Assembly: GCF_963921235.1 (NCBI RefSeq)
Contig: NW_026948141.1
Coordinates: 1-64,000, forward strand
Length of the DNA: 64,000 bases
Direction of reading: 5' to 3'
DNA from: Mobula hypostoma
Taxonomy: Eukaryota
Shown here piece after piece: positions 1 through 64,000 of this stretch. Positions within the stretch are counted from its first letter, which is position 1. Every line of letters starts with the position of its first letter. The notes beneath the pieces were generated by a model. It made no database searches. It had not been told where the DNA came from and was given only the letters and a program-made list of their open reading frames with translations. The position numbers and the translations under genes were made by a program.

Positions 1-3000
1 TGTGTGTCTGCCTGTCTTTGCATGTGTGTCTGCATGTCCGTGTGTGTGTGCGAGTCTGTGTCTGTGTGTGTCTGCCTGTCTGTGCATGTGTGTCTGCATG
101 TCCGTGTGTGTGTGCGAGTCTGTATGTGTGTGTGTCTGCGTGTCCGTATGTCCGCGCGAGTCTGTGCGCGTGTGTCTGCATGTCCGTGTGTGTGTGCGAG
201 TCTGTGTGTGTGTGTGTCTGCGTGTCCGTGTGTGTGTGCGAGTCTGTGCGTGTGTGTCTGCATGTCCGTGTGTGTGTGCGAGTCTGTGCGTATGTGTCTG
301 CGTGTCCGTGTGTCCGTGCGAGTCTGTGCGTGTGTGTCTGCGTGTCCGTGTGTGTGTGCGAGTCTGTGTGCGTGTGTGTCTGCGTGTCCGTGTGTCCGTG
401 CGAGTCTGTGCGTGTGTGTCTGCATGTCCGTGCGAGTCTGTGCGTGTGTGTCTGCATGTCCGTGTGTGTGTGCGAGTCTGTGCGTGTGTGTCTGCATGTC
501 CGTGTGTCCGTGCGAGTCTGTGCGTGTGTGTGTCTGCCTGTCTGTGCGTGTGTGTCTGCATGTCCGTGTGTGTGTGCGAGTCTGTGCGTGTGTGTCTGCC
601 TGTCTGTGCATGTGTGTCTGCATGTCCGTGTGTGTGTGCGAGTCTGTGCGTGTGTGTCTGCCTGTCTGTGCATGTGTGTCTGCATGTCCGTGTGTGTGTG
701 CGAGTCTGTGTCTGTGTGTGTCTGCTTGTCTGTGCATGTGTGTCTGCATGTCCGTGTGTGTGTGCGAGTCTGTATGCGTGTGTGTCTGCGTGTCCGTGTG
801 TGTGTGCGAGTCTGTGCGTGTGTGTCTGCGTGTCCGTGTGTGTGTGCGAGTCTGTGCGTGTGTATCTGCGTGTCCGTGTGTGTGTGCGAGTCTGTGCGTG
901 TGTGTCTGCATGTCCGTGTGTGTGTGCGAGTCTGTGCGTGTGTGTCTGCATGTCCGTGTGTCCGTGCGAGTCTGTGCGTGTGTGTGTCTGCCTGTCTGTG
1001 CATGTGTGTCTGCATGTCCGTGTGTGTGTGCGAGTCTGTGCGTGTGTGTCTGCCTGTCTTTGCATGTGTGTCTGCATGTCCGTGTGTGTGTGCGAGTCTG
1101 TGTCTGTGTGTGTCTGCTGTCTGTGCATGTGTGTCTGCATGTCCGTGTGTGTGTGCGAGTCTGTGTGTGTGTGTGTCTGCGTGTCCGTGTGTGTGTGCGA
1201 GTCTGTGCGTGTGTGTCTGCATGTCCGTGTGTGTGTGCGAGCCTGTGCGTGTGTGTCTGCATGTCCGTGTGTCCGTGCGAGTCTGTGCGTGTGTGTGTCT
1301 GCCTGTCTGTGCATGTGTGTCTGCATGTCCGTGTGTGTGTGCGAGTCTGTGCGTGTGTGTCTGCCTGTCTTTGCATGTGTGTCTGCATGTCCGTGTGTGT
1401 GTGCGAGTCTGTGTCTGTGTGTGTCTGCTGTCTGTGCATGTGTGTCTGCATGTCCGTGTGTGTGTGCGAGTCTGTGTGTGTGTGTGTCTGCGTGTCCGTG
1501 TGTGTGTGCGAGTCTGTGCGTGTGTGTCTGCATGTCCGTGTGTCCGCGCGAGTCTGTGCGCGTGTGTCTGCATGTCCGTGTGTGTGTGCGAGTCTGTGTG
1601 TGTGTGTCTCTGCGTGTCTGTGCGTGTGTGCGAGTCTGTGCGTGTGTGTGTCTGCGTGTCCGTGTGTGTGTGCGAGACTGTGCATGTGTGTCTGCGTGTC
1701 CGTGTGTCCGTGCGAGTCTGTGCGTGTGTGTCTGCGTGTCCGTGTGTGTGTGCGAGTCTGTGCGTGTGTTTCTGCATGTCCTTGTGTGTGTGCGAGTCTG
1801 TGCGTGTGTGTCTGTGTGTCCGTGTGTGTGTGCGAGTCTGTGCGTGTGTGTCTGCGTGTCCGTGTGTCCATGCGAGTCTGTGTGTGTGTGCCTGCGTGTC
1901 CGTGCATGCGTGCGAGTCTGTGCGTGTATGTCTGCGTGTCCGTGTGTGCTTGCGAGTCTGTGTGTGTGTGTCTGCGTGTCCGTATGTGTGTGCGAGTCTG
2001 TGCATGTGTGTCTGCGTGTCCGTGTGTCCGTGCGAGTCTGTGCGTGTGTGTCTGCATGTCCGTGTGTGTGTGCGAGTCTGTGCGTGTGTGTCTGCGTATC
2101 CGTGTGTCCGTGCGTGTCTGTGCGTGTGTGTCTGCGTGTCCATGTGTGTGTGCGAGTCTGTGCGTGTGTGTCTGCATGTCCGTGTGTGTGTGCAAGTCTG
2201 TGCGTGTGTGTCTGCGTGTCCGTGTGTCCGTGCGAGTCTGTGCGTGTGTGTCTGCGCCTCCGTGTGTGTGTGCGAGTCTGTGCGTGTGTGTCTGCGTGTC
2301 CGTGTGTGTGTGCAAGTCTGTGCGTGTGTGTCTGCGCGTCCGTGTGTGTGTGAGAGTCTGTGCGTGTGTGTCTGCACATCCGTGTGTGTGTGCGAGTCTG
2401 TGCGTGTGTGTCTGCGTGTCCGTGTGTGTGTGCGAGTCTGTGTCTGTGTGTGTCTGCCTGTCTGTGCATGTGTGTCTGCATGTCCGTGTGTGTGTGCGAG
2501 TCTGTATGTGTGTGTGTCTGCGTGTCCGTGTGTCCGCGCGAGTCTGTGCGCGTGTGTCTGCATGTCCGTGTGTGTGTGCGAGTCTGTGTGTGTGTGTGTC
2601 TGCGTGTCCGTGTGTGTGTGCGAGTCTGTGCGTGTGTGTCTGCGTGTCCGTGTGTGTGTGCGAGTCTGTGCGTGTGTGTCTGCGTGTCCGTTTGTGTGTG
2701 CAAGTCTGTGCGTGTGTGTCTGCGCGTCCGTGTGCGTGTGAGAGTCTGTGCGTGTGTGTCTGCACATCCGTGTGTGTGTGCGAGTCTGTGCGTGTGTGTC
2801 TGCGTGTCCGTGTGTGTGTGCGAGTCTGTGTGCGTGTGTGTCTGCGTGTCCGTGTGTCCGTGCGAGTCTGTGCGTGTGTGTCTGTGTGTCCGTGTCTCCG
2901 TGCGAGTCTGTGCTTGTGTGTCTGCGTGTCCGTGTGTGTGTGCGTTTCTGTGTGCGTGTGTGTCTGCGTGTCCATGTGTGTGTGGGAGTCTGTGCGTGTG

Positions 3001-6000
3001 CGTCTGCGTGTCCGTGTGTCCGTGCGAGTCTGTGCGTGTGTGTCTGTGTGTCCGTGTGTGTGTGCGAGTCTGTGCGTGTGTGTGTCTGCGTGTCCGTGTG
3101 TGTGTGAGAGTCTGTGCGTGTATGTCTGCATGTCCGTGTGTGTGTGCGAGTCTGTGCATGTGTGTCTGCATGTCAGTGTGTGTGTGCGAGTCTGTGTGTG
3201 TGTGTCTGCGTGTCCGTGTGTGTGTGCGAGTCTGTGCGTGTGTGTCTGCATGTCCGTGTGTCCGCGCGAGTCTGTGCGCGTGTGTCTGCGTGTCCGTGTG
3301 TCTGTGCGTGTCTGTACGTGTGTGTCTGCGTGTCCGTGTGTCTGCGCTAGTCTGTGCGCGTGTGTCTGCATGTCCGTGTGTGTGTGCGAGTCTGTGTGTG
3401 TGTGTGTCTGCGTGTCTGTGCGTGTGTGCGAGTCTGTGCGTGTGTGTGTCTGCGTGTCCGTGTGTCCGTGCATGTCTGTGCGTGTGTGTCTGCGTGTCCC
3501 TGTGTGTGTGCGAGTCTGTGCGTGTGTGTCTGCATGTCCGTGTGTCCGTGCGAGTCTGTGCGTGTGTGTGTCTGCCTGTCTGTGAATGTGTGTCTGCATG
3601 TCCGTGTGTGTGTGCGAGTCTGTGCGTGTGTGTCTGCCTGTCTTTGCATGTGTGTCTGCATGTCCGTGTGTGTGTGCGAGTCTGTGTCTGTGTGTGTCTG
3701 CCTGTCTGTGCATGTGTGTCTGCATGTCCGTGTGTGTGTGCGAGTCTGTATGTGTGTGTGTCTGCGTGTCCGTGTGTCCGCGCGAGTCTGTGCGCGTGTG
3801 TCTGCATGTCCGTGTGTGTGTGCGAGTCTGTGTGTGTGTGTCTGCGTGTCCGTGTGTGTGTGCGAGTCTGTGCGTGTGTGTCTGCATGTCCGTGTGTCCG
3901 CGCGAGTCTGTGCGCGTGTGTCTGCATGTCCGTGTGTGTGTGCGAGTCTGTGTGTGTGTCTCTGCGTGTCTGTGCGTGTGTGCGAGTCTGTGCGTGTGTG
4001 TCTGTGTGTCCGTGTGTGTGTGCGAGTCTGTGCGTGTGTGTCTGCCTGTCTTTGCATGTGTGTCTGCATGTCCGTGTGTGTGTGCGAGTCTGTGTCTGTG
4101 TGTGTCTGCCTGTCTGTGCATGTGTGTCTGCATGTCCGTGTGTGTGTGCGAGTCTGTGCGTGTGTGTCTGCGTATCCGTGTGTCCGTGCGAGTCTGTGCG
4201 TGTGTGTCTGCGTGTCCGTGTGTGTGTGCGAGTCTGTGCGTGTGTGTCTGCGTATCCGTGTGTCCGTGCGTGTCTGTGCGTGTGTGTCTGCGTGTCCATG
4301 TGTGTGTGCGAGTCTGTGCGTGTGTGTCTGCATGTCCGTGTGTGTGTGCAAGTCTGTGCGTGTGTGTCTGCGTGTCCGTGTGTCCGTGCGAGTCTGTGCG
4401 TGTGTGTCTGCGCCTCCGTGTGTGTGTGCGAGTCTGTGCGTGTGTGTCTGCGTGTCCGTTTGTGTGTGCAAGTCTGTGCGTGTGTGTCTGCGCGTCCGTG
4501 TGCGTGTGAGAGTCTGTGCGTGTGTGTCTGCACATCCGTGTGTGTGTGCGAGTCTGTGCGTGTGTGTCTGCGTGTCCGTGTGTGTGTGCGAGTCTGTGTG
4601 CGTGTGTGTCTGCGTGTCCGTGTGTCCGTGCGAGTCTGTGCGTGTGTGTCTGTGTGTCCGTGTCTCCGTGCGAGTCTGTGCTTGTGTGTCTGCGTGTCCG
4701 TGTGTGTGTGCGTTTCTGTGTGCGTGTGTGTCTGCGTGTCCTTGTGTGTGTGGGAGTCTGTGCGTGTGCGTCTGCGTGTCCGTGTGTCCGTGCGAGTCTG
4801 TGCGTGTGTGTCTGTGTGTCCGTGTGTGTGTGCGAGTCTGTGCGTGTGTGTGTCTGCGTGTCCGTGTGTGTGTGAGAGTCTGTGCGTGTATGTCTGCATG
4901 TCCGTGTGTGTGTGCGAGTCTGTGCATGTGTGTCTGCATGTCAGTGTGTGTGTGCGAGTCTGTGTGTGTGTGTCTGCGTGTCCGTGTGTGTGTGCGAGTC
5001 TGTGCGTGTGTGTCTGCATGTCCGTGTGTCCGCGCGAGTCTGTGCGCGTGTGTCTGCGTGTCCGTGTGTCTGTGCGAGTCTGTACGTGTGTGTCTGCGTG
5101 TCCGTGTGTCTGCGCTAGTCTGTGCGCGTGTGTCTGCATGTCCGTGTGTGTGTGCGAGTCTGTGTGTGTGTGTGTCTGCGTGTCTGTGCGTGTGTGCGAG
5201 TCTGTGCGTGTGTGTGTCTGCGTGTCCGTGTGTCCGTGCATGTCTGTGCGTGTGTGTCTGCGTGTCCCTGTGTGTGTGCGAGTCTGTGCGTGTGTGTCTG
5301 CATGTCCGTGTGTCCGTGCGAGTCTGTGCGTGTGTGTGTCTGCCTGTCTGTGAATGTGTGTCTGCATGTCCGTGTGTGTGTGCGAGTCTGTGCGTGTGTG
5401 TCTGCCTGTCTTTGCATGTGTGTCTGCATGTCCGTGTGTGTGTGCGAGTCTGTGTCTGTGTGTGTCTGCCTGTCTGTGCATGTGTGTCTGCATGTCCGTG
5501 TGTGTGTGCGAGTCTGTATGTGTGTGTGTCTGCGTGTCCGTGTGTCCGCGCGAGTCTGTGCGCGTGTGTCTGCATGTCCGTGTGTGTGTGCGAGTCTGTG
5601 TGTGTGTGTCTGCGTGTCCGTGTGTGTGTGCGAGTCTGTGCGTGTGTGTCTGCATGTCCGTGTGTCCGCGCGAGTCTGTGCGCGTGTGTCTGCATGTCCG
5701 TGTGTGTGTGCGAGTCTGTGTGTGTGTCTCTGCGTGTCTGTGCGTGTGTGCGAGTCTGTGCGTGTGTGTGTCTGCATGTCCGTGTGTGTGTGCGAGACTG
5801 TGCGTGTGTTTCTGCATGTCCGTGTGTGTGTGCGAGTCTGTGCGTGTGTGTCTGTGTGTCCGTGTGTGTGTGCGAGTCTGTGCGTGTGTGTCTGCGTGTC
5901 CGTGTGTCCATGCGAGTCTGTGTGTGTGTGCCTGCGTGTCCGTGCATGCGTGCGAGTCTGTGCGTGTATGTCTGCGTGTCCGTGTGTGCTTGCGAGTCTG

Positions 6001-9000
6001 TGTGTGTGTGTCTGCGTGTCCGTATGTGTGTGCGAGTCTGTGCATGTGTGTCTGCGTGTCCGTGTGTCCGTGCGAGTCTGTGCGTGTGTGTCTGCATGTC
6101 CGTGTGTGTGTGCGAGTCTGTGCGTGTGTGTCTGCGTATCCGTGTGTCCGTGCGTGTCTGTGCGTGTGTGTCTGCGTGTCCATGTGTGTGTGCGAGTCTG
6201 TGCGTGTGTGTCTGCATGTCCGTGTGTGTGTGCGAGTCTGTGCGTGTGTGTCTGCGTGTCCGTGTGTCCGTGAGAGTCTGTGCGTGTGTGTCTGCGCCTC
6301 CGTGTGTGTGTGCGAGTCTGTGCGTGTGTGTCTGCGTGTCTGTGTGTGTGTGCAAGTCTGTGCGTGTGTGTCTGCGCGTCCGTGTGTGTGTGAGAGTCTG
6401 TGCGTGTGTGTCTGCACGTCCGTGTGTGTGTGCGAGTCTGTGCGTGTGTGTCTGCGTGTCCGTGTGTGTGTGCGAGTCTGTGCTTGTGTGTCTGCGTGTC
6501 CGTGTGTGTGTGCGAGTCTGTGTGCGTGTGTGTCTGCGTGTCCGTGTGTCCGTGCGAGTCTGTGCGTGTGTGTCTGTGTGTCCGTGTCTCCGTGCGAGTC
6601 TGTGCTTGTGTGTCTGCGTGTCCGTGTGTGTGTGCGTTTCTGTGTGCGTGTGTGTCTGCGTGTCCATGTGTGTGTGGGAGTCTGTGCGTGTGCGTCTGCG
6701 TGTCCGTGTGTCCGTGCGAGTCTGTGCGTGTGTGTCTGTGTGTCCGTGTCTCCGTGCGAGTCTGTGCTTGTGTGTCTGCGTGTCCGTGTGTCCGTGCGAG
6801 TCTGTGCGTGTGTGTCTGTGTGTCTGTGTGTGTGTGCGAGTCTGTGCGTGTATGTCTGCATGTCCGTGTGTGTGTGCAAGTCTGTGCATGTGTGTCTGCA
6901 TGTCCGTATGTGTGTGCGAGTCTGTGTGTGTGTGTGTCTGCGTGTCCGTGTGTGTGTGCGAGTCTGTGCGTGTGTGTCTGCATGTCCGTGTGAGTCTGTG
7001 CGCGTGTGTCTGCATGTCCGTGTGTCTGTGCGACTCTGTACGTGTGTGTCTGCATGTCCGTGTGTCTGCGCTAGTCTGTGCGCGTGTGTCTGCATGTCCG
7101 TGTGTGTGTGCGAGTCTGTGTGTGTGTGTGTCTGCGTGTCTGTGCGTGTGTGCGAGTCTGTGCGTGTGTGTGTCTGCGTGTCCGTGTGTGTGTGCGAGAC
7201 TGTGCGTGTGTGTCTGCGTGTCCGTGTGTCCGTGCGAGTCTGTGCGTGTGTGTCTGCGTGTCCGTGTGTGTGTGCGAGTCTGTGCGTGTGTTTCTGCATG
7301 TCCGTGTGTGTGTGCGAGTCTGTGCGTGTGTGTCTGTGTGTCCGTGTGTGTGTGCGAATCTGTGCGTGTGTGTCTGCGTGTCCGTGTGTCCATGCGAGTC
7401 TGTGTGTGTGTGCCTGTGTGTCCGTGCATGCGTGCGAGTCTGTGCGTGTATGTCTGCGTGTCCGTGTGTGCGTGCGAGTCTGTGTGTGTGTGTCTGCGTG
7501 TCCGTATGTGTGTGCGAGTCTGTGCATGTGTGGCTGCGTGTCCGTGTGTGTGTGCGAGTCTGTGCGTGTGTGTCTGCATGTCCGTGTGTCTGCGCGAGTC
7601 TGTGCGCGTGTGTCTGCGTGTCCGTGTGTCTGTGCGAGTCTGTACGTGTGTGTCTGCGTGTCCGTGTGTCCGCGCTAGTCTGTGCGCGTGTGTGTGCGTG
7701 TCCGTGTGTGTGTGCGAGTCTGTGTGTGTGTGTCTGCATGTCCGTGTGTGTGTGCGAGTCTGTGCGTGTGTGTCTGCGTGTCCGTGTGTGTGTGCGAGTC
7801 TGTGCGTGTGTGTCTGCATGTCCGTGTGTGTGTGCGAGTCTGTGTGTGTGTGTGTCTGCATCTCCGTGTGTGTGTGCGAGTCTGTGCGTGTGTGTGTCTG
7901 CATGTCCGTGTGTGTGTGCGAGTCTGTGCGTGTGTGTCTGCATGTCCATGTGTGTGTGCGAGTCTGTGCGTGTGTGTGTTTGCGTGTCCGTGTGTGTGTG
8001 CGAGTCTGTGTCTGTGTGTCTGCGTGTCTGTGTGTCCGTGCGAGTCTGTGCGTGTGTGTCTGCATGTCCGTGTGTCCGCGCGAGTCTGTGCGCGTGTGTC
8101 TGCATGTCCGTGTCTGTGTGCGAGTCTGTGCGTGTGTGTCTGCATGTCCGTGTGTGTGTGCGAGTCTGTGCGTGTGTGTCTGCATGTCCGTGTGTCCGTG
8201 CGAGTTTGTGCGTGTGTGTGTCTGCCAGTCTGTGTGTGTGTGTCTGCATGTCCGTGTGTGTGTGCGAGTCTGTGCGTGTGTGTGTCTGCGTGTCTGTGCG
8301 TGTGTGCGAGTCTGTGCGTGTGTGTGTCTGCGTGTCCGTGTGTGTGTGCGAGTCTGTGCGTGTGTGTCTGCGTGTCCGTGTGTGTGTTCGAGTCTGTGCG
8401 TGTGTATCTGCGTGTCCATGTGTGTGTGCGAGTCTGTGCGTGTGTGTCTGCCTGTCCGTGTGTGTGTGCGAGTCTGTGCATGTGTATCTGCATGTCCGTG
8501 TGTGTGTGCGAGTCTGTGCGTGTGTGTCTGCATGTCCGTGTGTCCGTGCGAGTCTGTGCGTGTGTGTCTGCGTGTCTGTGCGTGTGTGTCTGTGTGTCCG
8601 TGTGTGTTTGAGGGTCTGTGCGTGTGTGTCTGCGTGTCCGTGTGTGTGTGCGAGTCTGTGCGTGTGTGTCTGCGTGTCCGTGTGTCCGTGCGAGTCTGTG
8701 CGTGTGTGTCTGCGTGTCCGTGTGTGTGTGCGAGTCTGTGCGTGTGTGTCTGCGTGTCCGTGTGTCCGTGCGAGTCTGTGCGTGTGTGTCTGCGTGTCCG
8801 TGTGTGTGTGAGGGTCTGTGCGTGTGTGTCTGCGTGTCCGTGTGTGTGTGCGAGTCTGTGCGTGTGTGTCTGCGTGTCCGTGTGTCCGTGCGAGTTTGTG
8901 CGTGTGTGTCTGCGTGTCTGTGTGTCCGTCCGAGTCTGTGCGTGTGTGTCTGCGTGTCCGTGTGTGTGTGCGAGTCTGTGTGCGGGTGTGTCTGCGTGTC

Positions 9001-12000
9001 CGTGTGTCCGTGCGAGTCTGTGCGTGTGTGTCTGCATGTCCGTGTGTGTGTGCGAGTCTGTGCGTGTGTGTCTGCGTGTCCGTGTGTCCGTGTGAGTCTG
9101 TGCGTGTGTCTGCGTGTCCATGTGTGTGTGCGAGTCTGTGTGTGTGTGTCTGCGTGTCCGTATGTGTGTGCGAGTCTGTGCATGTGTGTCTGCGTGTCCG
9201 TGTGTCCGTGCGAGTCTGTGCGTGTGTGTCTGCATGTCCGTGTGTGTGTGCGAGTCTGTGCGTGTGTGTCTGCGTGTCCGTCTGTCCGTGTGAGTCTGTG
9301 CGTGTGTGTCTGTGTGTCCATGTGTGTGTGCGAGTCTGTGCGTGTGTGTCTGCATGTCCGTGTGTGTGTGCGAGTCTGTGCGTGTGTGTCTGCGTGTCCG
9401 TGTGTCCGTGCGAGTCTGTGCGTGTGTGTCTGCGTCTCCGTGTGTGTGTGCGAGTCTGTGCGTGTGTGTCTGCGTGTCCGTGTGTGTGTGCGAGTCTGTG
9501 CGTGTGTGTCTGCGCGTCCGTGTGTGTGTGAGAGTCTGTGCGTGTGTGTCTGCACGTCCGTGTGTCTGTGCGAGTCTGTGCGTGTGTGTCTGCGTGTCCG
9601 TGTGTGTGTGCGAGTCTGTGCTTGTGTGTCTGCGTGTCTGTGTGTGTGTGCGAGTCTGTGTGCGTGTGTGTCTGCGTGTCCGTGTGTCTGTGCGAGTCTG
9701 TGCGTGTGTGTCTGTGTGTCCGTGTCTCCGTGCGAGTCTGTGCTTGTGTGTCTGCGTGTCCGTGTGTGTGTGCGTTTCTGTGTGCGTGTGTGTCTGCATG
9801 TCCATGTGTGTGTGGGAGTCTGTGCGTGTGTGTCTGCGTGTCCGTGTGTCCGTGCGAGTCTGTGCGCGTGTGTCTGCGTGTCCGTGTGTGTGTGCGAGTC
9901 TGTGCGTGTGTGTCTGCATGTCCGTGTGTGTGTGCGAGTCTGTGCGTGTGTGCGTGTCCGTGTGTGTGTGCGAGTCTGTGCGTGTGTGTCTGCATGTCCG
10001 TGTGTGTGTGCGAGTCTGTGTGTGTGTGTGTCTGCATCTCCGTGTGTGTGTGCGAGTCTGTGCGTGTGTGTGTCTGCGTGTCCGTGTGTGTGTGCGAGTC
10101 TGTGCGTGTGTGTCTGCATGTCCATGTGTGTGTGCGAGTCTGTGCGTGTGTGTGTTTGCGTGTCCGTGTGTGTGTGCGAGTCTGTGTGTGTGTGTGTCTG
10201 CGTGTCCGTGTGTCCGTGCGAGTCTGTGCGTGTGTGTCTGCATGTCCGTGTGTCCGCGCGAGTCTGTGCGCGTGTGTCTGCATGTCCGTTTCTGTGTGCG
10301 AGTCTGTGCGTGTGTGTCTGCATGTCCGTGTGTGTGTGCGAGTCTGTGCGTGTGTGTCTGCATGTCCGTGTGTCCGTGCGAGTTTGTGCGTGTGTGTGTC
10401 TGCCTGTCTGTGCGTGTGTGTCTGCATGTCCGTGTGTGTGTGCGAGTCTGTGCGTGTGTGTGTCTGCGTGTCTGTGCGTGTGTGCGAGTCTGTGCGTGTG
10501 TGTGTCTGCGTGTCCGTGTGTGTGTGCGAGTCTGTGCGTGTGTGTCTGCGTGTCCGTGTGTGTGTGCGAGTCTGTGCGTGTGTATCTGCGTGTCCATGTG
10601 TGTGTGCGAGTCTGTGCGTGTGTGTCTGCCTGTCCGTGTGTGTGTGCGAGTCTGTGCATGTGTATCTGCATGTCCGTGTGTGTGTGCGAGTCTGTGCGTG
10701 TGTGTCTGCATGTCCGTGTGTCCGTGCGAGTCTGTGCGTGTGTGTCTGCGTGTCTGTGCGTGTGTGTCTGTGTGTCCGTGTGTGTTTGAGGGTCTGTGCG
10801 TGTGTGTCTGCGTGTCCGTGTGTGTGTGCGAGTCTGTGCGTGTGTGTCTGCGTGTCCGTGTGTCCGTGCGAGTCTGTGCGTGTGTGTCTGCGTGTCCGTG
10901 TGTGTGTGCGAGTCTGTGCGTGTGTGTCTGCGTGTCCGTGTGTCCATGCGAGTCTGTGCGTGTGTGTCTGCGTGTCCGTGTGTGTGTGAGGGTCTGTGCG
11001 TGTGTGTCTGCGTGTCCGTGTGTGTGTGCGAGTCTGTGCGTGTGTGTCTGCGTGTCCGTGTGTCCGTGCGAGTTTGTGCGTGTGTGTCTGCGTGTCCGTG
11101 TGTGTGTGCGAGTCTGTGCGTGTGTGTCTGCGTGTCCGTGTGTCCGTGCGAGTTTGTGCGTGTGTGTCTGCGTGTCTGTGTGTCCGTCTGAGTCTGTGCG
11201 TGTGTGTCTGCATGTCCGTGTGTGTGTGCGAGTCTGTGTGCGGGTGTGTCTGCGTGTCCGTGTGTCCGTGCGAGTCTGTGCGTGTGTGTCTGCATGTCCG
11301 TGTGTCCGTGCGAGTCTGTGCGTGTGTGTCTGCGTGTCCGTGTGTGTGTGCGAGTCTGTGTGTGTGTGTGTCTGCCTGTCTGTGCATGTGTGTCTGCGTG
11401 TCCGTGTGTGTGTGCAAGTTTGTGGGTGTGTGTCTGCGTGTCCGTGTGTGTGTGCTAGTCTGTGTGCGTGTGTGTCTGCGTGTCCGTGTGTCCGTGCGAG
11501 TCTGTGCGTGTGTGTCTGCATGTCCGTGTGTCCGTGCGAATCTGTGCGTGTGTGTCTGCATGTCCGTGTGTCCGTGCGAGTTTGTGCGTGTGTGTGTCTG
11601 CCTGTCTGTGCGTGTGTGTCTGCATGTCCGTGTGTGTGTGCGAGTCTGTGCGTGTGTGTCTGCGTGTCTGTGCGTGTGTGCGAGTCTGTGCGTGTGTGTG
11701 TCTGCGTGTCCGTGTGTGTGTGCGAGTCTGTGCGTGTGTGTCTGCGTGTCCGTGTGTGTGTGCGAGTCTGTGCGTGTGTATCTGCGTGTCCGTGTGTGTG
11801 TGCGAGTCTGTGCATGTGTGTCTGCATGTCCGTGTGTGTGTGCGAGTCTGTGCGTGTGTATCTGCATGTCCGTGTGTGTGTGCGAGTCTGTGCGTGTGTG
11901 TCTGCATGTCCGTGTGTCCGTGCGAGTCTGTGCGTGTGTGTCTGCGTGTCTGTGCGTGTGTGTCTGTGTGTCCGTGTGTGTGTGAGGGTCTGTGCGTGTG

Positions 12001-15000
12001 CGTCTGCGTGTCCGTGTGTGTGTGCGAGTCTGTGCGTGTGTGTCTGCGTGTCCGTGTGTGTGTGCGAGTCTGTGTGTGTGTGTCTGCGTGTCCGTGTGTC
12101 CGTCCGAGTCTGTGCGTGTGTGTCTGCATGTCCGTGTGTGTGTGCGAGTCTGTGTGCGGGTGTGTCTGCGTGTCCGTGTGTCCGTGCGAGTCTGTGCGTG
12201 TGTGTCTGCATGTCAGTGTGTCCGTGCGAGTCTGTGCGTGTGTGTCTGCGTGTCCGTGTGTGTGTGCGAGTCTGTGTGTGTGTGTGTCTGCCTGTCTGTG
12301 CATGTGTGTCTGCGTGTCCGTGTGTGTGTGCGAGTCTGTGCGTGTGTGTCTGCGTGTCCGTGTGTCCGTGCGAGTCTGTGCGTGTGTGTCTGCGTGTCCG
12401 TGTGTGTGTACGAGTCTGTGCGTGTGTGTCTGCGTGTCCGTGTGTGTGTGCGAGTCTGTGCGTGTGTGTCTGCGTGTCCGTGTGTCCGTGCGAGTCTGTG
12501 CGTGTGTGTCTGCCTGTCCGTGTGTGTGTGCTAGTCTGTGTGCGTGTGTGTCTGCGTGTCCGTGTGTGTGTGCTAGTCTGTGTGCGTGTGTGTCTGCGTG
12601 TCCGTGTGTCCGTGCGAGTCTGTGCGTGTGTGTCTGCATGTCCGTGTGTCCGTGCGAATCTGTGCGTGTGTGTCTGCATGTCCGTGTGTCCGTGCGAGTT
12701 TGTGTGTGTGTGTGTCTGCCTGTCTGTGCGTGTGTGTCTGGATGTCCGTGTGTGTGTGTCTGCGTGTCTGTGCGTGTGTGCGAGTCTGTGCGTGTGTGTG
12801 TCTGCGTGTCCGTGTGTGTGTGCGAATCTGTGCGTGTGTGTCTGCGTGTCCGTGTGTGTGTGCGAGTCTGTGCGTGTGTGTCTGCGTGTCCGTGTGTGTG
12901 TGCGAGTCTGTGCGTGTGTTTCTGCGTGTCCGTGTGTGTGTGCGAGTCTGTGCGTGTGTGTCTGCATGTCCGTGTGTGTGTGCGAGTCTGTTCGTGTGTA
13001 TCTGCATGTCCGTGTGTGTGTGCGAGTCTGTGCGTGTGTGTCTGCATGTCCGTGTGTCCGTGCGAGTCTGTGCGTGTGTGTCTGCGTGTCTGTGCGTGTG
13101 TGCGAGTCTGTGTGTGTGTGTGTCTGCGTGTCCGTGTGTGTGTGCGAGTCTGTGCGTGTGTGTGTCTGCGTGTCTGTGTGTGTGTGCTAGTCTGTGTGCG
13201 TGTGTGTCTGCGTGTCCGTGTGTCCGTGCGAGTCTGTGCGTGTGTGTCTGCATGTCCATGTGTCCGTGCGAATCTGTGCGTGTGTGTCTGCATGTCCGTG
13301 TGTCCGTGCGAGTTTGTGCGTGTGTGTGTCTGCCTGTCTGTGCGTGTGTGTCTGCATGTCCGTGTGTGTGTGCGAGTCTGTGCGTGTGTGTGTCTGCGTG
13401 TCTGTGCGTGTGTGCGAGTCTGTGCGTGTGTGTGTCTGCGTGTCCGTGTGTGTGTGCGAGTCTGTGCGTGTGCGTCTGCGTGTCCGTGTGTGTGTGCGAG
13501 TCTGTGCGTGTGTTTCTGCGTGTCCGTGTGTGTGTGCGAGTCTGTGCGTGTGTGTCTGCATGTCCGTGTGTGTGTGCGAGTCTGTGCGTGTGTATCTGCA
13601 TGTCCGTGTGTGTGTGCGAGTCTGTGCGTGTGTGTCTGCATGTCCGTGTGTCCGTGCGAGTCTGTGCGTGTGTGTCTGCGTGTCTGTGCGTGTGTGCGAG
13701 TCTGTGTGTGTGTGTGTCTGCGTGTCCGTGTGTGTGTGCGAGTCTGTGCGTGTGTGTCTGCGTGTCCGTGTGTGTGTGAGGGTCTGTGCGTGTGTGTCTG
13801 CGTGTCCGTGTGTGTGTGCGAGTCTGTGCGTGTGTGTCTGCGTGTCCGTGTGTCCGTGCGAGTTTGTGCGTGTGTGTCTGCGTGTCCGTGTCTGTGTGCG
13901 AGTCTGTGCGTGTGTGTCTGCGTGTCCGTGTGTCCGTGCGAGTTTGTGCGTGTGTGTCTGCGTGTCTGTGTGTCCGTCTGAGTCTGTGCGTGTGTGTCTG
14001 CCTGTCCGTGTGTGTGTGCGAGTCTGTGTGCGGGTGTGTCTGCGTGTCCGTGTGTCCGTGCGAGTCTGTGCGTGTGTGTCTGCATGTCCGTGTGTCCGTG
14101 CGAGTCTGTGCGTGTGTGTCTGCGTGTCCGTGTGTGTGTGCGAGTCTGTGTGTGTGTGTGTCTGCCTGTCTGTGCATGTGTGTCTGCGTGTCCGTGTGTG
14201 TGTGCAAGTTTGTGGGTGTGTGTCTGCGTGTCCGTGTGTGTGTGCTAGTCTGTGTGCATGTGTGTCTGCGTGTCCGTGTGTCCGTGCGAGTCTGTGCGTG
14301 TGTGTCTGCATGTCCGTGTGTCCGTGCGAATCTGTGCGTGTGTGTCTGCATGTCCGTGTGTCCGTGCGAGTTTGTGCGTGTGTGTGTCTGCCTGTCTGTG
14401 CGTGTGTGTCTGCATGTCCGTGTGTGTGTGCGAGTCTGTGCGTGTGTGTCTGCGTGTCTGTGCGTGTGTGCGAGTCTGTGCGTGTGTGTGTCTGCGTGTC
14501 CGTGTGTGTGTGCGAGTCTGTGCGTGTGTGTCTGCGTGTCCGTGTGTGTGTGCGAGTCTGTGCGTGTGTATCTGCGTGTCCGTGTGTGTGTGCGAGTCTG
14601 TGCATGTGTGTCTGCATGTCCGTGTGTGTGTGCGAGTCTGTGCGTGTGTATCTGCATGTCCGTGTGTGTGTGCGAGTCTGTGCGTGTGTGTCTGCATGTC
14701 CGTGTGTCCGTGCGAGTCTGTGCGTGTGTGTCTGCGTGTCTGTGCGTGTGTGTCTGTGTGTCCGTGTGTGTGTGAGGGTCTGTGCGTGTGCGTCTGCGTG
14801 TCCGTGTGTGTGTGCGAGTCTGTGCGTGTGTGTCTGCGTGTCCGTGTGTGTGTGCGAGTCTGTGTGTGTGTGTCTGCGTGTCCGTGTGTCCGTCCGAGTC
14901 TGTGCGTGTGTGTCTGCGTGTCCGTGTGTGTGTGCGAGTCTGTGTGCGGGTGTGTCTGCGTGTCCGTGTGTCCGTGCGAGTCTGTGCGTGTGTGTCTGCA

Positions 15001-18000
15001 TGTCAGTGTGTCCGTGCGAGTCTGTGCGTGTGTGTCTGCGTGTCCGTGTGTGTGTGCGAGTCTGTGTGTGTGTGTGTCTGCCTGTCTGTGCATGTGTGTC
15101 TGCGTGTCCGTGTGTGTGTGCGAGTCTGTGCGTGTGTGTCTGCGTGTCCGTGTGTGTGTACGAGTCTGTGCGTGTGTGTCTGCGTGTCCGTGTGTGTGTA
15201 TGAGTCTGTGCGTGTGTGTCTGCGTGTCCGTGTGTGTGTGCGAGTCTGTGCGTGTGTGTCTGCGTGTCCGTGTGTCCGTGCGAGTCTGTGCGTGTGTGTC
15301 TGCCTGTCCGTGTGTGTGTGCTAGTCTGTGTGCTTGTGTGTCTGCGTGTCCGTGTGTGTGTGCTAGTCTGTGTGCGTGTGTGTCTGCGTGTCCGTGTGTC
15401 CGTGCGAGTCTGTGCGTGTGTGTCTGCATGTCCGTGTGTCCGTGCGAATCTGTGCGTGTGTGTCTGCATGTCCGTGTGTCCGTGCGAGTTTGTGTGTGTG
15501 TGTGTCTGCCTGTCTGTGCGTGTGTGCGAGTCTGTGCGTGTGTGTGTCTGCGTGTCCGTGTGTGTGTGCGAATCTGTGTGTGTGTGTCTGCGTGTCCGTG
15601 TGTGTGTGCGAGTCTGTGCGTGTGTGTCTGCGTGTCCGTGTGTGTGTGCGAGTCTGTGCGTGTGTTTCTGCGTGTCCGTGTGTGTGTGCGAGTCTGTGCG
15701 TGTGTGTCTGCATGTCCGTGTGTGTGTGCGAGTCTGTTCGTGTGTATCTGCATGTCCGTGTGTGTGTGCGAGTCTGTGCGTGTGTGTCTGCATGTCCGTG
15801 TGTCCGTGCGAGTCTGTGCGTGTGTGTCTGCGTGTCTGTGCGTGTGTGCGAGTCTGTGTGTGTGTGTGTCTGCGTGTCCGTGTGTGTGTGCGAGTCTGTG
15901 CGTGTGTGTGTCTGCGTGTCTGTGTGTGTGTGCTAGTCTGTGTGCGTGTGTGTCTGCGTGTCCGTGTGTCCGTGCGAGTCTGTGCGTGTGTGTCTGCATG
16001 TCCGTGTGTCCGTGCGAATCTGTGCGTGTGTGTCTGCATGTCCGTGTGTCCGTGCGAGTTTGTGCGTGTGTGTGTCTGCCTGTCTGTGCGTGTGTGTCTG
16101 CATGTCCGTGTGTGTGTGCGAGTCTGTGCGTGTGTGTGTCTGCGTGTCTGTGCGTGTGTGCGAGTCTGTGCGTGTGTGTGTCTGCGTGTCCGTGTGTGTG
16201 TGCGAGTCTGTGCGTGTGCGTCTGCGTGTCCGTGTGTGTGTGCGAGTCTGTGCGTGTGTTTCTGCGTGTCCGTGTGTGTGTGCGAGTCTGTGCGTGTGTG
16301 TCTGCATGTCCGTGTGTGTGTGCGAGTCTGTGCGTGTGTATCTGCATGTCCGTGTGTGTGCGCGAGTCTGTGCGTGTGTGTCTGCATGTCCGTGTGTCCG
16401 TGCGAGTCTGTGCGTGTGTGTGTCTGCGTGTCTGTGTGTGTGTGCTAGTCTGTGTGCGTGTGTGTCTGCGTGTCCGTGTGTCCGTGCGAGTCTGTGCGTG
16501 TGTGTCTGCATGTCCGTGTGTCCGTGCGAATCTGTGCGTGTGTGTCTGCATGTCCGTGTGTCCGTGCGAGTTTGTGCGTGTGTGTGTCTGCCTGTCTGTG
16601 CGTGTGTGTCTGCATGTCCGTGTGTGTGTGCGAGTCTGTGCGTGTGTGTGTCTGCGTGTCTGTGCGTGTGTGCGAGTCTGTGCGTGTGTGTGTCTGCGTG
16701 TCCGTGTGTGTGTGCGAGTCTGTGCGTGTGCGTCTGCGTGTCCGTGTGTGTGTGTGAGTCTGTGCGTGTGTTTCTGCGTGTCCGTGTGTGTGTGCGAGTC
16801 TGTGCGTGTGTCTGCATGTCCGTGTGTGTGTGCGAGTCTGTGCGTGTGTATCTGCATGTCCGTGTGTGTGTGCGAGTCTGTGCGTGTGTGTCTGCATGTC
16901 CGTGTGTCCGTGCGAGTCTGTGCGTGTGTGTCTGCGTGTCTGTGCGTGTGTGCGAGTCTGTGTGTGTGTGTGTCTGCGTGTCCGTGTGTGTGTGCGAGTC
17001 TGTGCGTGTGTGTCTGCATGTCCGTGTGTCCGTGCGAGTCTGTGCGTGTGTGTCTGCATGTCCACGTGTGTGTGCGAGCCTGTGCGTGTGTGTGTCTGCG
17101 TGTCTGTGCATGTGTGCGAGTCTGTGCGTGTGTGTCTGCATGTCCGTGTGTCCGTGCGAGTCTGTGCGTGTGTGTCTGCGTGTCCGTGTGTGTGTGAGAG
17201 TCTGTGTGTGTGTGTGTCTGCGCGTCCGTGTGTGTGTGAGAGTCTGTGCGTGTGTGTCTGCACGTCCGTGTGTGTGTGCGAGTCTGTGCGTGTGTGTCTG
17301 CGTGTCCGTGTGTGTGTGCGAGTCTGTGCTTGTGTGTCTGCGTGTCCGTGTGTGTGTGCGAGTCTGTGTGCGTGTGTGTCTGCGTGTCCGTGTATCCGTG
17401 CGAGTCTGTGCGTGTGTGTCTGTGTGTCCGTGTCTCCGTGCGAGTCTGTGCTTGTGTGTCTGCGTGTCCGTGTGTGTGTGCGTTTCTGTGTGCGTGTGTG
17501 TCTGCGTGTCCATGTGTGTGTGGGAGTCTGTGCGTGTGTGTCTGCGTGTCCGTGTGTCCGTGCGAGTCTGTGCGTGTGTATCTGCGTGTCCGTGTGTGTG
17601 TGCGAGTCTGTGCATGTGTGTCTGCTTGTCCGTGTGTGTGTGCGAGTCTGTGCGTGTGTGTCTGCATGTCCGTGTGTCCGTGCGACTCTGTGCGTGTGTG
17701 TGTCTGCCTGTCTGTGCATGTGTGTCTGCATGTCCGTGTGTGTGTGCGAGTCTGTGTCTGTGTGTGTCTGCCTGTCTGTGCATGTGTGTCTGCATGTCCG
17801 TGTGTGTGTGCGAGTCTGTATGTGTGTGTGTCTGCGTGTCCGTGTGTCCGCACGAGTCTGTGCGCGTGTGTCTGCATGTCCGTGTGTGTGTGCGAGTCTG
17901 TGTGTGTGTGCGAGTCTGTGCGTGTGTGCGTGTCCGTGTGTGTGTGCGAGTCTGTGCGTGTGTGTCTGCATGTCCGTGTGTGTGTGCGAGTCTGTGTGTG

Positions 18001-21000
18001 TCTGCGTGACCGTGTGTGTGTGCGAGTCTGTGCGTGTGTGTCTGCATGTCCGTGTGTCCGCGCGAGTCTGTGCGAGTGTGTCTGCATGTCCGTGTGTGTG
18101 TGCGAGTCTGTGTGTGTGTGTCTCTGCGTGTCTGTGTGTCCGTGTGTGTGTGCGAGTCTGTGCGTGTGTGTCTGCGTGTCCGTGTGTCCATGCGAGTCTG
18201 TGTGTGTGTGCCTGCATGTCTGTGCATGCGTGCGAGTCTGTGCGTGTATGTCTGCGTGTCCGTGTGTGCGTGCGAGTCTGTGTGTGTGTGTCTGCGTGTC
18301 CGTATGTGTGTGCGAGTCTGTGTATGTGTGTCTGCGTGTCCGTGTGTCCGTGCGAGTCTGTGCGTGTGTGTCTGCATGTCCGTGTGTGTGTGCGAGTCTG
18401 TGCGTGTGTGTCTGCGTGTCCGTGTGTCCGTGTGAGTCTGTGCGTGTGTGTCTGCGTGTCCATGTGTGTGTGCGAGTCTGTGCGTGTGTGTCTGCATGTC
18501 CGTGTGTGTGTGCGAGTCTGTGCGTGTGTGTCTGCGTGTCCGTGTGTCCGTGCGAGTCTGTGCGTGTGTGTCTGCGTCTCCGTGTGTGTGTGCGAGTCTG
18601 TGCGTGTGTGTCTGCGTGTCCGTGTGTGTGTGCGAGTCTGTGCGTGTGTGTCTGCGCGTCCGTGTGTGTGTGAGAGTCTGTGCGTGTGTGTCTGCGTGTC
18701 CGTGTGTGTGTGAGAGTCTGTGCGTGTGTGTCTGCACGTCCGTGTGTCTGTGCGAGTCTGTGCGTGTGTGTCTGCGTGTCCGTGTGTGTGTGCGAGTCTG
18801 TGGTTGTGTGTCTGCGTGTCCATGTGTGTGTGCGAGTCTGTGCGTATGTGTCTGCGTGTCCGTGTGTGTGTGCGAGTCTGTGCGTGTGTGTCTGCGTGTC
18901 CGTGTGTGTGTGCGAGTCTGTGTGCGTGTGTGTCTGCGTGTCCGTGTGTCCGTGCGAGTCTGTGCGTGTGTGTCTGCATGTCCGTGCGAGTCTGTGCGTG
19001 TGTGTCTGCATGTCCGTGTGTGTGTGCGAGTCTGTGCGTGTGTGTCTGCATGTCCGTGTGTCCGTGCGAGTCTGTGCGTGTGTGTGTCTGCCTGTCTGTG
19101 CATGTGTGTCTGCATGTCCGTGTGTGTGTGCGAGTCTGTGTCTGTGTGTGTCTGCTTGTCTGTGCATGTGTGTCTGCATGTCCGTGTGTGTGTGCGAGTC
19201 TGTATGCGTGTGTGTCTGCGTGTCCGTGTGTGTGTGCGAGTCTGTGCGTGTGTGTCTGCGTGTCCGTGTGTGTGAGCGAGTCTGTGCGTGTGTATCTGCG
19301 TGTCCGTGTGTGTGTGCGAGTCTGTGCGTGTGTGTCTGCATGTCCGTGTGTGTGTGCGAGTCTGTGCGTGTGTGTCTGCATGTCCGTGTGTCCGTGCGAG
19401 TCTGTGCGTGTGTGTGTCTGCCTGTCTGTGCATGTGTGTCTGCATGTCCGTGTGTGTGTGCGAGTCTGTGCGTGTGTGTCTGCCTGTCTTTGCATGTGTG
19501 TCTGCATGTCCGTGTGTGTGTGCGAGTCTGTGTCTGTGTGTGTCTGCCTGTCTGTGCATGTGTGTCTGCATGTCCGTGTGTGTGTGGGAGTCTGTATGTG
19601 TGTGTGTCTGCGTGTCCGTGTGTCCGCGCGAGTCTGTGCGCGTGTGTCTGCATGTCCGTGTGTGTGTGCGAGTCTGTGTGTGTGTGTGTCTGCGTGTCCG
19701 TGTGTGTGTGCGAGTCTGTGCGTGTGTGTCTGCGTGTCCGTGTGTGTGTGCGAGTCTGTGCGTGTGTGTCTGCATGTCCATGTGTCCGTGCGAGTCTGTG
19801 CGTGTGTGTGTCTGCCTGTCTGTGCATGTGTGTCTGCATGTCCGTGTGTGTGTGCGAGTCTGTGTCTGTGTGTGTCTGCTTGTCTGTGCATGTGTGTCTG
19901 CATGTCCGTGTGTGTGTGCGAGTCTGTATGCGTGTGTGTCTGCGTGTCCGTGTGTGTGTGCGAGCCTGTGCGTGTGTGTCTGCGTGTCCGTGTGTGTGAG
20001 CGAGTCTGTGCGTGTGTATCTGCGTGTCCGTGTGTGTGTGCGAGTCTGTGCGTGTGTGTCTGCATGTCCGTGTGTGTGTGCGAGTCTGTGCGTGTGTGTC
20101 TGCATGTCCGTGTGTCCGTGCGAGTCTGTGCGTGTGTGTGTCTGCCTGTCTGTGCATGTGTGTCTGCATGTCCGTGTGTGTGTGCGAGTCTGTGCGTGTG
20201 TGTCTGCCTGTCTTTGCATGTGTGTCTGCATGTCCGTGTGTGTGTGCGAGTCTGTGTCTGTGTGTGTCTGCCTGTCTGTGCATGTGTGTCTGCATGTCCG
20301 TGTGTGTGTGCGAGTCTGTATGTGTGTGTGTCTGCGTGTCCGTGTGTCCGCGCGAGTCTGTGCGCGTGTGTCTGCATGTCCGTGTCTGTGTGCGAGTCTG
20401 TGTGTGTGTGTGTCTGCGTGTCCGTGTGTGTGTGCGAGTCTGTGCGTGTGTGTCTGCGTGTCCGTGTGTGTGTGCGAGTCTGTGCGTATGTGTCTGCGTG
20501 TCCGTGTGTCCGTGCGAGTCTGTGCGTGTGTGTCTGCGTGTCCGTGTGTGTGTGCGAGTCTGTGTGCGTGTGTGTCTGCGTGTCCGTGTGTCCGTGCGAG
20601 TCTGTGCGTGTGTGTCTGCATGTCCGTGCGAGTCTGTGCGTGTGTGTCTGCATGTCCGTGTGTGTGCGCGAGTCTGTGCGTGTGCGTCTGCATGTCCGTG
20701 TGTCCGTGCGTGTCTGTGCGTGTGTGTGTCTGCCTGTCTGTGCATGTGTGTCTGCATGTCCGTGTGTGTGTGCGAGTCTGTGCGTGTGTGTCTGCCTGTC
20801 TGTGCATGTGTGTCTGCATGTCCGTGTGTGTGTGCGAGTCTGTGTCTGTGTGTGTCTGCCTGTCTGTGCATGTGTGTCTGCATGTCCGTGTGTGTGTGCG
20901 AGTCTGTGTCTGTGTGTGTCTGCTTGTCTGTGCATGTGTGTCTGCATGTCCGTGTGTGTGTGTGCGAGTCTGTATGCGTGTGTGTCTGCGTGTCCGTGTG

Positions 21001-24000
21001 TGTGTGCGAGTCTGTGCGTGTGTGTCTGCGTGTCCGTGTGTGTGTGCGAGTCTGTGCGTGTGTATCTGCATGTCCGTGTGTGTGTGCGAGTCTGTGCGTG
21101 TGTGTCTGCATGTCCCTGTGTGTGTGCGAGTCTGTGCGTGTGTGTCTGCATGTCCGTGTGTCCGTGCGAGTCTGTGCGTGTGTGTGTCTGCCTGTCTGTG
21201 CATGTGTGTCTGCATGTCCGTGTGTGTGTGCGAGTCTGTGCGTGTGTGTCTGCCTGTCTTTGCATGTGTGTCTGCATGTCCGTGTGTGTGTGCGAGTCTG
21301 TGTCTGTGTGTGTCTGCCTGTCTGTGCATGTGTGTCTGCATGTCCGTGTGTGTGTGCGAGTCTGTGTGTGTGTGTGTCTGCGTGTCCGTGTGTGTGTGCG
21401 AGTCTGTGCGTGTGTGTCTGCATGTCCGTGTGTCCGCGCGAGTCTGTGCGCGTGTGTCTGCATGTCCGTGTGTGTGTGCGAGTCTGTGTGTGTGTGTCTC
21501 TGCGTGTCTGTGCGTGTGTGCGAGTCTGTGCGTGTGTGTGTCTGCGTGTCCGTGTGTGTGTGCGAGACTGTGCATGTGTGTCTGCGTGTCCGTGTGTCCG
21601 TGCGAGTCTGTGCGTGTGTGTCTGCGTGTCCGTGTGTGTGTGCGAGTCTGTGCGTGTGTTTCTGCATGTCCGTATGTGTGTGCGAGTCTGTGCGTGTGTG
21701 TCTGCGTGTCCGTGTGTCCATGCGAGTCTGTGTGTGTGTGCCTGCGTGTCCGTGCATGCGTGCGAGTCTGCGCGTGTATGTCTGCGTGTCCGTGTGTGCT
21801 TGCGAGTCTGTGTGTGTGTGTCTGCGTGTCCGTGTGTGTGCGAGTCTGTGCATGTGTGTCTGCGTGTCCGTGTGTCCGTGCGAGTCTGTGCGTGTGTGTC
21901 TGCATGTCCGTGTGTGTGTGCGAGTCTGTGCGTGTGTGTCTGCGTATCCGTGTGTCCGTGCGTGTCTGTGCGTGTGTGTCTGCGTGTCCATGTGTGTGTG
22001 CGAGTCTGTGCGTGTGTGTCTGCATGTCCGTGTGTGTGTGCGAGTCTGTGCGTGTGTGTCTGCGTGTCCGTGTGTCCGTGCGAGTCTGTGCGTGTGTGTC
22101 TGCGCCTCCGTGTGTGTGTGCGAGTCTGTGCGTGTGTGTCTGCGTGTCCGTATGTGTGTGCAAGTCTGTGCGTGTGTGTCTGCGCGTCCGTGTGTGTGTG
22201 CGAGTCTGTGCGTGTGTGTCTGTGTGTCCGTGTGTGTGTGCGAGTCTGTGTGCGTGTGTGTATGCGTGTCCGTGTGTCCGTGCGAGTCTGTGCGTGTGTG
22301 TCTGCGCCTCCGTGTGTGTGTGCGAGTCTGTGCGTGTGTGTCTGCGTGTCCGTATGTGTGTGCAAGTCTGTGCGTGTGTGTCTGCGCGTCCGTGTGTGTG
22401 TGCGAGTCTGTGCGTGTGTGTCTGCGTGTCCGTGTGTGTGTGCGAGTCTGTGTGCGTGTGTGTATGCGTGTCCGTGTGTGTGTGCGAGTCTGTGCGTGTG
22501 TGTCTGTGTGTCCGTGTCTCCGTGCGAGTCTGTGCTTGTGTGTCTGCGTGTCCGTGTGTGTGTGCGTTTCTGTGTGCGTGTGTGTCTGCGTGTCCATGTG
22601 TGTGTGGGAGTCTGTGCGTGTGCGTCTGCGTGTCCGTGTGTCCGTGCGAGTCTGTGCGTGTGTGTCTGTATGTCCGTGTGTGTGTGCGAGTCTGTGCGTG
22701 TGTGTGTCTGCGTGTCCGTGTGTGTGTGAGAGTCTGTGCGTGTATGTCTGCATGTCCGTGTGTGTGTGCGAGTCTGTGCATGTGTGTCTGCATGTCCGTG
22801 TGTGTGTGCGAGTCTGTGTGTGTGTGTGTCTGCGTGTCCGTGTGTGTGTGCGAGTCTGTGCGTGTGTGTCTGCATGTCCGTGTGTCCGCGCGAGTCTGTG
22901 CGCGTGTGTCTGCGTGTCCGTGTGTCTGTGCGAGTCTGTACGTGTGTGTCTGCGTGTCCGTGTGTCTGCGCTAGTCTGTGCGCGTGTGTCTGCATGTCCG
23001 TGTGTGTGTGCGAGTCTGTGTGTGTGTGTGTCTGCGTGTCTGTGCGTGTGTGCGAGTCTGTGCGTGTGTGTCTGCGTATCCGTGTGTCCGTGCGTGTCTG
23101 TGCGTGTGTGTCTGCGTGTCCATGTGTGTGTGCGAGTCTGTGCGTGTGTGTCTGCATGTCGTGCGTGTGTGCGAGTCTGTGCGAGTGTGTCTGCGTGTCC
23201 GTGTGTCCGTGAGAGTCTGTGTGTGTGTGTCTGCGCCTCCGTGTGTGTGTGAGAGTCTGTGCGTGTGTGTCTGCGTGTCTGTGTGTGTGTGCAAGTCTGT
23301 GCGTGTGTGTCTGCGCGTCCGTGTGTGTGTGAGAGTCTGTGCGTGTGTGTCTGCACGTCCGTGTGTGTGTGCGAGTCTGTGCGTGTGTGTCTGCGTGTCC
23401 GTGTGTGTGTGCGAGTCTGTGCTTGTGTGTCTGCGTGTCCGTGTGTGTGTGCGAGTCTGTGTGCGTGTGTGTCTGCGTGTCCGTGTGTCCGTGCGAGTCT
23501 GTGCGTGTGTGTCTGTGTGTCCGTGTCTCCGTGCGAGTCTGTGCTTGTGTGTCTGCGTGTCCGTGTGTGTGTGCGTTTCTGTGTGCGTGTGTGTCTGCGT
23601 GTCCGTGTGTGTGTGCGAGTCTGTGCGTGTGTGTCTGCGTGTCCGTGTGTCCGTGCGAGTCTGTGCGTGTGTGTCTGTGTGTCCGTGTCTCCGTGCGAGT
23701 CTGTGCTTGTGTGTCTGCGTGTCCGTGTGTGTGTGCGTTTCTGTGTGCGTGTGTGTCTGCGTGTCCATGTGTGTGTGGGAGTCTGTGCGTGTGCGTCTGC
23801 GTGTCCGTGTGTCCGTGCGATTCTGTGCGTGTGTGTCTGTGTGTCCGTGTGTGTGTGCGAGTCTGTGCGTGTGTGTGTCTGCGTGTCCGTGTGTGTGTGC
23901 GAGTCTGTGCGTGTATGTCTGCATGTCCGTGTGTGTGTGCGAGTCTGTGCATGTGTGTCTGCATGTCCGTGTGTGTGTGCGAGTCTGTGTGTGTGTGTGT

Positions 24001-27000
24001 CTGCGTGTCCGTGTGTGTGTGCGAGTCTGTGCGTGTGTGTCTGCATGTCCGTGTGAGTCTGTGCGCGTGTGTCTGCGTGTCCGTGTGTCTGTGCGAGTCT
24101 GTACGTGTGTGTCTGCGTGTCCGTGTGTCTGCGCTAGTCTGTGCATGTGTGTCTGCATGTCCGTGTGTGTGTGCGAGTCTGTGTGTGTGTGTGTCTGCGT
24201 GTCTGTGCGTGTGTGCGAGTCTGTGCGTGTGTGTGTCTGCGTGTCCGTGTGTGTGTGCGAGACTGTGCGTGTGTGTCTGCGTGTCCGTGTGTCCGTGCGA
24301 GTCTGTGCGTGTGTGTCTGCTTGTCCGTCTGTGTGTACGAGTCTGTGCGTGTGTTTCTGCATGTCCGTGTGTGTGTGCGAGTCTGTGCGTGTGTGTCTGT
24401 GTGTCCGTGTGTGTGTGCGAATCTGTGCGTGTGTGTCTGCGTGTCCGTGTGTACATGCGAGTCTGTGTGTGTGTGCCTGTGTGTCCGTGCATGCTTGCGA
24501 GTCTGTGCGTGTATGTCTGCGTGTCCGTGTGTGCGTGCGAGTCTGTGTGTGTGTGTCTGCGTGTCCGTATGTGTGTGCGAGTCTGTGCATGTGTGGCTGC
24601 GTGTCCGTGTGTGTGTGCGAGTCTGTGCGTGTGTGTCTGCATGTCCGTGTGTCCGCGCGAGTCTGTGCGCGTGTGTCTGCGTGTCTGTGTGTCTGTGCGA
24701 GTCTGTACGTGTGTGTCTGCGTGTCCGTGTGTCCGCGCTAGTCTGTGCGCGTGTGTCTGCGTGTCCGTGTGTGTGTGCGAGTCTGTGTGTGTGTGTCTGC
24801 ATGTCCGTGTGTGTGTGCGAGTCTGTGCGTGTGTGTCTGCGTGTCCGTGTGTGTGTGCGAGTCTGTGCGTGTGTGTCTGCATGTCCGTGTGTGTGTGCGA
24901 GTCTGTGTGTGTGTGTGTCTGCATCTCCGTGTGTGTGTGCGAGTCTGTGCGTGTGTGTGTCTGCGTGTCCATGTGTGTGTGCGAGTCTGTGCGTGTGTGT
25001 CTGCATGTACATGTGTGTGTGCGAGTCTGTGCGTGTGTGTGTCTGCGTGTCCGTGTGTGTGTGCGAGTCTGTGCGTGTGTGTCTGCATGTCCATGTGTGT
25101 GTGCGAGTCTGTGCGTGTGTGTGTTTGCGTGTCCGTGTGTGTGTGCGAGTCTGTGTGTGTGTGTGTCTGCGTGTCCGTGTGTCCGTGCGAGTCTGTGCGT
25201 GTGTGTCTGCATGTCCGTGTGTCCGCGCGAGTCTGTGCGCGTGTGTCTGCATGTCCGTGTCTGTGTGCGAGTCTGTGCGTTTGTGTCTGCATGTCCGTGT
25301 GTGTGTGCGAGTCTGTGCGTGTGTGTCTGCATGTCCGTGTGTCCGTGCGAGTTTGTGCGTGTGTGTGTCTGCCTGTCTGTGCGTGTGTGTCTGCATGTCC
25401 GTGTGTGTGTGCGAGTCTGTGCGTGTGTGTGTCTGCGTGTCTGTGCGTGTGTGCGAGTCTGTGCGTGTGTGTGTCTGCGTGTCCGTGTGTGTGTGCGAGT
25501 CTGTGCGTGTGTGTCTGCGTGTCCGTGTGTGTGTGCGAGTCTGTGCGTGTGTATCTGCGTGTCCATGTGTGTGTGCGAGTCTGTGCGTGTGTGTCTGCCT
25601 GTCCGTGTGTGTGTGCGAGTCTGTGCATGTGTATCTGCATGTCCGTGTGTGTGTGCGAGTCTGTGCGTGTGTGTCTGCATGTCCGTGTGCCCGTGCGAGT
25701 CTGTGCGTGTGTGTCTGCGTGTCTGTGCGTGTGTGTCTGCGTGTCCGTGTGTGTGTGCGAGTCTGTGCGTGTGTGTCTGCGTGTCCGTGTGTCCGTGCGT
25801 GTCTGTGCGTGTGTGTCTGCGTGTCCGTGTGTGTGTGCGAGTCTGTGCGTGTGTGTCTGCGTGTCCGTGTGTCCGTGCGAGTCTGTGCGTGTGTGTCTGC
25901 GTGTCCGTGTGTGTGTGAGGGTCTGTGCCTGTGTGTCTGCGTATCCGTGTGTGTGTGCGAGTCTGTGCGTGTGTGTCTGCGTGTCCGTGTGTCCGTGCGA
26001 GTTTGTGCGTGTGTGTCTGCGTGTCTGTGTGTCCGTCCGAGTCTGTGCGTGTGTGTCTGCGTGTCCGTGTGTGTGTGCGAGTCTGTGTGCGGGTGTGTCT
26101 GCGTGTCCGTGTGTCCGTGCGAGTCTGTGCGTGTGTGTCTGCATGTCCGTGTGTCCGTGCGAGTCTGTGCGTGTGTGTCTGCGTGTCCGTGTGTGTGTGC
26201 GAGTCTGTGTGTGTGTGTGTCTGCCTGTCTGTGCATGTGTGTCTGCGTGTCCGTGTGTGTGTGCGAGTCTATGTGTGTGTGTGTGTCTGTATGTCCGTGT
26301 GTGTGTGCAAGTCTGTGGGTGTGTGTCTGCGTGTCCGTGTGTGTGTGCTAGTCTGTGTGCGTGTGTGTCTGCGTGTCCGTGTGTCCGTGCGAGTCTGTGC
26401 GTGTGTGTCTGCATGTCCGTGTGTCCGTGCGAATCTGTGCGTGTGTGTCTGCATGTCCGTGTGTCCGTGCGAGTTTGTGCGTGTGTGTGTCTGCCTGTCT
26501 GTGCGTGTGTGTCTGCATGTCCGTGTGTGTGTGCGAGTCTGTGCGTGTGTGTGTCTGCGTGTCTGTGCGTGTGTGCGAGTCTGTGCGTGTGTGTGTCTGC
26601 GTGTCCGTGTGTGTGTGCGAGTCTGTGCGTGTGTGTCTGCGTGTCCGTGTGTGTGTGCGAGTCTGTGTGTGTGTGTCTGCGTGTCCGTGTGTCCGTCCGA
26701 GTCTGTGCGTGTGTGTCTGCGTGTCCGTGTGTGTGTGCGAGTCTGTGTGCGGGTGTGTCTGCGTGTCCGTGTGTCCGTGCGAGTCTGTGCGTGTGTGTCT
26801 GCATGTCAGTGTGTCCGTGCGAGTCTGTGCGTGTGTGTCTGCCTGTCCGTGTGTGTGTGCTAGTCTGTGTGCGTGTGTGTCTGCGTGTCCGTGTGTGTGT
26901 GCTAGTCTGTGTGCGTGTGTGTCTGCGTGTCCGTGTGTCCGTGCGAGTCTGTGCGTGTGTGTCTGCATGTCCGTGTGTCCGTGCGAATCTGTGCGTGTGT

Positions 27001-29085
27001 GTCTGCATGTCCGTGTGTCCGTGCGTGTTTGTGTGTGTGTGTGTCTGCCTGTCTGTGCGTGTGTGTCTGGATGTCCGTGTGTGTGTGCGAGTCTGTGCGT
27101 GTGTGTGTCTGCGTGTCTGTGCGTGTGTGCGAGTCTGTGCGTGTGTGTGTCTGCGTGTCCGTGTGTGTGTGCGAATCTGTGTGTGTGTGTCTGCGTGTCC
27201 GTGTGTGTGTGCGAGTCTGTGCGTGTGTGTCTGCGTGTCCGTGTGTGTGTGCGTGTCTGTGCGTGTGTTTCTGCGTGTCCGTGTGTGTGTGCGAGTCTGT
27301 GCGTGTGTGTCTGCATGTCCGTGTGTGTGTGCGAGTCTGTTCGTGTGTATCTGCATGTCCGTGTGTGTGTGCGAGTCTGTGCGTGTGTGTCTGCATGTCC
27401 GTGTGTCCGTGCGAGTCTGTGCGTGTGTGTCTGCGTGTCTGTGCTTGTGTGCGAGTCTGTGTGTGTGTGTGTCTGCGTGTCCGTGTGTGTGTGCGAGTCT
27501 GTGCGTGTGTGTGTCTGCGTGTCTGTGTTTGTGTGCTAGTCTGTGTGGGTGTGTGTCTGCGTGTCCGTGTGTCCGTGCGAGTCTGTGCGTGTGTGTCTGC
27601 GTGTCCGTGTGTCCGTGCGAATCTGCGCGTGTGTGTCTGCATGTCCGTGTGTCCGTGCGAGTTTGTGCGTGTGTGTGTCTGCCTGTCTGTGCGTGTGTGT
27701 CTGCATGTCCGTGTGTGTGTGCGAGTCTGTGCGTGTGTGTGTCTGCGTGTCTGTGCGTGTGTGCGAGTCTGTGCGTGTGTGTGTCTGCGTGTCCGTGTGT
27801 GTGTGCGAGTCTGTGCGTGTGTGTCTGCGTGTCCGTGTGTGTGTGCGAGTCTGTGCGTGTGTTTCTGCGTGTCCGTGTGTGTGTGCGAGTCTGTGCGTGT
27901 GTGTCTGCATGTCCGTGTGTGTGTGCGAGTCTGTGCGTGTGTATCTGCATGTCCGTGTGTGTGTGCGAGTCTGTGCGTGTGTGTCTGCATGTCCGTGTGT
28001 CCGTGCGAGTCTGTGCGTGTGTGTCTGCGTGTCTGTGCGTTTGTGCGAGTCTGTGTGTGTGTGTGTCTGCGTGTCCGTGTGTGTGTGCGAGTCTGTGCGT
28101 GTGTGTCTGCATGTCCGTGTGTCCGTGCGAGTCTGTGCGTGTGTGTCTGCATGTCCACGTGTGTGTGCGAGCCTGTGCGTGTGTGTGTCTACGTGTCTGT
28201 GCATGTGTGCGAGTCTGTGCGTGTGTGTCTGCATGTCCGTGTGTCCGTGCGAGTCTGTGCGTGTGTGTCTGCGTGTCCGTGTGTGTGTGAGAGTCTGTGT
28301 GTGTGTGTGTCTGCGTGTCCGTGTGTGTGTGCGAGTCTGTGCGTGTGTGTCTGCGTGTCCGTGTGTCCGTGCGAGACTGTGCGTGTGTGTCTGCGTGTCC
28401 GTGTGTGTGTGCTAGTCTGTGTGCGTGTGTGTCTGCGTGTCCGTGTGTCCGTGCGAGTCTGTGCGTGTGTGTCTGCATGTCCGTGTGTCCGTGCGAATCT
28501 GTGCGTGTGTGTCTGCATGTCCGTGTGTCCGTGCGAGTTTGTGCGTGTGTGTGTCTGCCTGTCTGTGTGTGTGTGTCTGCATGTCCGTGTGTGTGTGCGA
28601 GTCTGTGCGTGTGTGTGTCTGCGTGTCTGTGCGTGTGTGCGAGTCTGTGCGTGTGTGTGTCTGCGAGTCTGTGCGTGTGTATCTGCATGTCCGTGTGTGT
28701 GTCTGCATGTCCGTGTGTCCGTGCGAGTCTGTGCGTGTGTGTCTGCGTGTCTGTGCGTGTGTGCGAGTCTGTGTGTGTGTGTGTCTGCGTGTCCGTGTGT
28801 GTGTGCGAGTCTGTGCGTGTGTGTCTGCATGTCCGTGTGTCTGTGCGAGTCTGTGCGTGTGTGTCTGCATGTCCACGTGTGTGTGCGAGCCTGTGCGTGT
28901 GTGTTTCTGCGTGTCTGTGCATGTGTGCGAGTCTGTGCGTGTGTGTCTGCGTGTCCGTGTGTGTGTGAGAGTCTGTGTGTGTGTGTGTCTGCGTGTCCGT
29001 GTGTGTGTGCGAGTGTGTGCGTGTGTGTCTGCGTGTCTGTGCGTGTGTGCGAGTCTGTGTGTGTGTGTGTGTCTGCATGTCTGTT
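1..29085. repeat. GT-rich 40-bp minisatellite/satellite array, about 730 units, continues past the left edge
   Basis: Consensus unit TGCGAGTCTGTGCGTGTGTGTCTGCGTGTCCGTGTGTGTG repeats throughout. Variants include gcgt/gcat and gtgtg/gtccg, with mostly even-length indels. The + strand is nearly devoid of A. Confidence 0.99.
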
Positions 29086-29316
29086 CGTGCATCCGTGATA
29101 ATGTCTTTTTTTTTCATGGCTTTTAACAAGGCACGCCACTCCTCTCACAGACATTTTTGCAGGCTTTTCCCTTTATTTTACGAGGTTGAGTTGCGATCTC
29201 GACACTCAACCCGGCACGGATGGAAAGCGCACTCAGGAGCGGACCCGACTAGTTTTGAACCCGGGAACCTCCGCTCCCAGGTCTGGCGCCGATGTCGTTG
29301 CGCCACCAGCCGGCCC
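29086..29316 (-). mobile_element. tRNA-derived SINE whose 3' tail runs into the 40-bp array
   Basis: Minus strand reads GGGCCGGCTGGTGGCGCAACG (A-box-like), then GGTTCAAAAC (B box, 29252-29261), an 8-bp hairpin (29184-29211), an A-rich stretch, and ATCACGGATGCACGAACAGACATGCAGACACACAC grading into the satellite. Confidence 0.8.
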
Positions 29317-29478
29317 AGTTCTAACTAACCTGATTGAGTGTTTTGATAAGGTGTTGAGAGTGATAGATGAAAGGAGAGCTGCGGATGTTGTCTACGTGGG
29401 TTTTCGAAAGGCGTTTAACAAGTCCCTCATGGGAGGCTCAACCAGAAAATTAAAATGCATCGGCTTCAGAGAAGAAGT

Positions 29479-30130
29479 CATAGAAACATAGAAACATAGA
29501 AAATAGGTGCAGGAGTAGGCCATTCGGACCTTCGAGCCTGCACCGCCATTTATTATGATCATGGCTGATCATCCAACTCAGAACCCCGCCCCAGCCTTCC
29601 CTCCATACCCCCTGACCCCTGTAGCCACGAGGGCCATATCTAACTCCCTCTTAAACATAGCCAATGAACTGGCCTCAACAGTTTGCTGTGGCAGAGAATT
29701 CCACAGATTCACCACTCTCTGTGTGAAGAAGTTTTTCCTAATCTCGGTCCTAAAAGGCTTCCCCTCTATCCTCAAACTGTGACCCCTCGTTCTGGACTTC
29801 CCCAACATCAGGAACAATCTTCCTGCATCTAGCCTGTTCAATCCCTTTAGGATCTTATACGTTTCAATCAGATCCCCCCTCAATCTTCTAAATTCCAACG
29901 AGTACAAGCCCAATTCATCCAGTCTTTCTTCATATGAAAGTCCTGCCATCCCAGGAATCAATCTGGTGAACCTTCTTTGTACTCCCTCTATGGCAAAGAT
30001 GTCTTTCCTCAGATTAGGGGACCAAAACTGCACACAATACTCCAGGTGTGGTCTCACCAAGGCCTTGTACAACTGCAGTAGTACCTCCCTGCTCCTGTAG
30101 TCGAATCCTCTCGCTATAAATGCCAGCATA
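29479..30130 (-). mobile_element. Young 5'-truncated CR1 LINE 3' end
   Basis: Uninterrupted ORF2 C-terminus MLAFIARG...LVRPHLEYCVQFWSP...NFFTQRVVNLWNSLP, with a (CATAGAAA)3 tail at 29479-29502. Confidence 0.95.
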
Positions 30131-30392
30131 TAGAGAGTGATTGTAGGTAGGTGCCTCTCTGACTGGAGGCTTGTGACTAGTGGAGTGCCATAGGGGTCAG
30201 TGCTGGGTCTGTTGTTGTTTAACATCTAAGTCAATGATAATGTGGTAAACTGGATCAGCAAATTTGTGGATGACACCAGGATTGGGGGTGTAATGGACAG
30301 AGAGGAAGGCTATCAAAGCTTTACGTGCGATCTGGATCAGGTGGGAAAATGGGCTGAAAGATGTTTCTGTGCTGTGGTGTTCTATGACTCTA
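30131..30392 (+). mobile_element. Internally deleted CR1 fragment (RT piece joined to 3' tail)
   Basis: VTSGVP.GSVLG-type and ISKFVDDTRIGG coding remnants, followed by a TTTCTGTGCTGT..TTCTATGACTCTA tail. Confidence 0.75.
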
Positions 30393-31669
30393 CGGAATCC
30401 GTGGTGAATTGGCCACTTGGATTCAGAATTGGCTTGCCCATGGAAGACAGAGGGTAGTGGTCAAAGGGACTTATTTTTAGCTGGTGGTCTGTAATTAGTG
30501 GTGTTCTGCAGAGATCTGTAATGGGACATCTGTTTGTGATGAAATCTGGATGAAAATGTAGGTGGCTGGGTTAGTAAGTCTTTAGATGATATGAAGGTTA
30601 GTGGTGCTTGCCCTTGAGGCATTGAGTTCAAAAGTCAGGAAGTTATGGTACAACTTTATAAAACTCTAGTTAGGCTGCATCTGGAGTATTTTTTACAGTT
30701 CTGGTCACCTGTAATAGGAAGGAGGTCGAGGCTTTGGAGAGGGTGCAGGAGTGGTTTACCAGGATGTTACCTGGATCAGAAGGCATGTGCTTATAATGAG
30801 AGGTTGGACAAACATGGATTCTTTCTCTGGAGTGGTGGAGGTTGAGGGAGATCTGATAGATGTTTTTAAGATTATGAGAGGCATAGATAGAGTATCTTTC
30901 TCCAAGGGTTGAAATGTCTAATACCAGAGAGCATGCATTTTCGGTGAGAAGGATTAATTTCAAAGGAGATATGAGGGGCAAGTTTTTTTTTACACAGAGA
31001 GTGGTGGGTTCCTGGAATGCACTAGCTGGGGTGGTGGTAGAGACAGATACATTAGAAACTTTTAAAAGATAGAAGAGATTAGTTTAGATAACTATTTGAT
31101 TACTAATTTAATTGGTTCGGCACAGCATTGTGAGCCAAAGGGCCTGTTTCTGTGCTTTACTAATCTATGTTCTATTTTAGAGTGATGAAGTGGAGTTAAT
31201 GTCATATGGAATATATGATTATCAGGTTCAAACAGGCTTTTTATTAACTGCGTTATCATTTCACAGTTAAACAATTCCACTGTTACGAAAGACCAAACCC
31301 TCTAACTGAACCAAAAGGGAACTTCTCTTTGGAGTAATTTCTTAATGAATGCTATCACTGTTTATTTAATTGGAAATCAAAACAGGGATCTGGAGTGATT
31401 CCATGCTTTCTGGCCTTGATTTCCCATCACAAGCATCTAATCAGGATAGTCTGGGCAACATGCCAGAGAGAGATGAAGCTATTTGTATTCAGAGTTGCTT
31501 CTAAGGGCTTCCCTGAGCTGATGTTGTGTAAATGGGCTTTGTATGTAAGAATTCCAGGCAGGAGTCAGTAGTTCAGCCACTTGTGTCTGTACTACCAATC
31601 AGCCTTTTAACTTGACCAATCCTGGATCCCTTGATTCCCTTCAGGTCAAAAAACAAATTCTTACCGACC

Positions 31670-32020
31670 TCTGTCTGCTTCAAGAAGGCAGCATCCATCT
31701 TGAAGGACCCTCACCACCCAGGATATGCCCTCTTTTCATTACTACCATCAGGGAGAAGGTACAGGTACTCACCTGAAACACTCATATCCAGGTAATAATT
31801 TTGGAACACTTTTCCCCTCTGCCATCAGACTTCTGAATAGTCCGTGAACCCGTAAACACTAGTCCACTATTTTACTCTCTTTTTGGACTATTTATTTAGA
31901 AACATAGAAACTTAGAAAAACTCCAGCGCAATACAGGTCCTTTAGCCCATAGTGCTGTGCCGAACATGTACATTTATTTTCATACTTCTTACAATTTCTA
32001 TTATTTTTTCTGTATTGTAC
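31670..32020 (+). mobile_element. Old Rex1/Babar-type LINE 3' remnant with a small minus-strand CR1 tail inserted at about 31897-31968
   Basis: Remnants resembling KDP.HPG.ALFSLLPSGRRYR and FPSAIRLLN; TAGAAACATAGAAAC tail at 31897. Confidence 0.6.
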
Positions 32021-32136
32021 TGTTATCCCCATAATTCTCTCTTTCATTGGAATCACTTGAGTTTGAATGCATTGTGACCAATGTTTTTGCACTTTCAGTT
32101 GGTTTCATGAAAACTGTTGAGTCCTATGTTTAAGCT

Positions 32137-32660
32137 GTTGAGTACTGTGTCTAGTTCTGGTCGCCTCACTATAGGAAGGATGTGGAAGCATTGGAAAGGG
32201 TTCAGAGGAGATTTACCAGGATGCTGCCTGGTTTAGAGAGGATGGATTATGATCAGAGATTAAGGGAGCTAGGGCTTTACTCTCTGGAGAGAAGGAGGAT
32301 GAGAGGAGACATGATAGAGGTGTACAAGATATTAAGAGGAATAGATAGGGTGGATAGCCAGTGCCTCTTCCCCAGGGCACCACTGCTCAATACAAGGGGA
32401 CATGGCTTTAAGGTAAGGGGTGGGAAGTTCAAGGGGGATATTAGAGGAATGTTTTTTACTCAGAGAGTGGTTGGTGCGTGGAATGCACTGCCTGAGTCAG
32501 TGGTGGAGGCAGATACACTAGTGAAGTTTAAGAGACTACTAGACAGGTATATGGAGGAATTTAAGGTGGAGGGTTATATGGGAGGCAGGGTTTAAGGGTC
32601 GGTACAACATTGTGGGCTGAAGGGCCTGTACTGTGCTCTACTATTCTATGTTTTATGTTA
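32137..32660 (+). mobile_element. CR1 LINE 3' end
   Basis: ORF 32182-32595 ALERVQRRFTRMLPG...FFTQRVVGAWNALP, followed by a CTATTCTATGTTTTATG tail. Confidence 0.95.
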
Positions 32661-33059
32661 AATCAAGAAAGTTAATGACATTTATTGCAAGTCATTCTAA
32701 TGGTATTGCTTAATTCAAAAATGAGATTGATGACCTTCTGATGATTTAATTACGTAAATAAAAGGGGGCATTGAAGTTTACTGTGATGATCGAAAAGATA
32801 ACCAGGGTTGACACTGGAGTGGTGGTGTGCTGGTGAAAATCAGCAGGCAGTTATGATCAGTCCAATTCCACCCCCCCACCCTTTTCTGTTTTTCCCCCGA
32901 AAGAACTATTTAATTAGTTTACATTTTATTGTCTGATTTGGTCATGAAAAATGTTAGATAGAACCATAAACTTAACAAGCAGGATGTGGGAGGGTCAATT
33001 TACACTCTAGTTATTGCTGGTATGGCTGAGTTACATTGTACATCAATATTTATTACTTA

Positions 33060-33258
33060 TTTATAATTATTATATTGTTTATTTTTGTATTTTCAGTTTG
33101 TTGCTCTGAATACATTGGTTGCCTATCTTGTGTGCTTATTTTGCTAATTCTATAGTGTTTCTTTGTATTTACTGTGAATGCCTGTAGGAAAATGAATCTC
33201 AGGGTTGTATATGGTGACATATATGTACTTTGATAATAACATTGACTTTGAACTTTGA
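33060..33258 (+). mobile_element. LINE 3' UTR remnant (Rex/Babar-type), same family as about 62450-62831
   Basis: ATCTCAGGGTTGTATATGGTGAC...TACTTTGATAATAA...ACTTTGAACTTTGA is shared with 62770-62830. Confidence 0.6.
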
Positions 33259-33339
33259 CCATCCCTCAATGCTGTTGAGAAGATGGGTGTGAGCCACCTT
33301 CCTGAATTGTTGCGGGGCATTGGTCATTCCTATCGTGCA

Positions 33340-34140
33340 GATAAAGGAGCGTGAGTCGGCCATCCGGCCCATCGAGCCTGCCTCGCCATTCAATAAGGTC
33401 ATGGCTGATCTGTCCGTAAACTCAGCTCCATCTGCCTGCCTTTTCCCCATAACCCTTAATTCCCTTACTATGTATGATGCAACACAGAGCGTCATAGGAA
33501 GTCATTCCTGCCTGTGGCCATCAAACTTTACAACTTTACTTAAATATATTTAGTGAAGAAGCCTCAGCTGCTTCCCTGGGCAGAGAATTCCACAGATTCA
33601 CCACTCTCTGGTAAAAACAGTTTCTCCTCATCTCCGTCCTAAATCTTCTCCCCTGAATCTTGAGGCAATGTCCCCTCGTTCTAGTCTCACCTACCAATGG
33701 AAACAACTTTCCTACTTTTATCTTATCTATCCCTTTCAGAATTTTGTCTGTTTCTGTAAGATCCTCTCTCATTTTTCTGAACTCCAGAGAGTATAGTCCC
33801 AGGCGACTCAATCTCTCCTCATAGGTTAACCCCTTCATCCCTGGAATTAACCTGGTGAACCTCCTCTGCACTGCCTCCAAAGCCAGTATATCCTTCCTCA
33901 AGTATGGAGACCAGAACTGCACACAGTACTCCAGGTCCGGCCTCACCAGTACCCTGTATAGTTTCAGCATGACCTCCCTGCTCTTGAATTCAGTCCCTCT
34001 AGCAATGAAGGCCAACATTCCGTTTGCCTTCTTAATAACTTGTTGTACCTGCAAGCCAACTTTTTGCAATTCATGAACAGGCACTATCAAGTCCCTCTGC
34101 ACAACAACATGCTGCAATCTTTCACCATTTAAATAATAAC
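33340..34140 (-). mobile_element. CR1 LINE 3' part carrying a 60-bp foreign patch at 33476-33535
   Basis: ORF 33536-34153 KKANGMLAFIARG...LEYCVQFWSPYLRKD...QRVVNLWNSLP. Confidence 0.93.
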
Positions 34141-34149
34141 CTAGATGTC

Positions 34150-34865
34150 GCAAAAAAAAGGAGCTCGTTGTGGATTACAGGAGGAATGGAGACGGGTTAA
34201 CCCTATTGACAGCAATGGATCTGGGGTGAGAGGGTAAACAGCTTTAAGTTCCTCAGGATGCACATCACCGAGGACCTCACGTGATCTGTACACATCAGCT
34301 GTGTGATGAAAAAAGCACAACAGCGCCTCTTTCACCTCAGACAGTTGAGGAAGTTTGGTATGGGTCCCAAATCCTAAGAACTTTCTACAGGGGCACAATT
34401 GAGAACATCTTGACTGGCTGCATCACTGCCTGGTATGGGAACTGTACCTCCCTCAATCACACGACTCTGCAGAGAGTGGTGTGGACAGCCCAGCACGTCT
34501 GTAGTTGTGAACTTCCCATGATTCAGTACATTTACAAAGACAGGTGTGTAAAAAGGGCCCATAGGATCTTTGGGGACCCGAGTCACCCCAACCACAATCT
34601 ATTCCAGCTGCTACCATCTGGGAAATGGTACCGCAGCATTAGAGGTAGGACCAACAGGCTCCGACACAGCTTCTTCCAGCAGGCCATCAGACTGATTAAC
34701 TCACGTTGATTTGAGTGTATTCCATGTTACATTGACTGTTCTATTTATTATAAATTATTATAAATTACTGATTGCACATTGCACATTTAGACAGAGATGT
34801 AACATAAAGATTTTTACTCCTCATGTATGTGAAGGATGTAAGAAATAAAGTCAATTCAATTCAAT
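34150..34865 (+). mobile_element. Rex1/Babar-type LINE 3' part
   Basis: ORF 34281-34709 ILRTFYRGTIENILTGCITAWYGNC...DPSHPNHNLFQLLPSGK...SFFQQAIRLIN; AATAAA followed by a (TCAAT)n tail. Confidence 0.85.
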
Positions 34866-34868
34866 ACT

Positions 34869-35808
34869 GGCAGACCGGGGGATTGTACACTGTCACAGTC
34901 CGTAATCTCATAGCCTGGTACACCCCTCACTGTTAGTGACAGACCGGGAATTGTACACTGTCACAGTCTGTAATCTCAGTCTGGTACAGTACACCCCTCA
35001 CTGTTAGTGACAGACTGGGGGATTGTACACTGTCACAGTCTGTAATCTCAGTCTGGTACAGTACACCCCTCACTGTTAGTGACAGACTGGGGGATTGTAC
35101 ACTGTCACAGTCTGTAATCGCATAGCCTGGTACAGTACACCGCTCACTGTTAGTGACAGACTGAGGGATTGTACACTGTCACAGTCTGTAATCTCAGTCT
35201 GGTACAGTACACCCCTCACTGTTAGTGACAGACTGGGGGATTGTACACTGTCACAGTCTGTAATCTCAGTCTGGTACAGTACACCCCTCACTGTTAGTGA
35301 CAGACTGGGGGATTGTACACTGTCACAGTCTGTAATCGCATAGCCTGGTACACCCCTCACTGTTAGTGACAGACTGGGGGATTGTACACTGTCACAGTCT
35401 GTAATCTCATAGCCTGGTACACCCCTCACTGTTAGTGACAGACTGGGGGATTGTACACTGTCACAGTCTGTAATCGCATAGCCTGGTACAGTACACCGCT
35501 CACTGTTAGTGACAGACTGAGATTACGGACTGTGACAGTGTACAATTCCCAGTCTGTCAGTAACAGTGAGGGGTGTACCAGGCTATGAGATTACAGACTG
35601 TGACAGTGTACAATTCCCAGTCTGTCACTAACAGTGAGGGGTGTACTGTACCAGGCTATGAGATTACGGACTGTGACAGTGTACAATTCCCAGTCTGTCA
35701 CTAACAGTGAGGGGTGTACTGTACCAGGCTATGAGATTACGGACTGTGACAGTGTACAATTCCCAGTCTGTCAGTAACAGTGAGGGGTGTACCAGACTGA
35801 GATTACAG
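34869..35808. repeat. 69-74-bp minisatellite: about 9 forward units followed by about 4 inverted units
   Basis: Unit ACTGTTAGTGACAGACTGGGGGATTGTACACTGTCACAGTCTGTAATCTCAGTCTGGTACAGTACACCCCTC, with spacings 72, 74, 72, 72, 69, 69, 74. Reverse-complement units start at about 35513. Confidence 0.97.
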
Positions 35809-36221
35809 GACTGTTACTTTGTCACCTCTTCTTCTGTCAGTAGCGAATTAAGAGATGGACCAAAATGAGGTTTTTTTCTGTTATTTATGTCCCCATTTCA
35901 CAAGGGAAGATGTTGCCTGTAAGACCTCCAACCAACCTTGTTTGGCTTAATACATCATCTAAAGGGGTTCCCTCCAATCGTTCTGTACGATGGGTTGTGA
36001 GGGTAGAAATGTGGAGCTGAAACTGAACCCATGTTGTGGGTCTGTAGAATTTGTAGTCTGTGAAGCCATTCCCTAACCATACAGGTCTCTAATGTACAGA
36101 TGTATATGTTGTTTCCTGCGCAAATCAAATGTGGACATTCACCCATTCAATGACATAATGCAACCTGTGTATCTTTCTACAGTTAGTTAATGATCTTGAT
36201 GTCTTTTTGGCTGATTTTATG

Positions 36222-37248
36222 TACTCTGTGGCCACTTTATCAGGTTCACCTGTACACCTCATTACAAATATCTAGTCAGCAGCAGGATAAAGGCATGTAG
36301 ACATGTTCAAGCTGTTTAGTTGTTGTTCAGACCATCAAGGTTATAGGTAGGCACATGGATTACGATCTAAGTGACCTTGACCTTGGAATGATTGTTGATG
36401 CCAGACAGGGTGGGTTGAGTATCTCAGAAACTCCTGATCCCCTGGAATTTTCACGCACAGCAGTTTCAGAGTTTACAGAGGATGATGTGGAACAGCGAAA
36501 AAAAACATCCAGTGAGCAGCAGTTCTGTGGGTGAAAACACCTTGTTAATGAGAGAGGTCAGAGCAGAATGGCCAGACTGGTTCATCTCTGAACAGCCAAC
36601 ACATCGAACCTTGAAGTGGCTGGGCTACAGCAGCAAAAGAACACACCTGTACCTAATAAACATAGAACATAGAAATTTACAGCACATTACAGGCCTTTCA
36701 GCCAACAATGTTTTGCTGACCATGGAACCTACTCTAGAAACCACCTAGAATTTCCCTCGCGCATAGCCCTCTATTTTTCTAAACTCCATGTACCTATCTA
36801 AGAGACTCTTAAAAGACCCTATTGTATCTGCTTCCACCACCGCCACTGGCAGTGCATTCCACACACCCACCACTCTCTGTGTATAAAACCTACCCCTGAC
36901 ATCCCCTTGGTAACTACTTTTCCAAGCACCTTAAAACTATGCCCCCTCTTGTTAGCCTTTTCAGCGCTGGGAAAAAGCCTCTAGCTATCCACACAATCAA
37001 TACCCCTCATCATCTTATACACCTCTATCAGGTCACCTCTCATCCTTTGTCACTCCAAGGAGTAAAGGCCAAGTTCACTCAACCTATTCTCATAAGAGAT
37101 GCCCTGCAATCCAGGCAACATCCTTGTAAATCTCTTCTGCACTGTAGTATCCACATCCTTCCTGTAGTGAGGTGACCAGAACTGAACACAGTACTCCCAA
37201 GTGGGGTCTGACCAAGGTCTTAGATAGCTAAAGTGGCCACTTGAGTGT
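36222..37248 (+). mobile_element. Internally deleted Tc1-like DNA transposon with a CR1 inserted in its right TIR
   Basis: TIRs GTGGCCACTTTATCAGGT and ACCTAATAAA[insert]GTGGCCAC. Transposase N-terminal remnant LSDLDLGMIVDARQGGLSISETPDPLEFSRT at about 36367-36460. Confidence 0.8.
36661..37228 (-). mobile_element. CR1 LINE 3' end
   Basis: CATAGAACATAGAA tail at 36661; GACCAGAACTGAACACAGTACTCC encodes EYCVQFWS on the minus strand. Confidence 0.9.
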
Positions 37249-37431
37249 TTATTTATTTACATTCAGTATGGATTAAAATGTATGCTGTATAACTGGTTTG
37301 AATTTTGGTTGAATTTTGTGCTACCTATAAAATGAATGAGTTTCCTATCTCTCTGTTCCTTTCACTGTTTTATCATTATTACAACTACGACTGACCCACT
37401 GGTTGCACACCTGTGTTTATTTACCTTACAG

Positions 37432-37519
37432 CAAGCCCTGACTGCAACTGAAGACCTGAAACTGGTGAAATTTCTGGAGATGTGCGTGAACACGCAGGGT
37501 AGCAGTCTCGGAAACTTTG
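37432..37519 (+). CDS. LRRC56: LRRC56 internal coding exon (88 nt, phase 0 to phase 1)
   Basis: Acceptor TTTATTTACCTTACAG|, donor |GTGAGG, branch-like CTGAC at 37391. Encodes QALTATEDLKLVKFLEMCVNTQGSSLGNF(G), which matches LRRC56 QALARVDDLRLVRTLEMCVDTREGSLGNFG as I recall the human protein. Confidence 0.92.
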
Positions 37520-37693
37520 GTGAGGAAGCTGTCTATAGTGAGGCAGCATTTACTTACAGCCCTTTATTTAAAGTATCTTCCACGATGATATCTTGTTTTC
37601 ACTGTACTTTGTATAACTTGGTTTTGACATCTTAAATTAAAGGCCTTCAAAGGTGAATACACATGGTTCTGTGAAATTGATTTCATTTCATTT

Positions 37694-37940
37694 GGGGCAC
37701 AGGGTAGTGTAGCAGATAGTGTAATGCTAATACAGCACCAGTGAACTGGGTTCAAGTCTGCCACTGTTTTTAAGGAGTATGTACGTTCTCTCCATTTCCA
37801 CATACTTTTCCTCAGGGTGCTCTGGTTTCCACCCTCCTTCCAAACACTTACAGGTTTGTATTAATTGGTTACATGGGTGTAATTGGCCGGTGCAGGCTCA
37901 TTGGGTGAGAAGGGCCTGTTTCTATATTGTATCTCTAAAT
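37694..37940 (+). mobile_element. tRNA-derived SINE with CR1-type 3' end
   Basis: A-box-like GTAGTGTAGCAG, B box GGTTCAAGTC, central GGGTGCTCTGGTTTCC domain, GAAGGGCCTGTTTCT...TATCTCTAAAT tail. Confidence 0.8.
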
Positions 37941-37970
37941 ATGAAATTCAACATTACATCTAAAAATTGT

Positions 37971-38101
37971 ATAGGAAGAGGCGCAGTCGACGTTTCAGGC
38001 CGAGACCTCTTCCTATAGATGCTGCCTGGCCTGCTGCGTTCACCAGCAACTTAGATGTATGTTGCTTGAATTTCCAGCATCTGCAGAATTCCTGTTGTTT
38101 G
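37971..38101 (+). mobile_element. 131-bp Penelope-like pLTR fragment with inverted 5' part and a 14-bp target-site duplication
   Basis: Flanked by CATCTAAAAATTGT at 37957-37970 and 38102-38115. The body is nearly identical to 46635-46731; 37971-38005 is the antisense of 46611-46645. Confidence 0.9.
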
Positions 38102-38449
38102 CATCTAAAAATTGTGATGACATTGCGCTTAATAGGTTCACCTGTCCATTTTGCTCCATACCTGAGCACTTCTCACTCCTTAACATTTTTTGTTCTTCTT
38201 TATTTCTGTTTCCTTTTTGCCTGTTGTCTCTATTGCTTTTGCCTTCTTAATATTTTGTATCCCCTTTCAGGGCACTTCACTGATTTTTCTCTGTCTTGTT
38301 CTGACTGCTGCTTTTTCGCATTCTTTCCAAATGCCATCCATCTGTAAGAATTTTCCGCTCTCAGGCATTAACTGCCTTGCCCCTGACCTGCTAACACTTT
38401 TATTTCAGTGTTCTGCTCTGAACTTTTTTTTAATAAAAGGAAAACTAAC

Positions 38450-38965
38450 AAACAGAAGATTGCCACAAGACATAGGAGCAGAAGTCAACCTCTCGGCCCA
38501 TGAAATCTGCTCCACCATGGCTGATTTACTATCCATCTCAGCCCCATTCTCCTCCCTTCTCCCTATCAACCTCCCTTTAAATGTTTTCAACTTGAGATGT
38601 ACAGCCTTCTATAGCAATGATTTCCACAGATTCACCACTCTCTGGATAAAGAAATTCCCCCTCATCTCTGTTCTAAATAGATGTCCCACTGTTCTGAGGC
38701 TGTGCCCTCTGGTCCTAGACTCCCCCATTATAGGAAGCGTCCTCTCCACATCCCCTCTATTTGAGCCTTTCACTATCCGAAAGTTTTCGGTGAGATACTC
38801 CCCCCACCCATTCTTCTGATCTCCAGTGAGTACAGGCCCAGAGCTAACAAACACGCCTCATATGTTAATCCTTTCATTCCGGGAAGGACTCCCATGAACC
38901 TCCTCTGGACCCTCTCCAACGCTGGCACATCTTCTCTTAGATAAGGTGCCCAAAGCAGCTCCAGC
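38450..38965 (-). mobile_element. Degenerate CR1 LINE 3' end
   Basis: Frameshifted ORF2 pieces WAPYLREDVPALERVQRRF and NFFIQRVVNLW. Confidence 0.88.
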
Positions 38966-39224
38966 AAAGTGATTAGTTGTAATCCTAGGTTCCATTCTGT
39001 CCCTGCTATTTGCTACCCCACACTGTTGTCCAGCCTTTGCATTTCGAGGACCCGAGAGCTGTTTCAGCCTTCCAGTAGAAAGGCAAAAGTACTCAGCGCT
39101 GCAGCAGTTTGACTGATGTGATTGAGTGGCAGTTCTTTTGACCCAAGCCTGCCTGTGTGGTCCCGGACCCCAGTGTTTAATCAGTAACTAAACTGCTAGG
39201 TATTCTCTGTTCTACTTCAGATTA

Positions 39225-39455
39225 GGCAGCACAGTAGTGTAGTGATTAGTGTACAGTAATGCTTTCCAGTGCCAGTAGCTGGAGTTCATACTGCTGTATG
39301 TGAGGAGTTTGTACATTCTCCCTGCGCCTGCATGCGTCTCCTCCCTCATTCCAAAGACATACGGTGAGTAGGTTAATTGATCACATGGGTGTAATTGGGC
39401 ATCACAGCCTCACTGGGCCAGACGAATCTGTGACCATGCTGTATCTCTAAATAAG
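39225..39455 (+). mobile_element. Degenerate tRNA-derived SINE, same family as 37694-37940
   Basis: GGCAGCACAGTAGTGTAGTG head, CCAAAGACATAC body, ATGGGTGTAATTGG...GTATCTCTAAAT end. Confidence 0.7.
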
Positions 39456-40277
39456 TGCCAGGTATACTTCTCAAATTTCAAGAAGCTGCAGAATTTGTTT
39501 AGGTATCCACAGTTATTTGCTCTGTATTTTTATTTGGTGATTTGTTTATGTTCCTGAATTTTTCTTTAAATAGTTGTTGCTTCACTGTTTTAGATTCAGA
39601 TTTATTTATTGCAGGTACATCAAAACATACAGTGAAATGCATTGTTTGCAACACAACCTAGGATGTGCTGGGGGCAGCCCGCAAGTGTTCCCACACAATC
39701 TCACATCAAGATAGCTTGCCAGCAATGCTTAGCAGAATAACACAGAATATACCCAGCAATGAAGCAACAACAGTGAAACAAACTCTGATTTTCTCACCTT
39801 CCCTCCAACTCGCCCATCCACATACATACGTAGTCCTCTAACACCGGGACAGACAGGCCTTTCTTGGCCTTTAGCAGTCTCATGAATTCACAGGCACCAG
39901 GCCCCGACTTCCCCAGTGGACTCACTGAGATTCGCAAACCACGCTCTGGCCATTGGCTCTAAATTTCTTGATCCCCAACTGACCTTCAGGCTTCGATCTG
40001 GATCTCCGATTGACCTTTGGGCCTTGATCAGCCTTCAAGCTTCAATCTGGATCCCTGATCGGCCTCCAGGCACCGATCCGGACCCCTGATCGATCTTTAG
40101 TATTGACCTAGGACTTGCAGATGATGAAATTTGTTATTTTGTGGCAGCTGTACTGTGCAAGACATAAAAGGTACTATAAATTACAATAAGAAATGTATGT
40201 AGAAAAAATTAAATTAAATTAGCAGTGGAAAGAGATAAACATTGTGAGATAGTTTTCATGGATTGGTTAAGTTGTGA

Positions 40278-40470
40278 CTGTGTGGGTTTCGTCCGATGCT
40301 CCAGTTTCCTCCCGCAGTCCAAAGACGTGTAGGTTGGCAGCATAATTGGTCATTGTAAATTATTCAGTGATTAGGCTCGGGCTAAACTGGGGGCTTGCTG
40401 GGCAGCACGGCTTGTAGGATCAGAAGGGCCTGTTCTGCGTTGTAACTCAATAAATAATAAAATAAATAAA
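40278..40470 (+). mobile_element. SINE 3' half
   Basis: GCTCCAGTTTCCTCCCGCAGTCCAAAGACGT central domain, GAAGGGCCTGTTCTGCG, and an (AATA)n tail. Confidence 0.7.
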
Positions 40471-41132
40471 CTTCATTTCCTCTACAATCTCACTTATTGC
40501 TAGTGTTTCCTGAACACTGAACGATCTGGAACATGGCTCTTTAAATGAGGAAGGGAGGAAAGGTGTGTCCCTGACAAAAAAAATGAAGTGTCTTGCTCAA
40601 ATCATTGATTGTTCATTCCCCTCCATAGATGTCAGACATTGCCTGACCTGCTGAGTTCCTCCATCATTTTGTGTGTGTGTATGTGTGTGTGTTGCTTGAC
40701 TGTATTGGATCTCATGTCTGGCGTGTTCTAGTGTCTTAAACTAATGCACTGTAGCAATGTTCAAAACCTGAATCTTACTGCCTATGAAGGCAAGAGCCTG
40801 GCAATCTTGTTTTTCGCAGTTTTAGGTGATAAATCAAAAGGGTAATCATCTTATCTGCCGTTTATTTCAGAAACAGAATGACACTAACAGAGACAGCCAG
40901 CCTTTTAGAATCAGAATTGGGTTTAATTTCATTGGCATAGGTCATGAATTTTGTCGTTTTGTAGCCGCCGTACATTCCAATACTCATGTCCTCCACTGGT
41001 CAGGGTTGACCATGGATGTTACGTCCCAACTGTCTACGAGATATGCAGACCAACATGTAAGCCAGGGCAGTACGATATGGAGAGCAAGTTGTTGCTCATG
41101 TAGCAGACTCCCCCTCTCCATGCAGCTGATGA

Positions 41133-41494
41133 AACATAGAAAAATAGAAACCCTACAGCACAATACAGGCCCTTCGGCCCGCAAAGCTGTACCGAACATG
41201 TCCCTACCTTAGAACTACCTAGGCTTTACCCATAACCCTCTATTTTTCTGAGCTCTATGTAGCCATCCAGGAGTCTCTTAAAAGACCCTATCGTATCCAC
41301 CTCCACCACCGCCACTGCAACCGGCAGCCCATTCCACGCACTCACCACTCTCTGCATAAAAAACTTACCCCTGACATCTCCTCTGTACCCACTTCCAAGT
41401 TCCTTAAAACTGTGCCCTCTCGTGCTAGGCATTTCAGCCCTGGGGGAAAGCCTCTGACTATCCACACGATCAATGCCTCTCATCATCTTATCCA
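41133..41494 (-). mobile_element. CR1 LINE 3' end
   Basis: ORF 41226-41495 MRGIDRVDSQRL...FFMQRVVSAWNGLP, with an ACATAGAAAAATAGAAA tail. Confidence 0.9.
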
Positions 41495-41932
41495 CTTTTT
41501 AAATTCTTTATTCTAAAGTTTTTTTTTCTTTTTTGAGTCCAAAGGAACAGCAGAATCCAATACATTTAGGCACCAGCGGCCTCGCGGAAATCATCAGTCT
41601 GCATTGAACTCAGTGTAGGACTGCTTTAGGGATGTCAGCTCCAGATTTTCCCTTGGGGTTGATTCCCGAAGCTTTCTCCACGGGTGGGTGTAGCTGCAAG
41701 GCAGTGGAGGTTTGAGATCAGAGTTTGCATTCTCCTAGAAGAGCTGCTGACCTCGGCTGATGAGCCCCATCCACCCAGCACGATTGGTTTTAATGTGGCA
41801 GTAACTTGGCTTTGCCCCTTCTCCTGTCTGTAGAAATGGTTCTGCAGGGCTTAGTAGCTAAGGCGCACATGAAGGCCAGAATCTGGACAGAGGCCAGAGG
41901 CTGTTTGAGACACATGCCATTGAGAGATTTAA

Positions 41933-44900
41933 GTCTGCTCCACCATTCAATCATGGCTGATCCTTTTTTTCCCTCCTCCTCAACCTCAGTTCCTGGCCTT
42001 CTTCCCCTAAACTTTTGATGCCATGTCCAATCAAGAATCTATTAATCTCTGTCTTAAATACACCCAATGACCTGGATTCCACAGCTGCATGTGGCAACAA
42101 ATTCCACAAATTCACCACCCTTTGGCTAAAGAAATTTCTTTGCATCTCTATTTTGAATGGATGCACCTCTATTCTGAGGCTGTGTCCTCTTGTCCTAGAC
42201 TTTCCCACCATGGGAAACATCCCTTCCACATCTACTCTGTCCGGGCCTTTCAACATTCGAAAGCTTTCAATGAGACCCCCCTTCATTCTGAATTCCAGCG
42301 AGTACAGACCCAGAGCCATCAAACGTTCCTCGTATAATAACCCTTTCATTCCTAGAATCATCCGTGTGAACCTCCTCTGGACTCTCTCCAATGCCAGCAC
42401 ATCTTTTCTAAGATGAGGAGCCCAACTGTTCACAATACTCAAGGTGAAGCCTCACCCGTACCTTTTAAAGCCTCAGCATCACATCCCTGCTCTTGTATTC
42501 TAGACCTCTTGAAATGAATGCTAACATTGCATTTGCCTTCCTTACCACCGACTCAATCTGCAAGTAACCTTCAGGGTGTTCTGCACAAGGACTCTGATGT
42601 CAGTCTACATCTCAGATTCCTGGATTTTCTCCCTGTTTAGAAAATAGTCTGCACATTTATTTTTACTACCAAAGTGCATGACCATGCATTTGCCAACATT
42701 GTATTTCATTTGCCACTTTCTTGCCCATTCTCCTAATCTGTCTAAGTCCTTTTGCATCCTTTCTGTTTCCTCAACACTACCTGTCCCTCCACCAATCTTC
42801 ATATCATCTGCAAACTTGGCAACAAAGCCATCTATTCCATCATCTAAATCATTGATATACAGCATAAAAAGAAGTGGTCCCAACACCAACCCCTGATGAA
42901 CACCACGAGTCACTGGCAGCCAACCAGAAAAGGATCCTTTTATTTCCACTCGCTGCTTCCTACCAATCAGCCAATGCTCTAACCATGCCAGTAAATTTCC
43001 TATAATACTATGGGCTCTTAACTTGGTAAGCAGCCTCATGTGTGGCACCTTGTCAAAGGCCTTCTGGAAGTCCAAATATACAACATCCACTACATCCCCT
43101 TTATCTACCCTACATGTAATATCCTCAAAGAACTCCAACAGGTTCATCAGGCAGGATTTTCCCTGAAGGAAGCCATGCTGGTGTTGTACTATCTTGTCCT
43201 GTGTCACCAAGTACTCAATCACCTCATCCTTAACAATTGACTGTAACATCTTCCCAACCACTGAGGTCGAGCTAACTGGTCTATAATTTCCTTTCTGCTG
43301 CCTTCCTCCTTTCTTAAGGAGTGGAGTAACATTTACAATTTTCCAGTCCTCTGGAACCATGCCAGAGTCCAATGATTTTTGAAAGATCATTTCTAATGCC
43401 GCCACAATCTCTAACACTAACTCTTTCAGAACCCTAGTGTGCAGTTCCTCTGGTCCAGGTGACTTATGTCTGAGAGGGCATAGTTTTAAGGTGCTTGGAG
43501 GTAGGTACCAAGGAGATGTCAGGGGTAACTAGGGGTAAGCTTTTTTACATAGAGTGGTGAGTGCGTAGAATAGACTGCTAGCCACGGTGATGGAGGCGGA
43601 TACAACAGGGTCTTTTAAGGGGCTCCCGGATAGGTACATGGAGCTTAGAAAAATAGAGGGCTATGGGTAACCCGAGGTAATTTCTAAAGTAAGTTCATTT
43701 TCGGCACAGCATTGTGGGCCAAAGGGCCTGTATTGTGCTGTAGGTTTTCCATGTTTCTGTGTACTTTAGGTCTACATCATCAGGCATGCTGCAAGTGTAC
43801 TCCACACTGAACAACAGCAAAATATTCTTTTAGTTCATCAGCCATCTCCTTATCCCCCATTATTATTTCTCCTGCCTCATTTTCTAGTGGTCCTATATCC
43901 ACTCTCATTTCTCTTTTTTTTTAACATATTTGATAAAACTTTTACTATCCGCTTTGATGTTACTTGCTAGTTTGCCTTCATATTTCTTTTCCCTTTTAAT
44001 GATTTTTTTAGTTGCTCTCTGTAGGTTTTTAAAAACTTCCCAATCCTCTATCTTCCCACTAATTTTTGCTTTGTTGTATGCCCTTTCTTTTGCTTTTACA
44101 ATAGCTTTTGACTTCCTTTGTCAGCCATGGTTGTACTATTTTACCATTTGAGTATTCCTTCTTTTTTGGAATACACATGTCCTGCACCTTCCTCATTTTT
44201 CCTGGAAACTCAGGCCATTGCTGCTCTGCTGACATTTCTGCCAGCAACTCCTTCCAATTTACTTTGGCCAACTCCTCTCTCTCATACCACTGTAATTTCC
44301 CTTACTCCCCTGAAATACTGCTACGTCAGACTTTACTTTCTTCCTATCAAATTTCAAGTAAACCTCAATCATATTGTGAACACTGGTTTTTAAGGGTTCT
44401 TTTACCTTAATCTCCCTAATCGCCCCTGGTTTATTACATAACATCCAATCCAGTATAGCTGATCCCCTAGTAGGCTCAACAACAAACTGCTCTAAAAAGC
44501 CATCTCTTAGGCATTCAACAAACTCACTCTCTTGAGATCCATTACCAACCTGATTTTCCCAATCAACCAGCATTCCCATAACATTGCCCTTCTGACTCAC
44601 CTTTTCTATTTCCTGTTGTAATCTGTGGTCCACCTCTCAGCCACTGTTGGGAGGCCTGTAGATAACTGCCATCAATGTCCTTTTACCCTTGCAGTTTCTT
44701 AACTCAACTCACAAGGATAACATCTTCCGATCCTATGTCACATCTTTCTATTGATTTGATGCCATTCTTTATCAGTAGTCACACTGCCTCCCCTGCCTAC
44801 CTTCCTATCCCTCTGATATAACGTGTAACCTTGGACATTCAGCTCCCAACTACAACCACCCTTCAGCCACAATTCAGTGATGGTCACAACATCATACCTG

Positions 44901-46220
44901 ACAATCTATAATGATGCTACAAGATCATCCACCTTATTTCTTATACTACATGCATTTAGATACAACACCTTGAATACCGTATTTGCTGTCATTTCTGACT
45001 CTCCATCCCTTACTGTATGTTTTGATGCTCAGCCTGTTGGCTGTATCTAAGTCCCAACACCTGCCTGCCCTTCCTGACAGTCTGACTGCTCGCTATCTTT
45101 ACTTTTTAACATCTGTCCTATCCTGAGTCCCTTCACTCCAGTTCCCACCCCTCTGCCAAATTAATTTAAACACTCCCCAACAGCTCTAATAAATCTGATT
45201 GGTCCCCCTCGTGTTCAGGTGCAACCTGTCATTTTTTAAAATGTCATACGTCCCCCAGAAGAGATCCCAATGATCCAGGAACCTGAAGCCCTGCTCCCTG
45301 CACCATCTTCTCAGCCACGCACTTATCTGCCAAATCATCCTGTTTCTACCCTCACTGGCACGTGGCACAGGCAGCAATCCAGAAATTACTACCCTGGAGG
45401 TTCTGCTTCTCAGCTTTCTACCTGGCTCTCGAAATTCTCTTTTCAGGACCTCTTTGCTTTTCCTTCCTATGCCATTGGTACCAATATGTACCAAGACATC
45501 TGACTGCACCCCCTCCTTCTCCAAAATGTTCTGGATGCGATCTGACTCTGGCACCTGGGAGGCAACATACCATCCGGGTGTCTTGTTCACATCCACAGAA
45601 TCTCCTGTCTGTTCCCCTCACTATTGAGCCCCCTATCACTACTGCTCCATTCTTCTCCCTCTTTCCCTTCTGCACCACGAACCCATGGTCAGTGCCTGTA
45701 ACCTGGACACCAAGGCATTCTTCCCAGAGGTCATCCCCCATAAAAGTATCCAAAGTAGTATACTTGTTTTTGAGTGGAATGTCCACAGCGGTGCTCTGCT
45801 CTAACTGTCTATTGCTGTTTCTCCTGACGGTCACCCAGCTGCTCGCCTCCTGCAATTTCCGGGTGACTACTTCCCTGTAACTTTGATCAATTAAGTCCTC
45901 ACTTTCCCGTACAAGCCGAAGGTCAACCAGTTTCTGCTCCAGATCCCTAACACGGTCTTCAAGGAGCTGCAGCCAAACGCACTTCATGCAAATGTAGTTC
46001 CCTGGGAGACTCTGGGTCTCCCAGTTCTCCAACATCCGGCACAGAGAGCACACCACAACCATTTAAATGGTACAATAAGAGAGGAAAAGGAAAAACTCAA
46101 AAAGGAAACCTTAACAGACACTTTACACAAAGCCAACGCCTCTTCTGAGCCGAAGCCTGTCACTTCTACTCTCGCCACTGGCCTACACCTGACAATGGCC
46201 GCTCTGCTTATCCCTTCTGT
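41933..46220 (-). mobile_element. Near full-length decayed CR1 LINE (ORF1 Zn-finger/coiled-coil/SGNH esterase; ORF2 APE + RT)
   Basis: ORF1 CSLCRMLE..YICMKC and VVIGGSIVRGTDRRFCG (45186-46062); APE remnants EPTRGSAILD (44259-44633); RT NYRPVS..DFQKAFDKVPH..KFADD (42605-43417); C-terminus 41951-42442. Many frameshifts. Confidence 0.95.
43471..43762 (+). mobile_element. CR1 3' fragment nested in the opposite-strand CR1
   Basis: GAGAGGGCATAGTTTTAAGG...GGGCCTGTATTGTGCTGT...TTTCCATGTTTCT; same family as 41133-41494. Confidence 0.85.
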
Positions 46221-46270
46221 ACTTTTATTTAGTTCGTAGAGCTCTGTTGACACTGTTGATAGGCCCCGTA

Positions 46271-46792
46271 CATCGACTTCTCTAACTTCCGCTAAGGCCC
46301 CACCTCCCCCTCGTACCCCATCTGTTACTCATTTTTATGCACACATTCTTTCTCTCACTCTCCTTTTTCTCCCTCTGTCCCTCTGAATATACCTCTTGCC
46401 CATCCTCTGGGTCCTCCCCCCCCCCCGCTTGTCTTTCTTCCCGAACCTCCTGTCCCATGATCCTCTCGTATCCCCTTTTGCCTATCACCTGTCCAGCTCT
46501 TGGCTCCATCCCTCCCCCTCCTGTCTTCTCCTATCATTTTGGATCTCCCCCTCCCCCTCCAACTTTCAAATCCCTTACTCACTCTTTCTTCAGTTAGTCC
46601 TGACGAAGGGTCTCGGCCTGAAACGTCGACTGCACCTCTTCCTAGAGATGCTGCCTGGCCTGCTGCGTTCACCGGCAACTTTGATGTATGTTGCTTGAAT
46701 TTCCAGCATCTGCAGAATTCCTGTAGTTTGCATTTAAACATCCATGAAGCTCTCTTTTTAAATACCCGCCGCCAACCTACGAGAAACACCTC
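46271..46792 (+). mobile_element. Penelope-like element pseudo-LTR plus a short 3' extension
   Basis: Starts at the ORF end (IDFSNFR*), followed by a pyrimidine-rich body, the hammerhead motif, and GATGCTGCCTGGCCTGCTGCGTTCACC..CAGCATCTGCAGAATTCC. Confidence 0.88.
46595..46632 (+). ncRNA. Minimal type I hammerhead ribozyme of a Penelope-like element
   Basis: Stem I TAGTC/GACTG, core CTGACGA (46600-46606), stem II AGG-GTCTCGG-CCT, GAAA (46620-46623), palindromic ACGT stem III, cleavage triplet GTC (46625-46627). Confidence 0.85.
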
Positions 46793-47304
46793 TTCGTGGA
46801 GCTCTGTTGACACCGCTGATAGGCCCCATAATTTAATAGGTAGTGGGAGCTTATCCCTACCACCCTCCCCTGGCTATGCCAATCTTGAAGAACCATTATT
46901 CCAATACGTAATAATAAAAAACTATAAATTACAATAGAAAATATATTTTAAAAATTAAATAAAGTAGCACAAAATGAGAGCAAGAGAAAAGGAAAAAAAA
47001 TCCTGGCAAAAAGAGACTAAACAGGCCCAGATTGTGGCAGCCTAGTAAACAAACACCTGACACATGGTTCTGGTGTGAAACGGATGCAGAATTTCCACCC
47101 CATCACACACGCCTTTCTTCTCTTCCGGTCTGTAATAATCATGTTGAGGATTGTTCAGTGCTCAGGAAACACTACCAGTAGATGAGATTGTAAAGGAAAT
47201 GAATTTTATGCCTGGCCATCGCTGCAGTCATTATTACTATTGAATATATTTACCATTCTGATGCAAAATCATGCATGTAGCAGGCAAATTGGACAAGTTA
47301 AAAT

Positions 47305-47430
47305 TAAAGATTACGGGGAGAAGGCAAGAGAGTGGAGTTGAGAGGGATAATAAATCGGCCATGATGGAATGGTCGATCCAACTTGATGGGCCAAATGGCC
47401 TAATTCTGCTTCTATGTTTTATGGTTTTAA
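47305..47430 (+). mobile_element. CR1 3' terminal fragment
   Basis: GGGGAGAAGGCAAGAGAGTGG...GGCCTAATTCTGCTTCTATGTTTTATGG; similar pieces at 51172-51400 and 62990-63140. Confidence 0.75.
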
Positions 47431-48519
47431 ATGAGTGGAGAAAATAATTGGATTTCTATTTTGCAGGACAAATTTCTTACTGTTCTTAGATTTGATTGTG
47501 GTCTAGTTTAGTCCTGCAGCTACATTACTTAGAATAGTCTGATTTCCCATTTTTTAATCTATTTTTCTTTGTGGTCACTGCTGAGGCTTTATCTCTGGGT
47601 CTTTCAAGACCTTTGCATGCAAGAAGTACTTTCTATCCATTATTTTGAATAGTGAATTTCACTGAGTAAGACAATGACAACAGCATATAAAAGGTTGCCA
47701 GTAATTGCATACTTTACAGTACAGAGTTATGAGCTCAGCCTTCATAAGGAAATTGATGCCAAGCCCTTTCTGAATGCATTGTTTGTATTGCTCTTCTATG
47801 TGGGCAGCAAGTACAGAACTGACTGATGTAATGAGGTTCAGAAGATGACCTTAGGAGCAGCTGCTGTGGGCCCCAGCCATTTTATCTTATTACATTTGGA
47901 GATACAGCATGGAACCGACCCTTCTGGCCCAATCAGCCATACTGGCCAGCAACCCACCTATGTCGAGCCATATAAAACTATAGCACAGAAACACACCCTT
48001 CAGCCCATCTAGTCATTGCTGAACCACTTAAACTGCGTAGTCCCATCAACCTGCACCCAGACCGTAGCCCTTCGTACCCCTAGCAACCACATACCTATCC
48101 AAACTTCTCTTAAATGTTGACATCGGAATCACATCCACCGCTTGCACTGGTGCCTCATTCCACATTCTCACTACCCTCTGAATGAATTTCCCCTCATATT
48201 CCCCTTAAACATTCCACCTCATAATTTTGTATTCCTCTGTTAAATCTCCCCTCAATTTTCTATGTTCTGGAGAGTAAAGTTGTAACTTTTTCTATCCTTT
48301 CTGATAGCTCGGGTCCTTCAGTCCCAGCAACATCCTTGTAGATTTTCTCTGTACTCTTTCAAACTTATTTCATAACATCTCAACTTCTGTATTCAATACT
48401 TTGATCTATGAAGGCCAATGTGCTGAAACTTTCTTTTTGACTATATCTACCTGTGACACCACTTTCAATAAATTATGGACCTGTACTCCCAGATCCCTCT
48501 GTTCTACCGCCCTACTCAG

Positions 48520-48864
48520 CAACGTTCCCTCTAAGTTGAAATGGCCAGTGGGTGCAAAAATCTTGGGCTGTGAAGTGTTTTGCCCAGTGACAACAATAAT
48601 AAAAACAATAATTATTCATCAATAAAAACAGTATAAATAAGCCAGTCCTACAATCTGCAGACAAATCATCGTAAACTCCACGTTGTCAAAACCGTCTGAA
48701 TCAGAAACTGGAAAAGGAATGTGTATGACCGTGAAATACAGTATAGTTAACATACCAACGTGACAGAGGGTGACAACCTTTACAACCTTTTGTGCGCAGA
48801 TTAAATTCCTTTGTGCGCTAGTAGCAAAAGCTGTGTGCATGCGCACACATTAGAGGGAACATTG
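48520..48864. mobile_element. 345-bp non-autonomous hAT-type DNA transposon (MITE)
   Basis: TIRs CAACGTTCCCTCTAA and TTAGAGGGAACATTG (14/15 match). Degenerate 8-bp TSD CTACTCAG (48512-48519) / CTCCTCCG (48865-48872). The host CR1 reads through once it is removed. Confidence 0.8.
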
Positions 48865-49788
48865 CTCCTCCGTGCCCTACTGCTCACTGTGGAAGACCTA
48901 CTCTGATTGGCCCTCCTAAAGGGCAATACTTCACACTTGTCTGCATTAAATTCCATCTGCCATTTTTCAGATGGTCCAGATCCCATTGCAAGCTTTGATT
49001 GTCTTCCTTGCTGTCCTCTATACCCCCAGTCTTGGTGTCACCTGCTAATTTGCTGATCCAATTAATCATATTATCATCCAGATCGTTGATATAGATGTCA
49101 AACAACATCTGACCCAGCACCGATCCCTGCGGCACTCCACCTCCAGCCAGAGAGGCAACCATCTACATCTACCTCCTGGCTTCTCCCGCAAAGCCAATGT
49201 TTAGTCCAATTTACTACTTCATCTTGAATGCCAAATGACTGAACCTTCTCGATCAACCTCCTATGCGAGGTCTTGTCCAATGCCTTGCTGAATTCCATGT
49301 ACACAATATCCATTGCCTTGTCTTCATCAAATTTCCTGGTAAATTCTTTTGAAAAGCTGTATAAGATTGGTTAAACACGACTTACCACTCACAAAGCCAT
49401 GCTGACTATGCCTAATCAGTTCCTGTCTATCCAAATACTCATATATCCAGTCCACTAACTTTCCCACTTCTGATGTCAGGCTCACAGGTTTCCTGGTTTA
49501 TTCTTAGAGTCTTTCTTAAACAGCAGAACAACATTAGCTATTTTCCAATTTTCTGGTACCTCACCTGTCGCTAAGGATGATTTAAATATCTCTGCTATGG
49601 CCCCTGCAATTTATGCACTTGCCTCCCACAGGGTCCAAGGGAATATCTTGTCAGGCCATGGGGATTTATCCAGCCTAATTTACCTCAAGACAGCAAAAAC
49701 GGCGTCCTTTGTAATCGGTACAGGGCCCATGACCTCACTGTGGGACTGTCTTACCTCTATAGACTCTGTGTACATCTCCCGAATGAAT

Positions 49789-49976
49789 TTGTTGTTGTTC
49801 AGTTGAGTGCGACTCTTTGTGACCTCATGGACCATAGGGTCCACAGGGTTTTCATGGCAAAATACGGAAGTAGATTGTCAGGCCTTTCTTCCACGTCGAT
49901 ACTGCTGCTGCCCAGGTTGGGACCCGGCTGGGTTTGAACTCCGGCCCATCTGTCTTGAAGTCACCACCAGCTGCCC
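49789..49976 (-). mobile_element. tRNA-derived SINE with an RTE/BovB-type 3' end
   Basis: Minus strand GGGCAGCTGGTGG head, B box GTTCAAACC, and end CCATGAGGTCACAAAGAGTCGCACTCAACTG(AAC)n. Confidence 0.75.
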
Positions 49977-50164
49977 CTGCCCCACAAATAAATACAGGTG
50001 CAAAAGATCCATTTAAGATCATCTCCGTCTCTTTTGGTTCCATGCATCAATTACCATTCTGGTCTTCCAGAGGACCAATTTTCTCTAACTAGTAACATCA
50101 CCACTCCCCCTTTAATCCCTTCCACTCTATCACATCTAGGTCAACGGAACCCCAGAACATTTGA

Positions 50165-50349
50165 CAGGACAATTTTACAGTGACCAGTTAACCTACTAAC
50201 TAGTATGTCTTTGGACTTTGGGAGGAACCCGGAGGAAACACACTCATTTATGGAAGGATGTAGGTACTTCTCACAGAGAACGCCACATTTGAACTTTGAA
50301 CTCCACCTGGAGCTGTAATTGTGTCGTGCTGATCACTACGCTACCATGG
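50165..50349 (-). mobile_element. Degenerate tRNA-derived SINE
   Basis: Minus strand GGTAGCGTAGTG head and CCGGGTTCCTCCCAAAGTCCAAAGACATAC domain. Confidence 0.7.
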
Positions 50350-50365
50350 TACCCTATATTTTATG

Positions 50366-50883
50366 CAGTTCTGTGTAAAAGTCTCAGGCACATATTTATA
50401 GGTAGGGTGCACAGTACAGTATTTGTTAATGTGGAGTGGAGAGTGAGTCTGCAAATCTGATAGGAGCAAAGATGTTGGGAATGGTGAAGCACCGGCTCCT
50501 GGGAGGGGTTTGGGAAGGTGGCAGAGAAAGAGAGTGGGGGTAGCGGGGGTGCAGATACATCCAGCCCAGAGACATCAGGCAACGGCATGTGATCCAAACA
50601 ATTGGTTTATTGATAATTACAGAATGTCTTTCTGATGCTTCCCACTTTGCCTTCCCCCTTTTTCCAACCATGATTCCTCTCTCCCTGCCCCCTTCCCTCT
50701 CTCAGACCACAATAGAGACCCATATCAGAATCAGGTTTATCATTACTCACATATGTCAGGAAATTTATTTTTTTTTTGTGGAGCAGTACGGTGCAATACA
50801 TAAAATTACTACAGTACTGTGAAAAAGTCTTAGGCACCTTAACTATATATACAGTACATACATCAGACTTTTGCACAGTACTG
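50366..50883. mobile_element. Non-autonomous element bounded by Tc1/mariner-like inverted repeats
   Basis: CAGTTCTGTGTAAAAGTCT at the left, AGACTTTTGCACAGTACTG-TA at the right, and a third internal TIR copy at about 50812. Confidence 0.55.
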
Positions 50884-50949
50884 TATATTTTAAATTTGGG
50901 CACATTGGACTAATCCTAACCTAATATAAAAATTGTTGTCTGTCTGCAG

Positions 50950-51010
50950 GTGAATATTTGCCTAATTTGGTTCAACTAAAGCTGAATGGAAGTTTTATTA
51001 CATCAGTGCG
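50950..51010 (+). CDS. LRRC56: LRRC56 internal coding exon (61 nt, phase 1 to phase 2)
   Basis: Branch CTAAC at 50916-50920, acceptor TTGTCTGTCTGCAG|, donor |GTAGGT. In frame with the previous exon it gives (G)EYLPNLVQLKLNGSFITSV(R), matching recalled human GVHLPNLDQLKLNGSHLGSLR. Confidence 0.92.
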
Positions 51011-51609
51011 GTAGGTTAAACACTTCAAAATAGAGTCATGGAGTTGCAGTATTATACAGCATAGAAGCAGGCCATTCAGCCCAGCTTGTCCACGTTGATC
51101 TGTAGACACCTTTCCAGATAAATCCCATTCACCAGCACTTGGTCCATCGGCTTACTTGCCCCCACCAATCTTTAGCTAGATGGTGGTGAGTCTGTGGAAT
51201 TCATCGCCACAGACGACTGTGGAGGCCAAGTCATTGGGTATATTTACAATGGCAGTTAATAGGTTCTTGATTAGCAAGGATGTCATAGGTTACAGGGAGA
51301 AGGGGAGAGAATGGGGTTGAAAGGGAAAATAAATCAACCACGAGAGATCAGACTTGATGGGCTGAATGGTCTTTTTTGCTCAGCTGTCTTATGGTCCTAT
51401 GGCAATCTCAACACTTCTTTAATGCTGTCAGTGATCCAGCTTCAACCACTCTCCTACAGTTAATTCTGCACATTTACCATTTCCTGAGTGAAAAGATTCT
51501 CCTCATGTCCTCTCTAAAACCTTCAACCCTTACCCTAAACCCATCCTTCTAGTTTTATCTATCTCTGATTTCCTGTGTTTATCACATGACCATAGTTGTT
51601 AAGCTTCTG

Positions 51610-54600
51610 TTGGTCAAGATTGACCATGGATGTTGCGTCCTAGCTGTCTATGTAGTCAGTACGCAAGCCAGGGCAGTACAATATGTAGTCAGTACGCAAG
51701 CCAGGGCAGAACAATATGTAGTCAGTACGCGAGCCAGGCCAGTACAATATGTAGTCAGTACGCAAGCCAGACCAGTACAGTATGTAGTCAGTACGCAAGC
51801 CAGGGCAGTACAATATGTAGTCAGTACGCAAGCCAGGCCAGTACAGTATGTAGTCAGTACGCAAGCCAGGCCAGTACAGTATGTAGTCAGTACGCAAGCC
51901 AGAGCAGTACAATATGTAGTCAGTACGCAAGCCAGGCCAGTACAATATGTAGTCAGTACGCAAGCCAGGCCAGTACAATATGTAGTCAGTACGCAAGCCA
52001 GGCCAGTACAATATGTAGCCAGTACGCAAGCCAGGCCAGTACAGTATGTAGTCAGTACGCAAGCCAGGGCAGTACAATATGTAGTCAGTACGCAAGCCAG
52101 GGCAGTACAATATGTAGTCAGTACGCAAGCCAGGCCAGTACAATATGTAGTCAGTACGCAAGCCAGGCCTGTACAATATATAGTCAGTACGCAAGCCAGG
52201 GCAGTACAATATGTAGTCAGTACGCAAGCCAGGGCAGTACAATATGTAGTCAGTACGCAAGCCAGGGCAGTACAATATGTAGTCAGTACGCAAGCCAGGC
52301 CAGTACAATATGTAGTCAGTACGCAAGCCAGGCCTGTACAATATGTAGTCAGTACGCAAGCCAGTCCAGTACAGTATGTAGTCAGTACGCAAGCCAGGGC
52401 AGTACAATATGTAGTCAGTACGCAAGCCAGGGCAGTACAATATGTAGTCAGTACGCAAGCCAGGCCAGTACAATATGTAGTCAGTACGCAAGCCAGGGCA
52501 GTACAATATGTAGTCAGTACACAAGCCAGGGCAGTACAATATGTAGTCAGTACACAAGCCAGGCCAGTACAATATGTAGTCAGTACACAAGCCGGGGCAG
52601 TACAATATGTAGTCAGTACACAAGCCAGGGCAGTACAATATGTAGTCAGTACACAAGCCAGGGCAGTACAATATGTAGTCAGTACACAAGCCAGGCCAGT
52701 ACAATATGTAGTCAGTACACAAGCCAGGGCAGTACAATATGTAGTCAGTACACAAGCCAGGCCAGTACAATATGTAGTCAGTACACAAGCCAGGGCAGTA
52801 CAATATGTAGTCAGTACACAAGCCAGGGCAGTACAATATGTAGTCAGTACACAAGCCGGGCCAGTACAATATGAGTCAGTACACAAGCCAGGGCAGTACA
52901 ATATGTAGTCAGTACGCAAGCCAGGGCAGTACAATATGTAGTCAGTACGCAAGCCAGGGCAGTACAATATGTAGTCAGTACACAAACCAGGGCAGTACAA
53001 TATGTAGTCAGTACACAAGCCAGGGCAGTACAATATGTAGTCAGTACACAAGCCAGGGCAGTACAATATGTAGTCAGTACACAAGCCGGGGCAGTACAAT
53101 ATGTAGTCAGTACACAAGCCAGGGCAGTACAATATGTAGTCAGTACGCAAGCCAGGGCAGTACAATATGTAGTCAGTACGCAAGCCGGGGCAGTACAATA
53201 TGTAGTCAGTACAACAAGCCAGGGCAGTACAATATGTAGTCAGTACGCGAGCCAGGCCAGTACAATATGTAGTCAGTACGCAAGCCAGACCAGTACAGTA
53301 TGTAGTCAGTACGCAAGCCAGGGCAGTACAATATGTAGTCAGTACGCAAGCCAGGCCAGTACAGTATGTAGTCAGTACGCAAGCCAGGCCAGTACAGTAT
53401 GTAGTCAGTACGCAAGCCAGGGCAGTACAATATGTAGTCAGTACGCAAGCCAGGGCAGTACAATATGTAGTCAGTACGCAAGCCAGGCCAGTACAATATG
53501 TAGTCAGTACGCAAGCCAGGCCAGTACAATATGTAGTCAGTACGCAAGCCAGGGCAGTACAGTATGTAGTCAGTACGCAAGCCAGGGCAGTACAGTATGT
53601 AGTCAGTACGCAAGCCAGGCCAGTACAATATGTAGTCAGTACGCAAGCCAGGCCTGTACAATATGTAGTCAGTACGCAAGCCAGGCCTGTACAATATGTA
53701 GTCAGTACGCAAGCCAGGCCAGTACAGTATGTAGTCAGTACGCAAGCCAGGGCAGTACAGTATGTAGTCAGTACACAAGCCGGGGCAGTACAATATGTAG
53801 TCAGTACACAAGCCAGGCCAGCACAATATGTAGTCAGTACACAAGCCGGGGCAGTACAATATGTAGTCAGTACACAAGCCGGGGCAGTACAATATGTAGT
53901 CAGTACACAAGCCAGGCCAGTACAATATGTAGTCAGTAGACAAGCCAGGGCAGTACAATATGTAGTCAGTACACAAGCCAGGCCAGTACAATATGTAGTC
54001 AGTACACAAGCCAGGGCAGTACAATATGTAGTCAGTACACAAGCCAGGCCAGTAAAATATGTAGTCAGTACAGAAGCCAGGGCAGTACAATATGTAGTCA
54101 GTACACAAGCCAGGGCAGTACAATATGTAGTCAGTACGCAAGCCAGGCCAGTACAGTATGTAGTCAGTACGCAAGCCGGGGCAGTACAATATGTAGTCAG
54201 TACACAAGCCAGGGCAGTACAATATGTAGTCAGTACACAAGCCAGGGCAGTACAATATGTAGTCAGTACACAAGCCAGGGCAGTACAATATGTAGTCAGT
54301 ACGCAAGCCAGGGCAGTACAATATGTAGTCAGTACGCAAGCCAGGCCAGTACAATATGTAGTCAGTACGCAAGCCAGGGCAGTACAATATGTAGTCAGTA
54401 CGCAAGCCAGGGCAGTACAATATGTAGTCAGTACACAAGCCAGGGCAGTACAATATGTAGTCAGTACACAAGCCAGGGCAGTACAATATGTAGTCAGTAC
54501 ACAAGCCAGGCCAGTACAATATGTAGTCAGTACACAAGCCAGGGCAGTACAATATGTAGTCAGTACACAAGCCAGGGCAGTACAATATGTAGTCAGTACA

Positions 54601-54950
54601 CAAGCCAGGCCAGTACAATATGTAGTCAGTACACAAGCCGGGGCAGTACCATATGAAGAGCAAGCTGTTCACCTGCAGCAGGCTCTCCCTCTCCACACAG
54701 CTGATGAATCCAAAGGAACGGCAGAGAATGATACAGTTTGGCACCAGTGGCATCGCAGGAGTTGCTAGACAACATTGAACTCAACATAGGACTGCCTTAG
54801 GGATTCCTGCTCCAGATTTGTCCTTGATGCTTGCTCCTGAAACCTTCCCCATGAGTGGGTATAGCTGCAGCAGTGGAGATTTGAGATCCAAGGTTTCCTT
54901 CTCCTAGATGACCTGCCAATCACGGCTGATGAGCTCCGCCTGCCTGAACT
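51610..54950 (-). mobile_element. Interspersed element copy 2 (same family as 40990-46870 and 63645-64000), hosting the 33-bp array
   Basis: Left flank TGACCATGGATGTTGCGTCCTAGCTGTCTA and right flank AGAGCAAGCTGTT...CAGCTGATGAATCCAAAGGAAC align with 41007-41132 and 41535-41770. Confidence 0.85.
51649..54655. repeat. 33-bp minisatellite, 91 units
   Basis: Unit TATGTAGTCAGTAC(G/A)CAAGCCAGG(G/C)CAGTACAA. Length 3007 bp = 91 x 33 + TATG, with one -1 indel (about 52873) and one +1 indel (about 53213). Confidence 0.99.
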
Positions 54951-55268
54951 ACCGTATCCTCTCTCCTCTCTCCTCGTTCTCTTCTGTAGCTCAGTCATGT
55001 TCTCTCTTAGCCTTCTCTGTTCTGGAAAGAACAGTTACTGGAGGCATGAATACGGTAACATAAGGTTCAAGTTTATCAGATATACTTTGAAACCTACAGT
55101 GAAATGCATCATTTGCATTAACGAGCAAAACATCCAAGAAAGCTCTGGGGGCAGCCCACAAGTTTCACCTCACATTCTGGCACCAGCATAGCACGTCCAC
55201 AATGCTCAACAGAACAACAAGCAACAAATCAACAGCAAAACGAGCCCTGTTACTCCCTGGTCCCCACC

Positions 55269-55270
<2 letters not shown>

Positions 55271-55307
<37 letters not shown>
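55271..55307. repeat. (CA)18 microsatellite inside a minus-strand LINE 3' UTR remnant (about 55065-55310)
   Basis: Perfect CA run. The flank ACAGTGAAATGCAT...CTGGGGGCAGCCC is shared with 39628-39685. Confidence 0.9.
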
Positions 55308-55309
<2 letters not shown>

Positions 55310-56477
55310 TTAACAGAAAAGGTAGCCAGTGTCTTTTTTCCCACACTTGAAATGTCAACTAGTTGATGCCTAGATATATCTAGGATGTGCTGGGACACAT
55401 CATCAGTGACGTAACCGGGGGTTATCAAGTGTTTCAAATCTTTCAACATCAGTCATCCTCACCCAGGCGACCCAGCTAGGGTTAATCAGCCCCCGGCTTG
55501 TATCCCAGCAGCAGTGGTCCACGGGTCACACGTCTTAATCCACAGCCATCCAGAGGCTTATGTGAGAGAGTAGGTTCTGCAGAGCAAGCAGCCAGCAGAG
55601 TCTCTACACCCCACCTCTATAGGCTCACATTGTGCCCTCCGCTCCCGTCTTCAGCACTACTCTATCAGCTGCTGGTATTTGGCCTTCTAGTGCTTAAATG
55701 CCTGCTCAATCCGGTCTTCCCAAACTTGTCAGTTCTACTATGATCTCCTGTTTCAAGCTTTCTGACAGACTATGTCAGGCCTCAGTGATGATGTTGTGAT
55801 GAGGTAAGGGAACTTTAATTGCTTGTCAAGATCAGTTTTCAGTTACCAGTCAGATGCCGTGGCAAGCAAGCCTGTTGGTTATCTGGGCTGTGGTTGGTTT
55901 CCAGCTTTGGGTTGGTGGAGGTGCTTCCTGTTGTTAATGGCCGAGGGGATATTTTCTGCCGCTGTCTTCAGCACCTGATCATGGCACCAGCGATAGCAGC
56001 CTTCACCCAGTGCTTTTGTGCACCTGCTGAGGATGTGTTCCAGGGTCGCTGTGCCAGGGCAGAGAGGACATGATGGTGCCTCGCTATTGCCCTAAGCAAA
56101 TAGATTCGCTGGACTAGACAGGACGTTGTGCAAAGCGTCAAAGGTTCATTTTATTGTCAAAGTATGCAGAGAGCCATGAAATACAGAAAGACGGTGGGAG
56201 TTGTTGAAAGAAAAGACATCAACTCCTCCCCCCCCACCCGGCATGAAAAAGAAAAAATAACCAAAACTCGCAAACCCCGACATCCCCCACACCCTCTCCC
56301 ACAGGAGAAAACTTCAACAACAGTAACAAATACCCAACCCCTCCCCAACAGAAAAGAACAGTCACAATAGCATCAACCCTTCCCCCCCCACCCTCACACA
56401 CAAAAAATTAACAAATCACCCACCCGTCAATCGGCCACAAGAAGGAAAACACTGAAAAACACAGATTGGATCATTAA

Positions 56478-56795
56478 CTTGATGCGCTGGGGTTCTGCCT
56501 GTTAAATACTGGAGGGTATAGCTTTAAGGTGCGAGAAGAAAAGTTTAAAGAGGATTTCGGAATCAAGTTTCTTTCACACGTACAGTGGTGGGTGATCAGA
56601 ACACACTGCCATGGGAGGTGGTAGGAGCAGGTATGACTGCAATGTTTAAGGGTCATTTAGACAGATGTGATAAGGTAGGCAATGGCAGATATAGACCATG
56701 TGCAGTGAGAGGGGAGTAGTTATATTGGCCTTGTAGTTGGGATAAACGTGGGCTAAAGAGCCTGTTCATGGCTGTACTATTCTATGTTCTATATG
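56478..56795 (+). mobile_element. Old CR1 3' fragment
   Basis: GAGGGTATAGCTTTAAGGTG...GCCTGTTC..CTGTACTATTCTATGTTCTAT tail. Confidence 0.7.
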
Positions 56796-57079
56796 CTTTA
56801 CTCGTTGAACTCCTTGCATTGAAATGGATGCATTTTAGCTTTGAACTCCTCTGTTGTGCACTTACTTGTTTTCCTTACTGGACTTTATATCTGCTCTTGG
56901 TGATTGTACCTGTCTAACAGAACAATTACTCAGAGTCCCCTTCCCTTGCCAACTCAGTTTAAACCTTCCCTCACAGTGCCAGCAAGCCCATCAGCAGAGA
57001 TGTTGGTGCTTTCCTGGGTAAAGCGCAACCTGTTGCTCTGGTATAGGTCCCATCTTCACTAGAAATCGTGTTGCTCCTC

Positions 57080-58420
57080 ATGACGACAGTGGAGAAGGCC
57101 ATGGATGGACATATCGGAATGGGAATGGGAAGTGGAATATAAACGGGTGGCCACTGGGAGATCCTGTTTGTTCTGGTGGACGGAGTGTAGATGCTCGGCG
57201 AAGTGGTCTCCCAATCTACGTCGGGTCTCGCTGATGTATAGGAGGCCACACCAGGAGCACTGAACACAGTAAATGACCCCAACAGACTCACAGGTGAAAT
57301 GTCGCCTCACTTGCAAGGACTGTTTGGGGCCCTGAATGGCAGTGAGGAAGGAGGTGTCAGGGCAGGTGTAGCACTTGTTCCGCTAGTAGGGATGTGCCAG
57401 GAGGGACGAATGGACAAGGGAGGATTGATCCCTGCGGAAAGCAGAATGTTGGGGGGGAGGAGGGAGGGGAAGTTGTGCTTGATGGTGGGATCCCATTGTA
57501 GGTGGCAGAGGTGTTGGAGAATTATGTACTGGACACGGAGGCTGGTGGAGTCGTACGTGAGGAGACGAGGAACCCTATCCCTGGTGGGGTGGCGGGAGGA
57601 TGTGGTAAGAGCAGACGTGCATGAAATGGAAGAGATGCCGTTGAGAGCAGCGTTGATAGCAGAGGAAGGGAAGCCCCTTTCTTTGAAAAAGGAGGACATC
57701 TCCTTCATTCCAGAATAAGAAGCCTCATCCTGAGAGCAGAGACAGAGGAAATGAGGAAAGGGGACGGTGTCTTTACAAGTAGTAGGGTGGGATGAGGTGC
57801 AGTCTTGGTAGCTGTGAGAGTCTGTGGCTTTGTAATAAACATTGATGTATAAGCTGACTCTGGAGATAGAGACAGTGAGATTGAGAAAGGGAAGGAAGGA
57901 AGGTGTTGGAAATGGACCAGGTGAATTTGAGGGTAGGGTGGAAGTTAGAGGCAAAGTGCATGAAGTTGGTGAGTTCAGCACAGGTGCAGGAAGCAGCACT
58001 AATGTAGTCATCGATGCAGTGTAGGAAATGTGCGGGACAGACACCCACGTAGACTGTTCTACTTAGCCGACAAACATGCAGGCATAGCTGGGATCCATGC
58101 AAGTGCTCTTGGCTACACCTTTTGTTTGAAGGAAGTGGGAGGAGCCAAAGGAGAGATTTCTCAAACTTCCGATAATGCCCCCCAACCCGTCTCTCCGTTT
58201 CCCATCCCCGTTTTCCTCTCTCACCTCATCTCACCAATCAAGTTCCCAGCTCTTTACTTTATCACCTGGTGGTTCTCTCTCCCTTTCCGCCCACCTTTTA
58301 AATCTACCCCTCAGCTTTTTTCTCCAGTCCTTCTGAAGGGTTTTGGCCCAAAACATCAACTGTACTTTTTTCCATAGATGTTGCCTAGCCTCCAGCATTT
58401 TATGTGTGTTGCATGACATA
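57080..58420 (-). mobile_element. Decayed Penelope-like element (RT C-terminal half + GIY-YIG) with an inverted pLTR at about 58160-58420
   Basis: FTCESVGVIYCVQCSWCGLLYISETRRRLGDHFAEH (GIY-YIG); VYYKATDSHSY..SSHP, FFKERGFP and IDDY (RT). The opposite-strand pLTR has a mutated hammerhead at about 58325-58361. Confidence 0.9.
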
Positions 58421-58425
58421 AACTT

Positions 58426-61400
58426 CCTGACTCTGTATTCCATCTGCCAATTCTTTGCCCATTCTTCTAATCTGTCGAAGTCTTTCTGTAGAAATTACAT
58501 ATGCTGCACCATTTTTCATATAGGCTAAAAACTTTACAACAAAGCCATCAATTCCATTATCCACATCATTGACATATAGCATAAAAATAAGCGGTCCCAA
58601 CACAGATCCCTGTGGAACACCACTAGTCACTGGCAACCAATCTGAAAAGGCTCCCTTTATTCCCATTCTTGAACTCCTGTCAATCAGCCACTTCTTTATC
58701 AATGCTAGTATCTTTCTTGTAATACCATAGCCTCTTAATTTGTTAAGCTGCTTCATGTGTGGCACCTTGTCAAAGGCCTTCTGAAAATCCAAGCACACAA
58801 CATCAACTGATTCTCCTTTGTCTATCCTGCTCATTATTTCTTCAAAGAATTCCAACAGATTTGTCAAGCAAGATTTTTTCTTGAGGAAACCAGGCTGACT
58901 ATGGCCTATTTTATCATGTGCCTTCAAGTACCCTAAAACCACATCCTTAACAATCGACTCCAACATCTTCTCAACCACTGAAGTCAGACTAACTGGCCTA
59001 TAGTTTCCTTTCTTCTGCCTCTCTCATTCTTAAAAAGTGGTGTGACATCTGCAATTTTCCAGCCTTCTGGAACCATTCAAGAATCTAGTGATTCTTGAAA
59101 GGTTATTAGTATGCCTCCACAGTCTCGTCAGCCACCTCTTTTAGAACCCTGGCGCGTACACCATCTGGTCCAGGTGACTTATCTATCGTTGGACCTTTCA
59201 GTTTCCCAAGAACCTTCTCCCTTGTAATGGCGACTTCACACACTTCTGATCCCTGGCACTCTGGAACTTCCACCATACTGCTAATGTCTTTCACAGTGAA
59301 GAATGACGCAAAATACTTATTCATTTCGTCCGCAGTTTCCTTGACCCCATTACCACCTCTCCAGCATCGTTTTCCAGTGGTTTGATATCCACTCTCGTCT
59401 CCCTTTTACAGTTTATATATATGAAGAAACTTTTGGTATCCTCTTTAATGTTATTGGCTAGCTTACTTTCTACAAATTCCCCCTCTTGGGATCTAGCACC
59501 AACCTAATTTTCCCTATCTAATTTCATTTTGAAATCTCCTTTGACTATTGTAACATTGCCCTTTGGCATGCATTTTCTATCTCACAGTGTAATTTGTAGA
59601 CCACATCCTTACTACTGTTTGGGGCTCTGTATAGAACTTCCTTCGGGGTCTTTTTACCCTTGCAGTTCCTTAGCTTGATAGACAATGATTCAACACCTTC
59701 CTACCCTATGTCACCTCTTTATAGTGATTTGATTTCATTTTTTCCCAACAGAGCAGCACCATCCCCTCTGCCTTCCCGCCAGTCCTTTCGATACAATGTG
59801 TATCCTTGGATGTTAAGTTCCCAGCTATGATTCAGTGATGCCTACAACATCATACATGCCATTCTGTTACTGTGCTACGAGTTCTCTATCTTATTCCATA
59901 TACTGAGTGCATTCGAATATAACACTTCCAGTCCTGTATTCACCCTTTTTGATTCTGTCTACCTTTTACATGCAATCCATCCTGTTCACTGGAATTTTAC
60001 CCCATCATCAGCCTCTCCTTGCTAGCAGTCTCACTACACACTGCCTCTGTTTGTAAACCAGCTACCTCATCCTCAGCACTATCACTCTGGTTCTCAACCC
60101 CCCCCCCCCCGCCAAATTAGTTTAAATCCCACCGAACAACTCTAATAAACCTGCCCTCAAGGATATTGTTCCCCTCAGGTTCAGATGTAACCTGTCCCTT
60201 TTGTACAGGTCATATCTTCTCCAGAAGAGATCCCAGTGATCCATAAATCTGAAACCCTACCCCCTGCACCAGTTCCTCAGCCACACATTCACCTGCCAGA
60301 TCATCCTATTCTTACACTCATTGGTGCATGGCACAGGCAGCAATCCAGAGATTACTCCCCTGGAGATCCTGTTTCTCAGCTTTCTACCTAGCTCACTAAA
60401 ATATCTCCTCAGGACCTCCGCACATTGTCTACCTCTGTCATTGGTGCTAACAACCATCCAGACTTCTGGCTGCTCACCCTCGCCCTTGAGAATGCCATGG
60501 ATCTGATTTGAAACATCTCTGACCCTGACACCAGGGAGCCAACATACCATCTGGGTATCTCTATCATGCCCACAGAATCTCATCTCTGTTCCTGTGACTA
60601 TGGAATCTCCTATCTATACTGCTGGCTTCTTCACCTGTCTGCTCTTCTGAACCATAGCTCCAGACTCATTGCCAGAGACATGGTCATTGTGACTCCCCCT
60701 GTCGGTCGCCCCTCAACAGTATCTAAAGTTGTATAAGTATTATTGAGGGGAACAGCCACAGGTGTACTCTGCAGTGGCTGCCCATTTCCCTTTCTTTTCC
60801 TGACAGTCACCCAGTTACCTGTCTCCTGCAATCTCCCTATAGCTTCTGTCCATCACCTCCTCCTTTTCCTGGGTGAGTTGAAGGTCATCAAGCTGCAGCT
60901 TGAGTTCCTTAATACATTCTCTCAGGAGCTGCAGCTCAGTGCAGCTGCTGCAGATGTGTTTATCCAGGAGAATAGATGTTTCCTGGACTTCCCACATCCC
61001 ACACACAACATAAAACACTGCCCCCAGAGCTATTCTCACTATACTATGCTCTAATAGATGAGGAATGAACAAATAAAAAAAAACAGGAGAAATTTACCAG
61101 AAACTTTATCTCACCCAAGTCTAATCTCGCCTAAGCCTGATTAGCCCTGCTCTGCTGGGGGAGAAGCTGACAGCGATGCAGGTGGATGCTTCCCTGGTGT
61201 CATGGATTCTTAATTACCTGACTGGCAGACCACAGTACGTGTGCTTGCAACACTCTGTGTCCGACAGAGTGATCAGCAGCACTGGAGCTCCACAGGGGAC
61301 TGTCTTGTCTCCCTTTCTCTTCACCATTTACACCTCAGACTTCAACTACTGCACAGAGTCTTGTCATCTTCAGAAGTTTTCTGATGACTCTGCCATAGTT

Positions 61401-62440
61401 GGATACATCAGCAAGGGAGATGAGACTAAGTACAGGGCTACGGTAGGAAACTTTGTCACATGGTGTGAGCAGAATTATCTGCAGCTTAATGTGAAAAAGA
61501 CTAAGGAGCTGGTGGTAGACCTGAGGAGAGCTAAGGTACCGGTGACCCCTGTTTCCATCCAGGGGTCAGTGTGGACATGGTAGAGGATTACAAATACCTG
61601 GGGATACGAATTGACAATAAACTGGACTGGTCAAAGAACACTGAGGCTGTCTACAAGAAAGGTCAGAGCCGTCTCTATTTCCTGAGGAGACTGAGGTCCC
61701 TTAACATCTGCCGGACGATGCTGAGGATATTCTATGAGTCTGTGGTGGCCAGTGCGATCATGTTTGCTGTTGTGTGCTGGGGCAGCAGGCTGAGGGTAGC
61801 AGACACCAACAGAATCAACATGCTCATTCGTAAGGCCAGTGATGTTGTGGGGATGGAACTGGGCTGTCTGACGGTGGTGTCTGAAAAGAGGATGCTGTCC
61901 AAGTTACATGCCATCTTGGACAATGTCTCCTATCCACTACATAATGTACTGGTTGGTCACAGGAGTACATTCAGCCAGAGACTCATTCCACCGAGATGCA
62001 ACACAGAGCGTCATAGGAAGTCATTCCTGCCTGTGGCCATCAAACTTTACAACTCCTCCCTTGGAGGGTCAGACATCCTGAACCAATAGGCTGGTCCTGG
62101 ACTTATTTCATAATTTACTGGCATAATTTACATATTACTATTTAACTATTTATGGATTTATTATTTATGGTGCAACTGTAACGAAAACCAGTTTCCCCCG
62201 GGATCAATAAAGTATGACTATGACTATGACAAAACCACTCTGAAACTGCCATGCTCAGAGAATGACTACTCCTCTTGCACCTGCATTATTCTGATTCATC
62301 CTTTCAAATGAATCCCTCTTGTTGATTGGTCGCGGCCCATTTCAGCGAAGCTCTGCCTTTTAAATCTTGACCACGGACCTGATTGAAAGGTAGCTCTTTT
62401 TACACACTCCCTCTCTTTAATTGGTTGCTGCCCAACTCAG
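58426..62440 (-). mobile_element. Decayed CR1 LINE (5' UTR, ORF1 esterase, APE, RT; no 3' end seen) with a Rex/Babar insertion in its 5' UTR
   Basis: RT SCLTNLLEFFEE..DFQKAFDKVPH..SGVPQGSVLGP (58400-58978); KSPGPDG (59106-59324); ORF1 pieces at 60257-61072. The extent past 62230 is less certain. Confidence 0.88.
61144..62230 (+). mobile_element. Young 5'-truncated Rex1/Babar-type LINE
   Basis: ORFs 61176-61583 (STGAPQGTVLSPFLFTIYT..KFSDD) and 61571-62089 are separated by one frameshift; AATAAA followed by a (TATGAC)3 tail. Confidence 0.93.
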
Positions 62441-62831
62441 GACTCACACCACCAGGTTTGGGAACAGTTATTGTGCGTGAACCATCAGGCTCTTGAACCA
62501 GAGGGGATAACTTCAGTCAGCTTCACTCACCCCATCACTGAACTGTTCCCACAACCTAAAGACTTACTTTCATGGAATTTTCAACTCATGTTCTCAATTT
62601 TTTTGCTCATTTATTAATTATTATTATTATTTCTGTCTTTCTATTTACTTTTGCACGGTTTGTTGTCATTTGCACATTTGTTGTTTGTTTGTCCGTCCTG
62701 TTGTGTACAGTCTCTCATTGATTCTATTGTGCTTCTTGGACTTACTGTGAATGCCCACAAGAAAATTCATCTCAGGGTTATATATGGTGACGTTTTTGTA
62801 CTTTGATAATAAAATGACTTTGAACTTTGAA
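62441..62831 (+). mobile_element. Old Rex/Babar-type LINE 3' end
   Basis: CACACCACCAGGTTTGGGAACAGTTATT..ACCATCAGGCTCTTGAAC, and an ACTTTGAACTTTGA tail. Confidence 0.7.
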
Positions 62832-63644
62832 TGGAAAAGGAGAGAATGGGAGCAGTGAGAAATTACTGGAAATCTGAGAAATTGATAGTCGTGTTAGTTA
62901 AGCTGAAATGTTAAGTGTTTCTTCATAGCTGGCACTTAGATAAGATACTAAAGGAACGACTCATTGGGTAAATACAGAAGAACACATGCTGCTGTTTAAT
63001 TAGTCAGGGTGTCAAAGGTTATGGGGAGAAGGCAGCAGAATGGGGTTTAGAAGTATAATAAAGCAGCCATGATGGAATGGTGTAGTAGACTCAATAGGAT
63101 GAGTGGCTTAATTCTGCTCCTAGGTTTTATGATCTTATGTGCAACTGCAGAGAGACATGCACGGACACACACATGAAATATGGAAACTGTTCTGACTGTC
63201 TTGAAAAACACTGACAGTAATGGAAGCTTTATAATACACAGTGAGTTTTTGCAGAGAACGCACGGAGCTGTACAACAATAATTGATGTCATTCAGTGCTG
63301 TCTAGATCATCTTAAGCATTGTTTCATGTTTGCTTGTTAGCCTGTGATATGTGCTATGTTTCAGACACTTAGCTTCACATGGTCTAGACTAGAGCCTCTC
63401 AGAGGCCTAGCTGCCTGAACAGTAGAATGTTGCCATCTGGAAACTCCATTTGATGAATTCCTAATTCCTCAAAAATTCAGAAAACAAGTGGGTTATTTAA
63501 GTTTGGAAGTTTGTGCCTTGTTCCAACATCATTCAGATTGTAAAGTGTTGACAAGCCATAAGCTCACAGTGCGTGGGCCTGAGAAGTGAAAGATTAAACA
63601 AGTAAGTGTGTGATGCAGGCCGTAGGTCCTTAAGGTTGTTATAC

Positions 63645-64000
63645 CTGGTAGTGTGGATGAGCTCCCAGTACCTATTAAATGCTCTGAATGGCACGCATCT
63701 CAATACCAAGTCCAGCTCACGACCTTCATGCATGGCTTAACTACTAAACCCAGTGGAACTGATAGCAGAGGGGCAAAGGTGGGTTACTCACACCTTAAAA
63801 CCAGTCACTTTGTGCAGATGAGGCTCGTCAGCTGTGTTTGGTAACTCATCTAGGAGAAGGAAAACTCTGATCTCAAAACTCCGCTGCCTTGCGGCTTTAC
63901 CCAATCATTGGAAAGGTTTCAAGAGTAAACCCCGAGGAAAATCCGGAGGTGGTGTCCCTAAGGCAGTCCTACATTGTGCTCAATACTGACTGGCAACTCC
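63645..64000 (+). mobile_element. Interspersed element copy 3 (5' part; runs off the window)
   Basis: Reverse complement of copies 1 and 2. Contains CTAGGAGAAGGAAAACTCTGA (63850-63870), a motif I recall from RTE-clade 5' regions. Confidence 0.75.

Follow-up and report, generated by a model that had tools for sequence, protein, structure and literature searches.

A tandem array of a 40-bp CA-rich unit in the ray Mobula hypostoma probably grew from the 3′ tail of a single SINE copy. The array occupies the first 29 kb of the window (i.e., the whole 64,000-nucleotide stretch of DNA analyzed here), begins at the 3′ tail of the SINE, and runs in the same orientation as the element. This origin had been put forward in a sequence-only reading of the locus, and it is upheld by two lines of evidence: a seamless, graded junction between the SINE and the array and the matching tail of an independent copy of the same SINE family. 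The array is neutral, locus-grown satellite DNA, and nothing has been found that points to a function or a phenotype. The features of the locus are collected in Table 1.

Table 1. Features of the SINE, its flank, and the 40-bp array, in window coordinates
Feature	Position	Strand	Basis
Array of the 40-bp CA-rich composite unit, ~727 units, one orientation	1–29085	−	TRF, length count
Distal array, a mosaic recently copied from the proximal 12 kb	1–17140	−	Tile matching
SINE-proximal array, rich in private variants	23080–29080	−	26 of 57 events in 6 of 29 kb
Beginning of the SINE tail, passing gradually into the array without a spacer or a final poly-A at this end	29080–29097	−	20-mer distances
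tRNA-type SINE, head and body	29098–29316	−	A-box-like word, B box, contig evidence
SINE landmarks	A-box-like word 29307; B box 29261; A9 run near 29106–29114	−	
Old LINE reverse-transcriptase fragment, presumably CR1-type	29317–29470	+	Adjoins the SINE 5′ end; matches two LINE copies of the window

On the minus strand, the SINE continues into the 40-bp unit without a spacer, as the sequence-only reading had described. The passage from one to the other is gradual: successive 20-mers come ever closer to the interior of the array, with Hamming distances of 8 (29114), 4 (29098), 2 (29088), and finally 0 (29080). The related proposal, that the words of the tail are the building blocks of the unit, stands in part. 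The 26-mer at 29101–29076 is array-like, with a score that is reached by 2 of 300 shuffles, but the CACGGA-bearing 16-mer at 29101–29086 is not significantly array-like on its own (it is equaled or outscored by 32 of 300 shuffles).

The SINE is represented once within the window. Its A-box-like word and B box lie 46 nt apart, a tRNA-like spacing typical of RNA polymerase III promoters, and the canonical B box results when the family-majority base is placed at 29256. ARAGORN detects no tRNA at this decayed copy, and Rfam returns four matches, all below the gathering score and none on the SINE. The element has been compared with public contig sets at 85% likeness, with 29000–29085 left out of the comparison. 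Matching contigs number 6185 in run X1 (organism A) and 5195 and 5273 in runs X5 and X7 (organism B), respectively; for organism D (run X10), 81 contigs are matched, none of them on the SINE body. The 5′ end is placed at 29316/7, where 126 and 64 X1 contigs diverge into unrelated flanks with an agreement of 0.4. The SINE family is thus a short, dispersed, and high-copy family in two organisms, with a common 5′ end. Elements of the tRNA-derived type also tend to share their 3′ end with a partner LINE.

The window copy itself is, judging from its divergence, an old and dead one because it departs from the family majority at no fewer than 9 of 128 positions (29163–29290). It also has an internal deletion of ~39 nt relative to a second Mobula copy, seen as a 13-residue gap against the protein XP_062928622.1. 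Most family copies part from the window SINE at 29165–29176 (70 and 43 loose ends in X1), which suggests that the family either comprises subfamilies whose 3′ halves differ or contains a variable linker.

The second Mobula copy is known at the protein level. A search of the antisense open frame of the SINE against 1.84 billion proteins gives seven hits, one of which is strong: XP_062928622.1, an uncharacterized Mobula hypostoma gene model (LOC134359387), with an E value of 3.4e-15. The other six are unrelated low-complexity matches. The matched model consists of an antisense LINE, an antisense copy of the window SINE family, the resumed LINE, and another repeat; being built of antisense repeats, the protein model appears spurious. 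When its LINE flanks are mapped on a LINE copy of the window, they overlap by ~7 nt (43040–43046), as would the two sides of a target-site duplication, here deduced from protein. The SINE of this model has a 27-codon (81-nt) CA-rich tail followed by an A-rich end.

The relation of this tail to the array has been assessed as the fewest substitutions with which the array can encode the tail peptide, the null being dinucleotide shuffles of each unit in 3000 trials. The distal 14 codons (42 nt), a segment selected post hoc after inspection, are 2–3 substitutions away from four of the six commonest 40-mers. Equally good fits are obtained in 13, 0, 5, and 1 of 3000 shuffles of these four units; for the other two units, the counts are 1669 and 466, and the fit is not significant. 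When the 14-codon window is allowed to slide, the corresponding values are 16, 1, 11, and 1 of 3000 for four of five units and 2259 for the fifth. With segments of 10, 12, and 16 codons, the two units harboring a second CGGA word are equaled by 5–40 of 3000 shuffles, as compared with 97–508 for the two units that lack it. A pure (TG)n repeat requires seven substitutions for the 14-codon segment.

Other forms of the comparison speak against the match. The whole 27-codon tail, ungapped, shows no significant fit (466–2841 of 3000, a range that includes the two weak units), and neither does the proximal 13-codon part. If the entire 29-kb array is shuffled, the best single-site fit is equaled in 13 of 100 shuffles. 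The BLOSUM score of the tail peptide against the consensus array is below the null (74 vs 82), and this scoring is uninformative as it is dominated by cysteines. The tail comparison as a whole concerns one copy at the protein level in an automated gene model; its codons are deduced from amino acids, and the tail may contain a splice junction. On this good, although not final, evidence, about one 40-bp unit was probably already present in the tail of the SINE family before amplification.

The contig data give a second line of evidence on other tails. Contigs that include the tail-adjacent segment, in which the A-run is shorter, number 5, 11, and 10 in X1, X5, and X7, respectively. The depth at 29085–29101 is 142, 217, and 228 in the same runs versus 15, 5, and 6 for the contig of the locus, values that are summed depths and not copy numbers. 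Together with the one complete tail seen at the protein level, these contigs favor the expectation, checked in part, that other SINE copies bear array-type tails, and do not refute it. Pattern scans for further copies of the SINE found none in viral or metagenome contigs, and two hits in bacterial genome contigs are taken as chance matches. Word-indexed protein searches yield no additional copy beyond XP_062928622.1; 16 protein hits to the translation of the array, which lack the SINE words, are generic CA-rich translations.

The match between tail and unit gives by itself no direction, and the flow of sequence could have been the reverse. The 40-mer would then be an older dispersed satellite, a piece of which was taken up by the SINE master through read-through, which would account for the matching tails of the family, and the array would have been joined to the present copy via shared sequence; alternatively, the present locus would be the donor. 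RNA polymerase III terminates at runs of T. The SINE-sense strand has no run of four Ts from 29316 to 1, so that the polymerase could read from the SINE through 29 kb of array. However, a copy as decayed as the window SINE, and ~39 nt shorter than its relative, is an unlikely donor, and a reverse flow of this kind is on the whole improbable.

The flank of the SINE bears on its insertion. Its 5′ end adjoins a LINE fragment that matches LINE copies of the window at 58867–58709 and 43150–43049, and which we take to be CR1; Pfam gives no hit for a 51-aa piece of this fragment. Pieces of 6–14 nt from the 5′ flank of the SINE do not recur inside the array; therefore, no target-site duplication is present in the window. 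A contig of organism B covers the junction between SINE and flank (29293–29449) with two differences, which suggests that the insertion may be shared with this organism, its SINE side being 24 letters long, below the 31 required.

Farther along the plus strand are two probable exons, 37432–37519 and 50951–51010, with AG/GT ends, compatible phases, and a leucine-rich-repeat-like translation; the pair may belong to an LRRC56-like gene. The array may sit within an intron because a simple motif scan for an upstream exon between the SINE and 37432 found none.

The position of the SINE also bears on a chance landing, in which the element would have inserted beside a CA-rich array already in place and the resemblance between tail and unit would be convergence of low-complexity sequences. 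CA-rich composite repeats do arise independently, as exemplified by a stickleback gene model that matches the translation of the array with an E value of 4.5e-33 and has no SINE words, and the CACGGA 16-mer taken alone is, as noted above, not significant. Against such a chance landing, the other side of the SINE is CR1 rather than array, poly-A is absent between the tail and the array, and the tail of a separate insertion fits the unit better than do shuffles of the unit dinucleotides. A fortuitous landing is therefore very unlikely, and growth of the array from the tail is the preferred explanation.

TRF reports a single array at 1–29075 with a period of 40 and 715.5 copies, and the count by length is 727 (29085/40). 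The roughly 730-fold amplification proposed in the sequence-only reading is thereby confirmed as a lower bound, the array running off the window at base 1. The units are assembled from sub-blocks of 8, 10, 14, and 18 nt, and their words are strictly one-directional (728 vs 0, 503 vs 0, and 670 vs 0). Variants in (CA)n length, and one that reflects CpG decay, are evenly distributed along the array. Units of odd length are rare (4 of 761 pieces, the SINE end being one of them), and the array contains neither a run of four or more As nor an insertion. The CpG content is ~250–270 per 3 kb, and alternating purine–pyrimidine runs of at least 12 nt make up 46% of the array. Open frames of up to 4007 codons, which could mislead gene finders, are rejected as genes; T constitutes only 4% of the strand.

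The array is not uniform along its length. The terminal 400 nt at the SINE end are 91.5% identical to the consensus, as compared with a mean of 93.6% (sd 1.2), and rank joint second lowest among 72 tiles (three tiles at or below). The description of the terminal units as the most degenerate thus holds only mildly by identity and is better reflected in the private variants, which crowd the SINE end (Table 1), a pattern to be anticipated at the oldest and least homogenized edge. The final ~130 nt at this end closely resemble no other part of the array. Each of the 42 tiles of the distal 17 kb has a counterpart in the proximal 12 kb, with a mean identity of 98.2% and a rank correlation of positions (rho) of 0.75. 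Gap-free duplicated blocks of 1790 nt (99.5% identity, lag 2790), 1410 nt (99.6%, lag 1768), and 1185 nt (98.4%, lag 17063) show that the array grew in kilobase steps. If decay rates are comparable, these blocks would be younger than the SINE insertion, which is ~7% decayed.

An assembly artefact, in which the SINE tail was misjoined to a foreign array or the array was inflated through shared CA-rich sequence, is highly improbable: 99.5% identical blocks of 1.4–1.8 kb are difficult to assemble, and the contig comparison, which skipped 29000–29085, showed no contig across the junction, but the passage from SINE to array is gradual, the ~130 nt nearest the SINE are unique in the array, private variants increase toward the SINE, and odd unit lengths are confined to the few pieces counted above.

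The growth of the array from the SINE tail can be pictured as follows. A tRNA-type SINE of the ray would have inserted at or into the old CR1 fragment, and the far side of the array should accordingly bear the upstream continuation of the fragment that the SINE interrupted. The inserted element would have carried a CA-rich 3′ tail of ~80 nt, with one 40-bp composite word between short (CA)n-like repeats, and tails across the SINE family would carry a CAGACTCGC-type word. Slippage or unequal exchange between the short flanking repeats may have doubled the 40-mer, a step modeled on the general scheme in PMC6947457. From a few tandem copies, unequal exchange would have enlarged the array to at least 29 kb; here, the mechanism is inferred, and the block pattern is shown. 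The latest growth would have proceeded in blocks of 0.5–3 kb plus one or more steps of at least 10 kb. The earlier proposal that a CA-rich tail became the 40-bp unit is thus retained as regards the origin in the tail and revised as regards the unit, which was probably ready-made, in one copy, in the tail of the family and not built at this locus.

Several known systems resemble the ray array. Squamate SINE-derived satellites (sSats) contain as many as 320 and almost 950 units at single loci, according to Vassetzky, Kosushkin, and Ryskov (2023; PMC10702118). The same study describes units of 70–290 nt taken from the SINE proper, whether from its 5′, its middle, or its 3′ portion, a similarity of ~94% within the longest cobra locus, and locus-specific subvariants; its authors set tail repeats aside as simple and neither abundant nor widespread (PMC10702118). 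sSats also occur at several loci of a genome and are biased toward subtelomeres. The ray array is like an sSat in being a tandem array of hundreds of units that arose from part of one SINE copy, and its ~727 units exceed the four middle units that define an sSat locus. In contrast to sSats, its unit is 40 nt long and tail-derived, outside the 70–290 nt of SINE proper.

The CCTG repeat of myotonic dystrophy type 2 (DM2) originated in an Alu poly(A) tail and comprises 75–11,000 units, extending over tens of kilobases (Kurosaki et al. 2012; PMC3378579). Like the ray array, it starts from the 3′ tail of a single SINE and follows the orientation of the element. However, DM2-type repeats have units of 2–6 nt that formed from poly(A) after insertion, whereas the ray unit is a 40-nt composite that apparently pre-existed in the tail. 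Short orthologous alleles in related species are a further feature of DM2-type repeats. Smaller arrays are the mouse (GGCAGA)n minisatellites from B1 SINEs (Bois 1998) and human Alu-derived minisatellites (Jurka and Gentles 2006), both as listed in PMC6947457. As given there, their units are 6–8 nt long, in contrast to 40 nt in the ray. The mouse (GGCAGA)n minisatellites form a multi-locus family, and the ray array is seen at one locus.

The ray array is therefore a retroelement-derived tandem array, a large and clear instance of a broad and known kind, and is filed under neither sSats nor DM2-type repeats because both the size and the origin of its unit differ from those of either group. The view that its expansion goes far beyond typical tail cases is not sustained, given the ~950–1000 units of snake sSats and the 11,000 CCTG units from an Alu tail. 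Retroelement-seeded arrays of such size are already known, and the new detail is the ready-made 40-bp unit in the tail. A literature search, which had most subscription journals and supplements outside its reach, returned no account of the ray SINE or of the 40-bp array.

The window holds further repeats. An array of 91 units of 33 bp (95% matches) at 51649–54655 lies inside a dispersed repeat and is the second retroelement-internal array in the 64 kb. Its two flanks, together with one of its units, can be aligned to one unamplified copy at ~40997–41133, which continues at 41534–41768. This second case counts in favor of local growth of the 40-bp array. A 72/73-bp array of ~13 units at 34871–35817 flips its orientation at ~35518, forming a long imperfect palindrome; no dispersed parent for it is found within the window, and Rfam microRNA matches in this interval fall below the gathering score. 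A 60-nt stretch is 100% identical at 33476–33535 and 61995–62054, 28 kb apart, in repeat copies that are otherwise 65–85% alike.

The locus offers a worked example of how a dispersed repeat turns into satellite DNA: one place shows the seed, the element that carried it, and the block duplications that followed, and the unamplified seed apparently persists, at the protein level, in another SINE copy. The parts of SINEs known to reach satellite size now include the 3′ tail, here as a 40-bp composite unit. A broader, rather doubtful possibility is that the SINE family, with its ready-made 40-bp proto-minisatellite tail, seeds multi-kilobase arrays at many of the thousands of places where it has inserted. 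Since the tail strand lacks a polymerase III terminator, expanded tails could also be read through and re-exported as longer tails, forming a SINE–satellite cycle. If the family does seed arrays, the birth of satellites could be timed along the natural series of copies with one unit, a few units, and hundreds. The 40-mer and 33-mer arrays together suggest that short sequences of many kinds are amplified in this genome, a tendency that may be relevant to the richness in tandem repeats of some ray genomes (10.1101/2025.06.08.657570).

What the first reader, a model, noticed from the sequence alone, without database searches (positions are those of the whole stretch)
51610..54950. Birth of a minisatellite: a 33-bp internal segment of an interspersed element amplified 91 times, with the single-copy form in the same window
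Seen: both flanks of the array are contiguous parts of one element. The unamplified copy at about 41030-41090 reads CTGTCTACG...TAAGCCAGGGCAGTACGATATGGAGAGCAAG, with a longer, diverged middle. The array starts and ends in TATG (CTATGTAG ... ATATGAAG), the short direct repeat expected to seed the first slippage duplication. With the SINE-tail array, this makes two retroposon-seeded satellites at one locus.
Basis: seen in the sequence. Interest (0 to 1): 0.7.

Follow-up and report, generated by a model that had tools for sequence, protein, structure and literature searches.

The report
Minisatellite grown inside an old retroelement
A 33-base piece of one old jumping-gene copy has been duplicated head-to-tail 91 times, with the two halves of that copy still on either side; this is a clear but ordinary example of a well-described way in which minisatellites arise.

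Summary
The array is real: 91 units of 33 bp at 51649-54655. It sits inside one 5'-truncated, roughly 9%-diverged copy of a very abundant interspersed element with an RTE-type LINE leader. Both flanks are contiguous in the paralogous copy at 41 kb, and the right junction also in 243-305 family contigs per run. The ends share TATG (6 of 7 as TATGnAG). Corrections: the unit is not a verbatim piece of the common family form, because family contigs mostly stop matching at unit position 12 and none of 137 reaches positions 1-5. The 41-kb copy is a paralogue with a 41-bp form, not the array's precursor. The array is not newborn: it has 25 variants and a 46-unit block duplication. Junction depth is about 10 times lower in a close relative and 50 times lower in a more distant one, a weak hint of recent growth. 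Retroelement-derived minisatellites seeded by short direct repeats are well described (PMC3389668, PMC6947457, PMC10702118), and this scan noted similar arrays elsewhere in the genome (e1-7814136, e1-7814003). Verdict: new member of a known kind, interest 0.2.

The parts
51649..54655 (+). Minisatellite: 91 units of 33 bp plus the terminal TATG
51602..51648 (-). Left flank: last 45 bp or so (3' end) of the host element copy; boundary approximate
   Evidence: 33 of 38 columns match 40997-41034; similarity to the 41-kb copy ends near 51602-51611
54656..54950 (-). Right flank: rest of the host element, RTE-type leader, 5'-truncated near 54950
   Evidence: 75% to 41534-41768 and 79% to 63823-64000; family depth falls from 23,384 to 1,211 to 0 across 54913-54984 in X3; 74% over 107 bp to L007
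51649..51655 (+). Left copy of the terminal microhomology (TATG; 6 of 7 with the right copy)
54652..54658 (+). Right copy of the terminal microhomology; the family majority has G at 54656
   Evidence: table 3
51715..51879 (+). Units 3-7, marker block of the first half
   Evidence: identical to units 49-53; permutation p 0.0014 for two twice-seen variants adjacent in the same order
53233..53397 (+). Units 49-53, same marker block 46 units (1518 bp) later
40990..41890 (-). Paralogous, unamplified element copy (41-bp form at the site), split by an insertion; boundaries approximate
41040..41063 (+). Decayed 12-bp tandem duplication in the 41-kb copy, overlapping the part that corresponds to the unit's left half
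   Evidence: 7 of 12 identical, all 5 differences transitions; naive p about 1e-4, register chosen after looking
41132..41534 (.). Later insertion of another repeat (3' end of a CR1-like LINE or SINE; label recalled) into the 41-kb copy, with TGA on both sides
   Evidence: 78-79% to 36658-37022 and 43472-43762; junctions
63520..64000 (+). Third element copy with the 5' leader; cut by the window end before the site of the unit; start approximate
   Evidence: 89% over 63 bp to L003

Best explanation
A locus-specific minisatellite arose in place in one old, 5'-truncated copy of an abundant retroelement with an RTE-type leader. Step 1 (shown): the copy is old, at least 9% from the family majority. 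Step 2 (inferred): it belonged to a minority form with a 12-bp duplication at this site, as the 41-kb copy does, and had lost 8 bp, leaving a 33-bp stretch between two imperfect 7-bp repeats. Step 3 (inferred): slippage or misaligned repair between those repeats made the first duplication. Step 4 (shown by unit order): local slippage or conversion spread variants among neighbours, and one unequal exchange of about 46 units roughly doubled the array. It is most likely neutral, length-variable DNA with no function.
For: Contiguous flanks in the 41-kb copy. Right junction contiguous in 305, 243, 286 and 291 family contigs of four runs (table 7). Host copy differs from the X3 majority at 25 listed places in 265 bp (table 3), and the star estimate is 9%. 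Terminal homology is 4 of 4 or 6 of 7; chance of 4 or more is 1.6%. Family matches mostly stop at unit position 12, and some reach positions 6-11, as a 41-kb-like form would. The array 12-mer against the 41-kb 12-mer differs by 7 transitions and 1 transversion. Neighbouring units are more alike than shuffled (lag 1, z -5.3), position 15 has 12 runs against 45.6 expected (p 5e-5), and units 3-7 equal units 49-53.
Against: The family letters left of the unit were never displayed, so the majority form and the 8-bp loss are inferred from where alignments stop and from one paralogue. Left-flank adjacency rests on the 41-kb copy alone. The seed is shorter than the 5-10 bp of the published model, and most TE-derived repeats in human have no flanking repeat at all (PMC3389668 section 3.4), so a chance match cannot be excluded. 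The lag-46 signal (p 0.0008) is borderline after 69 lags. No orthologous locus was seen: contigs of the unique flank were absent in X3 and X8.
Confidence: 0.75

Rival explanations
1. The unit is a verbatim single segment of a family or subfamily master, and only the duplication was local.
For: Unit positions 12-33 and the right flank are contiguous in hundreds of contigs. 525 joint rows and 52,374 pieces were not shown, so a small subfamily could be hidden.
Against: None of 137 contigs in the 11 relevant joint rows (three runs) reaches unit positions 1-5, whereas 53-98% of simulated copies would if the unit were verbatim (my simplified scoring). All 5 of the 32 listed long pieces that enter the unit stop at 54630-54634 with 40-445 unlike letters beyond. 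The 41-kb copy is 8 bp longer.
Confidence: 0.12
2. The array is one member of a dispersed satellite family, spread with or into element copies, as for multi-locus SINE-derived satellites of snakes.
For: Multi-locus arrays of this kind are published (PMC10702118). Organism B shows a small excess of junction-type depth over organism C.
Against: Junction-type depth in X3 is about 154 single-copy-contig equivalents, the order expected from one or two alleles of about 90 units; the tool warns that depth is no copy number. No second array lies in the window and no look-alike window was found in the scan's index.
Confidence: 0.08
3. The first duplication arose without the TATG seed, for example in the 41-bp form through another register, and a later deletion between the short repeats created the present left junction.
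For: A rotated 33-bp unit (starting at position 6) is contiguous in the 41-kb-like form, and the seed is only 4 bp.
Against: It needs an extra substitution at unit position 5, where the family has G on the right-hand side (place 54656); the preferred model inherits that base from the left repeat.
Confidence: 0.1
4. The array is an assembly artefact, or a coding repeat.
For: The period is a multiple of 3 and four of six frames lack stops. The two halves share a marker block.
Against: The two halves differ widely in unit order. High junction depth appears in contigs of organism A. A 32-bp and a 34-bp unit shift the frame, and the surrounding long ORFs look like retroelement fragments by eye.
Confidence: 0.03

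Closest known systems
TE-derived minisatellites initiated between short direct repeats (Haber-Louis model; Alu-derived cases of Jurka and Gentles; human survey PMC3389668, passages and section 3.4 read; review PMC6947457, passages read; the original Haber-Louis and Jurka-Gentles papers were not seen)
   Same: An internal segment of a retroelement is repeated head-to-tail, element sequence continues on both sides, a short direct repeat bounds the array, and growth continues by slippage, conversion or unequal exchange. PMC3389668 counts 7,276 such repeats in human (23% of minisatellites), 300 with 5-20 bp flanking repeats.
   Different: The seed is 4 bp perfect (6 of 7 imperfect). The host is an RTE-type leader element of a cartilaginous fish rather than Alu or B1. 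With 91 units the array is long, since most human cases have two. The unit comes from a variant copy, not the consensus.
SINE-derived satellites (sSats) of squamates, PMC10702118 (abstract, passages and Discussion read)
   Same: Tandem array of part of a short retroelement with element sequence at the ends; the minor type with both termini is described; up to about 1000 units; orthologous loci vary in unit number.
   Different: sSats derive from tRNA-headed SINEs and occur at many loci per genome. Here the source is an RTE-type leader, and only one locus is known.
RTE 5'-UTR-derived non-autonomous elements and SINE bodies, PMC5786205 (parts 2 and 3 of 5 and four supplement passages read)
   Same: The host element shares the conserved mid-5'-UTR block printed there for RTE-1_NV, RTE-4_NV and Ingi-3_AC (compared by eye) and matches leaders upstream of endonuclease and reverse-transcriptase frames in L005 and L002.
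   Different: No LINE-derived 3' tail, target-site duplication or partner LINE was identified. The block is also found in Ingi and R4 elements, so the clade is not fixed.

Membership tests
TE-derived minisatellite (PMC3389668 criteria) | Head-to-tail array, unit 10-100 bp, GC at least 40%, about 95% identity among units | tested here: met
   33 bp, 95% matches; GC 0.48 over 52001-54000
TE-derived minisatellite (PMC3389668 criteria) | Unit similar to, or overlapping, an interspersed element | tested here: met
   Three copies in the window; family contigs in three organisms join the unit's right part to the right flank
   Best reads stop at unit position 12 in 14 of 31 cells, earlier in 7, at positions 6-11 in 10, never at 1-5
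Haber-Louis initiation | Flanking direct repeat of 5-10 bp | tested here: inconclusive
   4 bp perfect, 6 of 7 imperfect; chance of 4 or more is 1.6%
VNTR | Length polymorphism among individuals | not testable with these tools
   Only contigs were on offer, and the only deep runs of organism A came from one sample
Squamate-type sSat | Derived from a tRNA-headed SINE | tested here: not met
   The leader matches LINE 5' regions; ARAGORN finds no tRNA in 28900-64000, a weak test for decayed heads
Squamate-type sSat | Many loci, subtelomeric bias | not testable with these tools
   No genome held; depth suggests about one array, not conclusive
RTE-clade derived non-autonomous element | RTE-type 5'-UTR block | tested here: met
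   74-89% matches to leaders in L002-L007; downstream RVT_1 E 5e-35 in L002 and Exo_endo_phos E 2e-8 in L005; motif in PMC5786205 supplement
RTE-clade derived non-autonomous element | 3' tail from the same LINE and a target-site duplication | tested here: inconclusive
   No duplication of 5 bp or more around the host copy; two copies end at the same place but no shared tail follows
RTE-clade derived non-autonomous element | Partner LINE placed in the RTE clade by its reverse transcriptase | not tested
   No tree was built; L002 and L005 come from another animal and serve only to name the leader

The most novel reading that the evidence does not exclude
This site of the RTE-type leader is a recurrent duplication hotspot, and the locus records a three-step birth: a 12-bp micro-duplication in a subfamily, an 8-bp loss that created a new repeat-bounded 33-mer, then runaway growth in one lineage only. 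Organisms B and C would then hold short and single-unit alleles, giving a dated series of stages. With the other retroelement-born arrays noted in this genome, rays would be a second vertebrate group with unusually frequent retroelement-to-satellite conversion.
Probability: 0.25. Interest if true: 0.45.

Novelty: new member of a known kind. Interest (0 to 1): 0.2.

Why it matters
On its own it adds one tidy example to a known class and perhaps a polymorphic marker. It would matter more if the orthologues in the two related organisms carry one and a few units, because the first duplication of a minisatellite is rarely seen and its mechanism is unexplained for about 94% of human TE-derived cases (PMC3389668 section 3.4). 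It also warns that an array's unit can come from a private variant of one copy, so matching units to a family consensus can miss or misplace the origin.

Tried and rejected
Exact-pattern scans for the element near the unit found nothing in viral contigs, metagenome contigs or prokaryote genomes. A leader motif found 7 metagenome loci that share only the 5' leader. Rfam found nothing at gathering scores in 29000-64000 and only three chance-level hits at 63400-64000, so a 5' ribozyme is neither shown nor excluded. A hairpin trigger was rejected: three units fold no better than shuffles (z +0.6, +0.7), nor does the 41-kb site (z -0.1, +0.1); the left junction region gave z -1.9, weak, one of five folds. 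My first runs test used the wrong column and was redone. The unique flank had no cover in X3 and X8; a filter leaves records out, so this says nothing about orthologues. Organism C's share of words was 0.06 and is used only through what was laid. Literature searches for a description of this array or element in sharks or rays (listings only) showed none, in a library that lacks most subscription journals and Repbase. Earlier-finding look-ups by sequence, near place and words gave nothing.

Full report
Observation. Tandem Repeats Finder gives 51649-54655, period 33, 91.1 copies, 95% matches. Parsing gives 89 units of 33 bp, one of 32 and one of 34, in 25 variants. Units differ on average at 1.84 of 33 positions from each other and 1.29 from their consensus. 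A 20-mer of the unit occurs 90 times in the window, all in the array, and never in 100 shuffles. No whole genome is held. The surroundings are repeat-dense, with ORFs that look by eye like LINE fragments. Earlier notes on this genome call the animal a ray (e1-7942681, unchecked).

The host element. Three copies lie in the window: the one holding the array (about 51602-54950, minus strand), one at about 40990-41890 (minus, split by a 400-bp insertion) and one from about 63520 to the window end (plus). Over 170 shared columns their star distances are 9%, 16% and 11%. The left flank matches the 41-kb copy at 33 of 38 columns and the right flank at 44 of 53, far above 200 shuffles each, and the two matches lie on either side of one unit-equivalent. 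Laying public contigs on 54553-55260 (three units plus the right flank) brought 10,699-13,753 contigs per run in three organisms, a count that includes a second repeat at 55057-55260. X9 and X11 are one sample, and X3 may be the window's own source, so it is not independent. The loose-end consensus joins the unit's last bases directly to the right flank in 305, 243, 286 and 291 contigs. The left flank was not in the stretch, so its adjacency rests on the 41-kb copy alone. The host copy differs from the X3 majority at all 25 listed places in 54656-54920, at least 9.4%. Depth ends near 54950, while the other two copies run on, so this copy is 5'-truncated.

What kind of element. A leader motif found seven metagenome loci from another animal. 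They match the element's 5' part at 68-89%. Downstream, L002 encodes a reverse transcriptase (RVT_1, E 5e-35) and L005 an endonuclease (Exo_endo_phos, E 2e-8); the short open end of L007 had no hit. The same block is printed for RTE-1_NV, RTE-4_NV and Ingi-3_AC in the supplement of PMC5786205 (four passages, compared by eye), and the text describes it as a conserved mid-5'-UTR domain of RTEs that also occurs in Ingi and R4. So the host works like an RTE-leader-derived short element. Its clade, tail and target-site duplication were not established, and Rfam shows no ribozyme.

Is the unit in the consensus? Only in part. Five of the 32 long pieces listed enter the last unit; all stop at 54630-54634 (unit positions 12-16) with 40-445 unlike letters beyond (two of the five are the same contig). 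In the 11 joint rows that involve the unit (15 rows shown, 525 not shown; X11 left out as a duplicate sample), the best read stops exactly at position 12 in 14 of 31 cells, earlier in 7 and at positions 6-11 in 10. None of 137 contigs reaches positions 1-5, and 69 lie in cells that stop by position 12. If the unit were verbatim in the family, 53-98% of simulated copies would reach positions 1-5 (my own simple scoring, and contig ends could shorten some matches). The 41-kb copy is 8 bp longer at the site and holds a decayed 12-bp tandem duplication (7 of 12 identical, five transitions). Its second part aligns to unit positions 5-16 with seven transitions and one transversion. The simplest reading, an inference, is a common short form, a minority form with the 12-bp duplication, and a founder that lost 8 bp from the latter. 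The deepest reach observed, position 6, is what the minority form predicts. The family's letters left of position 12 were not displayed.

Seed and growth. The array starts with TATG-T-AG and is followed by TATG-A-AG; the family has G at that fifth place on the right. Four or more bases of terminal homology arise by chance 1.6% of the time. The 41-kb copy has TACG on the left, so the perfect match may postdate or predate the event. Later growth is recorded in unit order. Neighbours are more alike than shuffled (lag 1, z -5.3). The G/A variant at position 15 forms 12 runs against 45.6 expected (p 5e-5). Units 3-7 equal units 49-53, including two variants seen only there (p 0.0014). Lag 46 is the strongest long lag (p 0.0008, borderline over 69 lags). 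This points to a 1.5-kb block duplication followed by further turnover, since the halves now differ widely. The unit has no unusual fold.

Age across organisms. At 54590, where a tandem junction has T and single-unit copies have G, non-G depth is 1062 in organism A, 45 in B and 22 and 20 in C, or 83, 8.2, 1.6 and 1.5 per 10,000 of the family peak. This fits one large array in A, perhaps a short one in B and none in C. It is a weak hint: depth is no copy number, the neighbouring bin shows no clear excess in B over C, and no orthologous contig was identified.

Comparison with what is known. Minisatellites born from retroelement segments between short direct repeats, then grown by slippage, conversion or unequal exchange, are the standard model (PMC6947457, passages). 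PMC3389668 counts 7,276 TE-derived repeats in human, 300 with flanking repeats of 5-20 bp. PMC10702118 describes SINE-derived arrays of up to about 1000 units in squamates, including a minor type with both element ends; its supplements were not read and may hold closer parallels. Five searches showed no description of this array or element in sharks or rays (listings only). This scan has noted similar arrays on other DNA of this genome (e1-7814136, e1-7814003; not checked here).

Verdict. The feature is real and the in-place origin is well supported (0.75 for the full account). It is a new member of a known kind; interest 0.2.

Noticed in passing
ARAGORN finds no tRNA there.
   Followed up: partly
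window 34871-35792: A 72-73 bp array in two inverted blocks (9.1 and 3.8 units) that switch strand at 35518; origin unexplained.
   Followed up: no
window 41132-41534: A 400-bp repeat inserted into the 41-kb element copy with TGA on both sides.
   Followed up: partly
window 41040-41063: Decayed 12-bp tandem duplication in the 41-kb copy at the same site as the array.
   Followed up: yes
window 55057-55260: A second high-copy repeat just right of the host element, present in all three organisms.
   Followed up: no
L002 1612-3716; L005 350-1406: In another animal the same leader block precedes two different-looking LINE bodies; L002 appears to jump from the leader straight into the reverse transcriptase.
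   Followed up: partly
window 51648-54668 minus strand: A 1006-codon stop-free frame spans the array because the 32-bp and 34-bp units compensate; no sign that it is coding.
   Followed up: partly
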